Shown: positions 1 through 64,000 of the stretch, in pieces
Layout: every line of letters begins with the position of its first letter
Numbering within the stretch: position 1 is the stretch's first letter
Source of the DNA: Dehalococcoidia bacterium
GTDB lineage: Bacteria; Chloroflexota; Dehalococcoidia; Lucifugimonadales; UBA3495
DNA length: 64,000 nucleotides
NCBI GenBank assembly: GCA_965219925.1
Contig: OZ244795.1
Coordinates: 4,165,049 to 4,229,048 of the forward strand
Direction of reading: 5' to 3'
Made by a program: the position numbers and the translations under genes
Notes under the pieces: generated by a model
Seen by the model: only the letters and a program-made list of their open reading frames with translations
Told to the model about the DNA's origin: nothing
Databases searched by the model: none

Positions 1-1
1 C

Positions 2-526
2 CACTACATCGGCGGGCTGCTGCTGCACGCGCCGGCGCTGATGGCCTTTGCCGCGCCGACGACGAACAGCTACAAGCGGCTGGTGCCCGGCTTCGAGGCT
101 CCGGTGAACCTGGTGTACTCGGTGCGGAACCGTTCGGCGTGCATCCGCATTCCCACATACTCGAACAGCCCGGCGGCGCGGCGGCTGGAATTCCGGGCGC
201 CCGACCCGTCGTGCAACCCCTACCTGGCGTTCGCCGCCATGCTGATGGCGGGCATCGACGGCGTCATCAACGAGATTGAACCGCCGGACCCGGTGGACCA
301 GAACCTCTATGAAATGTCGGCGGCGGAGCTGTCGGCCATCCGTCAGGTTCCCGGCTCGCTGGAGGAGGCGCTGGGCGCGCTGGAACGGGACAACGAGTTC
401 CTGATGCGCGGCGGTGTGTTCACCGACGACCTGCTGGAGACCTGGCTGGAGTCCAAGAAGGTGGACGTGGATGACCTGCGCCTGCGCCCGCATCCCTACG
501 AATTCTTCAAGTATTTCGACGCCTAG
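2..526 (+). CDS. glnA: glutamine synthetase type I, C-terminal part (5' end lies outside the window)
   Basis: Frame is open from the window edge. Translation carries GS C-terminal motifs [23 protein letters not shown] and [20 protein letters not shown]. Confidence 0.9.
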
Positions 527-608
527 TCCGGCTTGGTATAATTGCCATACACCGAAACAGTAGGGGCGAATGATTATTCGCCCCTACGCCCCGCTGAGCA
601 GGAGTGCG

Positions 609-968
609 ATGATGGCAAAGTACGAAGTGGTGCTGGTCAAATACCCGGACTTCGAATACCCGGACAACCTCTGGTGGACGGCAGTCTGCCTGGCCATGCG
701 CGGCTGCGTCTCCGACGGCCAAACCCAAGAGGAAGCGCTGATGATGATTGCTGATGCGATGGCGTCATATTTGGAAGAGGGGCCGGGATGGAAGGCGAAG
801 ATTTTCGACGCAGAGCAGACAGAGTCGGAGAAAGAAGTAACACTTGCCGAGTGCAAAGAGGAAGGCGGGATTACCGAAGTGCATTGGGTTGAACCTCGGT
901 TTATGACGGAAGAAGAAATTCGCGATAATCACCGGCATCTTGAGCCTATCGAATCTCCAACCACCTGA
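609..968 (+). CDS. hicB: HicB-family antitoxin (UPF0150-like)
   Basis: MAKYEVVLVKYPD...WTAVCLAMRGCVSDGQTQEEALMMIADAM resembles the HicB N-terminal fold. An RBS-like GCAGGAG lies upstream of the ATG at 609/612. The stop overlaps the hicA start (TGATG). Confidence 0.8.
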   Translation: MMAKYEVVLVKYPDFEYPDNLWWTAVCLAMRGCVSDGQTQEEALMMIADAMASYLEEGPGWKAKIFDAEQTESEKEVTLAECKEEGGITEVHWVEPRFMTEEEIRDNHRHLEPIESPTT

Positions 969-1228
969 TGCCACCGTATTTCCGCAACCTGAGTACGGCG
1001 GAAGTGCTGTCCGCTTTCCTGCGGCTCGGCTTCCGGCCAGAAGGCAGCGGACGAGGCTCTCACAACAAGTTCATCCATGACCGACTGGGTTTATTGGTGC
1101 ATATCCACCGGCACCGGGGCAACATCCCGCAAGGTACAGTAACCAAGATGGTTCGCAGGTCCGGAGTTAGCGACGCAGAGTTTCTGGCAACGCTCAACGG
1201 AAACATTCCACCCAGATTCCGAAACTGA
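968..1228 (+). CDS. hicA: HicA-family mRNA interferase toxin
   Basis: 86 aa with LRLGFRPEGSGRGSHNKFIH, typical of HicA/YcfA. It is translationally coupled to the upstream hicB. Confidence 0.85.
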   Translation: MPPYFRNLSTAEVLSAFLRLGFRPEGSGRGSHNKFIHDRLGLLVHIHRHRGNIPQGTVTKMVRRSGVSDAEFLATLNGNIPPRFRN

Positions 1229-1298
1229 CGACAGAAAGGAGATTGATTATGGCGTTCGATCCGCTCCACGAGTCCTTTCATCTAGGAGACCTTACCTG

Positions 1299-2636
1299 AT
1301 GACCGATAATCATGCTGCCGAGCGCGAGTATGTTCTGCGCAGCGCCCGCGACTTCGATGTCAAATTCATACGCCTGTGGTTTACCGATATTCTGGGCCAC
1401 CTGAAGGGGTTTGCCATAACGGTTGACGATCTGGAAGATGCCCTTGAACTGGGGGTTGGCTTCGATGGAGCGGCAATCGAAGGCTACTCGCGGGAAGAGG
1501 AAAGCGATATGCGGGCGTTCCCCGACCCGACGACGTTTTCCCTGTTGCCGTGGCGACCCCGACGCAACTCGGTGGCGCGCATGTTTTGCGACATTCGCAC
1601 GCCCCGGGGCGAACCGTTCATCGGCGACCCCCGGCAGGTTCTGAAGCGGAACCTGGAAAGGCTGGCGACCATGGGCTACATATATTACGTTGGCCCCGAG
1701 CTGGAGTTTTTCTACCTGAAGGACGCTGAATCGCCGGTACCGCTGGATACCTACGGCTACTACGACCAGCTGTCCAGCCACCCGGCATCCGACCTGCGCC
1801 GCGATACGGTGCTGAACCTGGCCGACATGGGCATTCCGGTTAAATACTCCCACCACGAGGGAGCGCACAGTCAGCACGAAATCGATCTGCAGTACACCGA
1901 CGCGCTGACCATGGCCGACAACGTGATGACCGCGCGATTGGTCATCAAGGAGTTGGCCCAACTGCAGGGTGTGTACGCGTCGTTTATGCCGAAGCCGTTT
2001 ACCGGCAGCAACGGCAGCGGCATGCACACCCACCAGTCCCTGTTTCGCGGCAACACCAACGCGTTCTACGATACCGACGACGATTTCCATCTTTCGGTTA
2101 CGGGCAAGCGGTTCATCGCCGGCCTGCTGCGCCACGCCCCGGAGATTACGCTGGTGACCAACCAGTGGGTAAATTCCTACAAGCGGCTGGTGCCAGGATA
2201 CGAAGCGCCGGTTCACGTTTCCTGGACGGTCTCAAACCGGCTGGACCTGGTGCGCGTGCCATCCTACAAATCCGGTTACGACACGTCGCTGCGGATCGAA
2301 TACCGTGCGCCCGACCCGGCGTGCAACCCTTACCTGGCCTTCAGCGTGTTGCTGGCAGCGGGATTGAAAGGCATAGAGGATGAGTATCCGCTGCCCACAC
2401 CGGTAACCGCCGATGTCGGCTCAATGTCAGTCGAAGAACGCACGGCGCGGGGCATCACCGCGCTGCCCGGAAGCCTGGGCGAAGCGATTGTGTTGGCTGA
2501 GGGCAGTGAACTTCTGCGCCGGACGCTGGGAGATTTCGTGTTCGATTCGCTGCTGCGCAACAAGAAGATGGAGTGGGGGCAGTATCGCTCTACGGTTACC
2601 GATTACGAGATTGCCCGTTATTTGCCGCTGTTGTGA
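1299..2636 (+). CDS. glnA: glutamine synthetase type I (445 aa)
   Basis: Full-length GS. Motifs [54 protein letters not shown] and EYRAPDPACNPYLAF. Confidence 0.95.
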   Translation: MTDNHAAEREYVLRSARDFDVKFIRLWFTDILGHLKGFAITVDDLEDALELGVGFDGAAIEGYSREEESDMRAFPDPTTFSLLPWRPRRNSVARMFCDIRTPRGEPFIGDPRQVLKRNLERLATMGYIYYVGPELEFFYLKDAESPVPLDTYGYYDQLSSHPASDLRRDTVLNLADMGIPVKYSHHEGAHSQHEIDLQYTDALTMADNVMTARLVIKELAQLQGVYASFMPKPFTGSNGSGMHTHQSLFRGNTNAFYDTDDDFHLSVTGKRFIAGLLRHAPEITLVTNQWVNSYKRLVPGYEAPVHVSWTVSNRLDLVRVPSYKSGYDTSLRIEYRAPDPACNPYLAFSVLLAAGLKGIEDEYPLPTPVTADVGSMSVEERTARGITALPGSLGEAIVLAEGSELLRRTLGDFVFDSLLRNKKMEWGQYRSTVTDYEIARYLPLL

Positions 2637-2643
2637 TGGGATG

Positions 2644-2744
2644 GCCCTCACCCTGAGCCTCCTCAAACAGGGAGGAGAGATTTCACCCTTACCCCCATAT
2701 CGAGTACGGGGCAGGCTCTAGCCCTCTTCCATCAAGGGAGAGGG
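2644..2744. repeat. copies of the CCCTCACCC...CCCTCTYCC-N-GGGAGAGGG palindromic repeat family
   Basis: ccctcaccctgagcctcctcaaacagggaggagag and tcacccttaccccc...ccctcttccatcaagggagagggg. The same family recurs at 3565, 19548, 26688, 33550, 35990 and 63449. Confidence 0.7.
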
Positions 2745-2770
2745 GATTAGCTTTTTCTGGAGGGAGTAGG

Positions 2771-3535
2771 ATGCAGTTTTCCGGCAAGCTGGTTATCATC
2801 GCCGCGCTGGCGGTGACGGTGTTGCTCGCCAGCAACATCATTGCCATCAAGCCGGTTACGCTGTTTGAACTGCCGTTCAACCTCATTGGCAGCAATCTCT
2901 TTGTGGTGTCGGCAGCCATCGTCTGCTTCCCGGTCGGGTACATCATCAGTGACATTCTGACCGAAGTGTATGGATTTCGGGTGGCCCGCGGCGTTATCTG
3001 GCTGGGGTTTGTGTGCAACCTGCTGATGGTTGTGCTGTTCTGGGTGGGGAACATCATCCCCGGCGCAGTGTTCTGGGAAGACCAGGCGTCTTATGAGAGC
3101 ATTCTGGGCGCCACCACCTGGATCCTGTTAGGCTCATTCGTGGCCTACATCGTCGGCGAGTTCGTCAACGCGGCGGTGATGGTCATTCTGAAGAATCGAA
3201 CCCAGGGCAGGATGCTGTGGCTGCGGACCATATCGTCCACCATCGTGGGGCAGGGCATAGACTCGATACTGTTTTTTACCATCGCGTTCGGCTTTTCCGG
3301 TTTGTGGGTCACCGAAAGCGGTTCGTGGGCGCCGGTGTTCAACGCGGCGGTGTGCGCCTGGATCGCCAAATCGCTGTACGAAATCGCAGCTACACCGCTG
3401 ACCTACCTGGTGGTGGGCTGGCTAAAGCGCACCGAACAGATGGACGCGTACGATGCGCCCCGCTCGCTGAATCCTTTTGGCGTCTTCGGCGGCGGCCCCG
3501 ATGTCAACGCGGCGACGGCCAACGCCGCCGATTAG
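2771..3535 (+). CDS. YhhQ/VUT-family membrane protein (putative queuosine-precursor transporter)
   Basis: Polytopic 254-aa protein with FPVGYIISDILTEVYGFRVARGVIWLGF and STIVGQGIDSILFF, both typical of the YhhQ/DUF165 family. Confidence 0.75.
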   Translation: MQFSGKLVIIAALAVTVLLASNIIAIKPVTLFELPFNLIGSNLFVVSAAIVCFPVGYIISDILTEVYGFRVARGVIWLGFVCNLLMVVLFWVGNIIPGAVFWEDQASYESILGATTWILLGSFVAYIVGEFVNAAVMVILKNRTQGRMLWLRTISSTIVGQGIDSILFFTIAFGFSGLWVTESGSWAPVFNAAVCAWIAKSLYEIAATPLTYLVVGWLKRTEQMDAYDAPRSLNPFGVFGGGPDVNAATANAAD

Positions 3536-3785
3536 TTCGGCTGATGTGTGTAAGAGAGGACGGCGGCCCTCACCCTGGCCCGCCCCCAGAGGGAGATGGG
3601 AGCGCCAAACGAAGGTTTGCGCCGTTGGGGAATTTACGCGGCAGCGGGTTGCCCTGGCATGGCTGGACGGCAGTGATTCTACGCAACATTTGGCGTCGGG
3701 TGTTTCCGCCTCGGGGTTGCTGCGGGAACTACGGACAGCCGGGCTGTTGACGGCGGTAGGTTGGGCCGGCGTGTTCGGCTAGCGG

Positions 3786-3998
3786 CTACAGCAAATCCCT
3801 GAACTCACTCACGGTGAGACCGGCTTGGACTATGATTCCACCCATCGTATAGGCATAGATGGGATTGTTGCGTGGAATCACCAAGTCCACCTCCCCGTTG
3901 GTCATTATCACGTGGCGGCTCTGCCGTTCAATCCGGAATCCAACCCTCATGAAAGCTCTAATGGCTCTTTGGTGGTTGATGCCGGGGCAACGGGGCAT
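3786..3998 (-). CDS. hicA: HicA-family toxin
   Basis: 70 aa with AIRAFMRVGFRIERQSRHVIM...VIPRNNPI. Lies directly downstream of hicB on the minus strand. Confidence 0.85.
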   Translation of the reverse strand: MPRCPGINHQRAIRAFMRVGFRIERQSRHVIMTNGEVDLVIPRNNPIYAYTMGGIIVQAGLTVSEFRDLL

Positions 3999-4244
3999 CT
4001 ATACCGGCACTTGAATCTCACGCAACTCGACCTGAAACCCCGACCGTTGTCCCTCATCGAGGATTTGTTCCTTGCGCAGAGTGGCTCTATCGGAAACGTA
4101 ATCGAGATATTCCGAGATGGCAGAGCGGATATTCTCTATCGCTTCTTCCGGGGTGGCGCCTTGTGACCAACACGCGGGCAAGGCCGGACAATGGACCGCA
4201 TAACCTTCGTCAGATTCGATGAGGACGACTTCGTATTTCATCAA
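3999..4244 (-). CDS. hicB: HicB-family antitoxin
   Basis: MMKYEVVLIESDEGYAVHCPALPACWSQGATPEEAIENIRSAI is the classic UPF0150/HicB N-terminal domain. Confidence 0.85.
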   Translation of the reverse strand: MMKYEVVLIESDEGYAVHCPALPACWSQGATPEEAIENIRSAISEYLDYVSDRATLRKEQILDEGQRSGFQVELREIQVPV

Positions 4245-4474
4245 TTAACTCCGCAATTAAATCCGCTGCAGGCCTCGCCGGCTTTGATCGTTGGTTGCTG
4301 GTAGCGTAGCACAGTCCAAACGCGATTGTCCGCCGCAAACTGTCAATGTGTCAGGAAGGCCCTTATTGCAATCTCTCGCAACGAGGGGAGAGGCTAAACG
4401 GCCGTCGGTGCAGGGAAAGGCTGCGTTATAATACGCGCACACCGCTGCTAGCGTTACGCAATGGGGAGACCGCT

Positions 4475-5188
4475 ATGACTACCCCGAAGCCCAAAATCCA
4501 CCCGGCGCCTGATTACTGGGAGCCTTTCCCTGACCACGAGCGTGTACACAAAGATATGTTGCAGTCCCCTACCATCAACGACTTGCGGGAAAGACTTCAC
4601 ATGATTTTGGCTCCGGGGGCACATTTCCCCTGGCATCCCACTAACCTGGTTAGCGACGAAGTTCCCGTGTACTATGCCAACACCGACCCGGCCACGGGAC
4701 GCACCCCTTACGTTGTTCCGGACACGCTCGTTGTGCTGGGCATTGACACTCAGGCAGTTTGGGACCGGAACGGGTATGACCTGCGGCAGGTTGGCAAGCC
4801 GCCGGATTTCGTGATGGAGGTTGCATCCCATACTACGTATCTGAGGGACACTGTCGAAAAGCGGGAGATTTACCGGGAGATGGGAGTTCCCGAGTACTGG
4901 CGGTTTGACCCTTCTGGTGGGAATCACTTTGGGCAGCCCATTATCGGTGAGGGGCTGGTCAATGGCATTTATGAGCAGTTCCCGGTAATGGGTTATGCCG
5001 ACGGAGCCATCGAGTCAACCAGCGCGCTACTGAACCTGGATTTCCGTTGGGGAAGCGGACGCTTCCGGATACACGACCCGGCGACCGGGGCAGAATACGA
5101 AAACCCGCGGGAAGCCAATGATAATCTGCAGGCGGAGATAGCGCGGCTGCGGGACGAAAACCGGCGACTGCGCGGCGACGTCCCGTAG
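4475..5188 (+). CDS. Uma2-family (DUF820) putative endonuclease
   Basis: PDFVMEVAS...KREIYREMGVPEYWRFDP matches the Uma2 core. The ATG at 4475 was chosen over the longer ORF-track start. Confidence 0.8.
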   Translation: MTTPKPKIHPAPDYWEPFPDHERVHKDMLQSPTINDLRERLHMILAPGAHFPWHPTNLVSDEVPVYYANTDPATGRTPYVVPDTLVVLGIDTQAVWDRNGYDLRQVGKPPDFVMEVASHTTYLRDTVEKREIYREMGVPEYWRFDPSGGNHFGQPIIGEGLVNGIYEQFPVMGYADGAIESTSALLNLDFRWGSGRFRIHDPATGAEYENPREANDNLQAEIARLRDENRRLRGDVP

Positions 5189-5229
5189 TGCTTTTAGTGA
5201 ATCAGACCGGACGACAAGGAGCGGATTCC

Positions 5230-5937
5230 ATGCAAGCTGAACAGCGCAGGGTGGCCGGCGACGGCCTGCATTACATGTTGATATTCCCCGACGACTACGA
5301 CGCCGACGCATCTTATCCCCTGGTGGTGCTGCTGCATGGTTTCGGCGCCAACATGCAGGACCTGGCGAGCCTGGCCCCGTCGATCAACCGCAAGGGCTAC
5401 GTGTACGCCTGTCCCAACGCGCCGATTCCCTTTGAGCTGGGGCCGGGGATGATCGGTTACGGCTGGCATCCGCCGAGGGGTCAGGCCACGGACGAAGACT
5501 ACGCGGAGGCGGAAGGATTGTTGGATGACTTTTTCGCCGAAGTCCTGAAGGAATTCGGAGCCGACGATGGCCGCGCGATGCTGTTGGGATTCTCCCAGGG
5601 TGGTGGCATGACCTACCGGATGGGGTTGGCCCGCCCCGACAAGTTCGCGGCCATTATTGCCCTGAGCGCGTCGCTGCCGGATCCGGAAATACTGCGACCT
5701 CGACTGCCCAACCACCGCAACCAGCCGGTTTTCGTCGCCCACGGGGCGTATGACCAGATGGTGTCGATGGACAGCGCCCGGCGCACGCGGGAGTTTCTCA
5801 ACGAAGAGGGTTACACGCTGTCTTATAATGAGTACAACATGGGTCATGAGATACCCGTGGAGGTGCTGCGCGACATGGTTCCCTGGATGGAAACCGCCGT
5901 GCCCCCGCTGGTGGCGGAAACGGATCGGATTTTTTAG
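5230..5937 (+). CDS. alpha/beta hydrolase, phospholipase/carboxylesterase family
   Basis: LVVLLHGFGANMQDL and the nucleophile elbow GFSQGGGM, plus AHGAYDQMV and GHEIP. An AAGGAG RBS precedes the ATG at 5230. Confidence 0.8.
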   Translation: MQAEQRRVAGDGLHYMLIFPDDYDADASYPLVVLLHGFGANMQDLASLAPSINRKGYVYACPNAPIPFELGPGMIGYGWHPPRGQATDEDYAEAEGLLDDFFAEVLKEFGADDGRAMLLGFSQGGGMTYRMGLARPDKFAAIIALSASLPDPEILRPRLPNHRNQPVFVAHGAYDQMVSMDSARRTREFLNEEGYTLSYNEYNMGHEIPVEVLRDMVPWMETAVPPLVAETDRIF

Positions 5938-5950
5938 GAGAACGGAAGGT

Positions 5951-5980
5951 TTTTACATCGATGCACAGGATTGACAGGAT
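5951..5980 (+). repeat. left 30-bp inverted repeat flanking the GxxExxY gene
   Basis: ttttacatcgatgcacaggattgacaggat. Its reverse complement occurs at 6371-6400 with 28/30 matches. Confidence 0.85.
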
Positions 5981-5983
5981 TAT

Positions 5984-6349
5984 ATGCTGCATTCCGAATT
6001 GACTAAGGAGATAATAGGGTGTGCGTTTGCGGTACTGAATGAGCTTGGAACGGGCTTTTTGGAATCAGTTTATGAGAAGGCGATGGTAGTTGCCCTTTCA
6101 GAAGTTGGGATTCCCGTTCAAATCCAAGCGCCCATCAATGTGAACTTTCGCGGGAAATCGGTTGGGGATTTCTACGCGGATTTGTTGGTCTCCAAAAAGG
6201 TGATTGTAGAGTTGAAGGCAGTCTCAAACCTCACCCAGCAGCATAAAGCCCAAGTGATCAATTACTTGAACGCTACTGGAATCCCAGTAGGATTGCTCCT
6301 CAATTTCGGAAATTCCAGGCTAGAGTTCCAACGCTTTACACGATCCTGA
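5984..6349 (+). CDS. GxxExxY protein (PD-(D/E)XK-like small nuclease family)
   Basis: 121 aa containing GFLESVYEKA (G-x-x-E-x-x-Y), then DLLV...VIVELKAV and QVINYL. Lower GC than its flanks. Confidence 0.85.
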   Translation: MLHSELTKEIIGCAFAVLNELGTGFLESVYEKAMVVALSEVGIPVQIQAPINVNFRGKSVGDFYADLLVSKKVIVELKAVSNLTQQHKAQVINYLNATGIPVGLLLNFGNSRLEFQRFTRS

Positions 6350-6370
6350 ACGCACGCGTTCTCCACCCAC

Positions 6371-6400
6371 ATCCTGTCTATCCTGTTCATCGATGTAAAA
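6371..6400 (-). repeat. right 30-bp inverted repeat flanking the GxxExxY gene
   Basis: atcctgtctatcctgttcatcgatgtaaaa is the reverse complement of ttttacatcgatgaacaggatagacaggat. Confidence 0.85.
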
Positions 6401-6427
6401 TTCCATTTTTGTGGAGGTACTATCACT

Positions 6428-7354
6428 ATGAAAGCTACTACCAGGTTGCGCCAGATGCTGGCTTCCGACCAGTTGATTGTTGCTCCGTTCGTCTTGAATG
6501 CGCTGCACGCCCGCATCGCTGAGGACGTGGGACACCACGCGGTTTATATGACCGGGGCCGGCACTGCCGCCGAACGTGGGTTCCCCGACGTTGGCCTGAT
6601 TACCATGACCGAAATGGTGTCCAACGCCAAGTACATTGCCGACGCAGTGAACATCCCGGTGATTTGCGATGCGGATACCGGTTACGGCAATCCTCTCAAC
6701 GTGCATCGCACGGTGCGGGAGTATGAGTCCGCCGGAGTGGCGGCCATTCACCTGGAGGACCAGGTATTCCCCAAGAAGTGTGGCTTTTTCGCCGGTAAAC
6801 AGGTTGTGCCAATTGCCGACCACGTGCAGAAGATTCACGCCGCGCTGGATGCCCGCACCGACCCCGACTTTGTGATCATCGCCCGCTGCGATGCCTACGC
6901 CGTGAACGGTTGGGAAGATACCGTGGAGCGCTGCCGGGCCTACGCGGAGGCGGGGGCCGACCTGGTGTTCGTGGACGGCATCAAGTCGCAGGACGACATA
7001 CAGCGGTACGCCGCCGACCTGGGTGACGTGCCCAGGATGTACAACGGCGACCTGGCCACCACGCAGACTATGCAGGACCTGGGTTATAAAATCATGATCT
7101 GCGGCAGTACCATCTGGCTCATCTACAAGCAGGTACGGGCCGCCTACGAGGAGTTGATGACCGACGGCATGGTCGATCCGGATCGGTACGGCACCCGCTG
7201 GGATGTAGCCTCGGTGCTGGGCCTGGACGCCGTCTACGAGCTGGAGAAGAAATACGGAGTGCAGGACGTGGGCACGGACGTGGCGGCTTTGGCCGCTGCC
7301 CAGGCGGCTCAGATGGCAGCCGACGCGGCGGTTCCCGCACCAGCCGATGACTGA
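6428..7354 (+). CDS. isocitrate lyase/PEP mutase family protein (methylisocitrate lyase / carboxyvinyl-carboxyphosphonate phosphorylmutase-like)
   Basis: CDADTGYGNPLNV and AAIHLEDQVFPKKCG motifs. GGAGG RBS upstream. Confidence 0.85.
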   Translation: MKATTRLRQMLASDQLIVAPFVLNALHARIAEDVGHHAVYMTGAGTAAERGFPDVGLITMTEMVSNAKYIADAVNIPVICDADTGYGNPLNVHRTVREYESAGVAAIHLEDQVFPKKCGFFAGKQVVPIADHVQKIHAALDARTDPDFVIIARCDAYAVNGWEDTVERCRAYAEAGADLVFVDGIKSQDDIQRYAADLGDVPRMYNGDLATTQTMQDLGYKIMICGSTIWLIYKQVRAAYEELMTDGMVDPDRYGTRWDVASVLGLDAVYELEKKYGVQDVGTDVAALAAAQAAQMAADAAVPAPADD

Positions 7355-7384
7355 CGCGGCGGCGTGGCGCAAGGAGCCCGGGCG

Positions 7385-7774
7385 GTGAACAACCGCTACC
7401 AACTGCTGTACGACGGCGCGTGTCCGGTGTGCAGTCGGGAGGTGCTGTGGCTGTACCGCCGCCGTCCGGACGCCATCGAAGCGGTTGATATTTCGTTGGA
7501 GGGTTTTGACGCCGCGGCCTACGGCCTTACAGTTGAACAGGTGGACGGCGCCCTGTACGGCATCCGGCCCGACGGCGGTGTTACGGTGGGCATGGACAGC
7601 TTGCGCGAGGCTTACCGACTCGGCGGCCTGGGCTGGCTGGTTGCCTGGACGGGCTGGTGGCCGGCGCGTCCGGTATTCGATGCCCTGTATCGCGGTTTCG
7701 CCCGCAACCGTATGCGCATCGGGCGGCTGCTGGGGCGTGGCAACGACGACTGCGGCGACGGCTGCCGGTTTTGA
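7385..7774 (+). CDS. DCC-family thiol-disulfide oxidoreductase (DUF393)
   Basis: N-terminal LLYDGACPVCSREV (DxxCxxC). A GTG at 7385 after AAGGAG is the preferred start; the ORF track starts at 7364. Confidence 0.7.
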   Translation: MNNRYQLLYDGACPVCSREVLWLYRRRPDAIEAVDISLEGFDAAAYGLTVEQVDGALYGIRPDGGVTVGMDSLREAYRLGGLGWLVAWTGWWPARPVFDALYRGFARNRMRIGRLLGRGNDDCGDGCRF

Positions 7775-7973
7775 AAGCGTTAAAATACTAGAGCGTCAGA
7801 TGTCGTACTCGCAGAGTGCTCCGCCCAACTCTGATTTTATGCTAACTTTGCCCAGGAAATTTGTCAATGCCCTTGTTTTCTATGCGGCGATTCCTAAACT
7901 CCCGCCATGCACAAGAATAGGCCCACCACGTACTCATTGGGGCGGGCCTATTGGCATCTGCCTGACCTCTTGA

Positions 7974-8324
7974 TCACAGCAGAGGTTCAAGCCTATCTAT
8001 GAACATGCCTACCTCATCCAAGCCACTGCTCACCATATCCGCCGACATCCAGTGCTCGTAGAAATTGGCGTGCAGGCTGTTAGCCACATGAAATTCGGTT
8101 CTCGCGCTGTGGTCCTGTGTTTCCCTCGCTGCCTGGTCCACTACCGTAAACAAAGCCCCGTGGCCCTTGTGCTCCCAGCCTCGTTGTTCAGCCACAGCTT
8201 TGACCATCTGCGCCGCTGCACCCCAGCCTTTTTCGGACGCCTGCCGCACGTCTCCCGCCGCCAATTCGTCCCTTGCCTGGGCCAAGAGTTTCCTGCTGGC
8301 CTCGTGGTAAGTTTGCGTGGTCAT
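7974..8324 (-). CDS. PaREP1-family protein
   Basis: ARDELAAGDVRQASEKGWGAAAQMVKAVAEQRGW...SLHANFYEHWMS fits the PaREP1 helical family pattern. The start at MTTQTY (8324) was chosen because the longer ORF runs into the IS terminal repeat. Confidence 0.65.
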   Translation of the reverse strand: MTTQTYHEASRKLLAQARDELAAGDVRQASEKGWGAAAQMVKAVAEQRGWEHKGHGALFTVVDQAARETQDHSARTEFHVANSLHANFYEHWMSADMVSSGLDEVGMFIDRLEPLL

Positions 8325-8355
8325 GCCGATCTCCAATTCCGAATCGCGCCCGAGT

Positions 8356-9179
8356 GGACTAGGCAGTGTTGACATTTGGACTGCGGTACAATCGCGGCAT
8401 GTCGAGTATGACCATACCATCTGACCAATGGGAGAAGATTTTGCAATTCCTGCGGGATTGCCCTGACGTGTACGTTGGCGACGCGGCGGAATGCAAGCGG
8501 TTTGTCGAGGGCGTGCTGTGGATGGATCGCTCCGGGGCGCAGTGGCGACTGCTGCCTGCGGAGTATGGCAACTGGAACACCGTTTACAAACGCTTCGCCC
8601 GCTGGTGCGACCGTGGCGTCTGGGAGCGAATGCACCAGCATTTCAGTAGGGAACCGGACCTGGAGTACCTGGTCATCGACAGTACGGTGGTTCGAGCGCA
8701 CCAGTGCGCTGGGGGAGCCCCCGCAAAAAGGGGGGCAATCAGCGCAAGCCCTGGGCAGAAGCCGCGGCGGGTTCAGCACGAAGGTTCACGTGAGCGTGGA
8801 CGGACTGGGCAACCCCCTGCGGTTCACGCTGACGCCGGGACAGCAGCATGACATCACACAGGCTGCGGCGTTGGTCTCCGGGCACCCGGGTGAATACGTA
8901 ATCGCAGACAAAGGGTATGACGCCCAGAACTTCATCGGGAATTTGGCGGAAGCGGGCATGGTGGCCGTGATCCCCGCCCGATCCAACCGCAAGGAGCCGC
9001 GGGATTACGACAGGTACTTATACCGAGAACGCCACGTGGTAGAGTGTTTCATCGGCAAGATCAAGCACTACCGCAGGATATTTTCCAGGTTTGACAAACT
9101 GGCCAGCCGATACCTGGGCTTTCTGCAATTCGCCGCCTCCCTCATCTGGCTACAATGAAATGTCAACACTACCTAGTCC
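8356..9179 (+). mobile_element. IS5-family insertion sequence (about 0.82 kb)
   Basis: 22-bp terminal inverted repeats: ggactaggcagtgttgacattt at 8356-8377 and aaatgtcaacactacctagtcc at 9158-9179, with 21/22 matches. The transposase lies between them. Confidence 0.85.
8399..9158 (+). CDS. IS5-family DDE transposase in two overlapping frames
   Basis: Frame A reads WEKILQFL...AQWRLLPAEYGNWNTVYKRFARWCDRGVWE...VVRAHQCAGGA. Frame B reads KGGQSAQALGRSRGGFSTKVH...ADKGYD...YRERHVVECFIGKIKHYRRIFSRFDK. The frames meet at the A5G6 run 8725-8735, and a +1 change is needed to join them. Confidence 0.8.
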
Positions 9180-9215
9180 GCGCTGGTATAATTATGGCCG
9201 TTCCGACGGCGTTGA

Positions 9216-9596
9216 CAACCAATCTCATCGTGCGCGTGTATCCAGACTGGCAGATTCGGGCTGCGGCCAGGAGTTCATGCGCCCGCGAGACGGGCAAGGG
9301 GCTGCATATTACTTTTCCGCTCAAGCGAGGGTACAAGCAGCAGACATACTGCAGATTCGCCAGCCTTCGTAGATTCGGCGTCAAGCGTGGGAATACAGAT
9401 TGCCGATATGTGCGCCTATGTAATACGGGTTTATCAGGAAAACAGATTATTTAGAGACAATCCACCGCACGGCGATGAATATTTGACCGCAATTCCTCGT
9501 TGGTATCGCATCGTGGAAGAGCGCACCAAGGGCTTGATTACACCCGAGGGTGAACCGCGCCCAGAGTTCTATTACTTGACGCAGGGGCAATACTAA
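9216..9596 (+). pseudogene. possible DUF3800-like C-terminal remnant
   Basis: FVDSASSVGIQIADMCAYVIR resembles the conserved C-terminal DUF3800 motif. No matching N-terminal part is visible and the frame opens only at 9216. Confidence 0.3.
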
Positions 9597-9669
9597 CTTC
9601 CACAAGCGCACGAACGTGACGGGTGTGGATTTTCTACACACCGGGCAGTGTCCTTGTTGAGCTAACACT

Positions 9670-10638
9670 ATGTGGGCAATCCTTGCATTGGGCAGTTCGG
9701 TTGCCTTTTGCTTTGTAAGTTTGTGCGATAAACGGCTGCTGTCGTTCCATCTGTACGGAGTGCCGCCGTTGTGCCTGTGGTGCGGCGTGTCGGGAACGTC
9801 GTACGGTGTGGTCATGCTGCTGGCGGTGGGGATTCCGTCCGGTATTCCCTGGACGGTGGCCATTACCCCGATTCTGGCGGGACTGTTGATGGGGTGCTCG
9901 GTGGTGCTGCTTTTCCGCGCGCTGAGGCTGATGGAGGCGTCGCGGGCCATTGCACTCTCGCAAACCAATCCGATTTTCGTTGCCGTGCTGGCCCTGCTGT
10001 TTCTGGGAGAACGGATATCTCCGGTGCAGTGGGCGTCGATTGGCCTGGTGGTGGCGGGAGCGGCGCTAATCTCGTTGCGGCTGTTTCACGCTGCGCCCAA
10101 CGCAAGGCTAACGGCCAGGTCATCCGACCGGGAGACCGGAGGGGTGGCATCTGCGCCGCGGAATCTGATCCGTATCGGCAGCATTGGCCCGGTGTTGCTG
10201 TTGCTGAGCTCGATATGCGCCGCGTCCAGCTTTGTGTTGGCGAAAGCGGGGCTGAACGCCGAACTGCCGGTGTTGACGGTATTTGCGTTGCAGCAGGCGA
10301 CGGTGGGGCTGGTTTTCGTGGCGGCGGGTTTAACCGGCGGCCGACGCCTGGTGTCGGCCGTGCGCCAACCCCAGGTATTGGCGATGCTGATATTCGGTGA
10401 ATCAATCATGCCGGCGGTGTCCATCCTGCTGTTGGTGTATGCCTACAGCCTGGGCGATGCTTCGGTGGTGGCGGCGGTACTGGCGACGCGGCCGCTCTTC
10501 GTGTTCGTGGCTTCCACGGCGCTGTCGAGGGTGCGGTGGCAGCTGCTGGACGAAACGTTGACACCCCAGGCGCTGGCGGTGAAGGGCGCATCAGTATTGA
10601 TGATTGTCGGCGGGGTTAGCGCGCTCAGTCTGGCGTGA
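9670..10638 (+). CDS. EamA/DMT-family transporter
   Basis: Ten-TM-like profile and a duplicated EamA signature, for example LLFLGERISPVQWASIGLVVAGAALI. Confidence 0.85.
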   Translation: MWAILALGSSVAFCFVSLCDKRLLSFHLYGVPPLCLWCGVSGTSYGVVMLLAVGIPSGIPWTVAITPILAGLLMGCSVVLLFRALRLMEASRAIALSQTNPIFVAVLALLFLGERISPVQWASIGLVVAGAALISLRLFHAAPNARLTARSSDRETGGVASAPRNLIRIGSIGPVLLLLSSICAASSFVLAKAGLNAELPVLTVFALQQATVGLVFVAAGLTGGRRLVSAVRQPQVLAMLIFGESIMPAVSILLLVYAYSLGDASVVAAVLATRPLFVFVASTALSRVRWQLLDETLTPQALAVKGASVLMIVGGVSALSLA

Positions 10639-10816
10639 TGCGTAGCCGATGCAGCAGGTGGGGGAGGATGCCGTAATGTAATGTTCGTTATTGCATCACG
10701 ACACGTAATATGCAGGCGCAACGATGACTTACGTTAAAAAATCGTGTGCGCTCTGCAATCGGGAAGGAATCCGTCGTGGTTCAAACGGATAACGGTATCG
10801 TCAACTGCATAATTGG

Positions 10817-10845
10817 TTGACAACCGACGCACCAGGGCATATCAT
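10817..10845 (+). promoter_or_regulatory. putative sigma-70-type promoter upstream of the Lrp/AsnC gene
   Basis: TTGACA (10817-10822), a 17-nt spacer, then TATCAT (10840-10845), about 70 nt upstream of the ATG at 10917. Confidence 0.35.
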
Positions 10846-10916
10846 CCACTAGCCTATTTTGATTCCGATGCGGCCCCACGCCGGCGCCGGATCTCGGACG
10901 GAGCCAACAAAGAAAT

Positions 10917-11351
10917 ATGGATGAACTTGACCTGAAGATAATCGGTATCCTTCAATCTGACGGGCGCGCGTCCAACGCGAAGATAGCCCGGGCCGTTGGA
11001 GTAAGCGAGGGAACCGTGCGCCGTCGGTTGCGGCGTCTGATCAAGGATGATGTCGTTCAGGTGGTGGCGGTGCCCAACCTGGAGAAAATGGGATACGGCA
11101 CGACGGCGTTGATTGGGCTGGAGACCGGCCCCGGGAAATCGGATGTCGTAGCCGAAGCGATTGCCTCGCTGGACGAAGCCCACTACGTGGTGGTGGCCAC
11201 CGGCCCTTACGACGTGTTCGTCTGGACAGCCCTGGAATCGGCGGAGAGCCTGGGCGAGTTCCTGCGTACCCGCATTGGCGTGATTGACGGTGTGCAGAAA
11301 ACCCAGACCTTCGTTACGCTCTCGACCAAGAAACGGTTTACCCGCGTGTAG
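10917..11351 (+). CDS. Lrp/AsnC-family transcriptional regulator
   Basis: LDLKIIGILQSDGRASNAKIARAVGVSEGTVRRRLRRL is an HTH, followed by an RAM/ACT-like C-terminal domain. Confidence 0.9.
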   Translation: MDELDLKIIGILQSDGRASNAKIARAVGVSEGTVRRRLRRLIKDDVVQVVAVPNLEKMGYGTTALIGLETGPGKSDVVAEAIASLDEAHYVVVATGPYDVFVWTALESAESLGEFLRTRIGVIDGVQKTQTFVTLSTKKRFTRV

Positions 11352-11498
11352 TTGCCATCATTTGACGATGGCCCGGTGACGGGGTTCTGCGGTTGCATTC
11401 AATACCCGCCATGCTATAATTTGCCTATCCGAGAAAGGCGATCCGTTGGTGCGGTTTGCCTGCCTTGAACACAACACATTTGCAGAGGAAATGCCGCT

Positions 11499-11741
11499 AT
11501 GACCTACATCATTACCGAGCCATGCGTGGGTGTCAAAGATGCCGCCTGCGTTGACGTTTGCCCGGTAGACTGCATCTACACCACCGACGATGACGATATG
11601 TTCTACATCAGCCCCGATGAGTGCATCGACTGCGCCGCCTGCGAACCCGTGTGCCCGGTAACGGCCATCTTCGCCGAGGAAGCAGTTCCTGCGATGTATA
11701 ACGAATATATCCAGAAAAACTACGATTATTTCACCAAGTAG
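11499..11741 (+). CDS. ferredoxin (Fe-S cluster protein)
   Basis: 80 aa with CVDVCPVDCI and CIDCAACEPVCP cysteine motifs. Confidence 0.85.
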   Translation: MTYIITEPCVGVKDAACVDVCPVDCIYTTDDDDMFYISPDECIDCAACEPVCPVTAIFAEEAVPAMYNEYIQKNYDYFTK

Positions 11742-11924
11742 GCTGCGCTGGCCGGGCCGATTGCCTCTGCCGATACCGAGGCAGGCCCTCCCTATGGCTG
11801 TTGCCAACCGCTGCGGGCAATGGGCCGACCGGCTCCGTTCGCAGTATCTATCGAACCCCTACGCCCGGCCCTCGGCAGCCGGGCGCAGGTTTAATTTTTG
11901 CGCTACCTGTCTGGCCGATAACCG

Positions 11925-12746
11925 ATGAGTGAACCCACCCACCAGCCAATCAGCCCCGAAGTGAATATTGTCGTTTGCACCGACGAATACGGTTGCGGAC
12001 GCTGGTATCACAAGGGGCGGGATGCCGACGCGGTTTTGCGGGGATTGCGGGACGCAGCCTCCGGTCATTCCGGAAGCGTGGCGGTTACCACCGCCGGTTG
12101 CATCCTCGGGTGTACCTACGGGCCCAGGTTCGACGTGGCCCGGCGCTGGTCTGGCGAAAAGGCTTTGTATGGGTCGATAGCCGGCGACGCCACCATCACG
12201 CGGCGGGGGCGCGTTGGATTTGTGCCCATCCCCGATGATTTGAGAACGGTGATCGCCGACAATCTGCCCGATACGGCTCAGGCATTAACCGACCTCAAGG
12301 GCGAAGCCGGTCCCGCCGACGTCGACCAGCTGAGGAACGTGCTGCAGGATTGCAGCCGGGGAATGGATGGTTGCGGCGTGGGCCTGAACGAAGCGATCGT
12401 GATGGTGCATAACGAGGCGGCCATCGCGTCCATTCCGGCCACGCTGAACGGCCTGGAATTTGTGGATGGGAGCGGCCAGCCGTGCGAGCGGGGCGACATC
12501 GCGGTGCTGGTTACCGAGGGCGACGGCCGGATTGCGCTCCAATTGAGCCGGGTTCGCCAGCTGGAGTTTATCCATCGTGACCTGGGCAACGGGATGCCCA
12601 GTTATACCGTCTGGCTGCGGGACGCCAGGCTTGAAACGGTGTACCGCATATACCTGCGGCGGTCGGACGATGCCGCCAACAATCCTTTGCGGCACCGGCT
12701 TTTCATGGACCTGATCGCCAAATACGGCGCGAAAATATCGTTTTAA
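11925..12746 (+). CDS. hypothetical two-domain protein (N-terminal thioredoxin-like 2Fe-2S ferredoxin-like region)
   Basis: N-terminus reads VVCTDEYGCGRWYHKG...TAGCILGCTYGPRF. The C-terminal half is unassigned; a ChuX/HutX-like impression is weak. Confidence 0.45.
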   Translation: MSEPTHQPISPEVNIVVCTDEYGCGRWYHKGRDADAVLRGLRDAASGHSGSVAVTTAGCILGCTYGPRFDVARRWSGEKALYGSIAGDATITRRGRVGFVPIPDDLRTVIADNLPDTAQALTDLKGEAGPADVDQLRNVLQDCSRGMDGCGVGLNEAIVMVHNEAAIASIPATLNGLEFVDGSGQPCERGDIAVLVTEGDGRIALQLSRVRQLEFIHRDLGNGMPSYTVWLRDARLETVYRIYLRRSDDAANNPLRHRLFMDLIAKYGAKISF

Positions 12747-12868
12747 GTGTGCGTCGGTCGGGGGCCACAACGAATTGGAACACCCTGGGGTGTAGCGGGC
12801 CGGCCCCGATGCCGCTAAAATTGTTATTCCGAGAACAAACATGGACATTCGAGGAGGAGGAATCTGCG

Positions 12869-15151
12869 ATGAGCAACATTGATTCCACACCGGAATTCGT
12901 GCGGGAAACGTACCGCAAGATGGACGAGAAACTGGCGCAGGTTCGGTCGCGGCTGAACCGCCCCCTGACCCTGTCCGAGAAGGTTTTGCTGTCTCACCTG
13001 GACGACGTGGACGAAGCTGAACTGCGCCCGGGCGAAAGCTACATCAACCTGCGGCCCGACCGGGTGGCGCACCAGGACGTTACCGGTCAGATGGCTATTC
13101 TCCAGTTCATGCAGTCAGGACGCAACCGGGTGGCGGTGCCCACAACGGTGCACTGCGACCACCTGATTCAGGCCCGGGTGGGCGCTTCGTCCGACCTGCA
13201 GGATGCGCTGAACGAAAGCAACGAGGTGTACCAGTTCCTGGAATCGTCATGCCGCCGCTACGGCATGGGATTCTGGCGTCCTGGCTCGGGCATCGTCCAC
13301 CAGGTGGTGCTGGAAAAGTATGCTTTCCCCGGTTGCCTTATCATCGGCACCGACTCCCATACGGTCAACGGTGGCGGTTTGGGTTCGCTGGCGATCGGCG
13401 TGGGTGGCGCAGACGCCGCCGACGTAATGGCCGGGCTGCCCTGGGAGGTGCGGTATCCGCAGATTATCGGCGTGAAACTAACCGGCTCCATGAGCGGCTG
13501 GACGGCCCCGAAAGACGTCATCATCAAGCTGGCCTACGAGCTGACGGTGTCTGGCGGCACCAACGCCATCATCGAGTACTTTGGACCAGGCGTGCAGTCC
13601 ATATCGGCCACCGGCAAGGGAACCATCTGCAACATGGGTGCGGAACTTGGCGCCACCGGCGACATCTTCCCGTACGACGATCGCATGGGCACCTATCTGA
13701 AAGCCACCGGACGTGCTGAACTGGCGACCATCGCCGAGGAGCACAAGCACCTGCTCACCTCCGACCCCGAAGTGGAGGCCAACCCGGAGTTGTTCTACGA
13801 CCGGGTGGTTGAGATTGACCTGTCGACCCTGGAGCCGCACGTTACGGGTCCGCATTCCCCGGACCGCGCGCGACCCATTTCGGAACTGGCGGCCGAGGTT
13901 GAACGGGAAGGGTTCCCGGACACCGTGGCGGTGGCATTGGTGGGCAGCTGCACCAACTCCTCCTACGAGGACATGGAAAGGTGCGCCGACGTGGCCCGGC
14001 AGGCCGCGGCCCACGGAATATCATCCGCGTCGGGATTGCTGGTTACACCGGGATCGGAACAGGTGCGGGCAACCATCGAACGGGACGGTCAGCAGGCCGC
14101 CCTGGAAGCGGTTGGAGCCACGGTGCTGGCCAACGCCTGCGGCCCGTGCATCGGCCAATGGAACCGGCCCGAGGCGCGAGGCACGAACAACAGCATCGTT
14201 ACGTCATACAACCGCAACTTCCCAAGTCGCAATGACGGCAACGCCGGCACTATGAACTTCATCGCCAGCCCTGAGCTGGCAGTCGCCATGGGACTGGGAG
14301 GCCGTCTGTCGTTCAACCCCCTGACCGACCCTCTGGTTGACGCGGATGGCAACGAGTTCATGCTGCAGCCGCCTTCCGCAGCTCCGGAAGTGCCGCCCAC
14401 GGGGTTTGATCCGGGCGCCGATTTGTACCTGGAACCGCCGGAAGACGGCAGCGACGTGGAGGTGCGCGTCGATCCCACCAGCAACCGCCTGCAGGTGCTG
14501 GATCCGTGGGAACCGTGGGATGGCAAGGACTTTGAAGACGTTCCCATTCTGGTAAAGACCCAGGGAAAGACAACCACTGACCACATTTCCCCGGCCGGAC
14601 CGTGGCTTCGGTTCAGGGGGCACCTGAACAACCTGAGCGACAACATGTTCCTGGGGGCTTCCAACGCCTTCACCGACGATAACGGCACCGGCAAAAATCA
14701 GCTTTCCGGCGAGGAAATCGCTCCCATACCGGAGATCGCCCGCGCCTACCAGGCCCAGGGCGTCCGGTGGGTTGCCATTGGTGACGAGAACTACGGCGAG
14801 GGTTCCAGCCGTGAGCACGCCGCCATGTCGCCGCGTATGCTGGGAGCGGCGGCCATCATTACCAGGAGCTTCGCCCGTATCCACGAGTCAAACCTGAAGA
14901 AGCAGGGGCTGCTTCCCCTCACCTTCGAGGATTCGGGGGACTGGGAACGCGTACAGGATGACGACCGGATGAGCCTGGTTGGATTGGACCAACTGGCGCC
15001 CGGCCGCTCGGTACAGGCGGTTTTGAAACACGCCGACGGCAGCGAAGAAACCATCAACCTGCGCCACACGCTGAACAACCCGCAGATCGAGTGGTTCAAG
15101 GCGGGCAGCGCCATGAACTACATGAAAAAGATAGAGGAAGCCGGCGGATAA
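12869..15151 (+). CDS. aconitate hydratase (about 760 aa, mitochondrial-type)
   Basis: RPDRVAHQDVTGQMA, GTDSHT, GSCTNSSYEDM, NACGPCIGQW, SYNRNFPSRNDG and GEGSSREHAA. A GAGGAGGAGG RBS precedes the ATG at 12869. Confidence 0.93.
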   Translation: MSNIDSTPEFVRETYRKMDEKLAQVRSRLNRPLTLSEKVLLSHLDDVDEAELRPGESYINLRPDRVAHQDVTGQMAILQFMQSGRNRVAVPTTVHCDHLIQARVGASSDLQDALNESNEVYQFLESSCRRYGMGFWRPGSGIVHQVVLEKYAFPGCLIIGTDSHTVNGGGLGSLAIGVGGADAADVMAGLPWEVRYPQIIGVKLTGSMSGWTAPKDVIIKLAYELTVSGGTNAIIEYFGPGVQSISATGKGTICNMGAELGATGDIFPYDDRMGTYLKATGRAELATIAEEHKHLLTSDPEVEANPELFYDRVVEIDLSTLEPHVTGPHSPDRARPISELAAEVEREGFPDTVAVALVGSCTNSSYEDMERCADVARQAAAHGISSASGLLVTPGSEQVRATIERDGQQAALEAVGATVLANACGPCIGQWNRPEARGTNNSIVTSYNRNFPSRNDGNAGTMNFIASPELAVAMGLGGRLSFNPLTDPLVDADGNEFMLQPPSAAPEVPPTGFDPGADLYLEPPEDGSDVEVRVDPTSNRLQVLDPWEPWDGKDFEDVPILVKTQGKTTTDHISPAGPWLRFRGHLNNLSDNMFLGASNAFTDDNGTGKNQLSGEEIAPIPEIARAYQAQGVRWVAIGDENYGEGSSREHAAMSPRMLGAAAIITRSFARIHESNLKKQGLLPLTFEDSGDWERVQDDDRMSLVGLDQLAPGRSVQAVLKHADGSEETINLRHTLNNPQIEWFKAGSAMNYMKKIEEAGG

Positions 15152-15177
15152 TCCCTACTTCAGAACTCCAGAGGAAG

Positions 15178-15215
15178 GGCCCCCTCACACAGGTGAGGGG
15201 GCCCTGGTTTTTTCG
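15178..15215 (+). terminator. Rho-independent terminator after the aconitase gene (possibly bidirectional)
   Basis: Stem gggccccctcac / gtgagggggccc with loop acag, followed by tggttttttc. It lies between convergent genes. Confidence 0.75.
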
Positions 15216-15290
15216 GTGCGGTTCGACCGAGTTGCCTCGGTCGTCCATGCTGCCCTGCCGGCCATCACCCCGGGGTGGGCGAGACGGTGA

Positions 15291-17000
15291 CTACACGGTT
15301 AGGGCGCGCTTTCTCACCACCTCAATGCGGGCAGTCAGCACCGGGATTAACCGTTCCAGCTGTTCGCGCCGCACCTCACCCATGAGACAAATTTGCAGCC
15401 AGTTTCGTTCGCGCAGGTATCCGCTGGCGTAGGACGTGAAAAACCCGAACGCTTCCAGCGAACGCCCCAACTCGTCAGCGTCGATCTCATCCGGAGGCAG
15501 GGCGATGGTGGTAACTGCGCCGATGCTCTCGGACTCCGAGGCCACCAATTGCAAACCCATGTTGCGGAGTTGCTGCCGAACCCAGCGTCCGTCTGCATCG
15601 ATCCGCGCCAGCAGCTCGTCGGATTGACGATCCAACCCGGCGGACAGGGCAGCGAGCATATTCGACGACAGTGTGAAGGGGACTGAACCGGCTTCACCCG
15701 TAGCGCAGTAAAGCCCCAGATCCAGGTACCGTGGCAGCGTTTTGTCCGGCGTGGGCATCTCGGAGCAGAACACCAGGGCCAGACCGGGATATGCGGCCAA
15801 ACCCTTGCCGCTGGCGGCGGTGGCCAGCCAAACATCGCGAAGGTCGACCGGGATGGCGCCCAGGCTGCTGATGCAGTCCAGCGCCAGGCGGGTGTCGTAG
15901 CGGCGGCAAATGGCTTTGAGGCGGGGTAAATCCGCCAGGGCGCCGGTGGAGGTTTCGCAGTGAACCGTCCACAACCAGCCGCCGGGCTGAGCGGCCACCG
16001 CCGCTTCAATCCTGTCATAGTCCAGCGGGTCGCCCCAACCGTGGAGTGCCCTGGAGTAGGTCATACCCATCCGGTCGGCGTGGTCGAACAGGCGTTGGCC
16101 GAACTCGCCGGCAGCAACGATAACGCCGGGAAGGTTGAGGCGCTTGAGTTGTGAGGCTGCCAGGTCGTTGGCCAGGGTCCCCGACCCGACGGTTACGGAG
16201 GCGTGGTTGGCGCCGGTAAGCTGGGTGAGATGGTTCCGCACGCTGCGCAGCATCCGTGCGAACTCGGGGGCGCGGTGAGAAACCGGAGGTTGCTGGAACG
16301 CCCGCACCACGGACTGCGGCATGTCGACCGGCCCGGGGGTCAGGATAACTGGTTCATACGGAGGGCGATCCACCGCCTGGTGGAAAAGCCCGGGGAACTC
16401 GGCGCCAACGTTGCCAACGGGGCGATACATCGGCTGGTAGAGGGCGTCGTCGTCGCCGACCACCGGGCCGAACGGAATGAAACCGATGTGCCGATACAGC
16501 TGCTGTTGCGACACTCGCCCAGACATCACGACGTAATCGTAGCCACCGTTGTGGCAGTAGTGGGCCATCATGGTGAGCAGGCCCGGCAGGACGCGGGTGC
16601 GTCGCATACCGGGACGAACGGCGAGGAGGCGCACCTCGCAAAGGGAGGCTCCTTCGGCCTGGGGCAGATGCGATTCCAGGCGTCCCAGTTTCTCATCCAA
16701 GGAGAAGGGTCGGCGGTCGCGGACGCAAACCATACCCACCAGTTCATCGCCGCGGCGGCAGATGAAGTAGGTATTATCGCGGTGGAACCGGTCGACGAGT
16801 ATCCCGTCGGAATTACCGGGATGTTGGGGCACCTCTTCAACGAAGGAGGTGTAATTGAGCTGAGCGATCTCGGCAAACTCCCAATCTTGGTCCGCTCGTT
16901 TGAAGACCAGAGAGTTTGTGTCGTCTCCGCGCTGGCTGGCGGACTCCGGGGAATCCCACCGGGGCGCGGCGGTCGCAAATTCTCGTTTCGTTTCCGTCAT
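15291..17000 (-). CDS. GNAT acetyltransferase fused to a class-V (PhnW/serine-pyruvate-like) aminotransferase
   Basis: The N-terminal ~190 aa carry GNAT features (LLAVRPGMRRTRVLPGL, YRHIGF). The remainder reads TPGPVDMPQSV...GSGTLANDL and continues with class-V PLP-fold features. Confidence 0.75.
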   Translation of the reverse strand: MTETKREFATAAPRWDSPESASQRGDDTNSLVFKRADQDWEFAEIAQLNYTSFVEEVPQHPGNSDGILVDRFHRDNTYFICRRGDELVGMVCVRDRRPFSLDEKLGRLESHLPQAEGASLCEVRLLAVRPGMRRTRVLPGLLTMMAHYCHNGGYDYVVMSGRVSQQQLYRHIGFIPFGPVVGDDDALYQPMYRPVGNVGAEFPGLFHQAVDRPPYEPVILTPGPVDMPQSVVRAFQQPPVSHRAPEFARMLRSVRNHLTQLTGANHASVTVGSGTLANDLAASQLKRLNLPGVIVAAGEFGQRLFDHADRMGMTYSRALHGWGDPLDYDRIEAAVAAQPGGWLWTVHCETSTGALADLPRLKAICRRYDTRLALDCISSLGAIPVDLRDVWLATAASGKGLAAYPGLALVFCSEMPTPDKTLPRYLDLGLYCATGEAGSVPFTLSSNMLAALSAGLDRQSDELLARIDADGRWVRQQLRNMGLQLVASESESIGAVTTIALPPDEIDADELGRSLEAFGFFTSYASGYLRERNWLQICLMGEVRREQLERLIPVLTARIEVVRKRALTV

Positions 17001-17227
17001 AAGCGTTTCGGGGTTAACCGTTCCTGGCGCGGGTGGGTAGAGTGTGGCTGTTATGAGCCGGATGTGGCGAGCAGCATTTATATTAAACCAAACCTCATTA
17101 TGATGGTTCGTATCTTACAGCCGTTTTTACCATAATCTTACTATTACACACCATAGTAACGTTGCGCTATAATGCCGACAATATCGGCCTATGCACTATC
17201 GGGCCACGAAATCTTACGACAGGAGGT

Positions 17228-17719
17228 ATGGTTATGGGATACACACCCAAGCAACTGGGCCATCTGGTAATTAAAGTACGTGACATTGAGCGGAGTGTAG
17301 ATTTCTACACCAACGTCCTGGGCTTGTCCGTGATGACGGCGCGCCCCGGCGGGATGACCTTCCTCTCCGCCAATACCACCATGTCCCATGAATTGGCCCT
17401 GGTTCCGCTGGGGATGGATGCCCCGGGGCCTGACGAACGGCGTGTCGGAATGGCGCACATGGCCTGGCAGATGAACTCTTTCCGCGACCTGAAGGAATTG
17501 TACCAGCGGTGCAAGGATCACGGTGTGCGGTTCAAGAGGCTGGGCGATCACGGTATCTCCATGGGCGTTTACATCTTTGACCCGGACGACAACGAAATCG
17601 AAATTTATTACGAAGCGCCGGAATCGGAGTGGGGCAACCGGGAGGGCTTCCTCTTTGAGGGCAACTTCCAGTGGCAGCTCGATCCCATCGAGGAACCGGT
17701 AGCCGCCGGCGACGATTAG
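17228..17719 (+). CDS. VOC-family protein (glyoxalase / extradiol dioxygenase fold)
   Basis: LGHLVIKVRDIERSVDFYTNVLGLSV and HMAWQM...GISMGVYIFDPDDNEIEIY. An AGGAGG RBS precedes the ATG at 17228. Confidence 0.8.
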   Translation: MVMGYTPKQLGHLVIKVRDIERSVDFYTNVLGLSVMTARPGGMTFLSANTTMSHELALVPLGMDAPGPDERRVGMAHMAWQMNSFRDLKELYQRCKDHGVRFKRLGDHGISMGVYIFDPDDNEIEIYYEAPESEWGNREGFLFEGNFQWQLDPIEEPVAAGDD

Positions 17720-17813
17720 TCGCATTGCCAGGTAATTTAGAGGCCGGAGCGTCACCCGCTGGCGCTCCGGTCCTGTATTTGCCAGTCTGACGGCCCAAAC
17801 CGGCGAACGCAAC

Positions 17814-19394
17814 GTGACGAATTCTGCTGCACCAGTGGAACCCAGCTACGACTACGTAATCGTCGGCAGCGGCATTGCCGGCCTGAACACGGCGCTCCTG
17901 GCGGCGCGCCACGGCAGCGTGTTGGTGGTCACCAAGGGCTTGATTGACGACTGCAACAGCCGTTATGCCCAGGGAGGCATCGCGGCGGCGGTTGGGCCCG
18001 GCGACTCTCCCAACCTGCACCAACGGGATACGCTGGATGCCGGAGCCGGCCTGTGCGATCCGGCAGCGGTCGGCGTCCTTACCGGCCAGGGGCCCGAGAG
18101 CATTGCCAGCCTGATCCAGTGGGGCGTGCCGTTCGATACCATTCACGGTCAGATCGCCCTGGGCCGGGAGGGCGCCCACAGCGTCCCGCGGATCCTGCAT
18201 GCCGGCGGCGATGCCACGGGCCGGCACATCGAGGACACGCTGGCCGACCGGGTGCGTGCGACCGCCGGTATAACCCTGCTGGAGTACACCCACGCCATTC
18301 GCATCTGCGTCGATGGCGGGGCGGTTCGCGGCGTGGAGACCCTGCATAGCATGGACGGAAAGGTGCAGGTATTCCGGAGCTCGGTGGTGGTGGTCAGCAC
18401 CGGCGGCGGCGGGCAACTCTACCGGTACACGACCAACCCGGAGGTGGCGACCGGCGACGGCGTGGCCCTGGCCTACCTGGCCGGCGCGGAAGTGATGGAC
18501 ATGGAGTTTTACCAGTTCCATCCCACCGCGTTGTGGCTTGAGGGCGCGCCCACGTTCCTGCTGTCGGAGGCGATGCGAGGAGAGGGTGCGATTTTGCGCA
18601 ACGCTGACGGCGTTCCCTTTATGACCGATTATCACCCGCTGGCAGACCTGGCGCCCCGGGATGTGGTTTCCCGCGCCATCGCCGACGAAATGGAACGGTT
18701 TGACGGCCAGCCGGTGTCGCTGGATATTTCTCACCTGCCGGCGGCGACGGTCCAGGGACGGTTCCCCACGATTTACGCCGAGTGTTTGCAGTACGGGCTG
18801 GATATTACCGGCGAGCCGATACCCGTGGCTCCCGCGGCCCACTACATGATGGGCGGCGTGCGCATCGACACCTGGGGGCGCACCAACGTGCCTGGCCTCT
18901 ACGCCTGTGGTGAGGTGGCGTGTTCGGCGGTACACGGAGCCAACCGGCTGGCCAGCAACTCGCTGCTGGACACGCTGGTGTTTTCCCAACGGCTGGTTGA
19001 CTCGACGCTGGGCGATGCGCCCGACTACGTGCCGCACCGAGAACCTGGCGATTTCGTGCCCCGGACCCTGGAGGACAGGGCGATGGTTTGCGCCACCGTG
19101 CCGGGACGCAGCCGGGAGAATCTGCAAACCCTGATGTGGCGCAACGTGGGCATTACTCGCAACGGTACCCGCCTGCTGCTGTCGGCGCGCATTTTGAACC
19201 TGTGGCAGCGTACGATGGGTTCCCCCGAGGCGGCCGCCGATTATGAGCTGCGGAACATGCTGGTGGTGGCCCGCCTGATAGTTGAGGCGGCATTGCAGCG
19301 GCGGGAGAGCCGTGGGGCGCATTACCGGGCCGACTTCCCGGAACCGTTGGCCGAGTGGCAGCGGCACATCGTGTTGAGCCTTGCCGGCCGGTGA
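17814..19394 (+). CDS. nadB: L-aspartate oxidase
   Basis: YDYVIVGSGIAGL, YAQGGIAA, RILHAGGDATG, MEFYQFHPT, HYMMGGV, SNSLLD and ESRGAHYRADFP. Confidence 0.92.
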   Translation: MTNSAAPVEPSYDYVIVGSGIAGLNTALLAARHGSVLVVTKGLIDDCNSRYAQGGIAAAVGPGDSPNLHQRDTLDAGAGLCDPAAVGVLTGQGPESIASLIQWGVPFDTIHGQIALGREGAHSVPRILHAGGDATGRHIEDTLADRVRATAGITLLEYTHAIRICVDGGAVRGVETLHSMDGKVQVFRSSVVVVSTGGGGQLYRYTTNPEVATGDGVALAYLAGAEVMDMEFYQFHPTALWLEGAPTFLLSEAMRGEGAILRNADGVPFMTDYHPLADLAPRDVVSRAIADEMERFDGQPVSLDISHLPAATVQGRFPTIYAECLQYGLDITGEPIPVAPAAHYMMGGVRIDTWGRTNVPGLYACGEVACSAVHGANRLASNSLLDTLVFSQRLVDSTLGDAPDYVPHREPGDFVPRTLEDRAMVCATVPGRSRENLQTLMWRNVGITRNGTRLLLSARILNLWQRTMGSPEAAADYELRNMLVVARLIVEAALQRRESRGAHYRADFPEPLAEWQRHIVLSLAGR

Positions 19395-19400
19395 AGCATC

Positions 19401-19695
19401 TGTCATCGCGAGCGTAGCGTGGCAATCTCGTCGCCGCAGCAATGGTGGTTTGCCGACGTGTACTCAACCTCAACGAGATTGCCACGTGGTTCGACAGGCT
19501 CACCATGAGCGGCTGCGCTCCTCGCAATGAGGGGGCGTTGCGAATTTCACCCTCACCCCAACCCTCTCCCATCGAGGGAGAGGGGGCCTGCCGTTTTACA
19601 TCGATGGACAGGATGGACAGGATTTTGGGCCGTGGTTCGTTGCGGGATTGCCACGTCGCTTTGCTCCTCGCAATGACAAAGTGGGTACGCGTGAG
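19401..19695. repeat. mosaic repeat block (four nested repeat families)
   Basis: Contains, in order: GTCATYGCGAG...GGCAATCTCG...CGAGATTGCC hairpin unit; TGGTTCGACAGGCTCACCATGAGCGG; CTCCTCGCAATGA; TCACCCTCACCCCAACCCTCTCCC-GGGAGAGGG; TTTTACATCGATGGACAGGATGGACAGGAT (19594-19623); terminal TGACAAAGTGGGTACGCGTGAG. Confidence 0.8.
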
Positions 19696-19850
19696 TGACA
19701 GGGGGTGGTTGACTGGCCGGATGAACGGTTTGTAGGCTGAAGAAAATCCAAAAACCAGATAGCCGGTGGGACTGACCTGATGCCGGGTCGGTCGCGCCGG
19801 CTTTTTGCACAGCGCTTCGACCCCTCGCTGCACCGGCTGGGGAGGTCGAA

Positions 19851-20582
19851 ATGATCAACACGCAATTGGGACGCGACCGGTGGCCGTCGGTGGTGGCGCC
19901 GTCGGTTATCGGGCCTTTGGATTCGCGGGCGGAGCTGTTGCGGGCGCTGGACGCCTTCCGCCGCGGCGTCGCCGGCGCTCCGGTGGTGTGTAAGGGGTCG
20001 CCCGGTATGCCGCAGATTGGAGAAAACGCCCCGTCGGTAAACGGCGCCGGGAGCTACACTCGGCATTCTCCAGCGGACGGGATTCCGTCGGAGGGCGCTC
20101 GGTTAACGGTGGTCGCCTCGACGGACGATGCCGACCGGCACGGCGATACGGTGGCCCTGGACGGCTGGCAACTGGACAACTACCGAAGGAATCCGGTGCT
20201 GCTGTGGGCGCACGATTACGGACAACCCCCCATCGGGCGGGCATCGGAGTTGTGGCGCGACGGCCATGCGCTGGTGGCCCGCATGGAGTTTGCGCCGACC
20301 CGGTTCGCCCAGGAAGTTGAGGGACTGTACCGGCAGGGGTATCAGCGTGGCGTGTCGGTTGGGTTCAGGCCCGTGCGGTTCGAGGAGCGGCGCGACCTGC
20401 GAAGCGGCGCCCTGCTGGGCATCCGGTTTCTGGAACAGGAGCTGCTGGAGATAAGCGCGGTGCCCGTTCCGGCCAACGGGGCAGCCCTGCTGCAAACCAA
20501 CGGCTCCGCACACGCTGACCCGGCGTCGCCCGCGGCATCGCTGGTTTCGTTGCTGCGAACCTGGCGCGGCGCGGCGTGCTGA
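19851..20582 (+). CDS. HK97-family prohead protease
   Basis: DRHGDTVALDGWQLDNYRRNPVLLWAHDYGQPPIG...GVSVGFRP...LLEISAVPVPANG. A GGAGG RBS precedes the ATG. Confidence 0.85.
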   Translation: MINTQLGRDRWPSVVAPSVIGPLDSRAELLRALDAFRRGVAGAPVVCKGSPGMPQIGENAPSVNGAGSYTRHSPADGIPSEGARLTVVASTDDADRHGDTVALDGWQLDNYRRNPVLLWAHDYGQPPIGRASELWRDGHALVARMEFAPTRFAQEVEGLYRQGYQRGVSVGFRPVRFEERRDLRSGALLGIRFLEQELLEISAVPVPANGAALLQTNGSAHADPASPAASLVSLLRTWRGAAC

Positions 20583-20590
20583 CCGCCTTT

Positions 20591-20768
20591 GTCATTGGGA
20601 TCGCAGCGTGGGGGTGGGGACGGGTTTTTACCGGGATGAACAGGATGGACGGGATGGACAGGATTTTTGGGTGTTACGTGTAACGGTATTGCCACGTCCT
20701 TCGACAGGCTCAGGATGAGCGGAAATTCCTCGGAATGACAATGGGGGCTGTGCCCCTGGCAATGACAA
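20591..20768. repeat. composite repeat between the protease and capsid genes
   Basis: tttttaccgggatgaacaggatggacgggatggacaggatttttgggtgttacgtgtaacggtattgccacgtccttcgacaggctcaggatgagcgg. By eye it is about 90 percent identical to 26740-26836. Confidence 0.8.
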
Positions 20769-20799
20769 TTGAAATGAAACGCAAAGGAGTTTTGCAAAT

Positions 20800-22137
20800 A
20801 TGACTCTATCTAACTGGGAAATGGAAACCATCAAAAACGAAGTGGCCGAGGTGCGCGAGTTTTACCGTCAACGCCTCGACGCCGACCTGCCCCCGCTGCA
20901 GGAAGAGATCAGGCGGTTGAGCCAGGCCGTGGCCGATATTACGGAACGCCGCCGCGAGGCCGAGCGTCAGCAGGTATTGGCTCATTACAACGGAGGGGTC
21001 GGGAGCGCCGAGCGCGCGGTGGTTCCCTTCGGCAAGTATCAGGGGATGGACGCACTGGACCTGGCCTGCGTGCGCAGTGTATTGGCAGCGCAGCAGCGGG
21101 AACCGGGCGACGCCGATTCGCGGTCGCTGGAAGCATGGCAGGACAACCTGAAGGCGGCAATGGACAGCGCCACCGCCAGCCGGGGAGATGAACTTGTGCC
21201 CACGGCAGAAGCAGCCACATTGTGGGCCGACGTCAATCTGGACACGCACGTAGCGGCCCTGTTCCCGCGAGTGGACATGCCCACCAACCCGTTCCAGATC
21301 CCGTTGCAACTGGGCGACGTGTCCTGGTATCCGGGCACCGAAAACACCGCCACCACCGATACGGCTTTGTCCACGGCCCGCCAGACCCTTACCGCGTATG
21401 AGCTGGTGGCCGAAGTTCCCTGGTCGCTGACCCTGGACGAGGATGCGGTGATCGCCATGGCCGGCGAGGTGCGCAGTACGCTGGTTCGCAACGCGGTGGA
21501 AGTGATCGACGACGTGCTGCTCAACGCGGATACGACGGCGGTCAACAACATCAACGCTGACACGGCCACTATCGCGGCGTCGGACGCCGGCAAGGGACAC
21601 TGGCTGGTTGGGTTCGACGGCCTGCTGCACCTGCCGCTGGTCGACAACACGGCGCAGGGCAACGACCACGGTGATGCTCCCGACGCCGATATGTACAACG
21701 AGGCGCGCGGGCTGCTGGGCAAGTATGGGGTGCGTCCGTCGGAGCTGGCTTACATCGTGGACGTGAGCACCTACATCAAGTCGCTGGCCGCAGAGGAGTT
21801 CCGCACGCTGGACAAACTGGGGCCACAGGCGACCATCCTGAATGGGCAGCTGGCGCAGGTGGACGGCATACCGGTCATCGTGTCCGAGCAGATGGCCAAA
21901 TCGGATGTGGACGGCAAGGTTACTTCGGGCGGGACCAATGCCAAAGGCCGGCTGCTGCTGGTGAACCGTTCCCAGTGGCGGTTGGGGTTCCGGCGGGAGC
22001 TGATGATCGAAACCACCCGCGACATTCAGAAACGCCAGAACATCATGGTGGTCAGTATGCGGCTGGCTTTCATGGAGCGCACGGGCAACCGGGGAGCCGC
22101 CACCCACACCGCGCTGCAATACAACATCACGGTGTAG
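20800..22137 (+). CDS. HK97-family major capsid protein with N-terminal coiled-coil (delta-like) region
   Basis: 445 aa. The coiled-coil N-terminus is followed by LVPTAEAATLW, FQIPLQLGD, YELVAEVPWS and the GFRRELMIE...MVVSMRLAF capsid-fold C-terminus. It sits directly after the protease. Confidence 0.85.
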   Translation: MTLSNWEMETIKNEVAEVREFYRQRLDADLPPLQEEIRRLSQAVADITERRREAERQQVLAHYNGGVGSAERAVVPFGKYQGMDALDLACVRSVLAAQQREPGDADSRSLEAWQDNLKAAMDSATASRGDELVPTAEAATLWADVNLDTHVAALFPRVDMPTNPFQIPLQLGDVSWYPGTENTATTDTALSTARQTLTAYELVAEVPWSLTLDEDAVIAMAGEVRSTLVRNAVEVIDDVLLNADTTAVNNINADTATIAASDAGKGHWLVGFDGLLHLPLVDNTAQGNDHGDAPDADMYNEARGLLGKYGVRPSELAYIVDVSTYIKSLAAEEFRTLDKLGPQATILNGQLAQVDGIPVIVSEQMAKSDVDGKVTSGGTNAKGRLLLVNRSQWRLGFRRELMIETTRDIQKRQNIMVVSMRLAFMERTGNRGAATHTALQYNITV

Positions 22138-22229
22138 CGGCGGTGCGACGCCCTGAGTTCAAAGCCTTTACCGGCGGGTCTATCTGAAGCAAACGATGGG
22201 TCCAAGACAACGCAATCTGGAGGAATTGG

Positions 22230-23096
22230 ATGGCAAACGCATACGCAGACCTGGCAACTCTCAAGTCGGCGTCGCTGCTGAACGTTGCGGTGGATGACTT
22301 CGACGACCGGCTGCTGGGTCTGCTGGGGAGCGCCTCGCGGTGGATTGATGGCTACTGCGACCGGCATTTTGCGGCGCGACACGCTCGGCTTACTTTCGAT
22401 GGTTCTGGCGATGGTTCCGGAGGCGATTCGCTGGCGGTACCCGACCTGATCGAAGTCAGTTCCATCAGCGTCGGTTTGGGTTCGGGTCGCCGGAGCGAGT
22501 GGTCGGCGGATGACTGGACGTTGTACCCGCTGAATGCGGAACCGGATGAGCCGTGGGGCCGGCCTTACACGCGAATCAAGGTGGCCGCCGGTTCGACGCG
22601 GCGTTTCGTGCCAGGTCCCGGCGCCGTGATCGTCGATGGCGTTTGGGGTTACAACAGACGCCTGGTCGATAGCGGTTGGCTGGTGGCCGACATGGCTCCG
22701 GTGGGATCGGGGGACACCAGCATCGCCGCGGCCGCCGGCAACGGAGTGTCGCCGTTGGCAATTTCAGCCGGACACACCATCCGGATTGACGACGAACAGC
22801 TCTATGTAACCAGCGTGGACCGCGGTGTCGCCGCCGCCACGCTTGGGGTGGAAAGGGGGGTCAACGGCACGTCGGCGGCGGCTCATGCCAGCGGACAGGC
22901 CGCGTCGCTGTTTCGCTATCCCGACGCCGTGGCCGAGGCATGTTTGCTGCTGGCATCCCGCTGGTGGCGGCAGCGGGATGCTGCGCCGTTTTCGGCGGCT
23001 GTGGAACAGCAGGTCGGCGAGTCCGCCGGCGTTGACCGCGCGGTGCAAGGGTTGCTGGAGCCGTTCCTGCGTCGGACGGCGGCCCTGGGGGTTTAG
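22230..23096 (+). CDS. putative head-tail connector/adaptor (gp6-like N-terminus)
   Basis: YADLATLKSASLLNV...DDRLLGLLGSASRWIDGYCDRHF resembles gp6-like connectors. Position after the capsid gene supports this. Confidence 0.5.
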   Translation: MANAYADLATLKSASLLNVAVDDFDDRLLGLLGSASRWIDGYCDRHFAARHARLTFDGSGDGSGGDSLAVPDLIEVSSISVGLGSGRRSEWSADDWTLYPLNAEPDEPWGRPYTRIKVAAGSTRRFVPGPGAVIVDGVWGYNRRLVDSGWLVADMAPVGSGDTSIAAAAGNGVSPLAISAGHTIRIDDEQLYVTSVDRGVAAATLGVERGVNGTSAAAHASGQAASLFRYPDAVAEACLLLASRWWRQRDAAPFSAAVEQQVGESAGVDRAVQGLLEPFLRRTAALGV

Positions 23097-23098
23097 GT

Positions 23099-23524
23099 AT
23101 GCCGAGGATAGCCGCCGCCAGCCGCAGTTACCTGGCGGTCGCGGACGCCGCCGGAATGATGCGCGACCTGTCGCCCTGGTTGGAGAGCGTCAGTCCGCTG
23201 GGGAAGGTGGTGGGTTGGCTGGACGCCACCGGATTGAACGATGTGGCGGGCAGGACGATGTCGGCGACGGAAACGGCCCAGGAATTTGAGGTATCGGGCC
23301 GGTGGGACGATGCGCCCGAATCCAGCCCCGACGCCGTCCTGTCGTCCATCGTGGGCCGGCCGGTAGCAGTGCAATACGGGCCGGCCGGAAGCGCTCCGGG
23401 ACAACGCCGGGTGGCGGGAAGGTTCGTCTGCCTGTCGTACCAAATCTCCAGCCGGTCGGGTCATCCGGTACGGTTCGAGGCGCGGTTCCGGCAGGATGGC
23501 CCGGTTGCGTTGGAGGTGTGGTAG
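23099..23524 (+). CDS. small phage structural protein (tail-tube-like by size and position only)
   Basis: 141 aa, with its start 2 nt after the upstream stop. No motif was recognised with certainty. Confidence 0.4.
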   Translation: MPRIAAASRSYLAVADAAGMMRDLSPWLESVSPLGKVVGWLDATGLNDVAGRTMSATETAQEFEVSGRWDDAPESSPDAVLSSIVGRPVAVQYGPAGSAPGQRRVAGRFVCLSYQISSRSGHPVRFEARFRQDGPVALEVW

Positions 23525-23558
23525 GGATCAACGGTAAGTCCGTAGCCGGCTAATCCTG

Positions 23559-23720
23559 TCACTCCACGTGGCTGCGGGAGTCGCGATTGGCGTCTTTCAA
23601 TTCTTTTAAAATCTGCCTTAGCTCGCTCGAATTCCGCAGCACCACCCACAGTGTTAACATCAGCAGGAGACAAATGAAAGTCAACCAAGCATAAAGCGCG
23701 TAGTCTTCACCGGCAGTCAT
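23559..23720 (-). CDS. 53-aa single-pass membrane protein (not in the ORF track, found by hand translation)
   Basis: MTAGEDYALYAWLTFICLLLMLTLWVVLRNSSELRQILKELKDANRDSRSHVE. Lies downstream of the VWA gene on the same strand, in the same lower-GC patch. Confidence 0.35.
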   Translation of the reverse strand: MTAGEDYALYAWLTFICLLLMLTLWVVLRNSSELRQILKELKDANRDSRSHVE

Positions 23721-23782
23721 AGCAAGATCGAATGGCGGAGGCCAATTGCGACAGTATCGCAGATGACGGCATTACGCGCAAT

Positions 23783-24514
23783 TTAGTACGCCGGTATGAA
23801 ACTGCCGCCAGTAGCATCAGCAAGAAGTTGGAGCATCTGTTCGTCCGCATCAGCTCCGAAAGCGACGGTATCTACTGGGACCGCCGATTGCACCAAGTCG
23901 TCAATCGTTGCTTGGTAGACCTCGAAATCGGTAGCCAAACCGTCTGACATGAGCACGATCCGGTTCTCCCGGCAGACGGTTTTGCTGAAAAGGAGCCAGC
24001 GGGATTGTTCCTGGCATAGGGGTCGGTCCGGGAGCATTCGCTGAGCTTCCTGCAAAGCCGTAAACATGGCGGTTCTACCACTTTGAGCGGCAAAAGATGG
24101 AATTGCGGTGTCCCAGGGCGCTGTGTCAGGTTCAGTGAAGTCAAACAGCAACTGAGCTTCGTCACCAAACATCAGCAACGCTATTTCGCTATTGTCGGTA
24201 GGTTTGTTGGCTAGTTCACGCAATGCCTCGTGCAACGGCGACAATTTGTCCATCATGCTATCGGAATCGTCCACCACGTAAACAACCATTGCATCATCGG
24301 TAAGCAGTGCTGGTAGGACGGCCTGAATTGGAGCCGGCACACCACTGACGATCCCGTCCGATTCATTGAGAACGTACCCGGCGCCGATGATAAGCAGCGC
24401 TAGCAACAGGAGGAGGAGCAGTATCCAGGGCCATTTTCGACGACGATTTGGACCCCCAGGCTCTTGTGAAAGCCAAAGTACGCTGGGGTTATCAATCATG
24501 TAGCAGGGCCCCAC
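23783..24514 (-). CDS. membrane-anchored von Willebrand factor A (VWA) domain protein
   Basis: N-terminal TM WPWILLLLLLLALLIIGAGYVL, MIDAS motif VVDDSDSM, and further TAMFTALQEA, IVLMSDGLATD and VDTVAFGADAD. Confidence 0.85.
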   Translation of the reverse strand: MGPCYMIDNPSVLWLSQEPGGPNRRRKWPWILLLLLLLALLIIGAGYVLNESDGIVSGVPAPIQAVLPALLTDDAMVVYVVDDSDSMMDKLSPLHEALRELANKPTDNSEIALLMFGDEAQLLFDFTEPDTAPWDTAIPSFAAQSGRTAMFTALQEAQRMLPDRPLCQEQSRWLLFSKTVCRENRIVLMSDGLATDFEVYQATIDDLVQSAVPVDTVAFGADADEQMLQLLADATGGSFIPAY

Positions 24515-24606
24515 TCTGACGGAATTCGGACACTGACGCGGTCATTGTACAGGAAATGGGTACAGCAATTGCGCGGTGAGAAATATTTTTGGAGGTAAAG
24601 GACAAT

Positions 24607-26655
24607 ATGACAGGTGTTTTGGATAAGTTGGCCGTCAGGTCGGCTGGCTTCTCTGCCGCCGCCCCGGCGCTGCGCTGGCAGGTTCTGGTGGACTGGTTCG
24701 GGGACGGATTGTGGAACGCTGAAAACGTGGACGATTCCGACGACCTGGCCGGCGTTCGCTGGCGCTGGGGTCGCGTCGGGTTGCCCGTTCCCGAGTTTGT
24801 CGGGCCGGCCACGCTGGAACTGACGCTGAAGAACCCGCGGCATCGCTACACGCCGGGCAGCCTGACGTCTCCGCTGGCCGGCCATGTTGCCCCGGGGCGC
24901 GAGGTTTGGCTGCGGGCCGGGTGGCTGTATGATGACTTTGAGACCGATACCGGCGCTGCCGAGGAACTGGACGGTCGCGCAACTACTTATGGAGCCGCGC
25001 GGTGGGAAGCGCTGACAACCCCGGGCAACGGGTTTCATGCGTCCGGCGGCGAGGTTAGAGGACGGGTCGGACGCGGCGTGCCGTCGGCGGCCCTGGCGGT
25101 GGTGGAAACCGGAGATCCCCTGGCGACGCTCATCGTCCGCTACCGGCGGGTGAGTGACGGGATGGGTGGATTCGGACTGCGATGCGCGTCGCTAACCGAT
25201 TTTCTGCGGCTGCGGTTCACCGACGACATGACGCTGTTGGAGCGAGTTTCCGGAGCATCGGCAACGGCGCTGGCGACCGGCGACGCGCTGGCCGGATCGG
25301 TTTGGTATGAGCTGGAAATCGTGCCTGACGGTGTTGGCGTGGCAGTGTACGCCACCAACCTGGAGTCGGCGGGCGTGGTGCGCAGCGAGGTTCTGTCGGC
25401 AAGCGACGTCGGTGATGCGCCGCAATCGGGGCGGCACGGCATCTGGCACGGTTTCCGAAATTCGGTTGATCGATGGGGACCGTTCCACGTTGGCCGCAGT
25501 CTCTTCAGCGGCAGCATCACTGCAATCGAGCCGGACGGCGCAGCGGGAGTATGCCGCGTGTCGGCGGTGGATGCGTCGGCGCGGCTGGACGGTGTGCGCC
25601 TGTTCCGTCAACTGGCCGGCGGATTAATGCGCTCGGGCTCCGTCGCCCGCGCCATACTGGACTGGGCGGGCCTGGACGCCGGGGACATCGGCGCCGACGC
25701 CGGCAGGGTGTTGCTGACCGGTGGGCCGCGCCCGGTGTGGGACGTTTCGGCGGGCCGGGCCCTGCGGCAACTGCAGCGGGAGGAACACGGGTTGATCTAC
25801 GTCGATGGCCTGGGCCGTATGCGGCTGGAAGCGGCGGCGGCGCGCTCGGCCATCCGCGCCAGTGATGCCCCGACTGACCTCGCCCGCACCTCGGTGGGCG
25901 ACACCGCCGGCGGAAACACGGCGTACGCCTTGGGGATGATCTGGGACAGTGGAACCGCCGCCATCGAATCCGAGGTTACCTTTCGTTACTTCCGTCCCGT
26001 GGACAATGGCCGCCAGCAGATTTGGACTTTGCCAGAGCCGCTCACCCTGGAGCCACAATCCGGGGAGACGCTGCTGGCCACTACCGACGACTACGAGGCC
26101 ATCACCGGTGTGGAAATTCCCGCCAGGGCGACGGATTTTGAGGCGACGGCCAACGCCGACGGGACCGGGGATGATGTTACCGATTCCGTGACGGTTGAGC
26201 CGGTGGCGGAAGCCGAATCTGCCGTGGCCGGCCGGGGAGTTGCGTTGTGGATTCGCAACGACTCAACGAGCGTTGCGTATCTGCAGCGCCTGGAGGTTTA
26301 CGCGGGCCATTGCTGGCGGGCTTCCGCAGAGGTTGCCTACCGGGCCGATGTACCGAGGGGTTCCCCGATCAGCCGGGTGGTGGAGTGTTGGTTCACTGAC
26401 AACTACGCCGCGGCCAGAGAAACGGCGGACGCCCGGCTGAATGATCGATCCGTCGCCCGACCGCAGCTGGAGATTGCGTTGCCGTTGGTCAGTTGGGCCA
26501 ATCTGCGCGCAGTGGTGGAGGCCCGGTTGTCCGACGTGGTCGCAGTGCAGGCGACAACGCAAAGCATCAGCGGGGCGTGGCTGCTGGAAGGCATGGAGAT
26601 AAATGCGGTGGTGGGATCGCCCCCGGCGGCCCGGTGGTGGCTGACGCAAGTGTAA
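24607..26655 (+). CDS. large phage tail-like structural protein (distal-tail/hub-like, function unresolved)
   Basis: 682 aa after a GGAGG RBS. The segment ALRQLQREEHGLIYVDGLGRMRLE resembles a motif common in phage tail/baseplate proteins. Its position at the end of the structural block supports the call. Confidence 0.5.
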   Translation: MTGVLDKLAVRSAGFSAAAPALRWQVLVDWFGDGLWNAENVDDSDDLAGVRWRWGRVGLPVPEFVGPATLELTLKNPRHRYTPGSLTSPLAGHVAPGREVWLRAGWLYDDFETDTGAAEELDGRATTYGAARWEALTTPGNGFHASGGEVRGRVGRGVPSAALAVVETGDPLATLIVRYRRVSDGMGGFGLRCASLTDFLRLRFTDDMTLLERVSGASATALATGDALAGSVWYELEIVPDGVGVAVYATNLESAGVVRSEVLSASDVGDAPQSGRHGIWHGFRNSVDRWGPFHVGRSLFSGSITAIEPDGAAGVCRVSAVDASARLDGVRLFRQLAGGLMRSGSVARAILDWAGLDAGDIGADAGRVLLTGGPRPVWDVSAGRALRQLQREEHGLIYVDGLGRMRLEAAAARSAIRASDAPTDLARTSVGDTAGGNTAYALGMIWDSGTAAIESEVTFRYFRPVDNGRQQIWTLPEPLTLEPQSGETLLATTDDYEAITGVEIPARATDFEATANADGTGDDVTDSVTVEPVAEAESAVAGRGVALWIRNDSTSVAYLQRLEVYAGHCWRASAEVAYRADVPRGSPISRVVECWFTDNYAAARETADARLNDRSVARPQLEIALPLVSWANLRAVVEARLSDVVAVQATTQSISGAWLLEGMEINAVVGSPPAARWWLTQV

Positions 26656-26687
26656 GCGCAAGCGTTCATCGCAATAACGGGAGACAT

Positions 26688-26890
26688 TCTCACCCTCACC
26701 CCAACCCTCTCCCATCAAGGGAGAAGGGGAAGGAGCGGGTTTTTACCTGGATGAACAGGATGGACCGGATGGACAGGATTTTTGGATGTTATGTGTAACG
26801 GGATTGCCACGTGGTTCGACAGGCTCACCATGAGCGGCCTGCGCTCCTCGCAATGACAGGGGGTAGGGGGCAACGGGGTTGCCACGTCGC
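26688..26890. repeat. composite mosaic repeat after the tail-like gene
   Basis: Contains tcaccctcaccccaaccctctcccatcaagggagaagggg, then ttttacctggatgaacaggatggaccggatggacaggat (26741-26779), then gattgccacgtggttcgacaggctcaccatgagcgg, then ctcctcgcaatgac. Confidence 0.8.
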
Positions 26891-26941
26891 TGTGGTATCA
26901 TCGGATACGCAAAATTGCCTGCTGGCCGTTGAGGTGCCGCA

Positions 26942-28447
26942 TTGCCTGCTAATGACAATATCTATGACGTAATCGTGGTGGGAGCCGGAAACGCCGCGCT
27001 GTCTGCCGCCATCGCCGCCCGCGAGCAAACCGAGTCGGTTTTGGTCCTGGAAAAAGCGCCGGAGTATTTCCGAGGTGGGAACACCTACTTCACCGGCGGC
27101 ATCATCCGCTTCGCCTATAACGGCCTTGACGACATCAAGGGGCTGATACCCGACATGTCGGAAACCGAGGCCAACTCCATTGAGGTAGGGCAGTACACGG
27201 CCAACCAGTTTTATGACGACATGATGAGAGTTACCCACGGCCTGTCCGACCCGGAGCTGGCTGAGATTCTGGTGAGCCAATCGTATCCCACCATGAAATG
27301 GCTCCAGGAGCATGGCGTCCGCTTCGTGTTGTCCTTCGGACGTCAGGCGTTCCGCGACGGCGACAAATTCCGGTTCTGGGGCGGGTTGGTGGTCGAAGCG
27401 GTTGGGGCCGGCAAGGGGTTGTCTGATCAACAGTTCGACGTGTGCCAGGCGTTGGGCGTAGAAGTCCGTTATGCCACCGAGGGCATTTCGCTAATCCAGG
27501 ACCAGCGCGGAAATGTGGCTGGCCTTCGTGTCAAGGGACCGGAAGGTTTCGAGGATCTGGCGGCTCGCACGGTGGTGTTGGCGGCCGGCGGTTTCGAGGC
27601 CAATGCCGAGATGCGCTGCCGGTATCTTGGTCCCGGCTGGGAAACCGTCAAGGTACGCGGCATCCCGTACAATACCGGCGACGGCATCCGCATGGCGCTG
27701 GACATAGGCGCGCAATCTTACGGGCACTGGTCATCGTGCCACGCCGTGGCCTGGGACATGAATGCTCCCACCTTTGGCGACCGCACGGTAACCGAACTGT
27801 TCCAAAAGCACTCGTATCCCTTCGGCCTGATGGTAAACCTCGACGGTGAGCGCTTCCTGGACGAGGGCGCCGACTTTCGCAACTACACCTACGTAACCTA
27901 CGGACGGGCGCTGATGGATCAGCCCCAGGGTCTGGCATTCCAGATTTTCGATGAGAAGGTGAAGCACCTGCTGCGCGACGAATACTGGATTCCCCAGGCA
28001 ACCACCGCCGAGGCCAATACCATCGAGGAACTGGCGCGGCTGCTGGACATCGATCCAGTTGGCCTGGTGCGCACGGTCGAGGAGTACAACGCCTCGGTTC
28101 GCACCGACATTCCATACAACGCCACCGTGAAGGACGGACGCTGCACGGAGGGCCTGGAGGTCAACAAAACCAACTGGGCCGAAACGCTGGATACCCCGCC
28201 GTATCGCGGGTGGGCGGTAACCACGGGCATCACGTTTACCTTCGGCGGCGTGAAGGTGAACAACCGGGGACAGGTGGTGACCAACGCTCAGGAACCGATC
28301 CCGGGTCTCTATGCGGCCGGTGAAATGGTGGGCGGGCTGTTCTACCACAACTACCCCGGCGGCAGCGGCCTGAGCGCCGGTATGGTGTTCGGACGGCTGG
28401 CCGGCGACAGCGCCGGCACGGACGCGCTGGTGGCGAAAGACGTGTAG
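26942..28447 (+). CDS. FAD-binding dehydrogenase (TcuA / fumarate-reductase flavoprotein-like)
   Basis: YDVIVVGAGNAALSAAIAARE, FRGGNTYFTGG, VVLAAGGFEAN and GLYAAGEMVGGLFYHNYPGGSGL. Confidence 0.85.
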   Translation: MPANDNIYDVIVVGAGNAALSAAIAAREQTESVLVLEKAPEYFRGGNTYFTGGIIRFAYNGLDDIKGLIPDMSETEANSIEVGQYTANQFYDDMMRVTHGLSDPELAEILVSQSYPTMKWLQEHGVRFVLSFGRQAFRDGDKFRFWGGLVVEAVGAGKGLSDQQFDVCQALGVEVRYATEGISLIQDQRGNVAGLRVKGPEGFEDLAARTVVLAAGGFEANAEMRCRYLGPGWETVKVRGIPYNTGDGIRMALDIGAQSYGHWSSCHAVAWDMNAPTFGDRTVTELFQKHSYPFGLMVNLDGERFLDEGADFRNYTYVTYGRALMDQPQGLAFQIFDEKVKHLLRDEYWIPQATTAEANTIEELARLLDIDPVGLVRTVEEYNASVRTDIPYNATVKDGRCTEGLEVNKTNWAETLDTPPYRGWAVTTGITFTFGGVKVNNRGQVVTNAQEPIPGLYAAGEMVGGLFYHNYPGGSGLSAGMVFGRLAGDSAGTDALVAKDV

Positions 28448-28450
28448 GCC
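28361..28450 (+). repeat. direct repeat copy 1 (the 3' end of the FAD dehydrogenase gene)
   Basis: ggcagcggcctgagcgccggtatggtgttcggacggctggccggcgacagcgccggcacggacgcgctggtggcgaaagacgtgtaggc recurs at 28943 with 9 mismatches in 89 nt. Confidence 0.9.
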
Positions 28451-28510
28451 GGTGACGGCTACTGCAGGGAGGAACTCGGAACAACCATCTAATTTTGCCC
28501 GATTGTCATA

Positions 28511-28924
28511 ATGGGAAACAGCGATGACAATCGGTCTTGGTGGCGATTCTTCGATGGCTCGGCGTCGGTTAGCGTCGGTATGCTGGTCGCAGTTGCTTTC
28601 AGATACTGCGGGTTCTGCGACGACATACCGATATTGGGCTTCATTAATGGGCTGACCCGTGATGACGACGGCGTAATAATCGTCGCTACTCTGCTGCTGT
28701 TCCCCACCACGGCGGCGCTATACGGAGGTTTGAAGATGTTCTTTGCGGCCAAAGAAGCGGTGGAAAAGAAGGCTCGCGAGCGGGGTCGGCGGGAGGGTCG
28801 GCAAGAAGGCCGGCAGGAGGGCCGGCAGGAAATGCGTGAGCGGATCATGCGCATACTGGCGGAGCGCGGTACGCCAGTAACACAGGAGGAACTGGCCCAA
28901 GCCCTGGCCGGCGACATCGATTAG
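28511..28924 (+). CDS. hypothetical membrane protein with an EGRQ-repeat C-terminal region
   Basis: 137 aa with two hydrophobic segments, then ERGRREGRQEGRQEGRQEMRERIMRIL. It lies exactly between the two direct repeats. Confidence 0.5.
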   Translation: MGNSDDNRSWWRFFDGSASVSVGMLVAVAFRYCGFCDDIPILGFINGLTRDDDGVIIVATLLLFPTTAALYGGLKMFFAAKEAVEKKARERGRREGRQEGRQEGRQEMRERIMRILAERGTPVTQEELAQALAGDID

Positions 28925-28942
28925 GCGCGGCACGCTCCAAGT

Positions 28943-29031
28943 GGCAGCGGCCTGTGCGTCGGCATGGTGTTCGGACGGCTGGCCGGCAACAGCGCCGGCG
29001 CGGACGGGCTGGCGACGAAAGATGTGTAGGC
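28943..29031 (+). repeat. direct repeat copy 2 (orphan copy of the dehydrogenase 3' end, frame and stop retained)
   Basis: Would encode GSGLCVGMVFGRLAGNSAGADGLATKDV-stop, against GSGLSAGMVFGRLAGDSAGTDALVAKDV-stop in the intact gene. Confidence 0.9.
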
Positions 29032-29221
29032 AGGCCGGGACGGTTCGCCGTGTCAGACTACGTTGCACCGGACAGAGTGAACCGCCGGCAATCATTGCCG
29101 GTAAAATGGGCCGTGTAGCAAGTGTATGCACATTAACTTGCAATTTATACCATCTAACATACAGTTTTGATGCGCTTTTAGTTTACGAAGATCGCATCGT
29201 GGGGGCTACGTTTGCGCGCGA

Positions 29222-29259
29222 ATTTACAATTTTAGGCGCCTTATTTACAATTTTTGGCG
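29222..29259 (+). promoter_or_regulatory. two 17-bp direct repeats spaced 21 bp apart (candidate operator/promoter element)
   Basis: atttacaattttaggcg (29222-29238) and atttacaatttttggcg (29243-29259), 20 nt upstream of the ATG at 29279. Confidence 0.35.
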
Positions 29260-29278
29260 GCGAGTGTACGATAACAGC

Positions 29279-30475
29279 ATGGTAGATGAGATCTTTCAGT
29301 GGCAAGACTTTGATGTCAAGCTCAGCCAAGCATTCAGCCCGGCTACCGCAATCAGCCGCAGCGTCCTGTTTCATGGCCGGCGGGCTATTATTCGGCGCCT
29401 AATTGACGCCGTGAATCAAGCCGGCCAGCACGCAATTATCTACGGGGAGCGCGGGGTAGGCAAAACCTCCCTGGCTAACGTGCTGTCTGATTTTCTACAA
29501 CCATTTACCTCGGAAGCCATCGTCAGTGCTCGGTTCAACTGCTATGGGGAAACAACTTATCGTCAGATATGGGAATCATTATTCCGAGAGGTTGGTCTGC
29601 CAACAAAGGAAGAGTTTAGTCCGTTCATTGTCAGCGATGTGGTTGACACACTGCGCCGGGATGAGGATCGAAAGTTGATACTCATTATCGACGAGTTCGA
29701 CCGCATCCAAGACCCGGATATAGATACTCTGTTCGCCGATACCATCAAAGCGTTGTCAGATTTTAATGTTGATACGACGCTGATTGTGGTAGGCGTTGCT
29801 GACGACGTCGATGACCTGATTGAGGAACACCAGTCAGTTGACCGCTGCTTGGTTCAAATACATCTGCCTAGAATGCCTACGGACGAACTTATGGAAATCG
29901 TCAAATCCGGCATTTCCACAGCCGGGATGGAAGTGTCAGATGATGCGGTATCGCAAATCTGCGCCATATCTTTGGGGCTGCCCCACTATGCTCATGCTCT
30001 AGGACTTGCCTCTGGAAGGGCTGCAATCGATGTAGAAAAACTGCGCGTAGAAAACCGTCATGTAATCAGCGCGATTGAAACGTTCGTTGAAGAGTCGCAA
30101 CAAACTATGCTTCGCGAGTTCGACTTGGCTACAGCCAGCCCTCGCCGGGAGAATTTCTACTTCAAAGTGCTCACGGCTTGCGCTTTGACGCCGACTGATG
30201 ACCTTGGCTGCTTCCGCGCCGCTGACGTTCGCGAACCGTATTCCCATATTATGGGGCAAGAAATGCGAATCCCCAGCTACGGACGGCATCTACACGGGCT
30301 TAGCGAAGAAGATAGGGGCGCGATACTGCAAAGGCTGGGACGGCCTCACCAGTACCGGTTTAGATTTTCTAACCCACTAATGCAGCCCTATGTGCTGATG
30401 CGGGGTTTGCAGCGAAAACTGCTCAACTTGGAGGATATTGCCACTTTCACGAATCATGGAAACGTGATTCTGTGA
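29279..30475 (+). CDS. AAA+ ATPase (ORC/Cdc6- or Arch_ATPase-like) with a C-terminal winged-helix-like region
   Basis: Walker A GERGVGKTSLANV, Walker B LILIIDEFDRI, and a C-terminal YRFRFSNPLMQPYV. Lies in a low-GC patch. Confidence 0.75.
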   Translation: MVDEIFQWQDFDVKLSQAFSPATAISRSVLFHGRRAIIRRLIDAVNQAGQHAIIYGERGVGKTSLANVLSDFLQPFTSEAIVSARFNCYGETTYRQIWESLFREVGLPTKEEFSPFIVSDVVDTLRRDEDRKLILIIDEFDRIQDPDIDTLFADTIKALSDFNVDTTLIVVGVADDVDDLIEEHQSVDRCLVQIHLPRMPTDELMEIVKSGISTAGMEVSDDAVSQICAISLGLPHYAHALGLASGRAAIDVEKLRVENRHVISAIETFVEESQQTMLREFDLATASPRRENFYFKVLTACALTPTDDLGCFRAADVREPYSHIMGQEMRIPSYGRHLHGLSEEDRGAILQRLGRPHQYRFRFSNPLMQPYVLMRGLQRKLLNLEDIATFTNHGNVIL

Positions 30476-30521
30476 GAACTGCGCAGCGCACCACAATCGT
30501 TCGCAAAATTGAGGACTTGCA

Positions 30522-30806
30522 ATGGATACCCACGCCGACACTAACCAAGACGAGGCGGTGGTTCGATTCCACTGTGATATGTGCAAGGTATCGCACATTG
30601 ACAGCGACCAATACCCTGTGTGGGTTTGCTACTGCTGCGACAGTCCACTATGCCCTATGTTCGATTATGCGTGTGTCAGTTGCACCCAGGAAGCCTGCGA
30701 CAATTGTTGCCAGGCTTGCCAGGAAGACGATTGCGACGCAGTTACCTGCTTTTCCTGCGTAGAGTCGCACCTGCAAAGCAACCATTCTTTGGTGGAAGTC
30801 TGCTGA
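30522..30806 (+). CDS. Cys-rich small protein (multiple CxxC pairs, putative zinc-binding)
   Basis: 94 aa with many CxxC pairs: HCDMCKV, CYCCDSPLCP, CVSCTQEACDNCCQACQEDDCDAVTCFSC. Confidence 0.5.
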   Translation: MDTHADTNQDEAVVRFHCDMCKVSHIDSDQYPVWVCYCCDSPLCPMFDYACVSCTQEACDNCCQACQEDDCDAVTCFSCVESHLQSNHSLVEVC

Positions 30807-30822
30807 CAAGGGTGGCACTGAA

Positions 30823-31083
30823 ATGAGCGACGACGGAACCGCCCGGGTGTTGGCGCAGGAAGGCTTGAGGCATATCGAAAGTGCGATCCTAATGTTGCTT
30901 GACTCCCATCCTGCCGGTCTGCGCAACTCGCAGATTGCGGACTCATTAGGCTTGCGTTCGTCAATCCGTGACGGGCAAAGGAATTACTTAACCTATTCAG
31001 TGCTGGGCGGTCTGATGGCACGCGGGGAAGTCGCACAAGATAGGGAAACCAAGATTTTCACCAAAGTCACATGCCAGCAATAA
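30823..31083 (+). CDS. small winged-helix DNA-binding-like protein
   Basis: 86 aa. ILMLLDSHPAGLRNSQIADSLGL...YLTYSVLGGLMARGEV resembles a MarR/ArsR-like wHTH. Confidence 0.5.
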   Translation: MSDDGTARVLAQEGLRHIESAILMLLDSHPAGLRNSQIADSLGLRSSIRDGQRNYLTYSVLGGLMARGEVAQDRETKIFTKVTCQQ

Positions 31084-31135
31084 CTGGGCAAGGCTCTGGA
31101 GGCAACTGGCCTCCGCCATATCGTAGGCAATCAAA

Positions 31136-31720
31136 ATGACCGCCACTGTCGCACAGTCCCAAATCGTTCGCCGCCTGTTCACCGTGGCCGAGTACATGGC
31201 TATGGGCGAGGCCGGCATTCTTGGGGAAGATGAACGAATTGAACTGCTGGCCGGCGAGATAATCAAAATGGCGCCTATTGGGAACCCACACCTCTTTTGC
31301 ACCGATGCGCTGAATATGCTGCTGGTTCCGGCTCTGGTGGGGCGGGCCGTGGTGCGGGTGCAGGGTTCCATACAGCTGGACGACTACGGCGCGCCGGAGC
31401 CGGATATTGTCCTCCTGAGACCACGCCCCGATTACTATGCGGGGTCGGCGATGCCTGCCGATGTGCTCTTACTGGTAGAAGTTGCCGACAGTTCCCTCGA
31501 ATACGACCGTGGCTTTAAGCTGGCCCTCTACGCCGCCGCCGGCATTCCCGAGCTGTGGATAGCCAACCTGCGCACGGGCGAGGTGGAAACCTGCTCCAAC
31601 CCGGCAGGAACGGAGTACACCAGCGTCCGCACGGTTTCAGCCGACGGCAGCATCAGCCCGCAAGCCTTTCCCGATATGACTCTGGAACTCCGCCAATTTA
31701 TGCCCCCGGTGGCGCAGTAG
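31136..31720 (+). CDS. Uma2-family (DUF820) putative endonuclease
   Basis: FTVAEYMAMGEAGIL...RIELLAGEII.MAP.G..H, PDIVL, LLLVEVADSSLEYDR and AAGIPELWI. Confidence 0.85.
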   Translation: MTATVAQSQIVRRLFTVAEYMAMGEAGILGEDERIELLAGEIIKMAPIGNPHLFCTDALNMLLVPALVGRAVVRVQGSIQLDDYGAPEPDIVLLRPRPDYYAGSAMPADVLLLVEVADSSLEYDRGFKLALYAAAGIPELWIANLRTGEVETCSNPAGTEYTSVRTVSADGSISPQAFPDMTLELRQFMPPVAQ

Positions 31721-31862
31721 CCCTGGCGTCGGTCAAAATTGTCAGGATCAGGATTTGACGGATTTGGGGATTTCCAGGCTGAACGCCCATCCTGCTCACT
31801 TTTCAATCCTGAAAATTCTGCTTCTCACGAAACGTAAGGAAACTCGTCCCCGGCAGCGGGCC

Positions 31863-32073
31863 CTCACACGTACCCACTTTGTCAAACCAAACCAGCCTAC
31901 TGTCATCGCCAGTAGCGCCCACTCCCACCTGTCATTGCGAGGAGCGCAGCGACGTGGCAATCTCGTTGAGGTTGAGTAGACGTCGGGTAACCATCATTGC
32001 TGCGGCGACGAGATTGCCAACCCCCGCATCGAGTACGGGGTCGCAATGACAGATTACAGTGTGTACGCGTGAG
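31863..32073. repeat. MITE-like ~210-bp element with 22-bp terminal inverted motif CTCACRCGTACCCACTTTGTCA
   Basis: Left end ctcacacgtacccactttgtca; internal gtcattgcgaggagc...ggcaatctcgttgagg...cgacgagattgcc hairpin; a degenerate right end closing in gtacgcgtgag at 32073. Confidence 0.7.
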
Positions 32074-32142
32074 GCAGCGGGCTGCCTTGCGTACGCGCCC
32101 GGTGAGGCATACAATTTCGGTATCCGGCTGAGGGACTACGAA

Positions 32143-33444
32143 ATGGATTCTAATCCGGCGCGCCCCGGCATGTTTTACGGGTGGTATGTAGTTGCCACCT
32201 GCATGTTTATCGCCTTTTTGACCATGGGAACACGCAACGCCTTTGGCGCATTCGTGGTGCCGATGGAAGCCGAATTCTCCTGGGACCGCACGACGGTTTC
32301 CTGGGCTGCCGCCCTGGGCGCGCTGCTCAACGGTGTAACGCAACCCTTCATGGGCTATTTCTTCGACCGCGTGGGCGTGCGCATCGTGGTGATGACCGGC
32401 ATCACCATCATCGGTATTTCCACGGTTATGATGATGCTGACCGGCAGTATGTGGTACCTGATCGGGATGTTTGGCGTGGTGAGTGCCATTGGTCAGAGCG
32501 GTACGTCGCTGACCAACACCGGCGCGATGCTCAGCAAGTGGTTCCGTCGCCGTCGCGGATTGGTAATCGGGCTGAACGCATCGGGTATGTCGCTGGGCGG
32601 TCTGATTCTGGTGCCCTTTGCGGCGTTTCTGATTGGCCTGATCGACTGGCGGCTGGCCTGGGTCGTGCTGGGCGTGATGATCCTGGCGCTGGGGCTCCCG
32701 CTGGCTTTCGTTTTTCTGCACGACGACCCATCGCGCAAGGGCCTGACGCCGGACGGCGATCCCGAGCCGCCGGTTCCCACGGGCGGAGGCCAAACCCCGG
32801 CGACAAACCAACCCCTGTTCGCCAACCACTGGAGACAGGCATTCCGGTCGTGGCCCATCTGGCAGATGAGCGCTTCGTATTTCATCTGCGGTTCCACCAC
32901 GTTTATGCTGTCGGTGCATTTTGTGCCCATGGCGGTGGAACAGAAGATTGATCCACTGCTGGCGGCGACGATATTCGGGTTTATGTCGCTGCTCAACGCC
33001 ATCGGGGCCACCGGGGCCGGATGGATTTCGGACCGGGTCGGCGGACGGAAGAACTGGCTGACGCTGGTGTACTTCTGCCGGGGCTGTGCCTACGTCCTGC
33101 TGGTGGTGTCGCTGGTGGTGCCGCAGGTTCCGGTGGTGGCTGGACTCTGGGCGTTCGCCTTCGTGGCCGGCCTGTCCTGGATCGCCACGGCGCCGCTGAC
33201 CACGTCGTTGACGGCAGAGGTATATGGATTGAAATCGTTGGCTACGATCTCGGGCGTAGCGTTTTTCTTCCATCAGTTGGGAGGGTTCTCCAGCGTGCTG
33301 CTGGCAGGTTACCTGCGCGAAATCACCGGCGATTACATCCTCTCTTTCGCCATAGCTGCCGCGATGTTGTTCCCCGCTGCCATCAGCGCCTTTACAATCC
33401 GCGAGCGGAAATACTCCATCCGATACCAGACAGCGCCGGCCTAG
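32143..33444 (+). CDS. MFS transporter (oxalate/formate-antiporter-like)
   Basis: A 12-TM-like profile starting FYGWYVVATCMFIAFLTMG and containing SDRVGGRKNWL. Confidence 0.88.
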   Translation: MDSNPARPGMFYGWYVVATCMFIAFLTMGTRNAFGAFVVPMEAEFSWDRTTVSWAAALGALLNGVTQPFMGYFFDRVGVRIVVMTGITIIGISTVMMMLTGSMWYLIGMFGVVSAIGQSGTSLTNTGAMLSKWFRRRRGLVIGLNASGMSLGGLILVPFAAFLIGLIDWRLAWVVLGVMILALGLPLAFVFLHDDPSRKGLTPDGDPEPPVPTGGGQTPATNQPLFANHWRQAFRSWPIWQMSASYFICGSTTFMLSVHFVPMAVEQKIDPLLAATIFGFMSLLNAIGATGAGWISDRVGGRKNWLTLVYFCRGCAYVLLVVSLVVPQVPVVAGLWAFAFVAGLSWIATAPLTTSLTAEVYGLKSLATISGVAFFFHQLGGFSSVLLAGYLREITGDYILSFAIAAAMLFPAAISAFTIRERKYSIRYQTAPA

Positions 33445-33487
33445 TTGCCCGGGACGGGTTTGGCCCAATCTGCCGTGCGCCCCGGCT

Positions 33488-33590
33488 GGGGTAGGGAGAG
33501 GGGGACTGCCGTTTTACATCGATGGACAGGGTGGACAGGATTGGAGGGGTTCACCCTCACCCTAGCCCTCTCCCATCGAGGGAGAGGGGA
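33488..33590. repeat. repeat block between the two MFS genes
   Basis: ttttacatcgatggacagggtggacaggat (33512-33541) followed by tcaccctcaccctagccctctcccatcgagggagagggg. Confidence 0.8.
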
Positions 33591-33698
33591 CATTGTCAAC
33601 CGTCGTAGTAGCGCCGATTGGCGCCAGCCTGCTATGATTGCACGACTACGCGACGGTTGCAGCTGCCGCATAACGTCCTTCCAAACAAGAGAGGGCAA

Positions 33699-35174
33699 AT
33701 GACTTCGAAATCTGCGGCACAAACGGGCGCGCCGCTCTACTTCGGTTGGTACATCGTTGCCACCTGTTTCTTCGTATCGTTTCTGTCGATACCGGGCCGA
33801 CAGGGGTTCGGCCTGTTCGTAACCGAAATGGAGCCCACGTTTGGCTGGGACCGTTCGGATATTTCCTGGGTGGGTTCCGTGGGTTTCCTCATGAACGGCG
33901 CCATGCAACCCATCATGGGGGCGCTGTTCGACCGCTTTGGCCCTCGCTGGGTGTTCGGGATCGGATTGTCCGTGATGGGACTGGCGATAATGAGCCTGGC
34001 GTTCATGATGGACCTTGACCTCGTGCTTAACCTGGGCTTTGCTCGCATCCCGCTGGACTTGATCTGGTTCATCCTGGTGTTCTCCATAGTGATCAACACG
34101 TGCCTGAGCGCAGCGTCGATCACCAATATGTTGGCGCTAGTAGTACGGTGGTTCCGTCGCAAACGCAGCAAAGCCACCGCGCTGGCGGCCTGCGGCACCT
34201 CCATCGGCGGCCTGTTGATGATCCCCTTCGCCGCTTACATGATGGGCGTGATTAACGAATCAGGTTTGGCGATAGGCGGAGTTGAGCTGGCGGGATGGCG
34301 CACGGTGTGGTTCATGTTGGGGATGATCGTAGTTGTTCTGGCAGCTCCGCTGGCTGTGTTCTTCCTGAGGCCCAGCCCGCAGGAGCTCGGCCTGAACCCG
34401 GACGGCGACCCCGACCCGCAGAACGCGGCCGACGGAACGCCTCCGGCGCGCGGTGGGGCCGGAGTGTACGAGGTGGACAGCTGGCGCAAGTGCTTCAAAA
34501 CGCCGCCGATGTGGCAATTGTCCGGAGCGTATGTGGTTTGTGGCATCACCACCGGGTTGTTGAGCATCCATTTCATTCCATACGCCGAGGATGTGCTCCC
34601 GGAGACGGTCAACTTCCTCTGGATGACTTTTGACGACAAAAAGGTGTTTGCCGCGTTGATGTTCGGCATCATGACGGGGTTGAACGCAGCGGGCGTTATT
34701 ATTACCGGGTTCATGGGGGACCGGATGCGGCGCAAGAACGTGCTGGCGGTAGTTTACGCCACCCGGTGCGTTGCATTCATGGCGCTGGTATTCCTGCCCT
34801 TCTTCGGCTATGGAATGTTGGGGTTGGTGGTCTTCGCCATGCTGTCCGGCATGTCGTGGGTGGCCAGCGTGCCGCTCACTTCGACGCTGACGGCGGATGT
34901 GTACGGGTTCAGGGCCCTGGGTACGATCAGCGGCTGGGTGTTCTTCTCGCACCAGATTGGGTCGTTCGTAAGCATCCAGTTGGCGGGTTACGCCTACGAA
35001 TGGTTTGACGGGAGTTACTTCTGGCCGTTCCTGATTGCAGGATTGACGCTGATTCCGGCAGCGATTGCCGCCTACAGCATCAACGAGCATCATTATTCCG
35101 GGCGGTACAACTCGGCGGCGTCACCACAGCTGGCGACGGCGACAGCCGGTTCCGGGGGTACTCGCGTTTACTAG
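33699..35174 (+). CDS. MFS transporter (paralog of 32143-33444)
   Basis: YFGWYIVATCFFVSFLSIPG, GDRMRRKNVL, and the same overall architecture as the upstream gene. Confidence 0.88.
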   Translation: MTSKSAAQTGAPLYFGWYIVATCFFVSFLSIPGRQGFGLFVTEMEPTFGWDRSDISWVGSVGFLMNGAMQPIMGALFDRFGPRWVFGIGLSVMGLAIMSLAFMMDLDLVLNLGFARIPLDLIWFILVFSIVINTCLSAASITNMLALVVRWFRRKRSKATALAACGTSIGGLLMIPFAAYMMGVINESGLAIGGVELAGWRTVWFMLGMIVVVLAAPLAVFFLRPSPQELGLNPDGDPDPQNAADGTPPARGGAGVYEVDSWRKCFKTPPMWQLSGAYVVCGITTGLLSIHFIPYAEDVLPETVNFLWMTFDDKKVFAALMFGIMTGLNAAGVIITGFMGDRMRRKNVLAVVYATRCVAFMALVFLPFFGYGMLGLVVFAMLSGMSWVASVPLTSTLTADVYGFRALGTISGWVFFSHQIGSFVSIQLAGYAYEWFDGSYFWPFLIAGLTLIPAAIAAYSINEHHYSGRYNSAASPQLATATAGSGGTRVY

Positions 35175-35209
35175 CGGCCTGGTCAGCGCTACGGCGCGAG
35201 GTAACGGAG

Positions 35210-35497
35210 ATGGCTAGCATAGTGATGAGCTTCGTGTTCGCGATGGTGGGCGGGCATCATGGCGAGGCCGACCCAACGCTGCTGCAATGGATCATGCGGG
35301 CGCTCGACCACATCCTGATTGGGGGATTTGGCCTTTCGCAGCTAACCATCGTAATCGGCATCGGCCTCATCATTATTGCAATACCTGCGCTGATCGTAAT
35401 TTCCTACTGGGCCGGAGCGCGTCGGGCTCAGCGCGCCACGAGTGAAATGGGCGTGCCCGGCACGGAAGTGAGCGTTTCTACCGACGCCCATGAATAA
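35210..35497 (+). CDS. small hypothetical membrane protein
   Basis: 95 aa with the hydrophobic core ILIGGFGLSQLTIVIGIGLIIIAIPALIVISYW. Confidence 0.4.
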   Translation: MASIVMSFVFAMVGGHHGEADPTLLQWIMRALDHILIGGFGLSQLTIVIGIGLIIIAIPALIVISYWAGARRAQRATSEMGVPGTEVSVSTDAHE

Positions 35498-35681
35498 TGC
35501 TCCAGGGAAAATCGATTTAACTATGATTAGATGCTTGCCGGCGGCGTCGATTGAGGGTAATATACCCACTGTTGCCATATATACGAACGCTGAGGCGCCG
35601 GGCATCCGGCCCGTGGCTTCCCGGTGGCGGCACAGGCGAGCCGTGAGGCTCCCGACAATCTGGAGGAGGTAACAAGCCAAT

Positions 35682-35876
35682 ATGTTCGACAAGGATTCGC
35701 TGGACCGGCTGTTTGAAGAGCTGCGAGACGAGTTCGAGCTGGAAACCGATTGGGAAGAGATTCAACGGGATGCGCATCTGGCGGTTGCCTACGCTGATGC
35801 CGGGGTTCTCGATGACCAGAGCGGAGCCCTCGACTCGCGTATCGTTGATTACGTTGTGCGCCATAACCCCAACTAA
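35682..35876 (+). CDS. small acidic hypothetical protein
   Basis: 64 aa. A GGAGGAGG RBS lies upstream and a strong terminator lies downstream. Confidence 0.4.
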   Translation: MFDKDSLDRLFEELRDEFELETDWEEIQRDAHLAVAYADAGVLDDQSGALDSRIVDYVVRHNPN

Positions 35877-35921
35877 TTCGCCCTAATTGAACCGGATGCT
35901 CGATCCGGTTGGGTCGGTTAC

Positions 35922-35952
35922 CCCCCGTTGGCAATGCCAACGGGGTTTTTTA
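35922..35952 (+). terminator. Rho-independent terminator
   Basis: ccccgttggc / gccaacgggg stem followed by tttttt. Confidence 0.75.
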
Positions 35953-35958
35953 TCGTCA

Positions 35959-36222
35959 TGTCATTGCGAGCGCAGTGTGCGGGTACGCCCCTCACCCCCG
36001 GCCCCTCTCCCGCCGGGAGAGGGGAGAAAATGCGCCGGGGGCCAAAATCTGTCATTGCGACCCCGTACTTGATACGGGGGTGGCAATCTCGTCGGCGTAG
36101 CAATGGTGGTTTGCCGACGTGTGTTCAACCTCAACGAGATTGCCACGTGGTTCGACAGGCTCACCATGAGCGGTTGCGCTCCTCGCAGTGACAGGTGGGG
36201 CTGGGCGCTCCTCGCAATGACA
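35959..36222. repeat. mosaic repeat block upstream of the terminase block
   Basis: tgtcattgcgag...cccctctcccgccgggagagggg...gtcattgcgaccccgtacttgatacggggg...ggcaatctcgtcg...caacgagattgccacgtggttcgacaggctcaccatgagcgg...ctcctcgcaatgac. Confidence 0.8.
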
Positions 36223-36336
36223 ACCGAATGACTCTGCAATGCTGACGCTGGCGCGTTGACGCTACGGATGGCGACTGTTTAGCGTGTTTACTGTGGCGAC
36301 GCACCATATTTTGAGCGCCACGAACATGAGGTAACA

Positions 36337-36576
36337 GTGCTGAATTGCCGACGATGCCAGGGTATGACCCTGCTGGAACTGGCCCGGCTGGGCCGAGGAG
36401 ACCACACGGTATTCCGCTGCCGGACGTGTGGGTTCCTGTTCAGTCCTCCGGACACCGACCTACGGGGACACCACGGGGTGGACGTGCTACCATCCGCCCC
36501 GCCCCGGAAATCTGTCGAACTGCGGGTTAGCCGAGTCAGGATGCCAGGCGATGACCGAACCACGCCGTTGCGTTAG
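36337..36576 (+). CDS. zinc-ribbon small protein translationally coupled to the large terminase
   Basis: CRRCQG...FRCRTCGF gives two CxxC pairs. The GTG start follows a GAGG RBS. The stop overlaps the TerL GTG (TAGTG at 36574-36578). Confidence 0.45.
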   Translation: MLNCRRCQGMTLLELARLGRGDHTVFRCRTCGFLFSPPDTDLRGHHGVDVLPSAPPRKSVELRVSRVRMPGDDRTTPLR

Positions 36577-37955
36577 TGGCTCCCCGGGGCCCTACCGAAG
36601 CATCCGCCACTCGCTCCGAGACCCAACCGCCGGTTCCCCTGGACCCGGAAGACTTCGCCAGCCAGGTGCTGGGCATAAACCTGTGGTCGAAACAGCGGGA
36701 GGTGCTGCGAGCGGTGGCCTGCCACCGGCGAGTGGCAGTGAAGTCGGGCAACGGGTTGGGCAAAGATTTTACCGCTGCCGTGGCAGTGTTGTGGTACCTG
36801 CATCAACACGACCCTGCCATTGTGCTCAGCACCGCTCCCACCTTCCGGCAGGTGCGGCATGTCCTGTGGCGTCAAATACGGGGACTATACCGCCGGGCGT
36901 CGGGCGCTGTGGGGGGCGAACTGTTGGACACGCGCCTGGAACTGGCCGGGGACCGTTATGCTCTGGGCCTTTCGTCCACCGGCGCCGACCAGTTTCAGGG
37001 GTTTCACTGCCAGAATATGTTCATCGTGGTGGACGAAGCCGGCGGGGTCAGCGAACCCATCTACGAGGCCATCGACGCAATCATGACTTCGGCCAATCCG
37101 CGCCTGCTGCTCATCGGCAATCCAACCACGCCGTCCGGGGCGTTCCACCGGGCGTTTTACCAGGAGAGCGGCATCTACGAAACGATCACCATATCGGCGC
37201 TGGAATCGCCCAACGTGGTGGCTGGCGCCGTGGTGATTCCGGGATTGACGACCGCCGAATGGGTGGCCGAGCGCCGGGCGGTTTGGGGTCAGGACAGCCC
37301 GGTGTACCGGGCGCGCATCCTGGGGGAGTTTCCCGACCGGGCGGAGGACTCGTTGTTCAGCGTTTCTGACATCGAAGCGGCGGTCATGCCGACGGATGCC
37401 CCCGGGTATCGCGACGTCGCAGGACGGGAACCGGTGATGATCGGGGTGGATGTGGCCCGATACGGCAGCGACCGGAGCGTAGTGTTGGTGAGACAGGGCG
37501 ACGTAGTGCAGGATATTCAGGTGTATCCCCGGCTCGACACCATGGAGTTGGTGGGACGCGTCATCACGACGGTGCGCGAACGTACCCCCGAGCTGGTGAA
37601 CGTGGATGAAGTGGGACTTGGCGCCGGCGTGCTGGATCGCCTGCGGGAGTTGGGAATCCAGGCCCGCGGCGTGAACGGAGCGGCGCGCCCGTTTCTTGAC
37701 TCTATCTGCGGCAACCTGCGTGCCGAGGGTTACTGGTCGCTGCGGGAAAGATTCCAGAACCGCCGCATTCGCATACCCAGAGACGCAGAACTGATGGCTG
37801 AATTGGCGGCGTTGCGCTACCGGATCAACAGCAGTGGCAAGGTGATGATTGAGAGCAAGGAAACCATCAGAGGACGCGGTCTCCCGTCACCGGACAAAGC
37901 CGACGCCCTGATGCTGGCATTTCTGAAGGATGTCCCGCCGGTTGCGCTCTTGTGA
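36576..37955 (+). CDS. phage terminase large subunit
   Basis: P-loop-like KSGNGLGKDFTAAVAVLWYL, Walker B MFIVVDEAGGV, and a C-terminal nuclease-like GVDVARYGSDRSV. The portal gene follows. Confidence 0.85.
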   Translation: MAPRGPTEASATRSETQPPVPLDPEDFASQVLGINLWSKQREVLRAVACHRRVAVKSGNGLGKDFTAAVAVLWYLHQHDPAIVLSTAPTFRQVRHVLWRQIRGLYRRASGAVGGELLDTRLELAGDRYALGLSSTGADQFQGFHCQNMFIVVDEAGGVSEPIYEAIDAIMTSANPRLLLIGNPTTPSGAFHRAFYQESGIYETITISALESPNVVAGAVVIPGLTTAEWVAERRAVWGQDSPVYRARILGEFPDRAEDSLFSVSDIEAAVMPTDAPGYRDVAGREPVMIGVDVARYGSDRSVVLVRQGDVVQDIQVYPRLDTMELVGRVITTVRERTPELVNVDEVGLGAGVLDRLRELGIQARGVNGAARPFLDSICGNLRAEGYWSLRERFQNRRIRIPRDAELMAELAALRYRINSSGKVMIESKETIRGRGLPSPDKADALMLAFLKDVPPVALL

Positions 37956-38058
37956 CCGTAACAGGACCGGGCTTCAAGTGAACCCTCTGAGCCAGGGATC
38001 AGGACACCCGGGAACAATTCTCAACGAGGTTACTTACTCATGATGAGGTTACTTACCC

Positions 38059-39363
38059 ATGCCCAATGAAGCACGAAACCTGAACCATCTGGTCAGGTCG
38101 TTGGCCACCGCTTTGATACCGAGGTCACGACCGGGTGCCCACAGCGCGTCAAACTCGAAACCGACCAGCCCGTTCCCGAGAGTCGAACGCGCCAGCCGGG
38201 CCGCATTCGCCGAACGATGCGCCGCCGAGGAAGGTTTGCCGGCCGGTGAAGGATGGGCGCGCCCGGAGTATGGGCGATACATGGCTACCTCGCCGTCGGT
38301 GTATTCGGCGGTCAAGTTGCGCGCCGATGCAGTTACCCGGCCCCCGTTGCTGGTGTATCGCCACGATGCCGGAAACAGCGGCGGCTTCGGCAGCGCAACG
38401 TCGTCCCGGCTGCGCACCCGGGTCGAACCGACCCATCCGGTGGTGCGCCTGCTGGAGCGGGTCAATCCGTGGTACACCCGCGGCGACCTGTGGCGGGCCA
38501 CCGAGATTTACCTGTGCCTGTGGGGTGCGGCGTTCTGGGCCATCGAGCGGGGCGACGACGGCGAACCGGAGCTGTGGCCGCTGCGTCCTGACCGCATGGC
38601 GGTGATCCCCGACCGGCGACGATACGTGCGGGGGTTCGTTTATCGCGGGAACGCCGACCCGGTGGCATACACGCCCGAAGAGATCATCTGGCTGCGCTAC
38701 TTCAATCCCATGGAGGAGCTGGCGGGTTTGTCGCCACTGGCGCCGGCGCGGCTCTCGGCGGACATGGGGCACGAGGGGCTGCTCTTCAACCGCAACCTGC
38801 TGCGCAACTCGGCGCGCCCGGATTTTCTGCTGCTGACCAACCAGGAGATGAACGAAACGGAGTTGGAGGAGTTCTACACCCGTTGGGAGTCGCGCTACCA
38901 GGGGGCGGACAAATCGTACCGTCCGGCGGTCGCATCGGCGGTGCGCGACGTGAAGACGCTGGGGTTGTCGCACCGGGATCTGGACTTCATCCAGGGGCTG
39001 CGCTGGAGTCTGGAGGAAGTTAGCCGCACGTACGGCGTGCCGAAAGTGCTGCTGGGCGATTTTGAGCGGGCTACCTACGCCAACGTACAGGCCGCCGAGC
39101 GAATGTTCTGGCGCAACACCATCGTGCCCGAGGTGCGGTTCCTGGAAGAACAGCTGAATCGGGTGCTGCTGCCGCGCCTGGGGTATCCCGAACTGACGGT
39201 GGAATTCGATCTGTCGGTGATCGAAGCGTTGCAAGAGGACGAAAACAGCCGAGTCCAGCGTGAAACGGCGCTGCTGGATCGTGGCGTCCTCACCATCAAC
39301 GAGGTGCGACGGGAGCGCAACCTGCCCGAAGTGCCGTGGGGCAACGGGCAGCAGGACGGGTAG
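38059..39363 (+). CDS. phage portal protein (HK97 family)
   Basis: NPWYTRGDLWRATEIYLCLWGAAFW, ELWPLRPDRM, FNPMEELAGLSPL and RTYGVPKVLLGDF. Confidence 0.88.
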   Translation: MPNEARNLNHLVRSLATALIPRSRPGAHSASNSKPTSPFPRVERASRAAFAERCAAEEGLPAGEGWARPEYGRYMATSPSVYSAVKLRADAVTRPPLLVYRHDAGNSGGFGSATSSRLRTRVEPTHPVVRLLERVNPWYTRGDLWRATEIYLCLWGAAFWAIERGDDGEPELWPLRPDRMAVIPDRRRYVRGFVYRGNADPVAYTPEEIIWLRYFNPMEELAGLSPLAPARLSADMGHEGLLFNRNLLRNSARPDFLLLTNQEMNETELEEFYTRWESRYQGADKSYRPAVASAVRDVKTLGLSHRDLDFIQGLRWSLEEVSRTYGVPKVLLGDFERATYANVQAAERMFWRNTIVPEVRFLEEQLNRVLLPRLGYPELTVEFDLSVIEALQEDENSRVQRETALLDRGVLTINEVRRERNLPEVPWGNGQQDG

Positions 39364-39372
39364 TGAGGGTTC

Positions 39373-39595
39373 CGCGTACCCACTTTGTCAAACCAAACTG
39401 GCCCACTGTCATTGCGAAGGGCGCCCACCCTCCACCTGTCATTGCGAGGAGATTCCGCTCATCCCGAGCTTGTCGAGGGACGTGGCAATCTCATTGAGGT
39501 TGAACACACGTCGTCAAACCACCATTGCTACGGCGACGAGATTGCCACCTCCGTATCAAGTACGGGGTCGCAATGACAAAGTGGGAATGCGTGAG
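39373..39595. repeat. MITE-like ~220-bp element with terminal motif CGCGTACCCACTTTGTCA / TGACAAAGTGGGAATGCGTGAG
   Basis: Same family and internal hairpin as 31863-32073. It begins directly after the portal stop codon. A further TGGTTCGACAGGCTCACCATGAGCGG unit lies at 39716-39777. Confidence 0.75.
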
Positions 39596-40033
39596 CCCCA
39601 GCGCTTATTGTCACATTGGGCGCTAAATTGCAATAACGTAATGTCCCTATTGCAATTTCTGCAACAAGTATCGCAGCATCCGCAGGGCCTTTTCACAGTT
39701 GTGGAAATTAACCACCCGCTCGTCCTGAGCCTGTCGAAGGACGGTCGCCGATGGTTCGACAGGCTCACCATGAGCGGAGGTCGGAGGACTTTGAAAAGGC
39801 CCTGCAACATCCGTGGCGCATTTCGTAAGTGTCCCAGGAAGCGGACCCCGGGGTTCGGATGCCGGCTGGCTTCACCTGATGCAACTTGTGAGCGCAATGG
39901 TTTGACACTTGCCGAATTCGACTCGGTGTGGGAAACTGACGCCATATTTCGTAACCGATGCGACGGGTGTGACTCGGTAGCAGTTTGTCTGCTTTCAAGC
40001 GACAATTTCTCAGACAACAAAGGAGTGGCTAGC

Positions 40034-41152
40034 ATGGACTTTGGGCTATTTAACACTTGGAACGCTTTGTACGATGGGGGGAAGGTTCCCTGGGATGCCG
40101 ATTATAGTGGCGGCAAGCTCCTGGAAGAGGAAGCTTACGTTCAGAACTGGAAAGAGATCGAAGCGGTTGAGGATATGGGCTGGGACTACGTCTGGCTCGG
40201 CGGAGGTCACTTCTCCAAGCAGGCGAGCATGGACCCCCAGGTGCTTATGTTGGCCGCCGTCATCGCTGCCCGCACCGAAAACATCAAGATCGGGTCGTCC
40301 ATTCACCGCCCGGTGATGAGGCAGACCGGCGAAACCGTATCCGCATCGGCGCTTCCTCATGAAAGATACGGCTTCGACAACCTGATGATGGAAGACCCCA
40401 TCCAGACCGCGGAGCAGGTCGCCATCGTCGACCAGGTCAGCAAGGGCCGGTTCATCTACGGCGCCGGCGGGCGGACTCGCGGCTCCGACACCCGTCGCGA
40501 ACAGTTCTTCGAGTACCTGGAAGTCATGAAGCAGCTCTGGACTGAGGAAACTTTCTCCGGGTTCGAGGGAAAATATTACAGCTACCCAGCGTTCTACGAG
40601 CCGTACCTCGCTATCCCCAAGCCCGTCCAGAAGCCCTACCCGGCCATGCTGTTGCCGGTGGACAGCCAGGAAAGTTTCGTGCCGATGGGCCAGCAGGGTT
40701 ACCGAATCGCGGTAGGCGCGGGCAGCTCACCCCACAACCTGCGGGGAACTTCGGTCCTGATTGAGGACGTGAAGCGATACAAGCAGGCGTGGCGGGACGC
40801 CGGGCACCCGGGCGAACCCACCACGGTGGTCCGCATACCGACGCTGGTAGCCGACACGAAAGAAGAGGCCACGCGTGAGGTTGACGCCCTCATGTGCCTG
40901 GCCAGGCGATATTACTCCGGCCGGGTGGGTATCGGCAGCACCGACGCCGGCGCCGCCAGCCCCGACGCCACTGAGGAAGTAAACCTGTTCGGGACACCCG
41001 AGGAAGTGGTCGACAAGATCGAGGTTCTCCGGGAAGACTTCGGCACCGACGAGATCATGTTCGAGGTCAACTGGACGTCTTCGGTTCCGCGGGACGTCGT
41101 GATGAACACCATGCGGCTCATTACCGACCGCGTAATCCCCAAGTTCAAGTAA
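40034..41152 (+). CDS. LLM-class (luciferase-like) flavin-dependent oxidoreductase
   Basis: MDFGLF...WDYVWLGGGHFS...GRFIYGAGG. An AGGAG RBS precedes the ATG at 40034. The ORF-track start at 39260 reads through repeats. Confidence 0.85.
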   Translation: MDFGLFNTWNALYDGGKVPWDADYSGGKLLEEEAYVQNWKEIEAVEDMGWDYVWLGGGHFSKQASMDPQVLMLAAVIAARTENIKIGSSIHRPVMRQTGETVSASALPHERYGFDNLMMEDPIQTAEQVAIVDQVSKGRFIYGAGGRTRGSDTRREQFFEYLEVMKQLWTEETFSGFEGKYYSYPAFYEPYLAIPKPVQKPYPAMLLPVDSQESFVPMGQQGYRIAVGAGSSPHNLRGTSVLIEDVKRYKQAWRDAGHPGEPTTVVRIPTLVADTKEEATREVDALMCLARRYYSGRVGIGSTDAGAASPDATEEVNLFGTPEEVVDKIEVLREDFGTDEIMFEVNWTSSVPRDVVMNTMRLITDRVIPKFK

Positions 41153-41218
41153 CATCGGGGACGAACTGGCAGGCACAATCTGCCCGGTTGGTTATGACCA
41201 ACAAGGAGGCGGCCGCGG

Positions 41219-41251
41219 TAACCATCGCGGCCGCTTTCTTTGCGCTCCGGT
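41219..41251 (+). terminator. Rho-independent terminator
   Basis: gcggccgcg / cgcggccgc stem with an 8-nt loop, then tttctttg. Confidence 0.7.
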
Positions 41252-41332
41252 CGAAGTAACATTCATCAGGCGCGATGCGGACGCGCGGCCACCGGCGCGG
41301 CACGGTTGGTGCTGCTCCAATACCCGCCTCGC

Positions 41333-41495
41333 TCTCATTCGTACCCACTTTGTCATTGCGAGCCCGTACTCGATGCGGGGGTTGGCAATCTTGTCGCCGT
41401 AGCAATGGCGGTTCGCCGGCATGTGTTCAACCTCATCGAGATTGCCACGTGGTTCGACAGGCTCACCATGAGCGGCTATGCTCCTCGCAATGACG
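41333..41495. repeat. repeat element of the CGTACCCACTTTGTCATTGCGAG family (left end only)
   Basis: ctcattcgtacccactttgtcattgcgagcccgtactcgatgcggggg...ggcaatcttgtcg...catcgagattgccacgtggttcgacaggctcaccatgagcgg...ctcctcgcaatgac. Confidence 0.75.
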
Positions 41496-41570
41496 GATTA
41501 AGGCAGCCCCGCCCAGGGTTGCCGTTGCCGCCCCGGTGTGGCAAACTGGCTCGCACATACTCGCTCAACG

Positions 41571-41645
41571 GGCGGGCGTAACTCAGTGGTAGAGTGTTTG
41601 CTTCCCAAGCAAAAAGTCGTGGGTTCGAATCCCATCGCCCGCTCC
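41571..41645 (+). tRNA. tRNA-Gly (anticodon CCC), CCA end encoded
   Basis: Hand-folded cloverleaf. Acceptor gcgggcg/cgcccgc, D stem actc/gagt, anticodon stem tttgc/gcaaa with loop ttCCCaa, T stem gtggg/cccat with loop ttcgaat. Confidence 0.9.
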
Positions 41646-41751
41646 AAAACTGCTGCCTGTCTCACGCATCGTCCCGAGAACTGCATTGCCCAGCGCGGCG
41701 CCTCCCGAGAGATTCGGCCCTACTCACACCCCATCACAGGATTTGCTCAAC

Positions 41752-42549
41752 ATGACATCTGCAACCCAAACCTGGACGTCCAGCATCACCGAGATTTCCG
41801 GCTCCCGCGTGGAAATGATAACCGGCGGCTCGGGCAACCCCCTGGTCATCCTGCACGACGAGCTGGGGCATCCCGGCTGGCTCAACTATCATCAAGCCCT
41901 GTCCCGGAATCACACGGTGCACGTCCCGTCGCATCCAGGATTCGGACAGTCGGACCAGCTGGACTGGTCGATGAAGATGCACGACATGGCAATCTGGTAT
42001 CTGGGTGCGTTCGACAAGCTGGGGCTGGAGGGCGCCGACCTGATGGGCTTCTCCCTGGGCGGCTGGCTGGCCGCTGAACTGGCAACCATGTGTCCGCAGC
42101 AGTTCGGTAAGCTGATTCTGGTTGGCGCTGGCGGCGTCCGCCCACCCGGCGGCGAAATCTTTGACATGTTCGAGGTGACACCGCCGTTGTTTATCCGGGC
42201 TTCCCTGCTGGACCCCGACGGCACGCCGGAGTACCGGGACATTTGCCCTGCCGAGCCCGACGAAGACCTGCTGGAACGCTGGGAAACGGCAATGGAAGGC
42301 ACTTGCCGGGTGTCCTGGCGGCCGTACATGCACGATCCTGGCCTGGTGCACCAGGTTTACCGGCTGGAGCGCATCCCCACGCTGCTGGTCTGGGGCGCCC
42401 AGGACGCCATCGTCCCCGTCGCCGCGGGACAGGAATACCACCGTCGCATCCCCGGCAGCCGCCTGGAGATCATCGAAAACTGCGGCCACCACCCCGAGCT
42501 GGAAGCCACCGACCGCTTCGTGGGGCTGGTTGAGGAGTTTTTGGGGTAG
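41752..42549 (+). CDS. alpha/beta-fold hydrolase (meta-cleavage-product hydrolase-like)
   Basis: NPLVILHD, nucleophile elbow GFSLGGW, LVWGAQDAIVP and ENCGHHPELE. Confidence 0.85.
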   Translation: MTSATQTWTSSITEISGSRVEMITGGSGNPLVILHDELGHPGWLNYHQALSRNHTVHVPSHPGFGQSDQLDWSMKMHDMAIWYLGAFDKLGLEGADLMGFSLGGWLAAELATMCPQQFGKLILVGAGGVRPPGGEIFDMFEVTPPLFIRASLLDPDGTPEYRDICPAEPDEDLLERWETAMEGTCRVSWRPYMHDPGLVHQVYRLERIPTLLVWGAQDAIVPVAAGQEYHRRIPGSRLEIIENCGHHPELEATDRFVGLVEEFLG

Positions 42550-42768
42550 GGAAAGCGTTGTTTGCATCGATGGACGGGATGGCAATCGATGTCATGGATA
42601 ACATCTCTGAGATAACGGCTAGAACGTCAAGACCGATGGTTTTGCAATAGTCGCCAAGTCTCGACCTGCGTTGACCATCTGCGGAATGAAACGTGTAATC
42701 CTCCTACGACAACCAGTTTCGCGAAGGGCGATACCGGAGTTCCTCGGCTATCGGTATGGGCTTAGCTA

Positions 42769-42975
42769 ATGACAACCAGTGATGCAGACTACCACAGACC
42801 ACCAGAACTAGACGACATAACTGTCCACTATCGGGATGACGGTCGTTGGGTTACCTGCTTTTGTGCTAAAGTCTTGGCGCGGTCAATCGTCCCGCACTTG
42901 AAGGCAGATCATCCCGACAAGTGGGCAGAGTGGACGCGCCTTTTATCAGGCTACGAGGTGCTGGGTACCCTCTGA
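42769..42975 (+). CDS. small hypothetical protein upstream of the methyltransferase
   Basis: 68 aa in low-GC DNA. It ends 8 nt before the methyltransferase ATG. No motif recognised. Confidence 0.35.
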   Translation: MTTSDADYHRPPELDDITVHYRDDGRWVTCFCAKVLARSIVPHLKADHPDKWAEWTRLLSGYEVLGTL

Positions 42976-42983
42976 AACGCATT

Positions 42984-43892
42984 ATGCGTGCCTTCTCGGA
43001 CGGCGATGGGAACCTTCTTTTTTCGTGGACCGTCGTAGAAAGGGCTATCCGCAACGCAGTTGAATCCGACATGGAGCCATACTCCCCACCAAGAAAGACC
43101 ACGATCAAAGAGTGGGAGCCCAAAGAATTCCGACTGGAAACCGGTACGATATGGGATTTTCCCCACCGTGGTGCTTGGGCGGTCCATACGGGGGATTACC
43201 GCGGAAATTGGCCTCCGCAACTTGTAAGAAATTTGATTCTAAAGTATTCACGCGAGGGCGACCTGATAGTCGATCCATTCATGGGAGGTGGTACAACCCT
43301 TCTAGAGGCTTGGCTCCTACGAAGAAGGAGCTTGGGTATTGACGTGTCCAAGATGGCGGTGCAGACAACCATTGGGAGACTGGACGAAATGGAAGGCGCA
43401 GCGAGGTCGAGCTGCGATATCGTTCTCGACGCGAGAATGAAACCGGTTGTCATGCTAGGAAGTGCTCTGAACGTCCGGGCGATCATTGGCGACATGGATT
43501 CAAATCATGGGAATGTATCATTAGTTTGCATGCACCCCCCGTATCTCAACGCTCTTCAATACACTAAGAATACTGAAGATGATCTATACCGTATCGATGA
43601 CCCGAAAGAGTTCGGAAGCCGGATGAGATTTTTGGCTAAAGAAGTCTACCGAGCCTTGGAACCGGGCGGGTTCTGTGCCGTGTTAATGGGCGACGTTCGT
43701 AAAGCCGGAAAGCTAGTCCCGCTGGGGTATGAGACGTTTACCGAATTCAAGGAAGCCCGATTTGAAGTACAGGACATCATAGTCAAGCCCCAGCACCACG
43801 ACAGAAGTTCCGAGTTTTACTCGCGCACCGAAAAGCAATTATTGCTTTCCCACGAGTACTTATTTGTCCTGAGGAAACCCAAGGATGACTAA
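42984..43892 (+). CDS. SAM-dependent DNA (nucleic-acid) methyltransferase
   Basis: Motif I region GDLIVDPFMGGGTTLLEA comes first, followed by an unusual motif IV, CMHPPY. The order is therefore I then IV. Confidence 0.75.
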   Translation: MRAFSDGDGNLLFSWTVVERAIRNAVESDMEPYSPPRKTTIKEWEPKEFRLETGTIWDFPHRGAWAVHTGDYRGNWPPQLVRNLILKYSREGDLIVDPFMGGGTTLLEAWLLRRRSLGIDVSKMAVQTTIGRLDEMEGAARSSCDIVLDARMKPVVMLGSALNVRAIIGDMDSNHGNVSLVCMHPPYLNALQYTKNTEDDLYRIDDPKEFGSRMRFLAKEVYRALEPGGFCAVLMGDVRKAGKLVPLGYETFTEFKEARFEVQDIIVKPQHHDRSSEFYSRTEKQLLLSHEYLFVLRKPKDD

Positions 43893-44245
43893 GGAAAATT
43901 GTTTGACAGGCCAAAAACTGCTCGGGTTGGTATGAATAGGGAACAATCAGCGGTCTTTTGGATCATGCCGACCGCCGAACCGAGCGAGTATGAGGAAGTC
44001 CTTTCCTGCAGTGCTGTTTCCCTAGTCCTCAGCGACTAGGGAAGTCGCCTTGCGTTGTGTTGCTACGCGGTAGCGTAGGGGTTTTGTGCCTTAGCATCGC
44101 AAGCATAATCTGGAATGGGAAATCACAGAGGAAAGCTAATGTGCATGCGACGCCGCAATGAACCTAAAGTGGGAGAACTGAGCGACGGAACTATATCCCT
44201 ATTTTGTCGCGATGCTCGACTAATGGCAGAAAGGTTCTGTTACTT

Positions 44246-44632
44246 ATGAGCTACATACGGCTATTCAGCACTCACTGGAAAAATAGCATCGCATGGCTTG
44301 TCTGCGGCGGCGCGGGCATGCTCGGGCTATGGGGTGCCGGGTTGTTGGTGTTCTTTTTCCTACAAAATCCACCTTGGCTCGAACTCGTCGACAGAGGCCA
44401 GTTCTTCCTCTACAGCGTAGGATTTCTTAGTCAAGCCATGTACATACTCACGAAGGAGCGTAAAATTACGACGATCCCTCACCGGGGAACGCTTCTTTGT
44501 TGTACTGCAGTTACCTTCCTCGTGTGCACGTTAATGTTCGCAGGGTACGTGTTTGCAAACTTTGCGGATAGCGCCAACATAAACGCGAGGACGGTTCCCT
44601 TGCGCTGGGTCGGCCTATCCGTTCTAAACTAA
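44246..44632 (+). CDS. membrane protein truncated by the MITE (the stop codon is supplied by the element)
   Basis: Several TM segments. Removing 44624-44780 (element plus 5 nt) restores an open frame through 44903 that adds 40 residues, including a further hydrophobic segment. Confidence 0.5.
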   Translation: MSYIRLFSTHWKNSIAWLVCGGAGMLGLWGAGLLVFFFLQNPPWLELVDRGQFFLYSVGFLSQAMYILTKERKITTIPHRGTLLCCTAVTFLVCTLMFAGYVFANFADSANINARTVPLRWVGLSVLN

Positions 44633-44775
44633 AGCCAAGGTGAAATGCGCAGATGGTGGGGGTCAAACGACGGAGCCGGGTCGTTCTCCGAGTACGGATG
44701 AGAGGGATTCACGGACTTAACCCAGCTGATCATCATCGCCACTTAAATGTACATCCCACCTTGGCTTTAGTTTAG
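44624..44775 (+). mobile_element. 152-bp MITE, copy 1
   Basis: 19-bp terminal inverted repeats ctaaactaaagccaaggtg / caccttggctttagtttag. Identical over all 152 bp to 50198-50349. Flanked by ccgtt / tcgtt. Confidence 0.9.
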
Positions 44776-44907
44776 TCGTTTCAGTAGCTATTGGATTTTT
44801 GGTCACGATTGCTAACGAAGAACGCACCGATGTAGACATCCCGGAGTTAGGCCAGTCGGGCGTGCGTCGTTTGGAAGACCAAATTCCGGAAGGACCGGTG
44901 TAACAAA

Positions 44908-46141
44908 ATGGCCAATTCAAATCCCAAACAATTGGTGACTTTCCGATGCATTCCCGTTAACCAGCCCATTGGAGTGTTTTACATCGGAGCCATGGAGGCT
45001 AGGGATCTGGTTGCGATTTCATGGGCGGACGTTCGCCGCATTGCTCCTGATGAGAACCAGCCAACCGCAGTGGCTGATGGCACCGACTCTCCAAAGAATC
45101 ATTGGGGAGGGAGACCCGACGCCGGAATTAGTTGAACCTCTAGACGAAAAGGTCATCCGCTACGAAGATCAAGGATTCGAACAATTCTTGGGAATCCAAC
45201 GTGAACTAAACCGGACCCGCGTTGGGGAACTTAAGCAATACGTCCAAAACATAGATGCTACTTTCCCGACTGCGATCTTGTTGGCGATTTCATCTCAACA
45301 TGCGAGTTCCGACGAACACCAGAGTGTTTTGTCAATCGTACGCCACAGTAAGGTAGCGAAGATAATAGATGGACAACACCGGATAGCCGGCCTAAGCGAG
45401 CTTGAAGACCAGACATTTCAGGTTAATGTAGCGATATTCATCGATATGGACATCCAAGATCAAGCGATGGTATTCGCTACTATCAACTTGAAGCAGACGA
45501 AGGTAAACAAGTCATTGGCATACGACCTCTACGAATTTACAACGAGCAGGAGTCCTCAGCGAACATGCCACGATGTTGTTCGGTTCCTCAACGGTCGCCA
45601 GGACAGTCCGTTCCACAGGAAAGTCAAGATGTTAGGAGTAGGACTGGAGCCAACCGAAACTATTACTCAGGCGACGTTCGTAGATAGATTATTGAGGTTC
45701 GTCTCAAGGGATCCGATGGGGGACAGAGACCTATTGCGGCGCAGAAAACGTTTAATCCCAGCACGCGGAGCCCAGCAAAAACATCAGATTTTCCGAGACC
45801 TTTTCATAGACGAAGAAGACCACATCATTGCGCTCGTGCTCTGGCATTTCTTCCTTGCAGTACGGGGAAAATGGCCTGAGTCCTGGCAGAATGTTGAGAG
45901 AGGGAACATCCTGAATCGAACAACCGGGTTTGGTGCATTGATGAGATTCATGAGAGTGGCGTATCTATCAATGGAAACTCCGGGCCGAGTAGTCAAAGCT
46001 GACGAGTACAGCCCCATTATGGAGGCGATCGACTTGGATGACGGGACATTTACCCCAGACAGGTATCTACCTGGTTCCAGCGGGGAAAAAACGCTGTTCG
46101 ACGAGTTAGTCGACAGGTCTAAACTCCAAGAGTATAAGTAG
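44908..46141 (+). pseudogene. DGQHR-domain (DndB-like) protein with a frame disruption near 45045-45135
   Basis: The N-terminal part in frame 1 (QPIGVFYIGAMEARDLVAISW) stops at 45135. The rest lies in frame 2 and carries LGIQRELNRTRVGELKQYV, IIDGQHRIAGL and FATINLKQTKV. G-runs at about 45100-45112 are the likely indel site. Confidence 0.7.
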
Positions 46142-46241
46142 GCAGATGAGCGTGTGCCATTTGAGACGCTAAATGGGCCATGCGCGACCCTTTGAGGTCA
46201 TTAGGCTGGACATCCGCCACGTACCGCTATCCCCCTAGTGG

Positions 46242-46356
46242 GCCCGTGGGTGGGATCCCAGCCGCCTTAGATCGGGTACTGGCTGCAGATGAATTCGATG
46301 TAGGCGGGTTGGCCGGTTTCGTTGGCGGTTTGGGCGCGCTGCAGGGCGGAGATACG
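46242..46356 (-). pseudogene. orphan fragment of the 3' end of the TPP-enzyme gene
   Basis: Aligns by eye to 47804-47918 at roughly 80 percent identity. An in-frame stop (taa replacing tac) is present on the minus strand. Confidence 0.8.
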
Positions 46357-46553
46357 GAAGAACCAGCTGGAGCTTGACTGCTTCGTCCAGCCCGTCCGCC
46401 GGCGATTTTTTCTCGGCCGCTATTGGTTCTTACGACGGACGGCCAATTTCGGTGCCGGAGAAATTTGCGCCGCATCAGGATTTCCTGGCCTACCACCGGG
46501 AGCATATTTTCAAAGGGTAAGAAGCGCTTAACGCTAATTGCCTTCCCCGTGTC

Positions 46554-46697
46554 CTACTTCACGACCCCACCACTGGCACCAGCCGTTGGTTGCAGGGGGC
46601 AACGGTTAGGAAGGCGCCTTCCAGGGTGTAAGGGCCCAGCAGGGGGGGCATTCCTTATTCGCCGAAGATGACCCAGGTGTTGGTTTCGATGCTGGCC
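46554..46697 (-). pseudogene. orphan fragment of the 3' end of the aspartyl protease gene
   Basis: Aligns by eye to 47410-47553 at roughly three quarters identity, with an indel and an internal stop. Confidence 0.75.
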
Positions 46698-46703
46698 ATC
46701 GCG

Positions 46704-47081
46704 TTATAGCGGCTTCACTTTATCTGCGAGCCAGTTGGACAGTTCGGCGAAGCGGAAGGAGTTGGTATCGAACAGCTCCATGAAGTAGTCGTAGGCTTCC
46801 CTGTTGTCGCAGTCGATGAAGTGGCCGTTCATCCGCAGGAAGGCGTCGGTGACGAAGAAGGCGACCCGTTTATTGCCATCTACGAAAGGGTGGTTCATAG
46901 CCAGGCTTTCCATGAGGGCGGCGGCTTCCTCAATGATGCCATCGTAGTACTCTATCTAGGGGCGCATTATGGCCGACTCCAACGAGCCGGCGTCGCGTAG
47001 CCCGGATTCGCCACCAAATTGGCGGATCAGGTCATCGTGCATGTCCACGGCGTCCTGGACAGTCGGGAAGTTGCGGGTCAT
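46704..47081 (-). pseudogene. doc: Doc/Fic-family toxin with an in-frame TAG at codon 42
   Basis: Hand translation gives MTRNFPTVQDAVDMHDDLIRQFGGESGLRDAGSLESAIMRP-stop-IEYYDGIIEEAAALMESLAMNHPFVDGNKRVAFF. The stop is cta at 46956-46958. The ATG overlaps the antitoxin stop (ATGA). Confidence 0.8.
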
Positions 47082-47305
47082 TGGGCCAATAGTTCGTAGA
47101 GGTGGCGGTGTTTCTCGACGCTGTCCCGGTAGTAGGCCATTACCTCAGGGAGAACACGCTCCCGCTTGCCGGTTTCAATATACAGCCGCATCGCATCTTC
47201 CAGGACGGCTTGAAAATAACGGCCCTGTTCGTTGGCTATTGCGCGCATCTCGGCCAGCAATTCAGGAGAGGCCTGGCTGGAAAATTTCTCACGCTGTGCG
47301 ACCAT
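47078..47305 (-). CDS. ribbon-helix-helix-type antitoxin
   Basis: 75 aa. Reads KFSSQASPELLAEMRAIANEQGRYFQAVLEDAMRLYI. Has a 4-nt overlap with doc. Confidence 0.65.
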   Translation of the reverse strand: MVAQREKFSSQASPELLAEMRAIANEQGRYFQAVLEDAMRLYIETGKRERVLPEVMAYYRDSVEKHRHLYELLAQ

Positions 47306-47409
47306 TTCAAATTCCTCGCCTAATCAGATCCCTTGCCTAGTGTGTGGGGTCAGGCTTAGCCATTGTGAATTGAGGTGTCAAGATTGATCTTGATAGGTTG
47401 GTGTTCCGG

Positions 47410-47766
47410 CTACTTCAGCGACCCCACTACTGGTATTAACTGCTGGTTGTAGGGGTCAACGGCGAGGAGGACGCCTTCCAGCGTGTAGGCGCCCAGCAGG
47501 GGGAGCGTTCCTTCCTCGCCGAAGATTACCCAGGTAACGGTTTCAATCCCTTCCACTTTGGCGTTGGCCTGTGCCATATCCAATTGCATTTGCTCGCCGC
47601 CGGCGTACTCGAAAGTCGCCCGCTTTGTTGGATGAATGCCCAACCCGTCCAGAATGGCGCGAGGGATTACCGTCGTCGTGGCGCCGGTGTCCGCCATCAC
47701 TTCAATATCTTCAAAATGCTCGGCGCCCAGGTTGCCAATCTGGATGGTAATGCTGAAAGTGCCCAT
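47410..47766 (-). CDS. retropepsin-like aspartyl protease (118 aa)
   Basis: Active-site motif MADTGATTTVIP. Only the last 118 codons of the 252-codon ORF-track entry are plausible. Confidence 0.8.
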   Translation of the reverse strand: MGTFSITIQIGNLGAEHFEDIEVMADTGATTTVIPRAILDGLGIHPTKRATFEYAGGEQMQLDMAQANAKVEGIETVTWVIFGEEGTLPLLGAYTLEGVLLAVDPYNQQLIPVVGSLK

Positions 47767-47795
47767 TCGTAGCGTCTCCTTTTCCTGTCTAATTG

Positions 47796-49463
47796 CTAAT
47801 GGGTCACGTGGGTGGGCGCCCAGCCGCCGTAGATCGGGTACTGGCTGCAGATGAACTCGATGTACGATGGCTGGCCGGTGTCGTTGGCCGCCAGCGCGCG
47901 CTGCATGGCGGGTATCACGTCCCGCGGCTCGGTGACCCGCTCGGCATGGAGACCCAGTTCGGATGCCACCCGCGACATGTCCAGATCCTCCGGCCCCAAC
48001 ACCCGGTGCGTGTAGGGGTCGTGGCCGTCGCCCCAGAACCCGGGGCCGTAGCCGGCGAAACCGCCGTTGCTGATGTGTGCCACCGTGATGCCGATGTTCT
48101 GGCGCACCGGTACTTCCAGGTTGCCCAGCATGTAGCCGACGCCGGCATCGCCGGTTACCGCGACGCACTGCCGCTGGGGGAAGGCCAGCTTGGCCGAGAG
48201 GGCCGCCGCCAGTCCGAAGCCCAGCGTGGAGATGTTGCCCCAGCCCAGGAACCCCCGGGGGATCAGAGTGTCGTACACCGTGCTGAGCTGGTCGCGCGTG
48301 TTGCCGGAGTCGTGGGTCACGAAGGAATTGTACGGATCCAGCGCCTTCATAAAGTCGCCATACACGCGGTACGGATTGATGGGCGTGTCGTCTGACGCCA
48401 TCACTTCGCGGTACTGGGCCAGGCCGGCGTCGCGGGCGGCTTTGACCTCAGCGACCACGCCGTTGGCGGGGCGGCCGGCTCCCGACGTGCGACGCGATAC
48501 CTCGTCGGCAAGGGCTTGCAGCGCGAATCTGGCGTCGCCGATGAGGGCGTGGTGGGTCGGGTAGATGCGGTTCAAGTAGAACTCGTCCAGGTTGCACTGG
48601 ATGATGGTTTTGCCCGGCGCGTTGGGTATCCCGTGGGTGAACCGACCCGGCGACAGGCTGGAGCCAACCGCCAGAATGACGTCGCTTTTTTCCAGATACT
48701 CGATGGGATGGTCGCCGCGCACGCCGACGAAGAGCGGGTGGTTCTCCGGAAAAGCGCCCTTGGCCTTCAGCGTGGTAATGACCGGTGTGTTGACCAGCTC
48801 CGCGAAGGCAGTCAATTCGGCAGAGGCTCCGGCGTAGATGACGCCCTCGCCCGCATAGATCAGCGGGTTCTGCGCGCCCATGAGCAGGTCTACGGCAGTG
48901 GCGACGTCGGACGGGTCCGGCGCGGATTTCCAGCCCTTGACGGGAGCGTAGGGATCGACGGTTTCGTCGTAGATGCCGGCGGCGTTGGGCACGGCCAGCA
49001 CCACCGGTCCCGGCCGGCCGCTGCGGAGCATGGTGAAGGCGCGGCGCATGAACTCGGGCACGCGCTCGGGGCGGTCGATGTAGCCGAACCACTTGGTAAC
49101 GGTTTTCAGGCTGGTGGTAACGTCGAACAGCGTGTTTTCGGTGCTGCCGGCCGGCACGCCGTCGGTGATGCACAGCATCGGCGAGTTGTCCTCGAAGGCC
49201 TGAGCCAGACCGGGATAAGAATACTGCAACCCGGCGCCGTTGACTCCACCCTGCACGGTGCAGACGCCGATGCGGTCGCCGCCGGTGACGCGGGAGAATG
49301 CGTCGGCCAGGGCCACGGCATAGCGGTCGTCGCGCATCATAATCATAGGCATACCCTCGCGTCCCAGGGCATTATTAATGCGGCAGACAGGAAAAGTGGA
49401 AACCCACTCCACCCCCTCCTGCCTAAGAATACGGGCGATGGAAGTGGCGACGTCAATGCTCAT
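47796..49463 (-). CDS. thiamine pyrophosphate-dependent enzyme (acetolactate synthase / sulfoacetaldehyde acetyltransferase-like)
   Basis: 555 aa with a TPP-binding motif region (GDAGVGYMLGNLE) and the N-terminal PYR-domain pattern. Confidence 0.85.
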   Translation of the reverse strand: MSIDVATSIARILRQEGVEWVSTFPVCRINNALGREGMPMIMMRDDRYAVALADAFSRVTGGDRIGVCTVQGGVNGAGLQYSYPGLAQAFEDNSPMLCITDGVPAGSTENTLFDVTTSLKTVTKWFGYIDRPERVPEFMRRAFTMLRSGRPGPVVLAVPNAAGIYDETVDPYAPVKGWKSAPDPSDVATAVDLLMGAQNPLIYAGEGVIYAGASAELTAFAELVNTPVITTLKAKGAFPENHPLFVGVRGDHPIEYLEKSDVILAVGSSLSPGRFTHGIPNAPGKTIIQCNLDEFYLNRIYPTHHALIGDARFALQALADEVSRRTSGAGRPANGVVAEVKAARDAGLAQYREVMASDDTPINPYRVYGDFMKALDPYNSFVTHDSGNTRDQLSTVYDTLIPRGFLGWGNISTLGFGLAAALSAKLAFPQRQCVAVTGDAGVGYMLGNLEVPVRQNIGITVAHISNGGFAGYGPGFWGDGHDPYTHRVLGPEDLDMSRVASELGLHAERVTEPRDVIPAMQRALAANDTGQPSYIEFICSQYPIYGGWAPTHVTH

Positions 49464-49776
49464 ATCAAATTAGTCCTCGTGGCGGTATAAGTTCCAAAAA
49501 GTGTGAGTGGAATGTAAGTAACTGTTCGGACTTGCGGGGATCTGCGGACTATTCGGCCTCTTGTGGAGGGGCAACCAAGTACAGAATTTCCATTGCAAAC
49601 CGCTTTCGTCCTCTCAAACGTGAACAGTTACGATTGTAACATTCGATTTGCGCAGTCGGCGGTCGGTGGATAAAATGGATAGCAAGGATGCGAAACTGCG
49701 TTGACAAAAGGAGCAGGTTCAATTTCGGAAGGATCAGTACTTAACTGACTCCAATCGCGGCCAGCGAACCTACGTC

Positions 49777-50217
49777 ATGTCACCTCGATATACAAACAGC
49801 CGCAGGACAACCGTTGAACAAACGGTGCGATTCTATCGAATAAGCTTAGGTAAAAATGACGATGGGGCACCAGGCACGTATGATGTTCGCCATGCACTGG
49901 AACAAATTCAGTCCTTACCTTGCGATCTGAACGCCGCGGTACCTCGCTACTTACCCGATGGCGAGGGTAACGTTCTATTCACGCACCTTCGCAATGCCGG
50001 GCATAAAACAGAACCCCATCGGGAAGCCGAGACTGATTTTGAGTTATGGCTTTCAAATCGAACTAATTTGCCTCAGATTGAGAGTGGAGGCAACATAAGC
50101 GACCTTTTAATTGCTGATAGCGAGGGTCTAGCGACCGCCATATACGCGGTATTCTTCCCACCGAATATCATAGGAACCGTTTCCGATGGCAGAGATACTA
50201 AACTAAAGCCAAGGTGA
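49777..50217 (+). CDS. hypothetical protein A (3' end altered by the MITE)
   Basis: 146 aa in low-GC DNA with no motif recognised. The last 6 residues and the stop come from the MITE. Precise excision would give a ...GRDSPTR-stop ending. Confidence 0.45.
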   Translation: MSPRYTNSRRTTVEQTVRFYRISLGKNDDGAPGTYDVRHALEQIQSLPCDLNAAVPRYLPDGEGNVLFTHLRNAGHKTEPHREAETDFELWLSNRTNLPQIESGGNISDLLIADSEGLATAIYAVFFPPNIIGTVSDGRDTKLKPR

Positions 50218-50349
50218 AATGCGCAGATGGTGGGGGTCAAACGACGGAGCCGGGTCGTTCTCCGAGTACGGATGAGAGGGATTCACGGACTTAACCCAGC
50301 TGATCATCATCGCCACTTAAATGTACATCCCACCTTGGCTTTAGTTTAG
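50198..50349 (+). mobile_element. 152-bp MITE, copy 2
   Basis: Identical to 44624-44775. Flanked by a perfect GATA direct repeat (50194-50197 and 50350-50353). Confidence 0.9.
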
Positions 50350-50371
50350 GATAGCCCAACTCGGTAAATAC

Positions 50372-50962
50372 ATGACGGCTAAGGGGCTGTCTGTGGGAGG
50401 AGAACCTAAAATACAACCTGTAATTCATCGTGAAGTTAGGGATCGGTTGGAACGATTGGGAGAAGTCTCATTATTCCAATTCGCCATAGTCCCATCTTAT
50501 GTAGAAGTGGTAGAGTCCATAGATCACAGCTTGGCTGAGGCTTTTCGTGGTATCAGGTCAGTTTGGGAAGGGCAAGAACTTTTTGAGGTGATAATTCGAC
50601 CTATGCGTAATACGAAGCGAGGTGCTCGTATGTCCTTAGTGCCAACATTACAAGAACTTATTGGACGCATCGACTTTTTCTCGAACAGCAAGAAATGCAA
50701 AGTCACCGGAAAACTCGATGGCACTACTAGGCAATTATTGATTAATGTGTTGAGCGATAAACTCAGCGTCAAAAAACAAATAGAGAAATCCAGCTCGCGC
50801 AGTTCAGCTTTGCTGGATAGGTCAGCATATATGGCAATTAAGGAAGCATATACTGACCTATATCCTGATATAGCACAAGCATCTGGGGTTGAATTGTGGG
50901 ATGGATATCGAAACAATGGCAAAGACATTTCCTCATTGCCGAAGGAACCACGGCTGTTTTAG
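50372..50962 (+). CDS. hypothetical protein B
   Basis: 196 aa in low-GC DNA with no motif recognised. Its ATG lies a few nt after the reconstructed stop of protein A. Confidence 0.45.
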   Translation: MTAKGLSVGGEPKIQPVIHREVRDRLERLGEVSLFQFAIVPSYVEVVESIDHSLAEAFRGIRSVWEGQELFEVIIRPMRNTKRGARMSLVPTLQELIGRIDFFSNSKKCKVTGKLDGTTRQLLINVLSDKLSVKKQIEKSSSRSSALLDRSAYMAIKEAYTDLYPDIAQASGVELWDGYRNNGKDISSLPKEPRLF

Positions 50963-51396
50963 CAGCGGCGATTATTACTGTATTCGCTTGGCTTCCTCAA
51001 ACTGCTCCTGTTTTGGAATCCAAACTGGAAGGAAATCGGACAAATATCTACAGAACAACTGCTGCCATCTCTGGCTCGCTACTCGGATTTTCACTGACAA
51101 TTTCGACACTTGTGCTAGGACACTGGGATTCACCACGTCTCACCCTAATCAGGAAACACAACCAACGTACTCACGAGATATGGACGACACTTCGCCAAAC
51201 AACATGGCTCTTGGCCCTGCTAACCATCATTTCGATAGTTGCCATAGCGCTGGACACCGACAAGGAGCCGTTCAAGCCAATACTGACTCCATTTCTTATA
51301 TTATTGGGGCTGATGATGACGAGGCTAGGCAGAGCGATCTGGATTATTCACGAAATCAGCAAAACAATTACGACGGGGTCACAATCGGACCTCTAG
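50896..51396 (+). CDS. hypothetical 4-TM membrane protein
   Basis: Four hydrophobic segments: TTAVLAAAIITVFAWL, AAISGSLLGFSLTISTLVLG, TTWLLALLTIISIVAIAL and ILTPFLILLGLMM. It overlaps the end of protein B. Confidence 0.45.
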   Translation: MGWISKQWQRHFLIAEGTTAVLAAAIITVFAWLPQTAPVLESKLEGNRTNIYRTTAAISGSLLGFSLTISTLVLGHWDSPRLTLIRKHNQRTHEIWTTLRQTTWLLALLTIISIVAIALDTDKEPFKPILTPFLILLGLMMTRLGRAIWIIHEISKTITTGSQSDL

Positions 51397-51435
51397 CAAT
51401 GAGACCACCGCCCAAAATTGGGGTGATCCGTACGC

Positions 51436-52209
51436 TTGCTCATGATAACTAGGAATACTTGGACCCGCCAGCAATTGCTGGTGGCGTTCGCCATGTATTG
51501 CCGGATGCCGTTTGGTAAGATTAGCTCGCGGCATCCTGATATTATTCGGGTCGCGACGGATATAGGCCGGACGCCGGCGGCTCTTTCGATGAAGATGGGG
51601 AACATCGCCAGCCTTGACCCGGCGATTACTTCAACGGGGCGCAGTGGGTTGCGGGCCGCTTCGGCCAATGATAGGGCGATGTGGGAAGAGATGAACAGTG
51701 ATTGGGAGCGGTTTGCGGTTGAGTGCGAACAAGCTCTGATGGAAATAGAGGCCATTCCAGAACCTGTCGACGACGGAATACCAGATTATGATGTTTTACC
51801 CGTTGGCGAAGACCGGATTGTGCAAGCGACTACCCGCATGGGGCAGAGATTCTTCCGGGCAGCGGTCTTGAGCGCATACAATGAACAATGCTGCATCACC
51901 GGGCTTACAATTCCCAAGTTGCTCATAGCAAGCCATATTGTCCCTTGGCGTCATGATATCGCCAACAGGACGAATCCCCAGAACGGCCTATTGCTGTCTG
52001 CGCTGCACGATAGGGCATTCGATGCTGGCTTACTTACCATCAATGACGATATGACCGTCCGAGTGTCCCGTGAGAGTATCGTAGCCGCTGGCGAATTTTT
52101 CTCAACTGCTATTGGTCATTACGACGGCCGGCCGATTTCTCTACCGGAAAAATTTGCGCCCGATCAAGAGTTTCTCGCCTACCATCGGGAGCGCATCTTC
52201 CAAGGGTGA
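51436..52209 (+). CDS. HNH endonuclease (HNH_2-type, restriction-like)
   Basis: CCITGL...LIASHIVPW...NPQNGLLLSALHDRAFDAGLLTI. The N-terminal region reads GRTPAALSMKMGNIASLDP. Confidence 0.8.
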   Translation: MLMITRNTWTRQQLLVAFAMYCRMPFGKISSRHPDIIRVATDIGRTPAALSMKMGNIASLDPAITSTGRSGLRAASANDRAMWEEMNSDWERFAVECEQALMEIEAIPEPVDDGIPDYDVLPVGEDRIVQATTRMGQRFFRAAVLSAYNEQCCITGLTIPKLLIASHIVPWRHDIANRTNPQNGLLLSALHDRAFDAGLLTINDDMTVRVSRESIVAAGEFFSTAIGHYDGRPISLPEKFAPDQEFLAYHRERIFQG

Positions 52210-52216
52210 GTAGCAG

Positions 52217-52540
52217 TTGACGACGCGCGTCCGCAAGTTGCCCGGCGCACCCGACTTGGTGCTCCGACGCTACAATGCTGTCGTGTTGGTGCAGGGTTGC
52301 TTCTGGCACGGGCACGATTGCCGCAAGGGGCAGAGTCAGCCGGCTACCAATCAGGAATTTTGGAATCGGAAACTGGACGGCAATCTTGCCCGCGACGCTG
52401 CCAATCGCACCAAACTCCGGGCACTAGGCTGGGCGGTGTTCGTAGTTTGGGAATGCCGCTTACGTGAAGATACTGATGCTTTGCTAACGCACCTGCGGAT
52501 AATGCGGTCCAGCAGCAGCTGGGACGGCGGCGGCGGGTAG
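52217..52540 (+). CDS. vsr: very-short-patch-repair endonuclease, N-terminally truncated
   Basis: GAPDLVL, VQGCFWHGHDC, FWNRKLDGNLARD and GWAVFVVWEC. A stop 4 nt upstream of the TTG start prevents any longer N-terminus. Confidence 0.7.
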   Translation: MTTRVRKLPGAPDLVLRRYNAVVLVQGCFWHGHDCRKGQSQPATNQEFWNRKLDGNLARDAANRTKLRALGWAVFVVWECRLREDTDALLTHLRIMRSSSSWDGGGG

Positions 52541-52717
52541 TGGCCGTCGGCTTGTTATGTGCTAACTGCAATATGGGTATCGGTAAATTCGACCACAACT
52601 CGCAATTGCTGCTATCGGCTACAGCGTACCTTGAGAAATGGAGCGGCTCAGCCATCTCATCAGCGTAGTTCGGATTTTGCTATGATCGGCACTCAGAAGG
52701 AAGAAAGGAGTTCCATA

Positions 52718-52999
52718 ATGGCACTTGCTAAAAACGACATTGAGCGCCTGACGCTGGACGACTTGCTCGAAGCCATCAACCCGTCACCGCCTTCTTTGGA
52801 GGAGCGCTTGCGGCGCGCCCTCGCCGGCACCATTAAGCATTGGCAGAACGGCCATCTCACCGACGAACAGGCCGAAACCATTATAAGGGCGATAGTCGCT
52901 ACCAGTGTCAATCGCCAGATGAATGAAATGGTGAACGACTTTTTCGCTCCGCGCCACCGCCGGGGCGCGGCATCGCCCCGCCGCTTTTTGCTGATGTAG
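52718..52999 (+). CDS. hypothetical protein (93 aa)
   Basis: An AAAGGAG RBS precedes the ATG at 52718. No motif recognised. Confidence 0.4.
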   Translation: MALAKNDIERLTLDDLLEAINPSPPSLEERLRRALAGTIKHWQNGHLTDEQAETIIRAIVATSVNRQMNEMVNDFFAPRHRRGAASPRRFLLM

Positions 53000-53012
53000 T
53001 TGGAGGTACATT

Positions 53013-53462
53013 ATGGGGGTCGAGTCGGACAAACCAGAACCGGATGGACAACTTCCTATGGCGGGGAATGGACACATCGATTCCTCGGAGACTCCGTTAC
53101 CTTCTCAACTTCAAAGAAGGCTACCGCCGGAAGTTGTAACGATCGCGCTTCAAATGCTCGAATCCCAGGTTGGGACTGATAGCACTACGACGCTGGACTT
53201 GACCGATGAGCAAAAAGGGCAACTCATTGGCTTGGTTGGAAGGAAATCAGATCAAGAGCATAGCTTTAAGAAGTGGTTGCTCGTTTCCGCTTGCTTCATG
53301 TTTTGCTTTATCATATTGGCTATAATTGGTCTCATAGTCTTTATGATCGTGCAAGGTGAGACTGCTACCTTAGGGCCAATTCTATCCGGCCTCGGCGGGT
53401 TGATTGCTGGCTTGGCCAGTGGCATTGGCGGTACGTATTGGTACGTTTCCCGCCGACATTAA
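53013..53462 (+). CDS. hypothetical membrane protein (two C-terminal TM segments)
   Basis: WLLVSACFMFCFIILAIIGLIVFMIV and ILSGLGGLIAGLASGIGGTYWYV. Confidence 0.45.
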   Translation: MGVESDKPEPDGQLPMAGNGHIDSSETPLPSQLQRRLPPEVVTIALQMLESQVGTDSTTTLDLTDEQKGQLIGLVGRKSDQEHSFKKWLLVSACFMFCFIILAIIGLIVFMIVQGETATLGPILSGLGGLIAGLASGIGGTYWYVSRRH

Positions 53463-53566
53463 CACCCCGCCCCCATCCTTGCCCCGTACCCCTTCCCCTG
53501 CTACACTTGCGGCATTGCTATCTACCTGTTATTCGCTACTGACGCATCGTAAGGAGAGGCCGCATT

Positions 53567-54820
53567 ATGCTGATTGGCCATTTTACCGAACAGCCCTGGC
53601 AGGATGAAAGTTCCGGGCTTATGGGCACCCAGAGCGTTGACCTGGGTATTTCCAACAGCCACTACCGTCCCGAGGTCGGCGCCCAGCTCTACAACCGCTA
53701 CCTCGATGAGAAAGTTTACGCCGAGGAAATGGGCTTCGACGCCGTGATGCTCAACGAGCACCACTCCACACCCTTCTGTATGCAGGGTGTTACCAACGTC
53801 GGCGCCTCCATCCTGGCCCGCATCACCAACAAGGTCAAGATCATCATCCTCGGCAACGTGCTGCCCATTTGGGACGACCCGCTGTGGTTGGCCGAGCAGC
53901 TGTCCATGATCGACATGATCTCCCACGGCCGGCTGGTGTCCGGATTCGTGCGCGGCGGCGGTCGTGAGAGCTGGTCCCATAACTCTCCGCCCCACTTCAA
54001 CCGCGAACGATTTGAAGAGGCCCACGACCTCATCATCAAGGCCTGGACCGATCCCGGCCCGTTCCGCTGGGAGGGCAAGCACTTCCACTACCGGTACGTG
54101 AACCCCTGGGCGCGCCCACTGCAGGAGCCGCACCCGCAGGTCTGGATCCCGTCCACCGTGTCGGTTGAGACCGTGAGGTGGTGCGCCGAGAAGCGCTATC
54201 CGCTGGTGCTGCTGGCCACCAAGCTGGAACCCACCCGCGAAGCCTTCCAGCTCTACCACGACACCGCCGCCGAGCATGGCTACGAGTCTGGCACTCAGAA
54301 CGTGGCCTACCTGTGGAAGGTGCACGTCGACGAGACCGAAGAGAAGGCGGAAGAAGTCGCGCGGAAATACCTGTCCGGCGTCAGCAACCCCTTCCTGGCC
54401 GGCAACGAGGGCGGCATCAACCCCGCCATCATGAGCCTGCCCGGCCACACGTCCCGCAACTCCCGCCGCCTGTCCGCCTCGGCCTTCGGTCCCGCCGGAC
54501 GCTTCGGCGCCAACCGGCGACCCTACGAAGACCAGGTTGCCGATAGCACCATCATCGCCGGAACCCCCAAGACGGTTATCCCCAAGATCCGCGAGGTTCT
54601 GGAATACCTGCGGCCGGGCTCTGTGTTCTTCTGGGACGGCGACGGCGCCATGACCCACGATGACCAGATGCGCAGCCTGCGCCTGATGGGTGAGGAAGTC
54701 ATCCCCGCCGTCCGTGAGATGGGCAAGGAGTTGGAGCTCTACTCCCCATTCGAAGTGGACGCCAGGACCAACCGGCCCATCGTGGACGCCTCCGCAACGG
54801 CTACCACTACAGCGGACTAG
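53567..54820 (+). CDS. LLM-class (luciferase-like) flavin-dependent oxidoreductase
   Basis: FDAVMLNEHHSTPF...GRLVSGFVRGGG. Paralog of 40034-41152. AGGAGAGG RBS upstream. Confidence 0.88.
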   Translation: MLIGHFTEQPWQDESSGLMGTQSVDLGISNSHYRPEVGAQLYNRYLDEKVYAEEMGFDAVMLNEHHSTPFCMQGVTNVGASILARITNKVKIIILGNVLPIWDDPLWLAEQLSMIDMISHGRLVSGFVRGGGRESWSHNSPPHFNRERFEEAHDLIIKAWTDPGPFRWEGKHFHYRYVNPWARPLQEPHPQVWIPSTVSVETVRWCAEKRYPLVLLATKLEPTREAFQLYHDTAAEHGYESGTQNVAYLWKVHVDETEEKAEEVARKYLSGVSNPFLAGNEGGINPAIMSLPGHTSRNSRRLSASAFGPAGRFGANRRPYEDQVADSTIIAGTPKTVIPKIREVLEYLRPGSVFFWDGDGAMTHDDQMRSLRLMGEEVIPAVREMGKELELYSPFEVDARTNRPIVDASATATTTAD

Positions 54821-54918
54821 GGCGGTATTACGCCTGGAATCCGGCCTTTGCCGGAATGGCCGGGGAATATAGGGGCGAGTTTGATACTCGCCCCTATGCA
54901 ATGGGCAGGCAGTGCGAT

Positions 54919-55881
54919 ATGACGGCTGATCACACTGGCCATGACCGTGGCCACGACCATCGGAGCTCCAGCAAGCGCGCGCTGCTGATTGTGCTGGTTC
55001 TGGTGGCCAGCCACATGACGGTTGAAATAGTCGGCGGCATTCTTTCGGGCAGCCTGGGCCTGCTGGCTCATGCCGCCCATATGCTCACCGACGCCGTTGC
55101 CCTGGGCCTGGCGCTGTTCGCAGTCTGGATTGCGGGACGCCCGGCAAGCATCACGCGCACCTATGGCTTCCACCGCACCGAAGTGCTGGTCGTGATGTTC
55201 AACGCTCTGGCCCTGTGGGTGCTGGCCAGCTGGATTTTCTACGAAGCTTACCGGCGGTTGAGCGAACACGGGTCAGCGCACAATCACGAAGTGGAAGGCG
55301 CGACAATGCTGATTGTCGCCGGCATCGGGCTGGCTATTAACACCGTAGCCGCCTGGATACTCTACCGGTCGTCACGGCACAGCATTAACGTCGAAGGGGC
55401 CTTCTGGCACATCATGGCCGATCTGATGGGCTCCGTCGTGGTGGTGGTGTCCGGCGTCCTCGTGCTGCTTTTCGACTGGGACCTGGTGGACCCCATTCTC
55501 AGTATGCTGATCGCCGCGCTAATTCTGGTCAGTTCCTGCCGTCTGGCCATCAAGGTGTTCCGCGTGCTGCTGGAGGCAACCCCGCCCCACCTGGATATGT
55601 ATCGTCTGTGCAGCGCGCTGGAGGATGTGGAAGGCGTAACCCTGGTTCACGACGTTCACGCCTGGTCTATCACCACCGGCTACGACGCTCTCACCGCCCA
55701 TGTGCTCATTGACTCCGATTACCGGGGAGAACTTGAGCCGCTGTTGCGTCGCCTGCGGCAGATTGCCTACCAGGAATTTGGCATTCACCATATCACCATA
55801 CAAATGGAGCAGTCGGTGGCGGATTGCACCGAAAACCACCACGTTGGGCACCTGGCTGCCAGGTCGCGCGCCGAAGTATGA
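54919..55881 (+). CDS. cation diffusion facilitator (CzcD/ZitB-like) transporter
   Basis: His-rich N-terminus, LLAHAAHMLTDA, HIMADLMGS and the C-terminal HDVHAWSITTGYDALTAHV. Confidence 0.88.
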   Translation: MTADHTGHDRGHDHRSSSKRALLIVLVLVASHMTVEIVGGILSGSLGLLAHAAHMLTDAVALGLALFAVWIAGRPASITRTYGFHRTEVLVVMFNALALWVLASWIFYEAYRRLSEHGSAHNHEVEGATMLIVAGIGLAINTVAAWILYRSSRHSINVEGAFWHIMADLMGSVVVVVSGVLVLLFDWDLVDPILSMLIAALILVSSCRLAIKVFRVLLEATPPHLDMYRLCSALEDVEGVTLVHDVHAWSITTGYDALTAHVLIDSDYRGELEPLLRRLRQIAYQEFGIHHITIQMEQSVADCTENHHVGHLAARSRAEV

Positions 55882-56837
55882 CACCGACTCGATACGGCGA
55901 CCACGATGGCTCTGCCCACGACCACCGGGAGGCCGGGCGGCGACGCCTGCTGATTGCGCTGGCGCTGATTTCCGGCTATATGGGCGTTGAGATAGCAGCG
56001 GGCATTCTTTCGGGCAGTCTGGCCCTGTTGGCCGACGCCGCCCATATGCTCACCGACGCGGCCGCCATCGCATTGGCTCTTTTCGCGATGTGGATTGCCA
56101 ACCGGCCAGCCTCCATTGAGCGCACTTTCGGATATTACCGCACTGAGGTGCTGGCCGCCCTGTTCAATGTCGTCAGTCTGTGGGTGGTTGCCGGCTGGAT
56201 TTTCTTTGAGGCTTACCACCGCTTTCGGGAAGTCCCGGAGGTGGCTGGCGGCATCGTACTGGTGGCCGGCTGTGCGGGGCTGGTCGTCAACCTGATTGCC
56301 GTCTGGATACTGCGCCGTTCCGCCGGGCACAGCCTCAACGTTGAAGGCGCCTTCCGACACGTAATGGCGGACTTGATGGGGTCAATCGGCGTGGTTATTT
56401 CCGGCGTTCTGACCCTGGCTTTTGGCTGGTGGATTGCCGACCCCATCCTGGGAGTGCTTATCGGAGCGTTGATCCTGGCCGGTTCCTGGCGTTTGGTCGG
56501 CAAGGTCTTTCGGGTTCTGTTGGAAGGCACGCCGGCGCACCTGGATATGGGCCGGCTCTGCAGCGAGCTGGAAAGCGTGACGGGCGTGACTCTGGTTCAC
56601 GATATTCACGCCTGGACTATTACCTCCGGCTATGAGTCGCTCACCGCCCACGTACTGGTTGACCTCGATTATCCGGGAGAGCTGGAAACCCTGCGCCGCC
56701 AATTGCAGCAGATTGCTTACAAGGACTTTGGCATCGCCCACATTACCATACAGATTGAGCAATCACTGGAAGGCTGCACCGAACGCCACCACTTTGACCA
56801 TCTGCTAGCGCCGGATGCGGGCCGGGTGATTGAATAG
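55878..56837 (+). CDS. cation diffusion facilitator transporter (tandem paralog)
   Basis: Same motifs (LLADAAHMLTDA, HVMADLMGS, HDIHAWTITSGYESLTAHV). Its start overlaps the upstream stop (ATGA). Confidence 0.88.
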   Translation: MTPTRYGDHDGSAHDHREAGRRRLLIALALISGYMGVEIAAGILSGSLALLADAAHMLTDAAAIALALFAMWIANRPASIERTFGYYRTEVLAALFNVVSLWVVAGWIFFEAYHRFREVPEVAGGIVLVAGCAGLVVNLIAVWILRRSAGHSLNVEGAFRHVMADLMGSIGVVISGVLTLAFGWWIADPILGVLIGALILAGSWRLVGKVFRVLLEGTPAHLDMGRLCSELESVTGVTLVHDIHAWTITSGYESLTAHVLVDLDYPGELETLRRQLQQIAYKDFGIAHITIQIEQSLEGCTERHHFDHLLAPDAGRVIE

Positions 56838-57380
56838 CTGGGCCAGCGGCAGGCTGAAGTCCGGGAACAGTGGCGTAGTCAGCGTATCCTCCGACGTAAG
56901 CGCCGCCCGCTCCCTATACGCTCCATCCACTAGTTCCAGCACGGTCAGCGTATCCGCAACTGCGTCGATGATCCAGTATTCCGGTATTCCCCTGGCCTCG
57001 TAGTGCCGTCGTTTGGTGACCAGATCGTGATTCCGGTCTGACGAAAGCACTTCCACCACGATGTCTGGCGCACCGTCTATGACGGTGCGGCCAATGATGC
57101 CGGTGCGATCAGAGCGGATCACGGTGATGTCCGGCCCAACGGCGGTATTGCTCGATAGGACTACGCCGGGTCCGTGCAAGACTATGCCCAGGCCAGACTC
57201 TAAAATTTGTAGGCCCAGATACATCGCCAAGACGGTCGCGAGAAACTGGTGGTCGGGTATCGGGAACGCGGCCATGTACACTATTCCGTCGATGAGTTCG
57301 CAGCGCGGCTCCATTTCGGGCAAGGCCAGGAACTCCTCAAGGGTCATACGCGTGCCGGCCTGGATGTTGGTGGTGGTCAT
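56805..57380 (-). CDS. Uma2-family putative endonuclease (allele 1)
   Basis: MTLEEFLALPEMEPRCELIDG...APDIVVEVLSS...GIPEYWIID. Its last 11 codons overlap the last 11 codons of the CDF gene in antisense. Confidence 0.85.
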   Translation of the reverse strand: MTTTNIQAGTRMTLEEFLALPEMEPRCELIDGIVYMAAFPIPDHQFLATVLAMYLGLQILESGLGIVLHGPGVVLSSNTAVGPDITVIRSDRTGIIGRTVIDGAPDIVVEVLSSDRNHDLVTKRRHYEARGIPEYWIIDAVADTLTVLELVDGAYRERAALTSEDTLTTPLFPDFSLPLAQLFNHPARIRR

Positions 57381-57448
57381 GGTAATTGCCCCACTCCGTG
57401 AAACTTGCCGGATTGTACCATTCTCACCTGTGCCATCACCCCACTGTC

Positions 57449-57704
57449 ACCCGCCGGCCTTCGTTGCTGGACTGGCGGATGGCGTCGATGAAGTGGTGCA
57501 GGCCGACGGCGTGGTCGAAATCGGGCGCTGCGTCCTCGCCGTTGGAAGTTCCACGGATGGAAGCGGCGAATTTGCTGTACAGTTGCCCCACGTTTAAGCC
57601 TCGCTGGCTGGCATTTCGGGAGCCAGGATCAGTTCCTCGGAGGGGACGAGGTCTTGCAAGTCGTTGCCGCCGTGGGCGCCGCGGATGTTTACTTCCTTCA
57701 ACTG
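57449..57704 (-). pseudogene. orphan copy of the 3' end of the Gfo/Idh/MocA oxidoreductase gene
   Basis: Aligns to 58446-58701 with a few percent mismatch by eye. Confidence 0.85.
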
Positions 57705-57815
57705 GCGCTGATCCTGACCAGTTCCTGGCGTTTGGTCGGCAAGGTCTTTCGGGTTCTGCTGGAAGGCTGCACCAAACGCCACTACTTTGACCATCTGCTA
57801 GCGCCGGAGACGCGC
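57705..57815 (+). pseudogene. orphan copy of the 3' end of the second CDF gene, with a 246-bp internal deletion
   Basis: Matches 56464-56528 joined to 56767-56837. The junction lies within the 8-nt microhomology tggaaggc. Confidence 0.85.
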
Positions 57816-58373
57816 CGGGAGTTCAAATATCCGGGCCAGAGGCAGGCTTAACTCCGGGAACAGTGGGGTGGTCAGCGTGTCAGAGGCCGTGAATACCGCC
57901 CGTTCCACGTACTCGCCATCATCGTTCAACGCCAGCGCTGTGAGTGTATCGGAGTCGCCGTCGAGGATCCAGTATTCGGGAATACCCGCGGCTTCATACC
58001 GCCTTCGTTTGGTTACCAAGTCGTCGGTTCGATTCGATGAAAGAACTTCTACCACAATGTCGGGAGCGCCGTAAATGCGGACATCGTGGATGATGTCCGC
58101 ACGTTCCGCGCGAATCACTACAATGTCCGGCGCAACCGTTACATTTTCCCCGAGCACTACGTCAACCGGCAATAGGACCAGCGCTGATTCATCATCAAGT
58201 TGTTGCTCCAGGCCGCTATACAATCGGCCAGCCTTGATTTGGTGCCTGGGTGTGGGTTGCGGCATTAAGTACAACTCTCCTTCATGAAGCTCGCAACGCT
58301 GCTCCATTTCGGGCAAGGCCAGGAACTCCTCAAGAGTCATACGTGTGCCTGACTTGATGTTAATCGTCGTCAT
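57798..58373 (-). CDS. Uma2-family putative endonuclease (allele 2)
   Basis: 191 aa, colinear with allele 1. The ends are nearly identical (MTLEEFLALPEME, APDIVVEVLSS, GIPEYWI, DTLTTPLFP) while the centre is divergent. Confidence 0.85.
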   Translation of the reverse strand: MTTINIKSGTRMTLEEFLALPEMEQRCELHEGELYLMPQPTPRHQIKAGRLYSGLEQQLDDESALVLLPVDVVLGENVTVAPDIVVIRAERADIIHDVRIYGAPDIVVEVLSSNRTDDLVTKRRRYEAAGIPEYWILDGDSDTLTALALNDDGEYVERAVFTASDTLTTPLFPELSLPLARIFELPARLRR

Positions 58374-58433
58374 TGTGACTTCCCTCAGTACCTCAACTGG
58401 GTGCATTGTAGCAGTGCATCAGCCGCCGGTTGG

Positions 58434-59540
58434 TTAGGCAACGGCTACCCGCCGTCCCTCGCTGCTGGACTGGCGGATGGCGTCGATAAACCGGTGCAGG
58501 CCGACGGCGTGGTCGAAATCGGGCACTGCGTCCTCGCCGTTGGAAGTTCCACGGATGGAAGCGGCGAATTTGCTGTACAGTTGCCCCACGTTGTAAGCCT
58601 CGCTGGCCGGCATCTCGGGAGCCAGGATTAATTCCTCGGAGGGGACGAGGTCCTGCAGGTCGTTGCCGCCGCGGGCACCGCGGATGTTTACTTCCTTCAA
58701 CTGCGGAGAGTCCACCGACACCGCGACCAGCGTGCCCTCGTCGCCGTATATCTCCATGCGATAGCCGCTGCCGGCCCACGCCGTGTTGCCAATCTGCACC
58801 GAGGCGACGCCGCCGCTCTGCAGATTGCCGCTCACCAGAATGTTATCGGGTGAGGTTACCGGCAGGTCGTTGCCCGTGTCGGTCTCGTGCCAGGTGGTGG
58901 CCTGGGTGCTGACAACCGTGGATACGTCGGCAAACTCACCCACCACGCTCATCAGGGCGTCGATGGTGTGGCCGCAGGCGATGGTAAGGGTATGTGCGCC
59001 CGATTCGTCCTCGCGCTGCCAGGTGCGCCCCGAGTCGCGGGACAATACGCCCTCGCGCATCAGGCGGACGTGGCAGGTCATTACCCGGCCCACATATCCG
59101 TCGGCGATCAGGTTGCGCAGGTGGGCAACCGCCGGGTTGGCGCGGGCCTGCAATCCCACCGCCGTCTTGACCCCCTGCCGGCGGGCTTCATCTGCCATCT
59201 CGATGGCCTCGGCGGTGGTGCGACCCAGCGGCCATTCGGTGAAAACGTGCTTGCCGGCCTTCAGTGCGGCCATCGTCGGCTCGTAGTGGCGTGGGACCCG
59301 CAGGGAGATGGTGGCGGCGTCAAGATTGCCGTCGGCCAGCATCCTGTTGTAGTCGTCGTAGGCGGCGCCGGCGTTGAAGGCTGCCCGCGCCTCGTCGGCG
59401 GATTCCTGGCGAGTTGTGCAGACGGCGGCGAGGTCAAAGTCGGGGTGAGCGGCCAGCGCCGGCAGGTGAGCGCGGGGCGACCAACCCTGGTGGATGTTGG
59501 CTCCAATTAGACCGATGCGGATAGGCTGTCGTGAAGTCAT
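58434..59540 (-). CDS. Gfo/Idh/MocA-family oxidoreductase
   Basis: N-terminal Rossmann IRIGLIGANIHQGW, plus EWPLG and a C-terminal alpha/beta domain. Confidence 0.88.
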   Translation of the reverse strand: MTSRQPIRIGLIGANIHQGWSPRAHLPALAAHPDFDLAAVCTTRQESADEARAAFNAGAAYDDYNRMLADGNLDAATISLRVPRHYEPTMAALKAGKHVFTEWPLGRTTAEAIEMADEARRQGVKTAVGLQARANPAVAHLRNLIADGYVGRVMTCHVRLMREGVLSRDSGRTWQREDESGAHTLTIACGHTIDALMSVVGEFADVSTVVSTQATTWHETDTGNDLPVTSPDNILVSGNLQSGGVASVQIGNTAWAGSGYRMEIYGDEGTLVAVSVDSPQLKEVNIRGARGGNDLQDLVPSEELILAPEMPASEAYNVGQLYSKFAASIRGTSNGEDAVPDFDHAVGLHRFIDAIRQSSSEGRRVAVA

Positions 59541-59675
59541 GGGGGTGTGCCTCCTGTGGGCGGATGGTGGGGTCGTCGTTGCTGTTTTGGGTTCGCATCA
59601 TCGTAACATAACGGCAATGGGGCCTCATCCTCAGGGTGGTACAATCGGGGCGTTTCCAAACGCACGACGACGGCA

Positions 59676-61391
59676 ATGAGGATGCTTACCAAGCTTACAG
59701 TACGCAATTTCAAGCAATTCGAGGACGTTACGGTTGAGCTGGATAACGTTGTCGTATTCGTGGGGCCCAACGACTCCGGTAAGACCACTGCGCTGCAAGC
59801 GCTGGCGCTGTGGGAACTGGGCCTGCGCCGTTGGCGAGACCGTTGGGGGATGATTGAAAGTAGCGATTTGGAACGTCCCGGTGTAACAATTAACCGGCTG
59901 GATTTGCTGGCTATACCAATACAGCACGCAAACTTGCTATGGCGAGGCTTGCGAACCCGCGAAGCAACTCGTAAAGGGGATAATCGTGGCACCGCCAATG
60001 TTCGTATAGAAGTAATCGTGGAAGGAATTTCGACAAATGGGAAAGAATGGACTTGCGGTTTAGAGTTCGATTACACCAATCCGGAATCTTTCTATTGCAG
60101 ACCCCTCCGAACAACGGCTGACGGCAAATCCAGAATGCCGATCCCGCCCGAATCTTTTGGTGAAAGTGTTGCTTTCCTGCCCCCAATGTCGGGCTTATCG
60201 TCGTCGGAAGCAGTGCTGCAACCCGGAACGGTTAACGTCCTGTTGGGGCAGGGTAGAACCGCAGAAGTGCTCCGAAACCTTTGCTTCGAAGTGTTTTTGC
60301 AACGCCGCCACTTATGGGACGGTGTTTTACTGCCGAGTATGGAAAAGATTTTCGGTGCCACTATTCAGGAACCGCAATACAATCCCGAACGCGGCGAAAT
60401 TACGCTGCGTTATAAAGATGCCTATATGCCCAACCTGGAACTGGATTTGTCATCATCAGGTCGTGGGTTCCAGCAAACGCTGCTGTTGACTGCCTATCTG
60501 CTCCTGCATCCCGATTCAGTAATTCTGCTTGACGAACCAGACGCGCACCTGGAGATTCTCCGACAACGCCAAATTTACCGGGCGATTACCGAAACCGCTG
60601 AGCAGCAAAACAGTCAATTGCTGATTGCTACTCATTCCGAAGTAGTGCTGAACGAAGCCGCAGACCGGCATATGGTAACCGCTTTCGTTGGCCGCCCACA
60701 TCGTATTGACGGGCGCAGCAGTCAAGTGCTCAAGTCGCTGACCAATATAGGATTTGAGCACTACCTGCAGGCAGAAATGACTGGATGGGTATTGTACTTG
60801 GAAGGTTCTACTGACCTAGCCATATTGCAGGCTTTTGCCCGGAAATTGCAACATCCCGCCGAAACTGCCCTGGAACGTCCATATTTCTGTGATGTCGGAA
60901 ACAGGCCGATGCAGGCAAGAGAACATTTTTGGGGATTGCGCGAAGCATTCCCAAGTCTGCTTGGATTTGCACTATTCGACCGCTTGTACCGGGGTTTGCC
61001 CAGTGATATCAGCCAAGTCCTGAATGAATACACCTGGAAGAAGCGTGAGATTGAAAACTATCTCTGCACACCCGACGTTTTGGCGCGGTGGGCAGAATCG
61101 GAAGGAGCGCTCTTTCGTGGTTTTATGGTTGACTCTATCGCTGAAATTGAAGCTGCCAACCGATTGTTGAACCTGGGATCGCCATGGGATGGCGATATGA
61201 AAGTATCCGAACAATTTTTGGCGCCATTGTTCCAAAATTTTTATCAGAGGACTGGTATATCTAGTATCGCTACTAAATCCGATTATCATTTCCTGGTCAA
61301 TTACATTGAACCCGACGAAATTGACCCCGAAGTTATTACGGTATTGGATGCTATTGCCAGTGTCGCAGACAACGCGATAACTCCTCCCTAG
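59676..61391 (+). CDS. OLD-like ABC-type ATPase with a C-terminal TOPRIM/DUF4435-like region
   Basis: LTVRNFKQFEDVTVELDNVVVFVGPNDSGKTT (Walker A), SSSGRGFQQ, ILLDEPDAHLE (Walker B) and IATHSE, then WVLYLEGSTDLAIL. GC is lower than the neighbours. Confidence 0.7.
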   Translation: MRMLTKLTVRNFKQFEDVTVELDNVVVFVGPNDSGKTTALQALALWELGLRRWRDRWGMIESSDLERPGVTINRLDLLAIPIQHANLLWRGLRTREATRKGDNRGTANVRIEVIVEGISTNGKEWTCGLEFDYTNPESFYCRPLRTTADGKSRMPIPPESFGESVAFLPPMSGLSSSEAVLQPGTVNVLLGQGRTAEVLRNLCFEVFLQRRHLWDGVLLPSMEKIFGATIQEPQYNPERGEITLRYKDAYMPNLELDLSSSGRGFQQTLLLTAYLLLHPDSVILLDEPDAHLEILRQRQIYRAITETAEQQNSQLLIATHSEVVLNEAADRHMVTAFVGRPHRIDGRSSQVLKSLTNIGFEHYLQAEMTGWVLYLEGSTDLAILQAFARKLQHPAETALERPYFCDVGNRPMQAREHFWGLREAFPSLLGFALFDRLYRGLPSDISQVLNEYTWKKREIENYLCTPDVLARWAESEGALFRGFMVDSIAEIEAANRLLNLGSPWDGDMKVSEQFLAPLFQNFYQRTGISSIATKSDYHFLVNYIEPDEIDPEVITVLDAIASVADNAITPP

Positions 61392-61406
61392 CTCTCAACT
61401 TGCAAG

Positions 61407-62435
61407 GTGTCGCCCATGACGCTCCCAACGGAAAGCCGGTTGCAGTTCGCAGCAGACCTGCCCATTTGTCGCATATTGAATGGTATGTGGCAGGTGTCGG
61501 GGGCCCATGGCCGCATCGATCCGGTGGCGGCGATCGCGAGCATGTTCGACTACCTGGATGCCGGGTTCACCACCTTCGACCTGGCCGACCACTATGGCCC
61601 CGCCGAGGACTTTATCGGCGAGTTCCGGCGTCAGCTGGCGGCGGCCAGGGGCAACGATGCGCTGGCCGACATCCAGGCCTTCACCAAGTGGGTGCCCCGT
61701 CCCGGCCCGATGACCAGGCAGATCGTGGAGAACAACGTTGACATCTCCCGGCGGCGCATGGGAGTGGAAAAGCTTGACCTGTTGCAGTTCCACTGGTGGG
61801 AGTACAGCGACAGCCGTTATCTGGACGCCCTCGGCCACCTGGCCGAATTGCGCGATGAGGGCAAGATTCACCGCTTGGCCCTCACCAATTTCGACACCGA
61901 ACGCCTGCGGGTAATTGGAGACCACGACATCCGCGTCGTTTCCAATCAGGTTCAATATTCCCTGATCGACCGCCGGCCTGAGGTCCAGATGTCCCAGCTA
62001 TGCCAGGAACGCAGGGTGTGGCTCCTGGCGTATGGCACCCTCTGCGGCGGCCTGCTCTCCGACCGATACCTGGGACAGCCCGAGCCCGGCTACTCAGCGT
62101 TGACCACCGCGAGCCTCCGCAAATACAAGCAGATGGTCGATGCGTGGGGCGGTTGGCAGCTGTTCCAGCAACTGTTGACGGCGCTGAAAACGGTGGCCGG
62201 CCGACATGGCGTCAGCATCGCCAACGTAGCCGTCCGTTATGTGCTGGATCGCCCGGCGGTGGGCGGAGTAATTGTCGGCGCGCGCCTGGGAGTGGCGGAG
62301 CACATCGCCGAAAACGCCCGGGTGTTCAGCTTCCGACTGGATGCTGAAGATGTGGAACAAATAGATTCCGTGCTGCAACAGTCCCGCGATCTTTATCAGA
62401 TCATCGGCGACTGCGGCGATGAGTACCGGGGGTAG
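61407..62435 (+). CDS. aldo/keto reductase
   Basis: FDLADHYG, LDLLQFHW, LALTNF, VSNQVQYSL and LAYGTLCGGLL. Confidence 0.88.
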   Translation: MSPMTLPTESRLQFAADLPICRILNGMWQVSGAHGRIDPVAAIASMFDYLDAGFTTFDLADHYGPAEDFIGEFRRQLAAARGNDALADIQAFTKWVPRPGPMTRQIVENNVDISRRRMGVEKLDLLQFHWWEYSDSRYLDALGHLAELRDEGKIHRLALTNFDTERLRVIGDHDIRVVSNQVQYSLIDRRPEVQMSQLCQERRVWLLAYGTLCGGLLSDRYLGQPEPGYSALTTASLRKYKQMVDAWGGWQLFQQLLTALKTVAGRHGVSIANVAVRYVLDRPAVGGVIVGARLGVAEHIAENARVFSFRLDAEDVEQIDSVLQQSRDLYQIIGDCGDEYRG

Positions 62436-62526
62436 GCCAGCGTTTCAGCACGAATGGCGACCAGCCCTGACCATATTATTCAGGCAACACGATCAGATTT
62501 TCTGACAGCAACTATCGGAGGTTGCG

Positions 62527-63429
62527 ATGCAAGTTGGCGCAATATTTCCCCAAACCGAGATTGGCCCCGACGCGGGCGCTATCCGCGAGTACGTGCAGGC
62601 CGTCGAGGATATGCAGTTCGACTACCTGTTCATCGCCGACCACGTTCTGGGAGCCGACCCGGCCCACCACGACCACGTCCGCGACCACTATTACACGCAC
62701 CACAGCGTGATCCACGAATCGTTGACGACGCTGGCATTCATCTCTGCCATCACCACCCGCGTCCGGCTGGTTACCGGTATCCTCATTTTGCCGCAGCGCC
62801 AGACCGCGTTGGTCGCCAAGCAGGCTGCCGAGATCGACGTCCTCAGCGGCGGACGCCTCACGCTGGGCATCGGTGTGGGCTGGAACCACGTGGAGTTTGA
62901 AGCGTTGGGCGAAGACTTCACCACCCGCGGCCGCCGCTCCGAGGAGCAGATTGACCTGATGCGAGCCCTGTGGACGCAGGAAGTAGTGGATTTCCAGGGG
63001 CAGTGGCATTCGGTACGATCCGCCGGCATCAACCCGTTGCCGGTTCAACGTCCCATTCCGGTCTGGTTTGGAGCGGGAGGAACCGCCGGGCCGGTGCCGC
63101 GGGACGTTGTGTTACGCCGCATCGCACGGATGGGGGACGGTTGGTTCCCCAGTTTCGGGCCGGATGACACCGCCCGCGCCGTGTTGGGCAAGATGGAAAC
63201 CTACATCGCCGAGGCCGGCAGGCAGTCCTCGGACGTCGGGTTGGCGGGCCGGCTCCGGATGCCGGGCAAATCTCCGGAGGAATGGCTGGCCGAAGCCGAA
63301 GGGTGGAGAGACCTGGGAGCCACCCACATCATGGCGGAAGCCCGCCGTGGCCCCCTCAGCTCGGTGGCCCAGCACATCGAGGCCATGCAGCAGTTTCGGG
63401 AGGTCATTCCCGTGGGCTGGGGCGGATAG
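62527..63429 (+). CDS. LLM-class F420-dependent oxidoreductase
   Basis: MQVGAIFPQTEIG...FDYLFIADHV...GRLTLGIGVGWNHVEFEALG. GGAGG RBS upstream. Confidence 0.85.
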   Translation: MQVGAIFPQTEIGPDAGAIREYVQAVEDMQFDYLFIADHVLGADPAHHDHVRDHYYTHHSVIHESLTTLAFISAITTRVRLVTGILILPQRQTALVAKQAAEIDVLSGGRLTLGIGVGWNHVEFEALGEDFTTRGRRSEEQIDLMRALWTQEVVDFQGQWHSVRSAGINPLPVQRPIPVWFGAGGTAGPVPRDVVLRRIARMGDGWFPSFGPDDTARAVLGKMETYIAEAGRQSSDVGLAGRLRMPGKSPEEWLAEAEGWRDLGATHIMAEARRGPLSSVAQHIEAMQQFREVIPVGWGG

Positions 63430-63448
63430 CATCCCCACCTGAACAAAG

Positions 63449-63485
63449 CCCCTCTGTAGGCGGGAGAGGGGTTGGGGTGAGGGGC
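63449..63485. repeat. inverted-orientation copy of the CCCTCACCCCAACCCCTCTCCC palindromic repeat
   Basis: cccctctgtaggcgggagaggggttggggtgagggg. Confidence 0.7.
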
Positions 63486-63489
63486 GTCT

Positions 63490-64000
63490 CTACCGGGAGC
63501 CGGTGGTATAGGCGGTCTCCCCCAGCGGGTGTGTGGCCCATTTGCCGGCCTCAACCGCGGTGAGGAAATCGGACACCAGCCGGTTGAACAGGGCCGGTTC
63601 CTCCAGGTTGATGGTATGGCCGCACTGGGGAAACAGCGCCAGCCCGCTGTTGGGGATCGCCCGCTTCATCATCACCGACGGTTCCAGACAGGGATCGTCC
63701 TCGTCGCCGGCCATAATTAGGGTCGGCACTTGCAGGGCATTCATTTGCGGGATGATCTGATCAACGGTGGGTCGCTTCAGCTGGACGCCGCGGAAGGTGT
63801 AGGCTGAGCCGCGGGCGTTGTGTCCCAGCAGCAGGCGCATGAACTCCTCGTAGCCCCTGGGGTCTTTCCGCTGCAACTGCACGCGGGTCGGCCCGCTGCC
63901 GTAATCGTTCATCACCGGGGGAGTGCCCTCGTCCAGCATACGGGCCGCCATCGCCTCGCCGCCGGTGCGGAATGCCTCGTTGTGGGTGGTGCCGGATCCG
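63490..64000 (-). CDS. alpha/beta-fold hydrolase, C-terminal part (5' end outside the window)
   Basis: VPTLIMAGDEDDPC and FPQCGHTINLEEPALFN. The frame stays open to the window edge. Confidence 0.7.
   Translation of the reverse strand, partial: GSGTTHNEAFRTGGEAMAARMLDEGTPPVMNDYGSGPTRVQLQRKDPRGYEEFMRLLLGHNARGSAYTFRGVQLKRPTVDQIIPQMNALQVPTLIMAGDEDDPCLEPSVMMKRAIPNSGLALFPQCGHTINLEEPALFNRLVSDFLTAVEAGKWATHPLGETAYTTGSR

Follow-up and report, generated by a model that had tools for sequence, protein, structure and literature searches.

Two dispersed blocks of phage-derived head, packaging and tail-tip genes form a candidate gene-transfer-agent-like element in Dehalococcoidia

Gene transfer agents (GTAs) are represented by RcGTA of Rhodobacter capsulatus and its alphaproteobacterial relatives, and also by BaGTA, VSH-1, Dd1 and VTA. 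PBSX-type defective prophages of Bacillus are phage-like bacteriocins which package host DNA; PBSX is contiguous over about 28 kb, and encodes a complete contractile tail, lysis functions and regulators of its own. The capsid-forming satellites cf-PICIs are mobile, with an integrase, att sites, replication functions and helper-responsive regulation. To our knowledge no GTA-like particle is known in the phylum Chloroflexota. The element described here is a strong candidate for one on comparative evidence, since its two gene blocks show clade-wide, host-like inheritance and have a common promoter type.

The window, that is, the whole stretch of DNA analysed, comprises 64,000 nt from a Dehalococcoidia bacterium (GTDB lineage Bacteria; Chloroflexota; Dehalococcoidia; Lucifugimonadales; UBA3495; assembly GCA_965219925.1, contig OZ244795.1, positions 4,165,049-4,229,048, forward strand). 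Block A (19851-26655) encodes an HK97 prohead protease, capsid, head-tail adaptor, tube-fold protein and tail hub, and block B (36337-39363) a Zn-ribbon protein, the large terminase TerL and the portal. Together they probably represent a head, packaging and tail-tip module that came from an HK97-type siphophage, was domesticated long ago and is kept by the host lineage as its own genes; this lineage is a Dehalococcoidia clade with SAR202-type MAGs from sponges and soil among its members. The sequence comparisons are best read as pointing to a packaging particle of phage origin, either GTA-like or PBSX-like, that is inherited vertically and whose two blocks are co-regulated. The gene identities which an earlier note on this DNA had proposed for both blocks were borne out by Pfam, PHROGs and TIGRFAM profiles and by a structure model of the hub. 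As it had also stated, the window gave no gene for an integrase, a repressor, lysis, replication or a tape measure when its gene set, less some small ORFs, was scanned against Pfam and a subset against PHROGs. A recognisable TerS was likewise not found in the window, nor were Dit, tail terminator or tail chaperones seen; the tail genes present are too few for a canonical siphovirus tail. Since the blocks can lie 1 Mb apart, the missing tail, TerS and lysis parts may sit elsewhere in the genome, or may not exist. Between the blocks the note had described ordinary genes and an island, and we identified these as a TcuA-type FAD dehydrogenase, two MFS transporters and a low-GC STAND NTPase/Uma2 island. 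It had overlooked a VWA gene, a 64-aa ORF, the common promoter module and a tRNA-Gly, each described below.

Block A starts on the plus strand with a prohead serine protease of the S78/HK97 type (19851-20582, 243 aa), which matched PF04586 at 6.6e-9, above the gathering score, and phrog_80 at 5e-20. The HK97-fold major capsid protein (20800-22137, plus strand, 445 aa) scored above cut-off with both PF05065 (residues 133-423) and TIGR01554 (59 bits; cut-off 27.5). Its N-terminal extension of about 130 aa is, by inference, a delta/scaffold domain, and full-length capsid orthologs 70-98% identical occur on Mb-size contigs. The head-tail adaptor (22230-23096, plus strand, 288 aa) matched phrog_442 at 1.4e-18 over residues 2-142. 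It has an extra small domain, inserted or C-terminal, which is also present in tail proteins, and positions 153-233 of its ortholog-alignment profile matched the Tip attachment protein J chain (8rk3) at 1.8e-5. The tail-tube-family protein (23099-23524, plus strand, 141 aa) matched phrog_10528, 'major tail protein', over its full length at 6.8e-11; its relative on the metagenome contig Ga0208315_1000427 (hereafter L100), 29% identical and scoring 3.4e-30, is flanked by a 244-aa tube paralog and the tape measure. The last gene of the block (24589-26655, plus strand) starts either at a TTG (24589, 688 aa) or at an ATG (24607, 682 aa), and its product gave no sequence-family match. An AF2 model based on 39 orthologs (pLDDT 78.9, pTM 0.73) was compared by Foldseek with PDB, where it matched a Mu gp44-type hub, eCIS/VgrG spike, Tal, CBM66 and ERGIC-53 (E 7e-8 to 1e-5), and with BFVD, where it gave one full-length match (TM 0.72) and siphovirus minor tail proteins. 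The modelled fold is that of a predicted tail hub or Tal-like tip protein with a lectin (ConA/CBM66-like) domain. Orthologs measure 664-705 aa and are mostly 52-58% identical, with two close relatives at 90-96%. In the window the hub is set apart from the tube gene by an antisense VWA-domain gene (23783-24514, minus strand; PF13519 3e-12), and no copy of the common promoter lies upstream of the hub, which counts against our best reading. Minus-strand VWA, PaREP1-like and SlyX-like genes occupy the same position in five relatives and no such cassette was present in two others; the VWA gene is thus a putative remnant of a recurring minus-strand cassette. The tcuA-type FAD dehydrogenase that follows (26942-28447, plus strand; NF006130 570 bits, cut-off 369) is a host gene outside the particle set, with 92-97% identity and dN/dS of 0.04-0.10; seven relative loci likewise have it directly to the right of block A, and in two loci (L043 and L062) it is next to block B on the left.

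Upstream of block B, and just ahead of its promoter, lies an acidic ORF of 64 aa (35682-35876, plus strand), which tblastn recovered in 36 block-B loci at 58-95% identity, always on the same strand and upstream of the Zn-ribbon gene; it had no Pfam, PHROG or NCBIfam match. The Zn-ribbon protein Znr (36337-36576, plus strand, 79 aa) also lacked a family match in Pfam, PHROGs and NCBIfam. Its four cysteines (C4, C7, C28 and C31), in Zn-ribbon arrangement, are invariant in 60 orthologs, and its C-terminal half is variable. Znr occupies the TerS position and may be a TerS substitute or a regulator. Its stop overlaps the start of TerL (36576-37955, plus strand, 459 aa; phrog_2 3.2e-40), in which Walker A (KSGNGLGKD), Walker B (VVDEA) and the nuclease Asp motifs are invariant or nearly so across 55 orthologs. 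The HK97-type portal (38059-39363, plus strand, 434 aa) matched PF04860 at 4.4e-67 and TIGR01537 with 151 bits (cut-off 112). A tRNA-Gly(CCC) detected by Rfam and ARAGORN (41572-41646, plus strand) lies downstream of the portal. Of 44 block-B loci scanned, 30 likewise have it after the portal, in some cases no more than about 150-350 bp away.

The heads of both blocks carry a promoter-like module, TGACRC-N6-7-GTTGAC-N18-TAGSCT. P_A (19696-19738, plus strand) reads TGACAG-N7-GTTGAC (-35 at 19709-19714), an 18-nt spacer and TAGGCT (-10 at 19733-19738), and P_B (36243-36285, plus strand) reads TGACGC-N6-CGTTGAC (-35 at 36256-36261), an 18-nt spacer and TAGCGT (-10 at 36280-36285). The pattern TGAC[AG]-N6-8-[AGC]TTGAC occurs exactly twice on both strands of the 64 kb (0.43 expected), both times at a block head. 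Besides the window, 10 relative loci have the same module ahead of the protease gene. At block B, the 64 relative loci yielded 49 occurrences no more than 400 nt upstream of the Znr/TerL head, and 60 of the module's 90 matches in 1.70 Mb of relatives' sequence lie at block heads. Between P_A and the protease start is a leader hairpin followed by T5 (19761-19807, plus strand; stem of 8 + 10 bp), whose U.G pairs make it formable on the sense strand only; the fold of 19735-19853 scored -62.2 kcal/mol (z = -6.3). This hairpin, which looks like an intrinsic terminator, was kept in 11/11 block-A loci; four relatives also have its core in the leader of block B. Furthermore, a LexA-type box in 24-36 of 49 block-B promoters of relatives suggests possible DNA-damage control.

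Portal orthologs (60-97% identity) were found in 67 species-representative Dehalococcoidia genomes, on 67 different contigs with one locus each, and more than 120 clusters each for portal and capsid, many on 3-8 Mb contigs, were among the matches listed. Both blocks show synteny with host housekeeping genes: block A is preceded by aconitase-FeeM-glyoxalase-NadB and followed by TcuA, and downstream of block B lie a Na/Pi cotransporter, S15, PNPase, an alpha/beta hydrolase and tRNA-Gly. In pairwise comparisons, portal identity was correlated with the identity of two host genes, the Na/Pi transporter (r = 0.89) and the hydrolase (r = 0.94), at Mantel p <= 0.001; both are linked neighbours rather than genome-wide markers. 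The dS of element genes was similar to that of flanking host genes. dN/dS (NG86) was 0.10-0.22 for portal, 0.11-0.15 for capsid, 0.16-0.24 for TerL and 0.22-0.46 for protease, adaptor, tube and hub, ratios that are approximate because dS was 0.7-1.4, near saturation, for most pairs. Intact copies were counted in 54/63 loci for TerL and 68/73 for the portal. Parts are damaged or missing in some genomes: a close relative retains only the last 110 codons of the portal, another locus has the portal broken by about 1.4 kb, three had no TerL within 10 kb, and L062 carries several frameshifts, possibly long-read errors.

Four phage-like relatives with capsids 47-48% identical (L096 and L098-L100) have TerL, portal, protease and capsid contiguous in canonical order, followed in L100 by adaptor, terminator, tube, Neck1 and tape measure. 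All four carry a promoter-like site and a hairpin at the portal-protease junction, which is already an operon boundary in these relatives. No homologs of the L100 tape measure, Neck1 and terminator were found in the fetched loci, except one terminator-like gene in a single locus. We infer that the element derived from a siphophage-like ancestor.

We propose that a host or element regulator would switch both operons on together, possibly under DNA-damage control through the LexA-type box in many relatives, and that read-through of the block-A leader terminator would be an extra control point. Portal, capsid with its own N-terminal scaffold domain and protease would assemble a procapsid; TerL, perhaps with the Zn-ribbon protein replacing TerS, would load DNA into it; and adaptor, tube-fold ring and lectin-bearing hub would form a very short tail or plug. 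Because no replication, integration or lysis genes lie near either block, such a particle is predicted to be unable to propagate itself, and it most likely carries host DNA like a GTA or acts as a PBSX-like defective particle.

An alternative that draws on the same conservation is that the whole particle, or some of its proteins, was domesticated for another host benefit, as a PBSX-like defective killer particle released after DNA damage, an anti-phage decoy or agent of assembly interference, or a carrier of other cargo. We regard this as rather unlikely, though it has several observations on its side: the LexA-type boxes are reminiscent of SOS-induced defective prophages, the tail is very strongly reduced and its hub bears a lectin domain, and defence-type genes (MmeI, HicA, SLFN/AlbA, Uma2 and Fic) cluster around block A in relatives. 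However, few parts are better conserved than the TerL ATPase/nuclease motifs and the portal, which argues that DNA packaging itself is under selection. No computational feature tells gene transfer and other host benefits apart.

A decaying prophage remnant, recently split by recombination between flanking repeat copies, is very improbable, and we rejected it. The inverted repeat copies that the earlier note had taken for specific marks of the break edges and a record of rearrangement are real (19674-19691, plus strand; 39373-39390, minus strand), integrase and lysis genes are absent, and some relatives have truncated or interrupted genes. But the repeat, with five matches at <=3 mismatches where 0.08 would be expected, is clustered in six intergenic stretches, 19381-19691, 26690-26892, 31869-32055, 35985-36223, 39373-39585 and 41340-41494. 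Both blocks are thus flanked on both sides, so that the repeat is not specific to the break edges; the exact 18-mer was absent from all 112 relative loci fetched, and it belongs to a generic dispersed intergenic family. Moreover, none of the 64 relative loci extending 9-10 kb beyond the portal had protease or capsid genes there, and since the split is common to all of them we take it to be ancient. Seven chromosomes carry both blocks, on either strand, at 16 kb (inverted), 356 kb, 152 kb, 110 kb, 1.03 Mb, about 160 kb and 109 kb, so the arrangement varies among genomes. The promoter-like site and hairpin at the junction in phage-like relatives, dN/dS of 0.1-0.46 rather than near 1, and the invariant catalytic motifs likewise speak against decay. 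Thus, of the earlier interpretation, the decaying prophage with a repeat-recorded break is not supported, and the maintained GTA-type packaging machine has comparative support from single-copy clade-wide presence, host synteny, dN/dS far below 1, host-tracking divergence and conserved catalytic motifs.

Least credible is a mobile cf-PICI-like satellite, or an active prophage with its other modules outside the window: the element has head and packaging genes with few tail genes, like capsid-forming satellites, and seven short IMG/VR contigs with the capsid gene are listed as viral, but no integrase, att duplication, replication or regulatory module adjoins either block in the window and the relatives inspected, the chromosomal neighbourhood is fixed across species, and blocks up to 1 Mb apart are incompatible with excision as one unit.

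Compared with known systems, the element resembles cf-PICIs, which also bring a small head and packaging set of their own and have few tail genes or none, and differs in that their mobility functions were not found here and its genes are fixed and split. With the HK97-like temperate siphophage represented by L100 it shares homologous TerL, portal (46% identical), S78 protease, capsid (48%), adaptor and tube; L100 is contiguous and in canonical order, whereas the element's order is circularly permuted or split, and the DNA polymerase/primase-like, ParB-methyltransferase, tail terminator, second tube protein, Neck1 and tape-measure genes of L100 would have been lost. Unlike PBSX, the element consists of two small dispersed blocks with a minimal tail; like PBSX, it is, judging from its genes, chromosomally fixed, phage-derived and non-propagating, and the SOS induction of PBSX has a counterpart in the LexA-type box of many relatives' block-B promoter. 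It differs from GTAs in its apparently independent origin, since it had no GTA-named NCBIfam match and its nearest relatives are Chloroflexota-type siphophage-like contigs; in a tail much more reduced than that of any characterised GTA, with no tape measure, terminator, Dit, megatron-type or fibre genes seen; in having no recognisable TerS or lysis genes in the window; and in a packaging block separate from the head block. It is like GTAs in that phage-derived HK97-type head-tail genes appear, from the genes alone, to be host-kept, vertically inherited and subject to purifying selection; replication and integration functions are missing from their surroundings, their control looks host-like, and, as in RcGTA, the genes are distributed over more than one chromosomal locus.

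Comparison of the window with its relatives makes it very probable that the phage-derived genes of its two blocks form a selected, vertically inherited system. The window has a G+C content of about 60%, with most genes on the plus strand, and the phage-type genes of both blocks lie on that strand. Block A (19851-26655) begins with an S78/HK97 prohead protease (19851-20582; PF04586, 36.5 bits, GA 21), followed by an HK97-fold major capsid protein (20800-22137; PF05065, 32 bits, GA 24.2; TIGR01554, 59 bits, cut-off 27.5), a head-tail adaptor recognised by profile search (22230-23096), a 141-aa tube-family protein (23099-23524; PHROG 10528 'major tail protein', 6.8e-11) and a 688-aa tail hub (24589-26655), which matched no sequence family and was assigned from an AlphaFold2 model. 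Block B (36337-39363) encodes a 79-aa Zn-ribbon protein with four cysteines in the TerS position (36337-36576), the large terminase TerL (36576-37955; phrog_2, 3.2e-40) and an HK97 portal (38059-39363; PF04860, 227 bits, GA 39.1; TIGR01537, 151 bits, cut-off 112). These profile searches upheld the gene identities proposed for both blocks in an earlier note, and by their matches the head and packaging genes clearly belong to the HK97 type. The head set consists of capsid protein and S78 protease without a separate scaffold gene, and the Pfam capsid match begins at residue 133, which leaves over a delta-like N-terminus. The 141-aa protein probably belongs to the tube family, as judged from PHROG 10528 and from its relative, a 142-aa tube paralog, in the phage-like metagenome contig Ga0208315_1000427 (L100); its single-sequence AlphaFold2 model (pLDDT 40.6) was discarded. 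Searched against PDB sequences, the adaptor profile picked up no more than one small domain of a tail tip protein, and hub and tube gave nothing useful.

Of the window ORFs scanned, which comprised the called gene set minus some small ones for Pfam and a subset for PHROGs, none was recognised as an integrase, repressor, replication, lysis or tape-measure gene; the earlier observation that integrase, lysis, replication and tape-measure genes are lacking was thus confirmed for these ORFs. In the inspected relatives, the flanks of the blocks, over at most 10 kb either way, showed no integration or replication genes. Small ORFs of undefined family near the blocks and the antisense cassette between tube and hub showed no phage-family matches to PHROG, and an exact-sequence look-up of the window portal returned no record.

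None of the hub orthologs has a name; they measure 664-705 aa, and most share 52-58% identity with the window protein, with two close relatives at 90-96%. An AlphaFold2 model built on 39 orthologs reached a mean pLDDT of 78.9 and a pTM of 0.73. Compared with PDB structures (E from 7e-8 to 1e-5), it matched baseplate hub and central-spike proteins (Mu gp44 type, 3d37, 3cdd, eCIS/VgrG spikes) as well as siphophage Tal and central-fibre proteins, and an internal domain matched lectin/CBM66/ERGIC-53 folds. In BFVD the model gave a full-length match to one viral protein (TM 0.72/0.70), along with many siphovirus minor tail and tail fibre proteins. On this predicted structure, the 688-aa protein is read as a putative tail hub (Tal-like tip) with a carbohydrate-binding domain.

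More than 120 clusters (90% identity) are listed for the portal, with identities of 71-99% and many of them on 3-8 Mb contigs. A scan of one genome per GTDB species gave 67 portal loci on 67 different contigs (60-97% identity), all from Dehalococcoidia, 'Chloroflexi' or SAR202 MAGs, and the capsid protein was found to be as widespread (70-98% identity, full length), on contigs that agree in length with the portal-bearing ones. Block A keeps its content in relatives, in the order protease-capsid-adaptor-tube-(variable antisense cassette)-hub; it lies 3' of a NadB-like gene in five relative loci, as in the window, and has the FAD dehydrogenase gene tcuA (26942-28447 in the window) just 3' of it in seven. 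Block B is followed in relatives by host genes, namely Na/Pi cotransporter, S15, PNPase, hydrolase and tRNA-Gly.

We compared the window with eleven relative loci by the Nei-Gojobori method, and dN/dS was 0.10-0.22 for the portal, 0.11-0.15 for the capsid protein, 0.16-0.24 for TerL, 0.20-0.41 for the Zn-ribbon protein, 0.22-0.46 for protease, adaptor, tube and hub, and 0.04-0.33 for flanking host genes; dS is near saturation, so that the values are rough, and none is near 1. The phage-derived genes have the same dS (0.7-1.4 in most pairs) as the host genes beside them in each comparison. TerL is covered to at least 80% by one ORF in 54 of 63 loci, and the portal likewise in 68 of 73; in TerL, the Walker A, Walker B and nuclease Asp motifs are invariant or nearly so (55 orthologs), and the four cysteines of the Zn-ribbon protein are invariant (60 orthologs). 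Between pairs of genomes, portal identity correlates with Na/Pi transporter identity (r = 0.89 over 32 genomes) and with hydrolase identity (r = 0.94 over 20 genomes) at Mantel p <= 0.001, the compared host genes being linked neighbours and not genome-wide markers. Portal and Na/Pi transporter evolve about equally slowly, their mean identities being 0.85 and 0.86. The decaying prophage, which the earlier note had offered as one of two alternatives, is contradicted by dN/dS of 0.10-0.46, by a split common to relatives and by the invariant catalytic motifs.

Lesions were noticed in individual loci. Of the portal, only the last 110 codons remain in L063 (10001-10330), a close relative, and in L054 (8318-10771) it is broken by about 1.4 kb. 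No TerL occurs within 10 kb in L023, L050 and L053, the portal of L023 being intact. Several frameshifts in TerL and portal of L062 are possibly long-read errors, and L001 has an apparent TerL frameshift near 8845-8947. TerL carries an in-frame insert of about 50-100 codons between its ATPase and nuclease halves in L016, L052 and L057. In five sponge-metagenome contigs (L079-L083) no adaptor-tube-hub follows protease-capsid, block A itself being split; here promoter, leader hairpin and first protease codons occur twice, with a 463-aa PT-rich membrane protein inserted between the copies (e.g. L079, 6854-8896). The extra promoter and hairpin copy in these contigs was considered as a new regulon member and rejected, as it is the duplicated protease 5' end around an insert.

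The separation of the two blocks had earlier been attributed to rearrangement between repeat copies at their edges. These copies do exist, at 19674-19691 (+) and 39373-39390 (-), but they do not hold as the record of a rearrangement, as they belong to a dispersed family and the exact 18-mer of the window repeat was found in 0 of the 112 fetched loci. The family is MITE/REP-like with cores GTCATTGCGA, GATTGCCAC and ACAAAGTGGG, and forms clusters at six intergenic sites (19381-19691, 26690-26892, 31869-32055, 35985-36223, 39373-39585 and 41340-41494), on both sides of both blocks. The clusters are confined to 19-42 kb, the other 42 kb of the window having one isolated 10-mer at 14227 only, and related cores reach up to 24 copies per 21-kb locus in some relatives and are absent from others. 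A recent repeat-mediated rearrangement was rejected in view of the six sites, the missing 18-mer and a split common to relatives. Znr-TerL-portal (Znr being the Zn-ribbon gene) stands as a block in about 60 of 67 loci, and no protease or capsid gene follows the portal in any of the 64 loci reaching 9-10 kb past it. On the seven chromosomes where both blocks were located, they lie 16 kb (OY282494.1), 356 kb (OY282456.1) and about 160 kb (OY843611.1; shorter arc, if the record is circular) apart on opposite strands, and 152 kb (OZ220699.1), 110 kb (OZ242004.1), 1.03 Mb (OZ247430.1) and 109 kb (OY760687.1) apart on the same strand. In L043, tcuA is directly followed by the 64-aa ORF (35682-35876 in the window), Znr, TerL and portal, and L062 has the same order with a hub-like gene upstream. 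Because of the gene order in these two loci, the window order A-tcuA-...-B is probably the older arrangement, and the larger separations would have arisen from later rearrangements breaking between tcuA and the 64-aa ORF. Being shared by all 64 loci that reach 9-10 kb past the portal, the split of the blocks is ancient.

Block A lies downstream of aconitase, a FeeM/aminotransferase fusion, glyoxalase and the NadB-like flavoprotein, and a DDE transposase ORF occurs at 8475-9158 (PF01609, 1e-14). Directly after block A come the TcuA-type FAD dehydrogenase, a low-GC island (STAND NTPase, Uma2) and two MFS transporters, in agreement with the earlier description of ordinary host or island genes between the blocks. 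The island is one of four low-GC islands with defence-type genes: 28.5-31.8 kb (STAND/AAA NTPase 29264-30475, Uma2 31136-31720), 42.9-46.1 kb (DNA methylase 42921-43892), 49.5-52.5 kb (HNH 51436-52209, Vsr fragment 52217-52540) and 59.7-61.4 kb (AAA_15/AAA_21 ATPase 59676-61391); the first is apparently missing from L001, a relative at 97% identity. Two perfect direct repeats of 152 nt (44624-44775 and 50198-50349), 5,574 bp apart, enclose a gene resembling DndB (44969-46141) and, on the minus strand, a TPP enzyme (47796-49463); they resemble att-type repeats flanking an integrated island. At 56766-58703, about 1 kb is duplicated (repeat families D2-D6, 73-95% identical and spaced by about 995 bp), and the duplication reaches from the end of the second cation-efflux gene across Uma2 into the 3' end of a GFO/IDH/MocA oxidoreductase. 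Block B is followed by luciferase-like monooxygenases, tRNA-Gly(CCC) at 41572-41646, the only Rfam match over the whole window, and an alpha/beta hydrolase. This tRNA gene lies 3' of the portal in 30 of 44 block-B loci scanned (including L001-L003, L006, L008, L012 and L015), at about 150-350 bp from it in L002, L045, L050, L058 and L063, and on the opposite strand in L049, L050, L053, L061 and L065. It may mark an ancient integration site, or reflect plain host synteny.

A minus-strand cassette recurs between tube and hub and draws on SlyX-like (about 100 aa) and PaREP1-like (about 240 aa) ORFs, a VWA gene (230-266 aa) and one further ORF (about 220 aa). It occupies 23525-24588 in the window (VWA gene only, 23783-24514), 12774-14358 in L070, 12694-13888 in L071, 12762-14954 in L109, 12937-14947 in L110 and 12766-15527 in L112, and is absent from L068 and L069. 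In five relatives (L070 16666-17829, L071 16450-17613, L109 17228-18391, L111 16253-17416 and L112 17971-19134) the hub is followed on its own strand by a Fic_N/Fic gene of 387 aa (phrog_5978, 1e-94), which is absent from the window, L068 and L069.

The upstream regions of the Zn-ribbon gene from 60 genomes have in common TGAC(A/G)C-N6-7-(G)TTGAC(G), a spacer of about 17-18 nt and a TAGSCT or TATAxx box, and the same promoter architecture was observed 5' of the protease gene in the window and 10 relative loci. The pattern TGAC[AG]-N6-8-[AGC]TTGAC occurs exactly twice in the window on both strands searched, against 0.43 expected: at 19696 (+), some 155 nt 5' of the protease ATG, and at 36243 (+), 94 nt 5' of the Znr GTG. 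Of its 90 matches in 1.70 Mb of relatives, 60 stand at one or other block head; no third copy was found upstream of the hub gene. The block A leader contains a strongly conserved hairpin at 19761-19807 (GCCGGTGGGACTGACC...GGGTCGGTyCcGCCGGC + T5), folding at -62 kcal/mol over 119 nt (z = -6.3) with U.G pairs only on the sense strand; the core hairpin and its T-run are found again in the leaders of block B in L040, L044, L045 and L047. It matched no Rfam family, and scanning IMG/VR with it, the sole scan for further blocks, gave 0 matches. From these shared elements we infer that the two operons would be co-regulated and that the block A hairpin would act as a leader terminator with regulated read-through.

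A perfect GAAC-N4-GTTC palindrome (LexA/Cheo-box consensus), the LexA box of Dehalococcoides, was noticed in 24 of 49 relatives' block-B promoters (L006-L008, L010, L011, L013, L017, L019, L021, L022, L024, L026-L030, L033, L035, L038, L042, L056, L059, L064 and L067). It sits between -35 and -10, 4-5 nt after the -35 TTGAC and about 60-110 nt upstream of the Znr start, its arms kept and its spacer varying, and these 24 come out of only 46 such sites in all fetched DNA. Among 12 near-matches, 11 more block-B promoters have GTAC-N4-GTTC over the -10/start and L031 has a -35-proximal GAAT-N4-GTTC. Neither the GAAC- nor the GTAC-N4-GTTC box was found in the window, L001-L005, L054, L055 or L058. 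GAAC-N4-GTTC is the LexA box of Gram-positive bacteria (PMC4234289). The occurrence of the box points to SOS control in part of the clade.

Four metagenome contigs (L096, L098-L100; capsid 47-48% identical) have the canonical order TerL-portal-protease-capsid, with a TTGACA-N17-TAGACT site and a hairpin with T-run in their portal-protease spacer. The presence of site and hairpin in this spacer indicates that the domesticated set was cut at an existing operon boundary. L100 also has DNA polymerase/primase-like and ParB-methyltransferase genes, adaptor, tail terminator, 244-aa and 142-aa tube paralogs (the latter being the relative of the window protein), Neck1 and a 638-aa tape measure; homologs of its tape measure, Neck1 and terminator were found in none of the core-clade loci. 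L085 (capsid 71% identical) has a terminator-like gene between adaptor and tube, and none is present in the window's clade. The picture would be one of stepwise reduction of a siphophage to head, motor, adaptor, one tube-fold protein and hub.

We propose that both operons would be induced in a coordinated manner and that portal, protease and capsid protein, whose N-terminal extension of about 130 aa would serve as scaffold as in HK97, would form a procapsid. DNA would be packaged by TerL, with the Zn-ribbon protein in the TerS position probably translationally coupled to it, and the head would be closed by the adaptor and carry a very short tail made of a tube-fold ring and a trimeric lectin-bearing hub. 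That the blocks make such a DNA-packaging particle we hold to be somewhat more probable than the contrary. The particle cannot be an infectious phage, since replication, integration and lysis genes are missing near either block, and packaging of host DNA in the manner of a gene transfer agent (GTA) would be its most economical function; that it does transfer genes is a tentative reading which we put below even chances. The main rival is a PBSX-like defective killer particle or another exapted role. An intact temperate prophage is rejected, no integrase, replication or lysis gene having been found among the window ORFs scanned and the blocks lying up to 1 Mb apart in relatives. A capsid-forming PICI or satellite was likewise rejected, as integrase, att and replication module were not found next to either block in the window or in the relatives inspected and the neighbourhood is conserved across species. 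An encapsulin nanocompartment is dismissed by the presence and co-conservation of portal, TerL, protease and tail proteins. As the known blocks lie up to 1 Mb apart, further blocks (tail completion, TerS, lysis) may be located elsewhere in the genome.

To our knowledge, experimentally shown GTAs are few and confined to Alphaproteobacteria, Desulfovibrio, Brachyspira and Methanococcus, and we found no report of a GTA or conserved capsid locus in the literature on Chloroflexi, Dehalococcoidia and SAR202. It is possible, though we would not count on it, that a Dehalococcoidia clade (SAR202-type; sponges, soils, deep ocean) builds a minimal GTA particle from at least two dispersed operons, with one dedicated promoter, leader-terminator read-through and SOS control in many lineages. 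If true, Chloroflexota would have its first GTA-like system, one domesticated independently in a new phylum and keeping only head, packaging motor, adaptor, tube-fold ring and lectin-bearing hub in an unusually reduced and scattered architecture with a dedicated promoter/leader module. It would add an independent GTA origin, provide a gene exchange route for an abundant, hard-to-grow lineage and show the limit of tail reduction and gene scattering under continued selection. The shared promoter and hairpin offer a handle for finding the rest of the regulon in complete genomes and for checking co-expression in existing metatranscriptomes. In practice the element is mis-called as provirus, with 7 such fragments in IMG/VR.

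Compared with known systems, membership in the RcGTA family was rejected, as NCBIfam gives generic HK97 models and no GTA-named model and the gene content differs from the 15-17-gene head-tail cluster of RcGTA. Unlike in a complete GTA, the delivery apparatus consists of adaptor, one tube-family protein and hub only, and no lysis gene was found in the window. The maintained GTA-type machine envisaged in the earlier note was borne out in the features testable in sequence (fixed, vertical, selected); the complete tail and lysis functions of a GTA were not found in the DNA examined. The system resembles GTAs in that its genes are dispersed over loci, in that phage-derived structural genes are fixed in the chromosome with no replication or integration functions found, and in its vertical inheritance under purifying selection over 67 species (dN/dS 0.10-0.46; r = 0.89-0.94 against host genes).

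Follow-up and report, generated by a model that had tools for sequence, protein, structure and literature searches.

Diverged copies of gene ends border accessory cassettes in a Chloroflexota sponge symbiont and look like the product of ordinary recombination between related strains

The category known as insertion with long target duplication was established from restriction-modification genes (Nobusato et al. 2000; Furuta, Abe & Kobayashi 2010, PMC2853133). It is read as duplication of the target during insertion, by a mechanism given as unknown, and the cases come mostly from naturally transformable species (PMC2853133). The locus analysed here lies in a window of 64,000 nucleotides (the whole stretch of DNA under study) from an uncultured Chloroflexota sponge symbiont. 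It resembles long target duplication in that small defence-type units without a mobility gene lie between direct repeats of tens to ∼420 bp, a related genome has one repeat copy at its empty site, and the repeats often touch the 3′ end of a gene (PMC2853133). It differs in its cargo (a toxin–antitoxin (TA) pair, Uma2 and small unknown genes), in its uncultured host, and in that the two repeat copies differ allelically and are partly mosaic, suggesting that the homologous arms had different origins.

Two further systems share parts of this structure. In the C-terminal displacement of Rhs/CDI and T6SS effector-immunity modules (Jackson et al. 2009; Kirchberger et al. 2017, PMC5361080) a new module likewise recombines in at a conserved upstream anchor and shifts the old 3′ end and its partner downstream, giving strings of orphan 3′ fragments. 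In those loci the displaced 3′ end encodes the gene's own variable toxin domain, whereas the duplicated 3′ end here belongs to an unrelated housekeeping gene that borders the slot and is still conserved. Campbell-type (single-crossover) additive integration and, in natural transformation, homology-facilitated illegitimate recombination (HFIR) (de Vries & Wackernagel 2002; Prudhomme et al. 2002; Meier & Wackernagel 2003, all as cited in PMC5361080) combine a homologous anchor with a non-homologous junction, as does our locus; integration of a circle duplicates the homology, and neither process requires an element-encoded enzyme. Those are laboratory phenomena, whereas the evidence here is entirely comparative.

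Variable gene cassettes between conserved flanking genes, as found here, also characterize the minimal mobile elements of Neisseria, reportedly described by Saunders and Snyder in 2002 and said to rely on homologous recombination in the flanks. To our knowledge these cassettes are replaced and not stacked, and we know of no description of orphan flank copies among them; our locus, in contrast, has both stacking and orphan flank copies. Prophages such as phage 21 or e14 insert in a protein-coding gene, icd, and bring a diverged replacement for its 3′ end. There too the functional end comes from the insert, and the original end, pushed aside, persists as a diverged direct repeat, but those are large elements with an integrase and a fixed att core, none of which was found here.

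Along the window, variable slots alternate with conserved metabolic genes (FAD oxidoreductase, alpha/beta hydrolase, TPP enzyme, luciferase-like monooxygenase and GFO/MocA oxidoreductase). The slots contain small genes of a defence or addiction type: a Doc TA system, Uma2, an HNH nuclease, a methylase, a DGQHR protein, ATPases and the 137-aa family. An earlier note on this DNA had reported four diverged direct-repeat pairs at gene 3′ ends. All four were recovered by self-BLAST and a repeat search of the window (E 1e-27 to 1e-171), with identities somewhat higher than the note had estimated (81% and 84.5% for the second and third). In each of cases 1–4 the stop codon is at, or within ∼15 nt of, the end of the intact copy. 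Stops and frameshifts mark the orphan copies as pseudogenes, apart from an HNH orphan whose frame is open. The DNA that the repeats bracket is missing from the same site in relatives (L156 for case 1, an L007-type genome for case 2 and OZ244251 for case 4), in keeping with the note's description of insertions. One further pair, 152 nt and 100% identical (44624–44775 and 50198–50349), was rejected as a gene-end copy; it is a MITE with 19-bp terminal inverted repeats.

In case 1, the FAD-binding oxidoreductase (26942–28447, plus strand; Pfam FAD_binding_2, 3e-43), the ‘dehydrogenase’ of the earlier note, is the conserved left flank of variable slot A and has orthologues in L156–L235. Its last 87 nt and the following 5 nt (28361–28452, plus strand) are repeated at 28943–29034 on the same strand with the in-frame stop retained (89% identical over 92 nt, E 7e-28). 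Between the copies lies a 137-aa gene (28511–28924, plus strand) without a Pfam domain; its family has 615 database matches, with several copies in some related genomes, and other members adjoin a minE fragment and a repeat of an acyl-CoA dehydrogenase end region. Two sister strains, L236 and L237, carry both the gene and the orphan, and differ from the window in the sequence past the orphan stop. L156 supplies the empty site: there the homologue of window 29035–29169 comes right after the FAD stop codon. Only 2/9 differences between the FAD copies fall at codon position 3, i.e. there is no position-3 bias, and none of the alleles of relatives that were compared was closer to the orphan; case 1 alone would therefore also fit duplication followed by decay.

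Cases 2 and 3 had been counted among ‘four independent cases’, and are better described as one composite array. The case 2 cargo is a doc gene (Fic/Doc; 46704–47081, minus strand) and a putative 75-aa antitoxin without a family match (47078–47305, minus strand). The doc gene has an in-frame TAG at 46956–46958; position 46958 is G in runs X5, X7, X8 and X10, giving CAG. Beside the pair is an intact clan AA (DTGA) aspartic protease (47410–47766, minus strand), the last 138 nt of which recur in an orphan at 46554–46697 (minus strand) that contains a TAA stop and has lost 1 nt (46554–46690 versus 47410–47547, 81% over 138 nt, E 5e-30). The sequence past this orphan's stop also varies, in the same four runs. 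For case 3, the last 116 nt of the intact thiamine-pyrophosphate (TPP) enzyme (47796–49463, minus strand) recur at 46235–46349 (minus strand) in a copy that lacks 1 nt and in which TAC has become a TAA stop (46235–46349 versus 47796–47911, 84.5% over 116 nt, E 6e-29). A fifth orphan, missed by the earlier note, sits between the TPP and protease orphans: the 3′ end (52085–52222) of an intact HNH restriction-type nuclease (51436–52209, plus strand; Pfam HNH_2; PADLOC HNH, 6e-116) is repeated at 46396–46533 (plus strand, 79% identical). In L007 the protease and HNH genes converge, and the block 46397–46688, comprising the HNH and protease orphans, is collinear with their junction; this L007-type junction is the empty site for case 2. 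The earlier note had placed case 2 inside a 1.5-kb case 3 insert. Because the sister genome OZ253540 has a complete second HNH gene and another TPP 5′ fragment in the corresponding position, case 3 is probably instead the remnant of a larger stacked haplotype, a copy of ∼6 kb.

Case 4 occupies slot D, whose conserved flank is the intact GFO/IDH/MocA oxidoreductase (58434–59540, minus strand). Here two Uma2 alleles are stacked, allele a at 56805–57380 and allele b, the stacked second one, at 57798–58406 (both minus strand; 61% amino acid identity). Between them are an orphan GFO 3′ end (57436–57704, minus strand) with a 1-nt deletion and an orphan fragment (57705–57830, plus strand) of the second of two tandem cation-diffusion-facilitator (CDF) genes (55824–56837, plus strand), whose 3′ part is the intact CDF copy. 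The whole is a tandem unit of ∼995 bp (56766–57704 versus 57759–58703, E 3e-171), in which the GFO 3′ ends are 93–95% identical over 256 nt and the Uma2 portions 73–80%. The CDF orphan is not the simple 3′ end that had been supposed: 57705–57767 matches 56466–56528 (94% identical), the remainder is the CDF 3′ end, and 237 nt have been lost between two TGGAAGGC repeats. The GFO and CDF orphans meet at a blunt join, 57704|57705. In OZ244251, the empty site, GFO is followed directly by the luciferase-like gene, with neither Uma2 nor CDF. Across the window and its relatives there are at least four classes of stacked Uma2 alleles, ∼60% apart at the amino acid level, in genome-specific arrangements (b then a in the window, b′ then a in OZ253540, a then c in OZ244805), and the GFO orphans between them measure 256, 91 and 73 nt. 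Allele a shares 88% identity with the downstream Uma2 of OZ253540 and 84% with the first one of OZ244805.

Relatives show independent events at these gene ends too, with VapBC, Uma2 or a coiled-coil gene as cargo and with different repeat lengths. Orphans of the FAD 3′ end are also present in L165, L170 and L172, ranging from 57 to 100 nt across events; hydrolase 3′ orphans surround VapBC-like pairs in L003, L006 and L008; and a repeat pair in L042 brackets a Uma2-like ORF. Orphans of 5′ ends occur as well: OZ253540 has a TPP 5′ block of 617 nt and OZ244805 a luciferase-like one of 275 nt. The 3′ to 5′ orphan count was 21:7, from crude ORF calls at loci picked around three genes with known 3′ orphans.

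The differences between orphan and intact copies favour codon position 3: 17/25 for HNH, 11/18 for TPP, 13/22 for GFO and 11/25 for the protease. The window total is 54/99 (p=1.5e-5) and a curated total that includes relatives is 108/182 (p=8e-13). Since the share in true orthologues is 75–87%, about half of the divergence is of the kind that accumulates in functional alleles. The TPP pair is moreover a reciprocal mosaic over 116 nt, with one donor-like allele, L035. The intact copy matches the sisters L001 and L002 at 98.5% over its left 66 nt and at only 82% over its right 51 nt, the fall coming ∼50 nt before the stop (Fisher p=0.002). In the orphan the left (upstream) 66 nt are 94% like L035, the allele of a different species, and <79% identical to the sisters, while for the stop-proximal 50 nt the sister genomes are closest (86%). 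Plain duplication followed by decay is therefore rejected by the position-3 bias together with the TPP mosaic, and the claim that the copies are homeologous holds, their divergence being largely allelic. Compared with foreign alleles, half of the TPP orphan is L035-like, the last 79 nt of the GFO orphan are nearer the L089 allele than the intact copy is, and the FAD orphan has no closer foreign allele.

We consider it reasonably probable that homeologous DNA has been added to the slots, not swapped into them, by a homologous crossover combined with an illegitimate join. The direct observations behind this are the repeat structures, the empty sites, the allelic-type divergence, one mosaic breakpoint, the recurrence of the signature in related genomes, and the lack of both a recombinase and an att motif. 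Slot content would pass between related strains and species of sponge symbionts by homologous recombination that uses the ends of the conserved genes on either side as anchors; usually the content would be replaced, and sometimes the incoming piece would be added instead. An additive event would involve one homologous crossover inside a gene end. On the opposite side the join would be non-homologous: a circularised fragment is closed (Campbell-type), or ends are joined illegitimately on the chromosome. The product would read intact gene, new cargo, orphan gene-end copy, old content. The route of DNA entry, any dependence on RecA, the choice between a circular and a linear substrate and any selective reason for adding instead of replacing are parts of the scheme that we infer. 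The earlier note had proposed single-crossover integration of circularised homeologous DNA. The homeologous part stands; a circle would be one route among several, as a one-ended homologous crossover with an illegitimate join, or tandem duplication with allelic replacement of one copy, yields the same structure. No circular form was seen, which counts against the additive reading. HFIR, in the 2002 work of de Vries and Wackernagel and of Prudhomme and colleagues, is said usually to delete recipient DNA and not to duplicate it, and this too was counted against the additive reading.

An unlikely competitor is that a spontaneous short tandem duplication came first, through an illegitimate sister-chromosome junction, and that one copy of cargo and flank was later overwritten with alleles of other strains, by ordinary homologous recombination, or was partly deleted. 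Tandems of 0.5–1.5 kb with high identity are indeed common in relatives (L031, 95.8%; L172, 96.7%; L239, 94.6%; L240, 92.7%), OZ253540 has a two-block duplication of ∼6 kb, and case 4 has an exact tandem geometry with one blunt junction. A plain tandem duplication could also have come first, one of its copies acquiring allelic differences afterwards through recombination or gene conversion. Against this, cargo such as the TA pair has no far-side paralogue, and case 1 has no second cargo copy, the empty-site sequence following directly after the orphan, so that an extra, precise deletion would be needed. As the end structures are otherwise identical, sequence by itself separates this route from additive integration only weakly.

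Long target duplication itself, in which a selfish defence or addiction unit would enter a break and staggered cuts with fill-in would duplicate the target, seems to us improbable. The inserts are shorter than 20 kb, lack a mobility gene and have repeats longer than 30 bp, one of them at the empty site, as in the published definition (PMC2853133); the cargo is nuclease, TA or methylase-like, and two of the repeats reported by Kobayashi and colleagues overlap a gene 3′ end, by 15 and 2 bp (PMC2853133). However, repeats that were initially identical predict no codon-position bias and no foreign-like segment, whereas a bias and an L035-like half of the TPP orphan are seen, and the inner boundary always falls at a gene end, which is where haplotype homology stops and not where staggered cuts would be expected.

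Very doubtful is a trans-acting site-specific system aimed at gene 3′ ends, with cassettes that bring a replacement 3′ end as some prophages do; a dedicated system of this kind had been offered as an alternative. The reuse of the same gene ends (FAD, GFO and hydrolase) across genomes and the ∼3:1 bias towards 3′ ends, a crude count, would suit it. Yet searches that included Pfam and PADLOC turned up no integrase or transposase within or close to any insert, as the earlier note had already remarked, and comparison of the junctions, the outer ones being blunt, found no common motif or core. Repeat length varies 3- to 4-fold at one gene end, the cargo families are unrelated to each other, and 5′-end orphans also occur.

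Short reads were checked as Logan unitigs from the source-sample runs X1 and X2. A unitig covering 57565–57750 spans the junction 57704|57705 with 0 mismatches, and unitigs cover the whole orphan array 46273–46775 with 0 mismatches at ∼100x, equal to the flank depth; related MAGs share the orphan structures in part. That a metagenome assembler joined co-existing strain haplotypes in series is thus barely credible: the sample does hold several related strains (unitig depths vary and there are minor alternative joints) and case 4 resembles two haplotypes end to end, but independent unitigs span the junctions at flank depth, the orphan stops and frameshifts would not be expected in any functional allele, and other MAGs and runs from other hosts contain these orphans too.

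If homeologous DNA is indeed added through one crossover and one illegitimate join, each orphan would be free to decay while staying usable as a homology anchor for later exchange, so that arrays such as the TPP, HNH and protease orphans or the Uma2 b-then-a stack could grow. The slots of this symbiont thus look like places where genes are gained from related strains by ordinary recombination, of a known and little-studied kind, and not like the work of a new mobile element.

The source organism is an uncultured SAR202-like Dehalococcoidia of marine sponges, and near-identical sequence was found in sponge-associated runs. Its TPP enzyme and GFO/MocA oxidoreductase share 97–99% protein identity with those of the closed MAGs OZ244251 and OZ253540, and 91–94% with those of OZ244805. 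Between 27 and 62 kb of the window, conserved metabolic genes alternate with short runs of small defence and addiction genes. The conserved genes encode an FAD oxidoreductase (26942–28447), an alpha/beta hydrolase adjoining tRNA-Gly (41686–42549), the TPP enzyme (47796–49463), a luciferase-like monooxygenase (53567–54820), the GFO/MocA oxidoreductase (58434–59540) and an aldo-keto reductase (61407–62435). The variable stretches between them, referred to here as slots, hold a gene for a 137-aa protein, a STAND ATPase, three Uma2 genes, a Type II methylase, a DGQHR/DpdB-like protein, Doc with a putative antitoxin, a clan-AA protease, an HNH nuclease (PADLOC HNH, 6e-116), a Vsr fragment, two CDF transporters and an AAA_15/21 ATPase.

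Several of these slot genes show features of their own. The Vsr fragment, an ORF directly 3′ of the HNH gene (52217–52540), matches the C-terminal part of Vsr only (profile positions 43–74 of 74) and is probably the remnant of a Dcm-Vsr cassette; the FAD slot of the related strain L236 holds an intact Dcm and Vsr pair. The CDF (cation efflux) genes are two tandem paralogues (54856–56837) with 69% nucleotide identity. Because just a few relatives have them (L081, L084, L089 and L111) and the sister genome OZ244251 lacks them, these transporters are themselves slot cargo. The AAA_15/AAA_21 (OLD/AbiEii-like) ATPase lies between the GFO gene and the aldo-keto reductase in a low-GC (0.51) segment (59676–61391), which is another variable slot since OZ253540 carries a different ∼1.5 kb there. 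A phage portal gene (Pfam Phage_portal, 4e-67) follows a 459-aa ORF with a weak AAA_30 match, possibly a terminase, at 36576–39363. The two are flanked by inverted copies of the dispersed intergenic repeat described below, with no further phage gene nearby, and may be what is left of a prophage, or else a GTA-like fragment.

The earlier note reported four gene ends repeated around inserted genes, and all four repeat pairs were recovered by a repeat search and sensitive self-BLAST (E 1e-27 to 1e-171). In each pair the intact copy is the gene's own end and the orphan is a diverged, broken spare copy of that end, with the cargo genes bracketed between the two. The FAD oxidoreductase end lies around the 137-aa gene (28511–28924), the aspartic (clan-AA) protease end around the doc/antitoxin pair (hereafter the TA pair), and the GFO and CDF ends around a second Uma2 gene; the TPP-enzyme end had been read as bracketing the protease together with the TA pair. 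The flanking direct repeats are 92–256 nt long and the inserts 0.5–1.5 kb. For all pairs, the intact copy ends at the stop codon or at most ∼15 nt past it and the variable content begins there, and the homology of the duplicated segment to the resident sequence stops where haplotypes differ. The outer junctions are blunt, with 0–1 nt of microhomology at 57704/57705 and 28942/28943.

The Uma2 arrangement is a tandem unit of ∼1 kb with a single blunt junction (57704/57705). Its first copy comprises the CDF2 3′ part, Uma2-a (56805–57380) and the orphan GFO 3′ end; its second comprises the orphan CDF fragment, Uma2-b (57798–58406) and the real GFO 3′ end. Identity is 93–95% in the flanks but only 73–80% in nucleotides, and 61% in protein, between Uma2-a and Uma2-b. 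The CDF orphan has since been shortened by 237 nt between two TGGAAGGC repeats. A fifth orphan had been overlooked: the HNH 3′ end is copied at 46396–46533, so that three orphan gene-ends (TPP, HNH and protease) form an array at 46235–46697.

For three of the inserts, relatives provide a site where the insert is missing. At locus L156, the FAD stop codon is followed immediately by the homologue of 29035–29169, the sequence past the window orphan, and L156 positions 7420–7646 align with the FAD orphan and the sequence downstream of it. Therefore, 28453–29034 (the cargo and one repeat) is extra in the window. In OZ244251, the GFO gene is followed by 118 nt and then the luciferase-like gene, with neither the Uma2 nor the CDF genes. 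At locus L007, the convergent protease/HNH junction is collinear with the orphan block 46397–46688, in which a protease end faces an HNH end; a junction of this type is the arrangement that would be expected before entry of the TA pair.

No clean empty site was found among the relatives for the TPP repeat. The earlier note had nested the TA insert within a 1.5-kb insert bracketed by TPP ends, a reading that OZ253540 makes less likely. Here the order is TPP, protease, TA pair, a short protease orphan, a full second HNH gene, 1.7 kb of different cargo and a TPP 5′ fragment. The second HNH gene is 90% identical to the first over 1049 nt, the second TPP 5′ fragment 94% identical over 617 nt, and the spacing between the two copies is ∼5.8–6.1 kb. 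The adjoining HNH and TPP orphans of the window can be derived from a stacked copy of the OZ253540 type by one internal deletion. For this reason a larger stacked haplotype, of which the TPP orphan would be a remnant, is more likely than a 1.5-kb insert around the TA insert with the orphan as its far edge. TPP followed by protease is also the common order in many relatives.

If the orphans were decaying local copies, the differences between the two members of a pair should be spread evenly over the three codon positions, with one third at position 3. The observed fractions at position 3 were 17/25 for the HNH pair, 11/18 for TPP, 13/22 for GFO, 11/25 for the protease and 2/9 for FAD, giving 54/99 for the window (p=1.5e-5 against one third). 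With well-aligned pairs from relatives added, the fraction was 108/182 (p=8e-13), a total curated to leave aside misaligned pairs (L006, L008) and pairs of uncertain frame (L023, L038, L042); taken singly, L133 had 19/24 and L031 14/14. Indels precluded this comparison for the tandem repeat of L240. True orthologues in these genomes have 75–87% of their differences at position 3. About half of the divergence is therefore of the type that functional genes build up, and decay accounts for the remainder.

The TPP repeat also has a mosaic structure. In its intact copy, identity to the sister genomes (L001 and L002) falls from 98.5% in the upstream 66 nt to only 82% in the last 51 nt (Fisher p=0.002). 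The upstream 66 nt of the orphan are 94% identical to the L035 allele, from another species, and <79% to the sisters, which are closest again over its last 50 nt (86%). These segments are short, and the reciprocal pattern is that expected from one crossover within the repeat, between a resident and a foreign gene end. A weaker tendency of this kind is seen in the GFO orphan, over its last 79 nt, and in the protease orphan; no mosaic pattern was seen for the FAD pair. A greater likeness of the orphan to foreign alleles than to the resident gene, which the earlier note had set as its own test, was found for TPP, in part for GFO, protease and HNH, and not for FAD. Locus L089 was considered as the single-copy form of one GFO haplotype and rejected: its 91% match is an effect of BLAST extension and its GFO end is 79% like the orphan overall, the last 79 nt alone being nearer to the orphan, at 90%.

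The most economical account of these alignments would be additive integration from a related strain. Incoming DNA would bring a gene end together with that strain's slot content and would recombine once inside the gene end; the far side would be closed without homology, either by prior circularisation and a Campbell-type crossover or by an illegitimate join on the chromosome. Content may be added rather than replaced through selection against loss of a resident addiction module, which is a reasonable idea. Such selection was proposed earlier for restriction-modification genes. A tandem duplication, one copy of which was later overwritten by allelic recombination, would yield the same final structure, but is less economical for the FAD insert, where the cargo is not duplicated. 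Plain tandem duplication followed by neutral decay is ruled out by the position 3 bias and the L035-like TPP segment; the FAD pair, taken alone, is compatible with it.

Additive integration by general recombination was also weighed against site-specific systems. As the earlier note had claimed, no integrase or transposase is present at the inserts: none was found among the slot genes in Pfam, NCBIfam and PADLOC searches, and the same searches gave no tyrosine or serine recombinase in or beside the inserts. No att-like core was shared by the junctions (best cross-junction score 13–15, against a null maximum of 11), and no hairpin or terminator-like structure was found at the boundaries. The lack of motif and structure, the blunt outer junctions, the varying orphan length and the unrelated cargo families together argue against a site-specific system and for general recombination, and we do not retain the alternative, offered earlier, of an unrecognised integration system targeting 3′ ends. 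An integrative element moved by an integrase was rejected because there is no recombinase, no fixed att core, and a repeat length that varies at one target. An integron cassette array was rejected for want of IntI and of a structured repeat common to the cassette boundaries.

An assembly artefact is likewise rejected. In short-read unitigs of the source sample, 57565–57750 and 46273–46775 are covered with 0 mismatches at ∼100×, equal to flank depth, and parts of the structures are common to other MAGs and to runs from other hosts. The orphans are also pseudogenic: the TPP orphan has a TAC to TAA change and a 1-nt deletion, the protease orphan a TAA stop and a 1-nt deletion, and the GFO orphan a 1-nt deletion. 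These defects are unlike any functional allele and so count against an artefact. A joint from 47466 back to 46649 (818 nt back), seen in four other runs (X5, X7, X8 and X10), was the one joint of this kind in the short unitigs; it was considered as an excised circle or tandem amplification and rejected, being an allelic version of the orphan protease end that joins doc at the same point and has other sequence past the stop. Low-depth unitig joints (4–11× versus ∼100×) from 46687 to 47602 and from 57687 to 58702 bypass the TA cassette and the Uma2-b unit, respectively. Minority strains with the unstacked arrangement may be their source, a hint only, as no more than 21–22 nt lie on one side of each joint. 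The doc gene (minus strand) carries an in-frame TAG at codon 44 (46956–46958), so the Doc toxin of the inserted TA pair is inactivated in the window strain; the same four runs, which represent related populations, have G at 46958, giving CAG.

Other repeats in the window are of different kinds. A 152-nt pair (44624–44775 and 50198–50349; 100% identical) was examined as a further gene-end repeat and rejected, since it is a MITE with perfect 19-bp terminal inverted repeats (CTAAACTAAAGCCAAGGTG ... CACCTTGGCTTTAGTTTAG) and the abutting ORFs (142 and 146 aa) are unrelated to each other. Each copy provides the stop codon of its abutting ORF, so both ORFs may be interrupted genes. A dispersed intergenic family of 110–180 nt, which looks REP- or MITE-like, occurs at 19419–19535, 20621–20768, 26736–26868, 31869–32055, 36046–36222, 39407–39585 and 41340–41496, in both orientations and once just upstream of tRNA-Gly. 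Its copies have nested inverted motifs (TGTCATTGCGA/TCGCAATGACA; GGCAATCTCGT/ACGAGATTGCC; GGCTCACCATGAGCGG).

Orphan gene-ends recur in relatives, with the same ends duplicated around other cargo. In L165, L170 and L172, FAD 3′ orphans separate two divergent alleles of a hypervariable coiled-coil gene. VapBC-like pairs are enclosed by hydrolase 3′ orphans in L003, L006 and L008, and a Uma2-like ORF by a repeat pair in L042. GFO 3′ orphans of 256, 91 and 73 nt part Uma2 allele classes in the window, OZ253540 and OZ244805; the class orders are b then a, b′ then a, and a then c, and the classes are ∼60% identical. FAD orphans range from 57 to 100 nt, so that repeat length varies at one gene end, as for GFO. 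Orphan 5′ ends also occur, including a 617-nt TPP block in OZ253540 and a 275-nt luciferase-like block in OZ244805. A count over 235 loci gave 21 3′-end and 7 5′-end orphans, and is indicative only, because the ORF calls were simple and the loci were picked around genes with known 3′ orphans.

Some orphans appear to have been reused. Strains L236 and L237 have the window's order of FAD, 137-aa gene and orphan at 95–96% identity, and past the stop of the FAD orphan the content differs: DUF4928, Dcm and Vsr in L236, other genes in L237 and the STAND ATPase in the window. The protease orphan of four runs from another host shares the outer doc junction, but over the 57 nt next to its stop it is like the intact allele, and other sequence lies past the stop. 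A later crossover inside the orphan would produce both patterns.

The 137-aa cargo beside FAD was found only in these near-identical strains and had no blastn or tblastn match in 80 species-level loci. Because L236 and L237 already carry the orphan, no donor-type single-copy arrangement was recovered. The protein itself had no match in Pfam, NCBIfam or PADLOC. Database searching gave 615 hits for its family (loci L236–L243 in our set). Some genomes of sponge Chloroflexota hold several members (three in OY282456), scattered among housekeeping genes and often beside local tandem duplications. The orphan-end signature is seen beside such members too: in L239, a minE fragment lies between two tandem copies of the family gene, and in L240 a 534-nt tandem repeat reaches into the 3′ end of the adjoining acyl-CoA dehydrogenase gene. 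In most relatives, the FAD slot holds the hypervariable coiled-coil gene, of 250–300 aa with heptad-like repeats (LTERVDQ...) and a conserved C-terminal domain, often as two alleles 40–62% identical (L170 7561–9489; L172 7585–9607). A Cys-rich gene of ∼115 aa follows, whose window homologue is at 30516–30791.

The kind of structure is already known; what is added here is allelic and mosaic evidence bearing on a mechanism left unresolved in earlier cases. Operational criteria for an ‘insertion with long target duplication’ were given by Furuta et al. 2010 (PMC2853133). The inserts resemble this class in being missing at the orthologous site of a relative (L156 for FAD, OZ244251 for Uma2 and the L007 type for the TA pair), in having repeats >30 bp with one copy aligning with the empty site (L156), and in being <20 kb with no mobility gene. 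They differ in cargo, which under those criteria includes both R and M homologues and here is Doc with its antitoxin, Uma2 or the 137-aa gene; the HNH nuclease and Type II methylase share the slots but fall outside the bracketed inserts. They differ also in that the repeats are not of one origin, as judged from the 54/99 bias, the L035-like TPP orphan and the breakpoint in the intact copy; the FAD pair alone is undecided in this respect. There are further parallels with Rhs ‘C-terminal displacement’ and with the orphan arrays at T6SS loci in Vibrio cholerae, where the proposed mechanism is homology-facilitated illegitimate recombination (PMC5361080). The window differs from those loci in that a housekeeping gene, as a bystander, supplies the duplicated end.

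The movement of small defence and addiction genes (TA pairs, lone nucleases) with no mobility gene is poorly understood, and ‘long target duplication’ insertions, described since 2000, are still without a mechanism. The present case has the advantage over older examples that many closed genomes of related, co-occurring symbionts are available, so that repeat copies can be traced to different alleles. The data suggest that the two repeat copies are homology arms from different sources, and that an arm once orphaned goes on serving as a recombination anchor. A more tentative and, on present evidence, rather doubtful extension is that orphan ends are reusable homology docks in an integrase-free, integron-like form of capture. 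Every addition would leave a spare anchor with which haplotypes arriving later recombine, and defence and addiction cassettes would so accumulate where conserved genes border the slots. Stacking may prevail over swapping if loss of a resident addiction module (TA or restriction-like nuclease) kills the recombinant. Were such docks general, restriction-modification insertions with ‘long target duplication’ would be products of homeologous single crossovers rather than target duplications. If the pattern holds genome-wide, an orphan gene-end beside its parent gene would be a practical annotation marker of recent gene gain, and uncultured, strain-rich symbiont populations would have a recombination-only route to defence islands.
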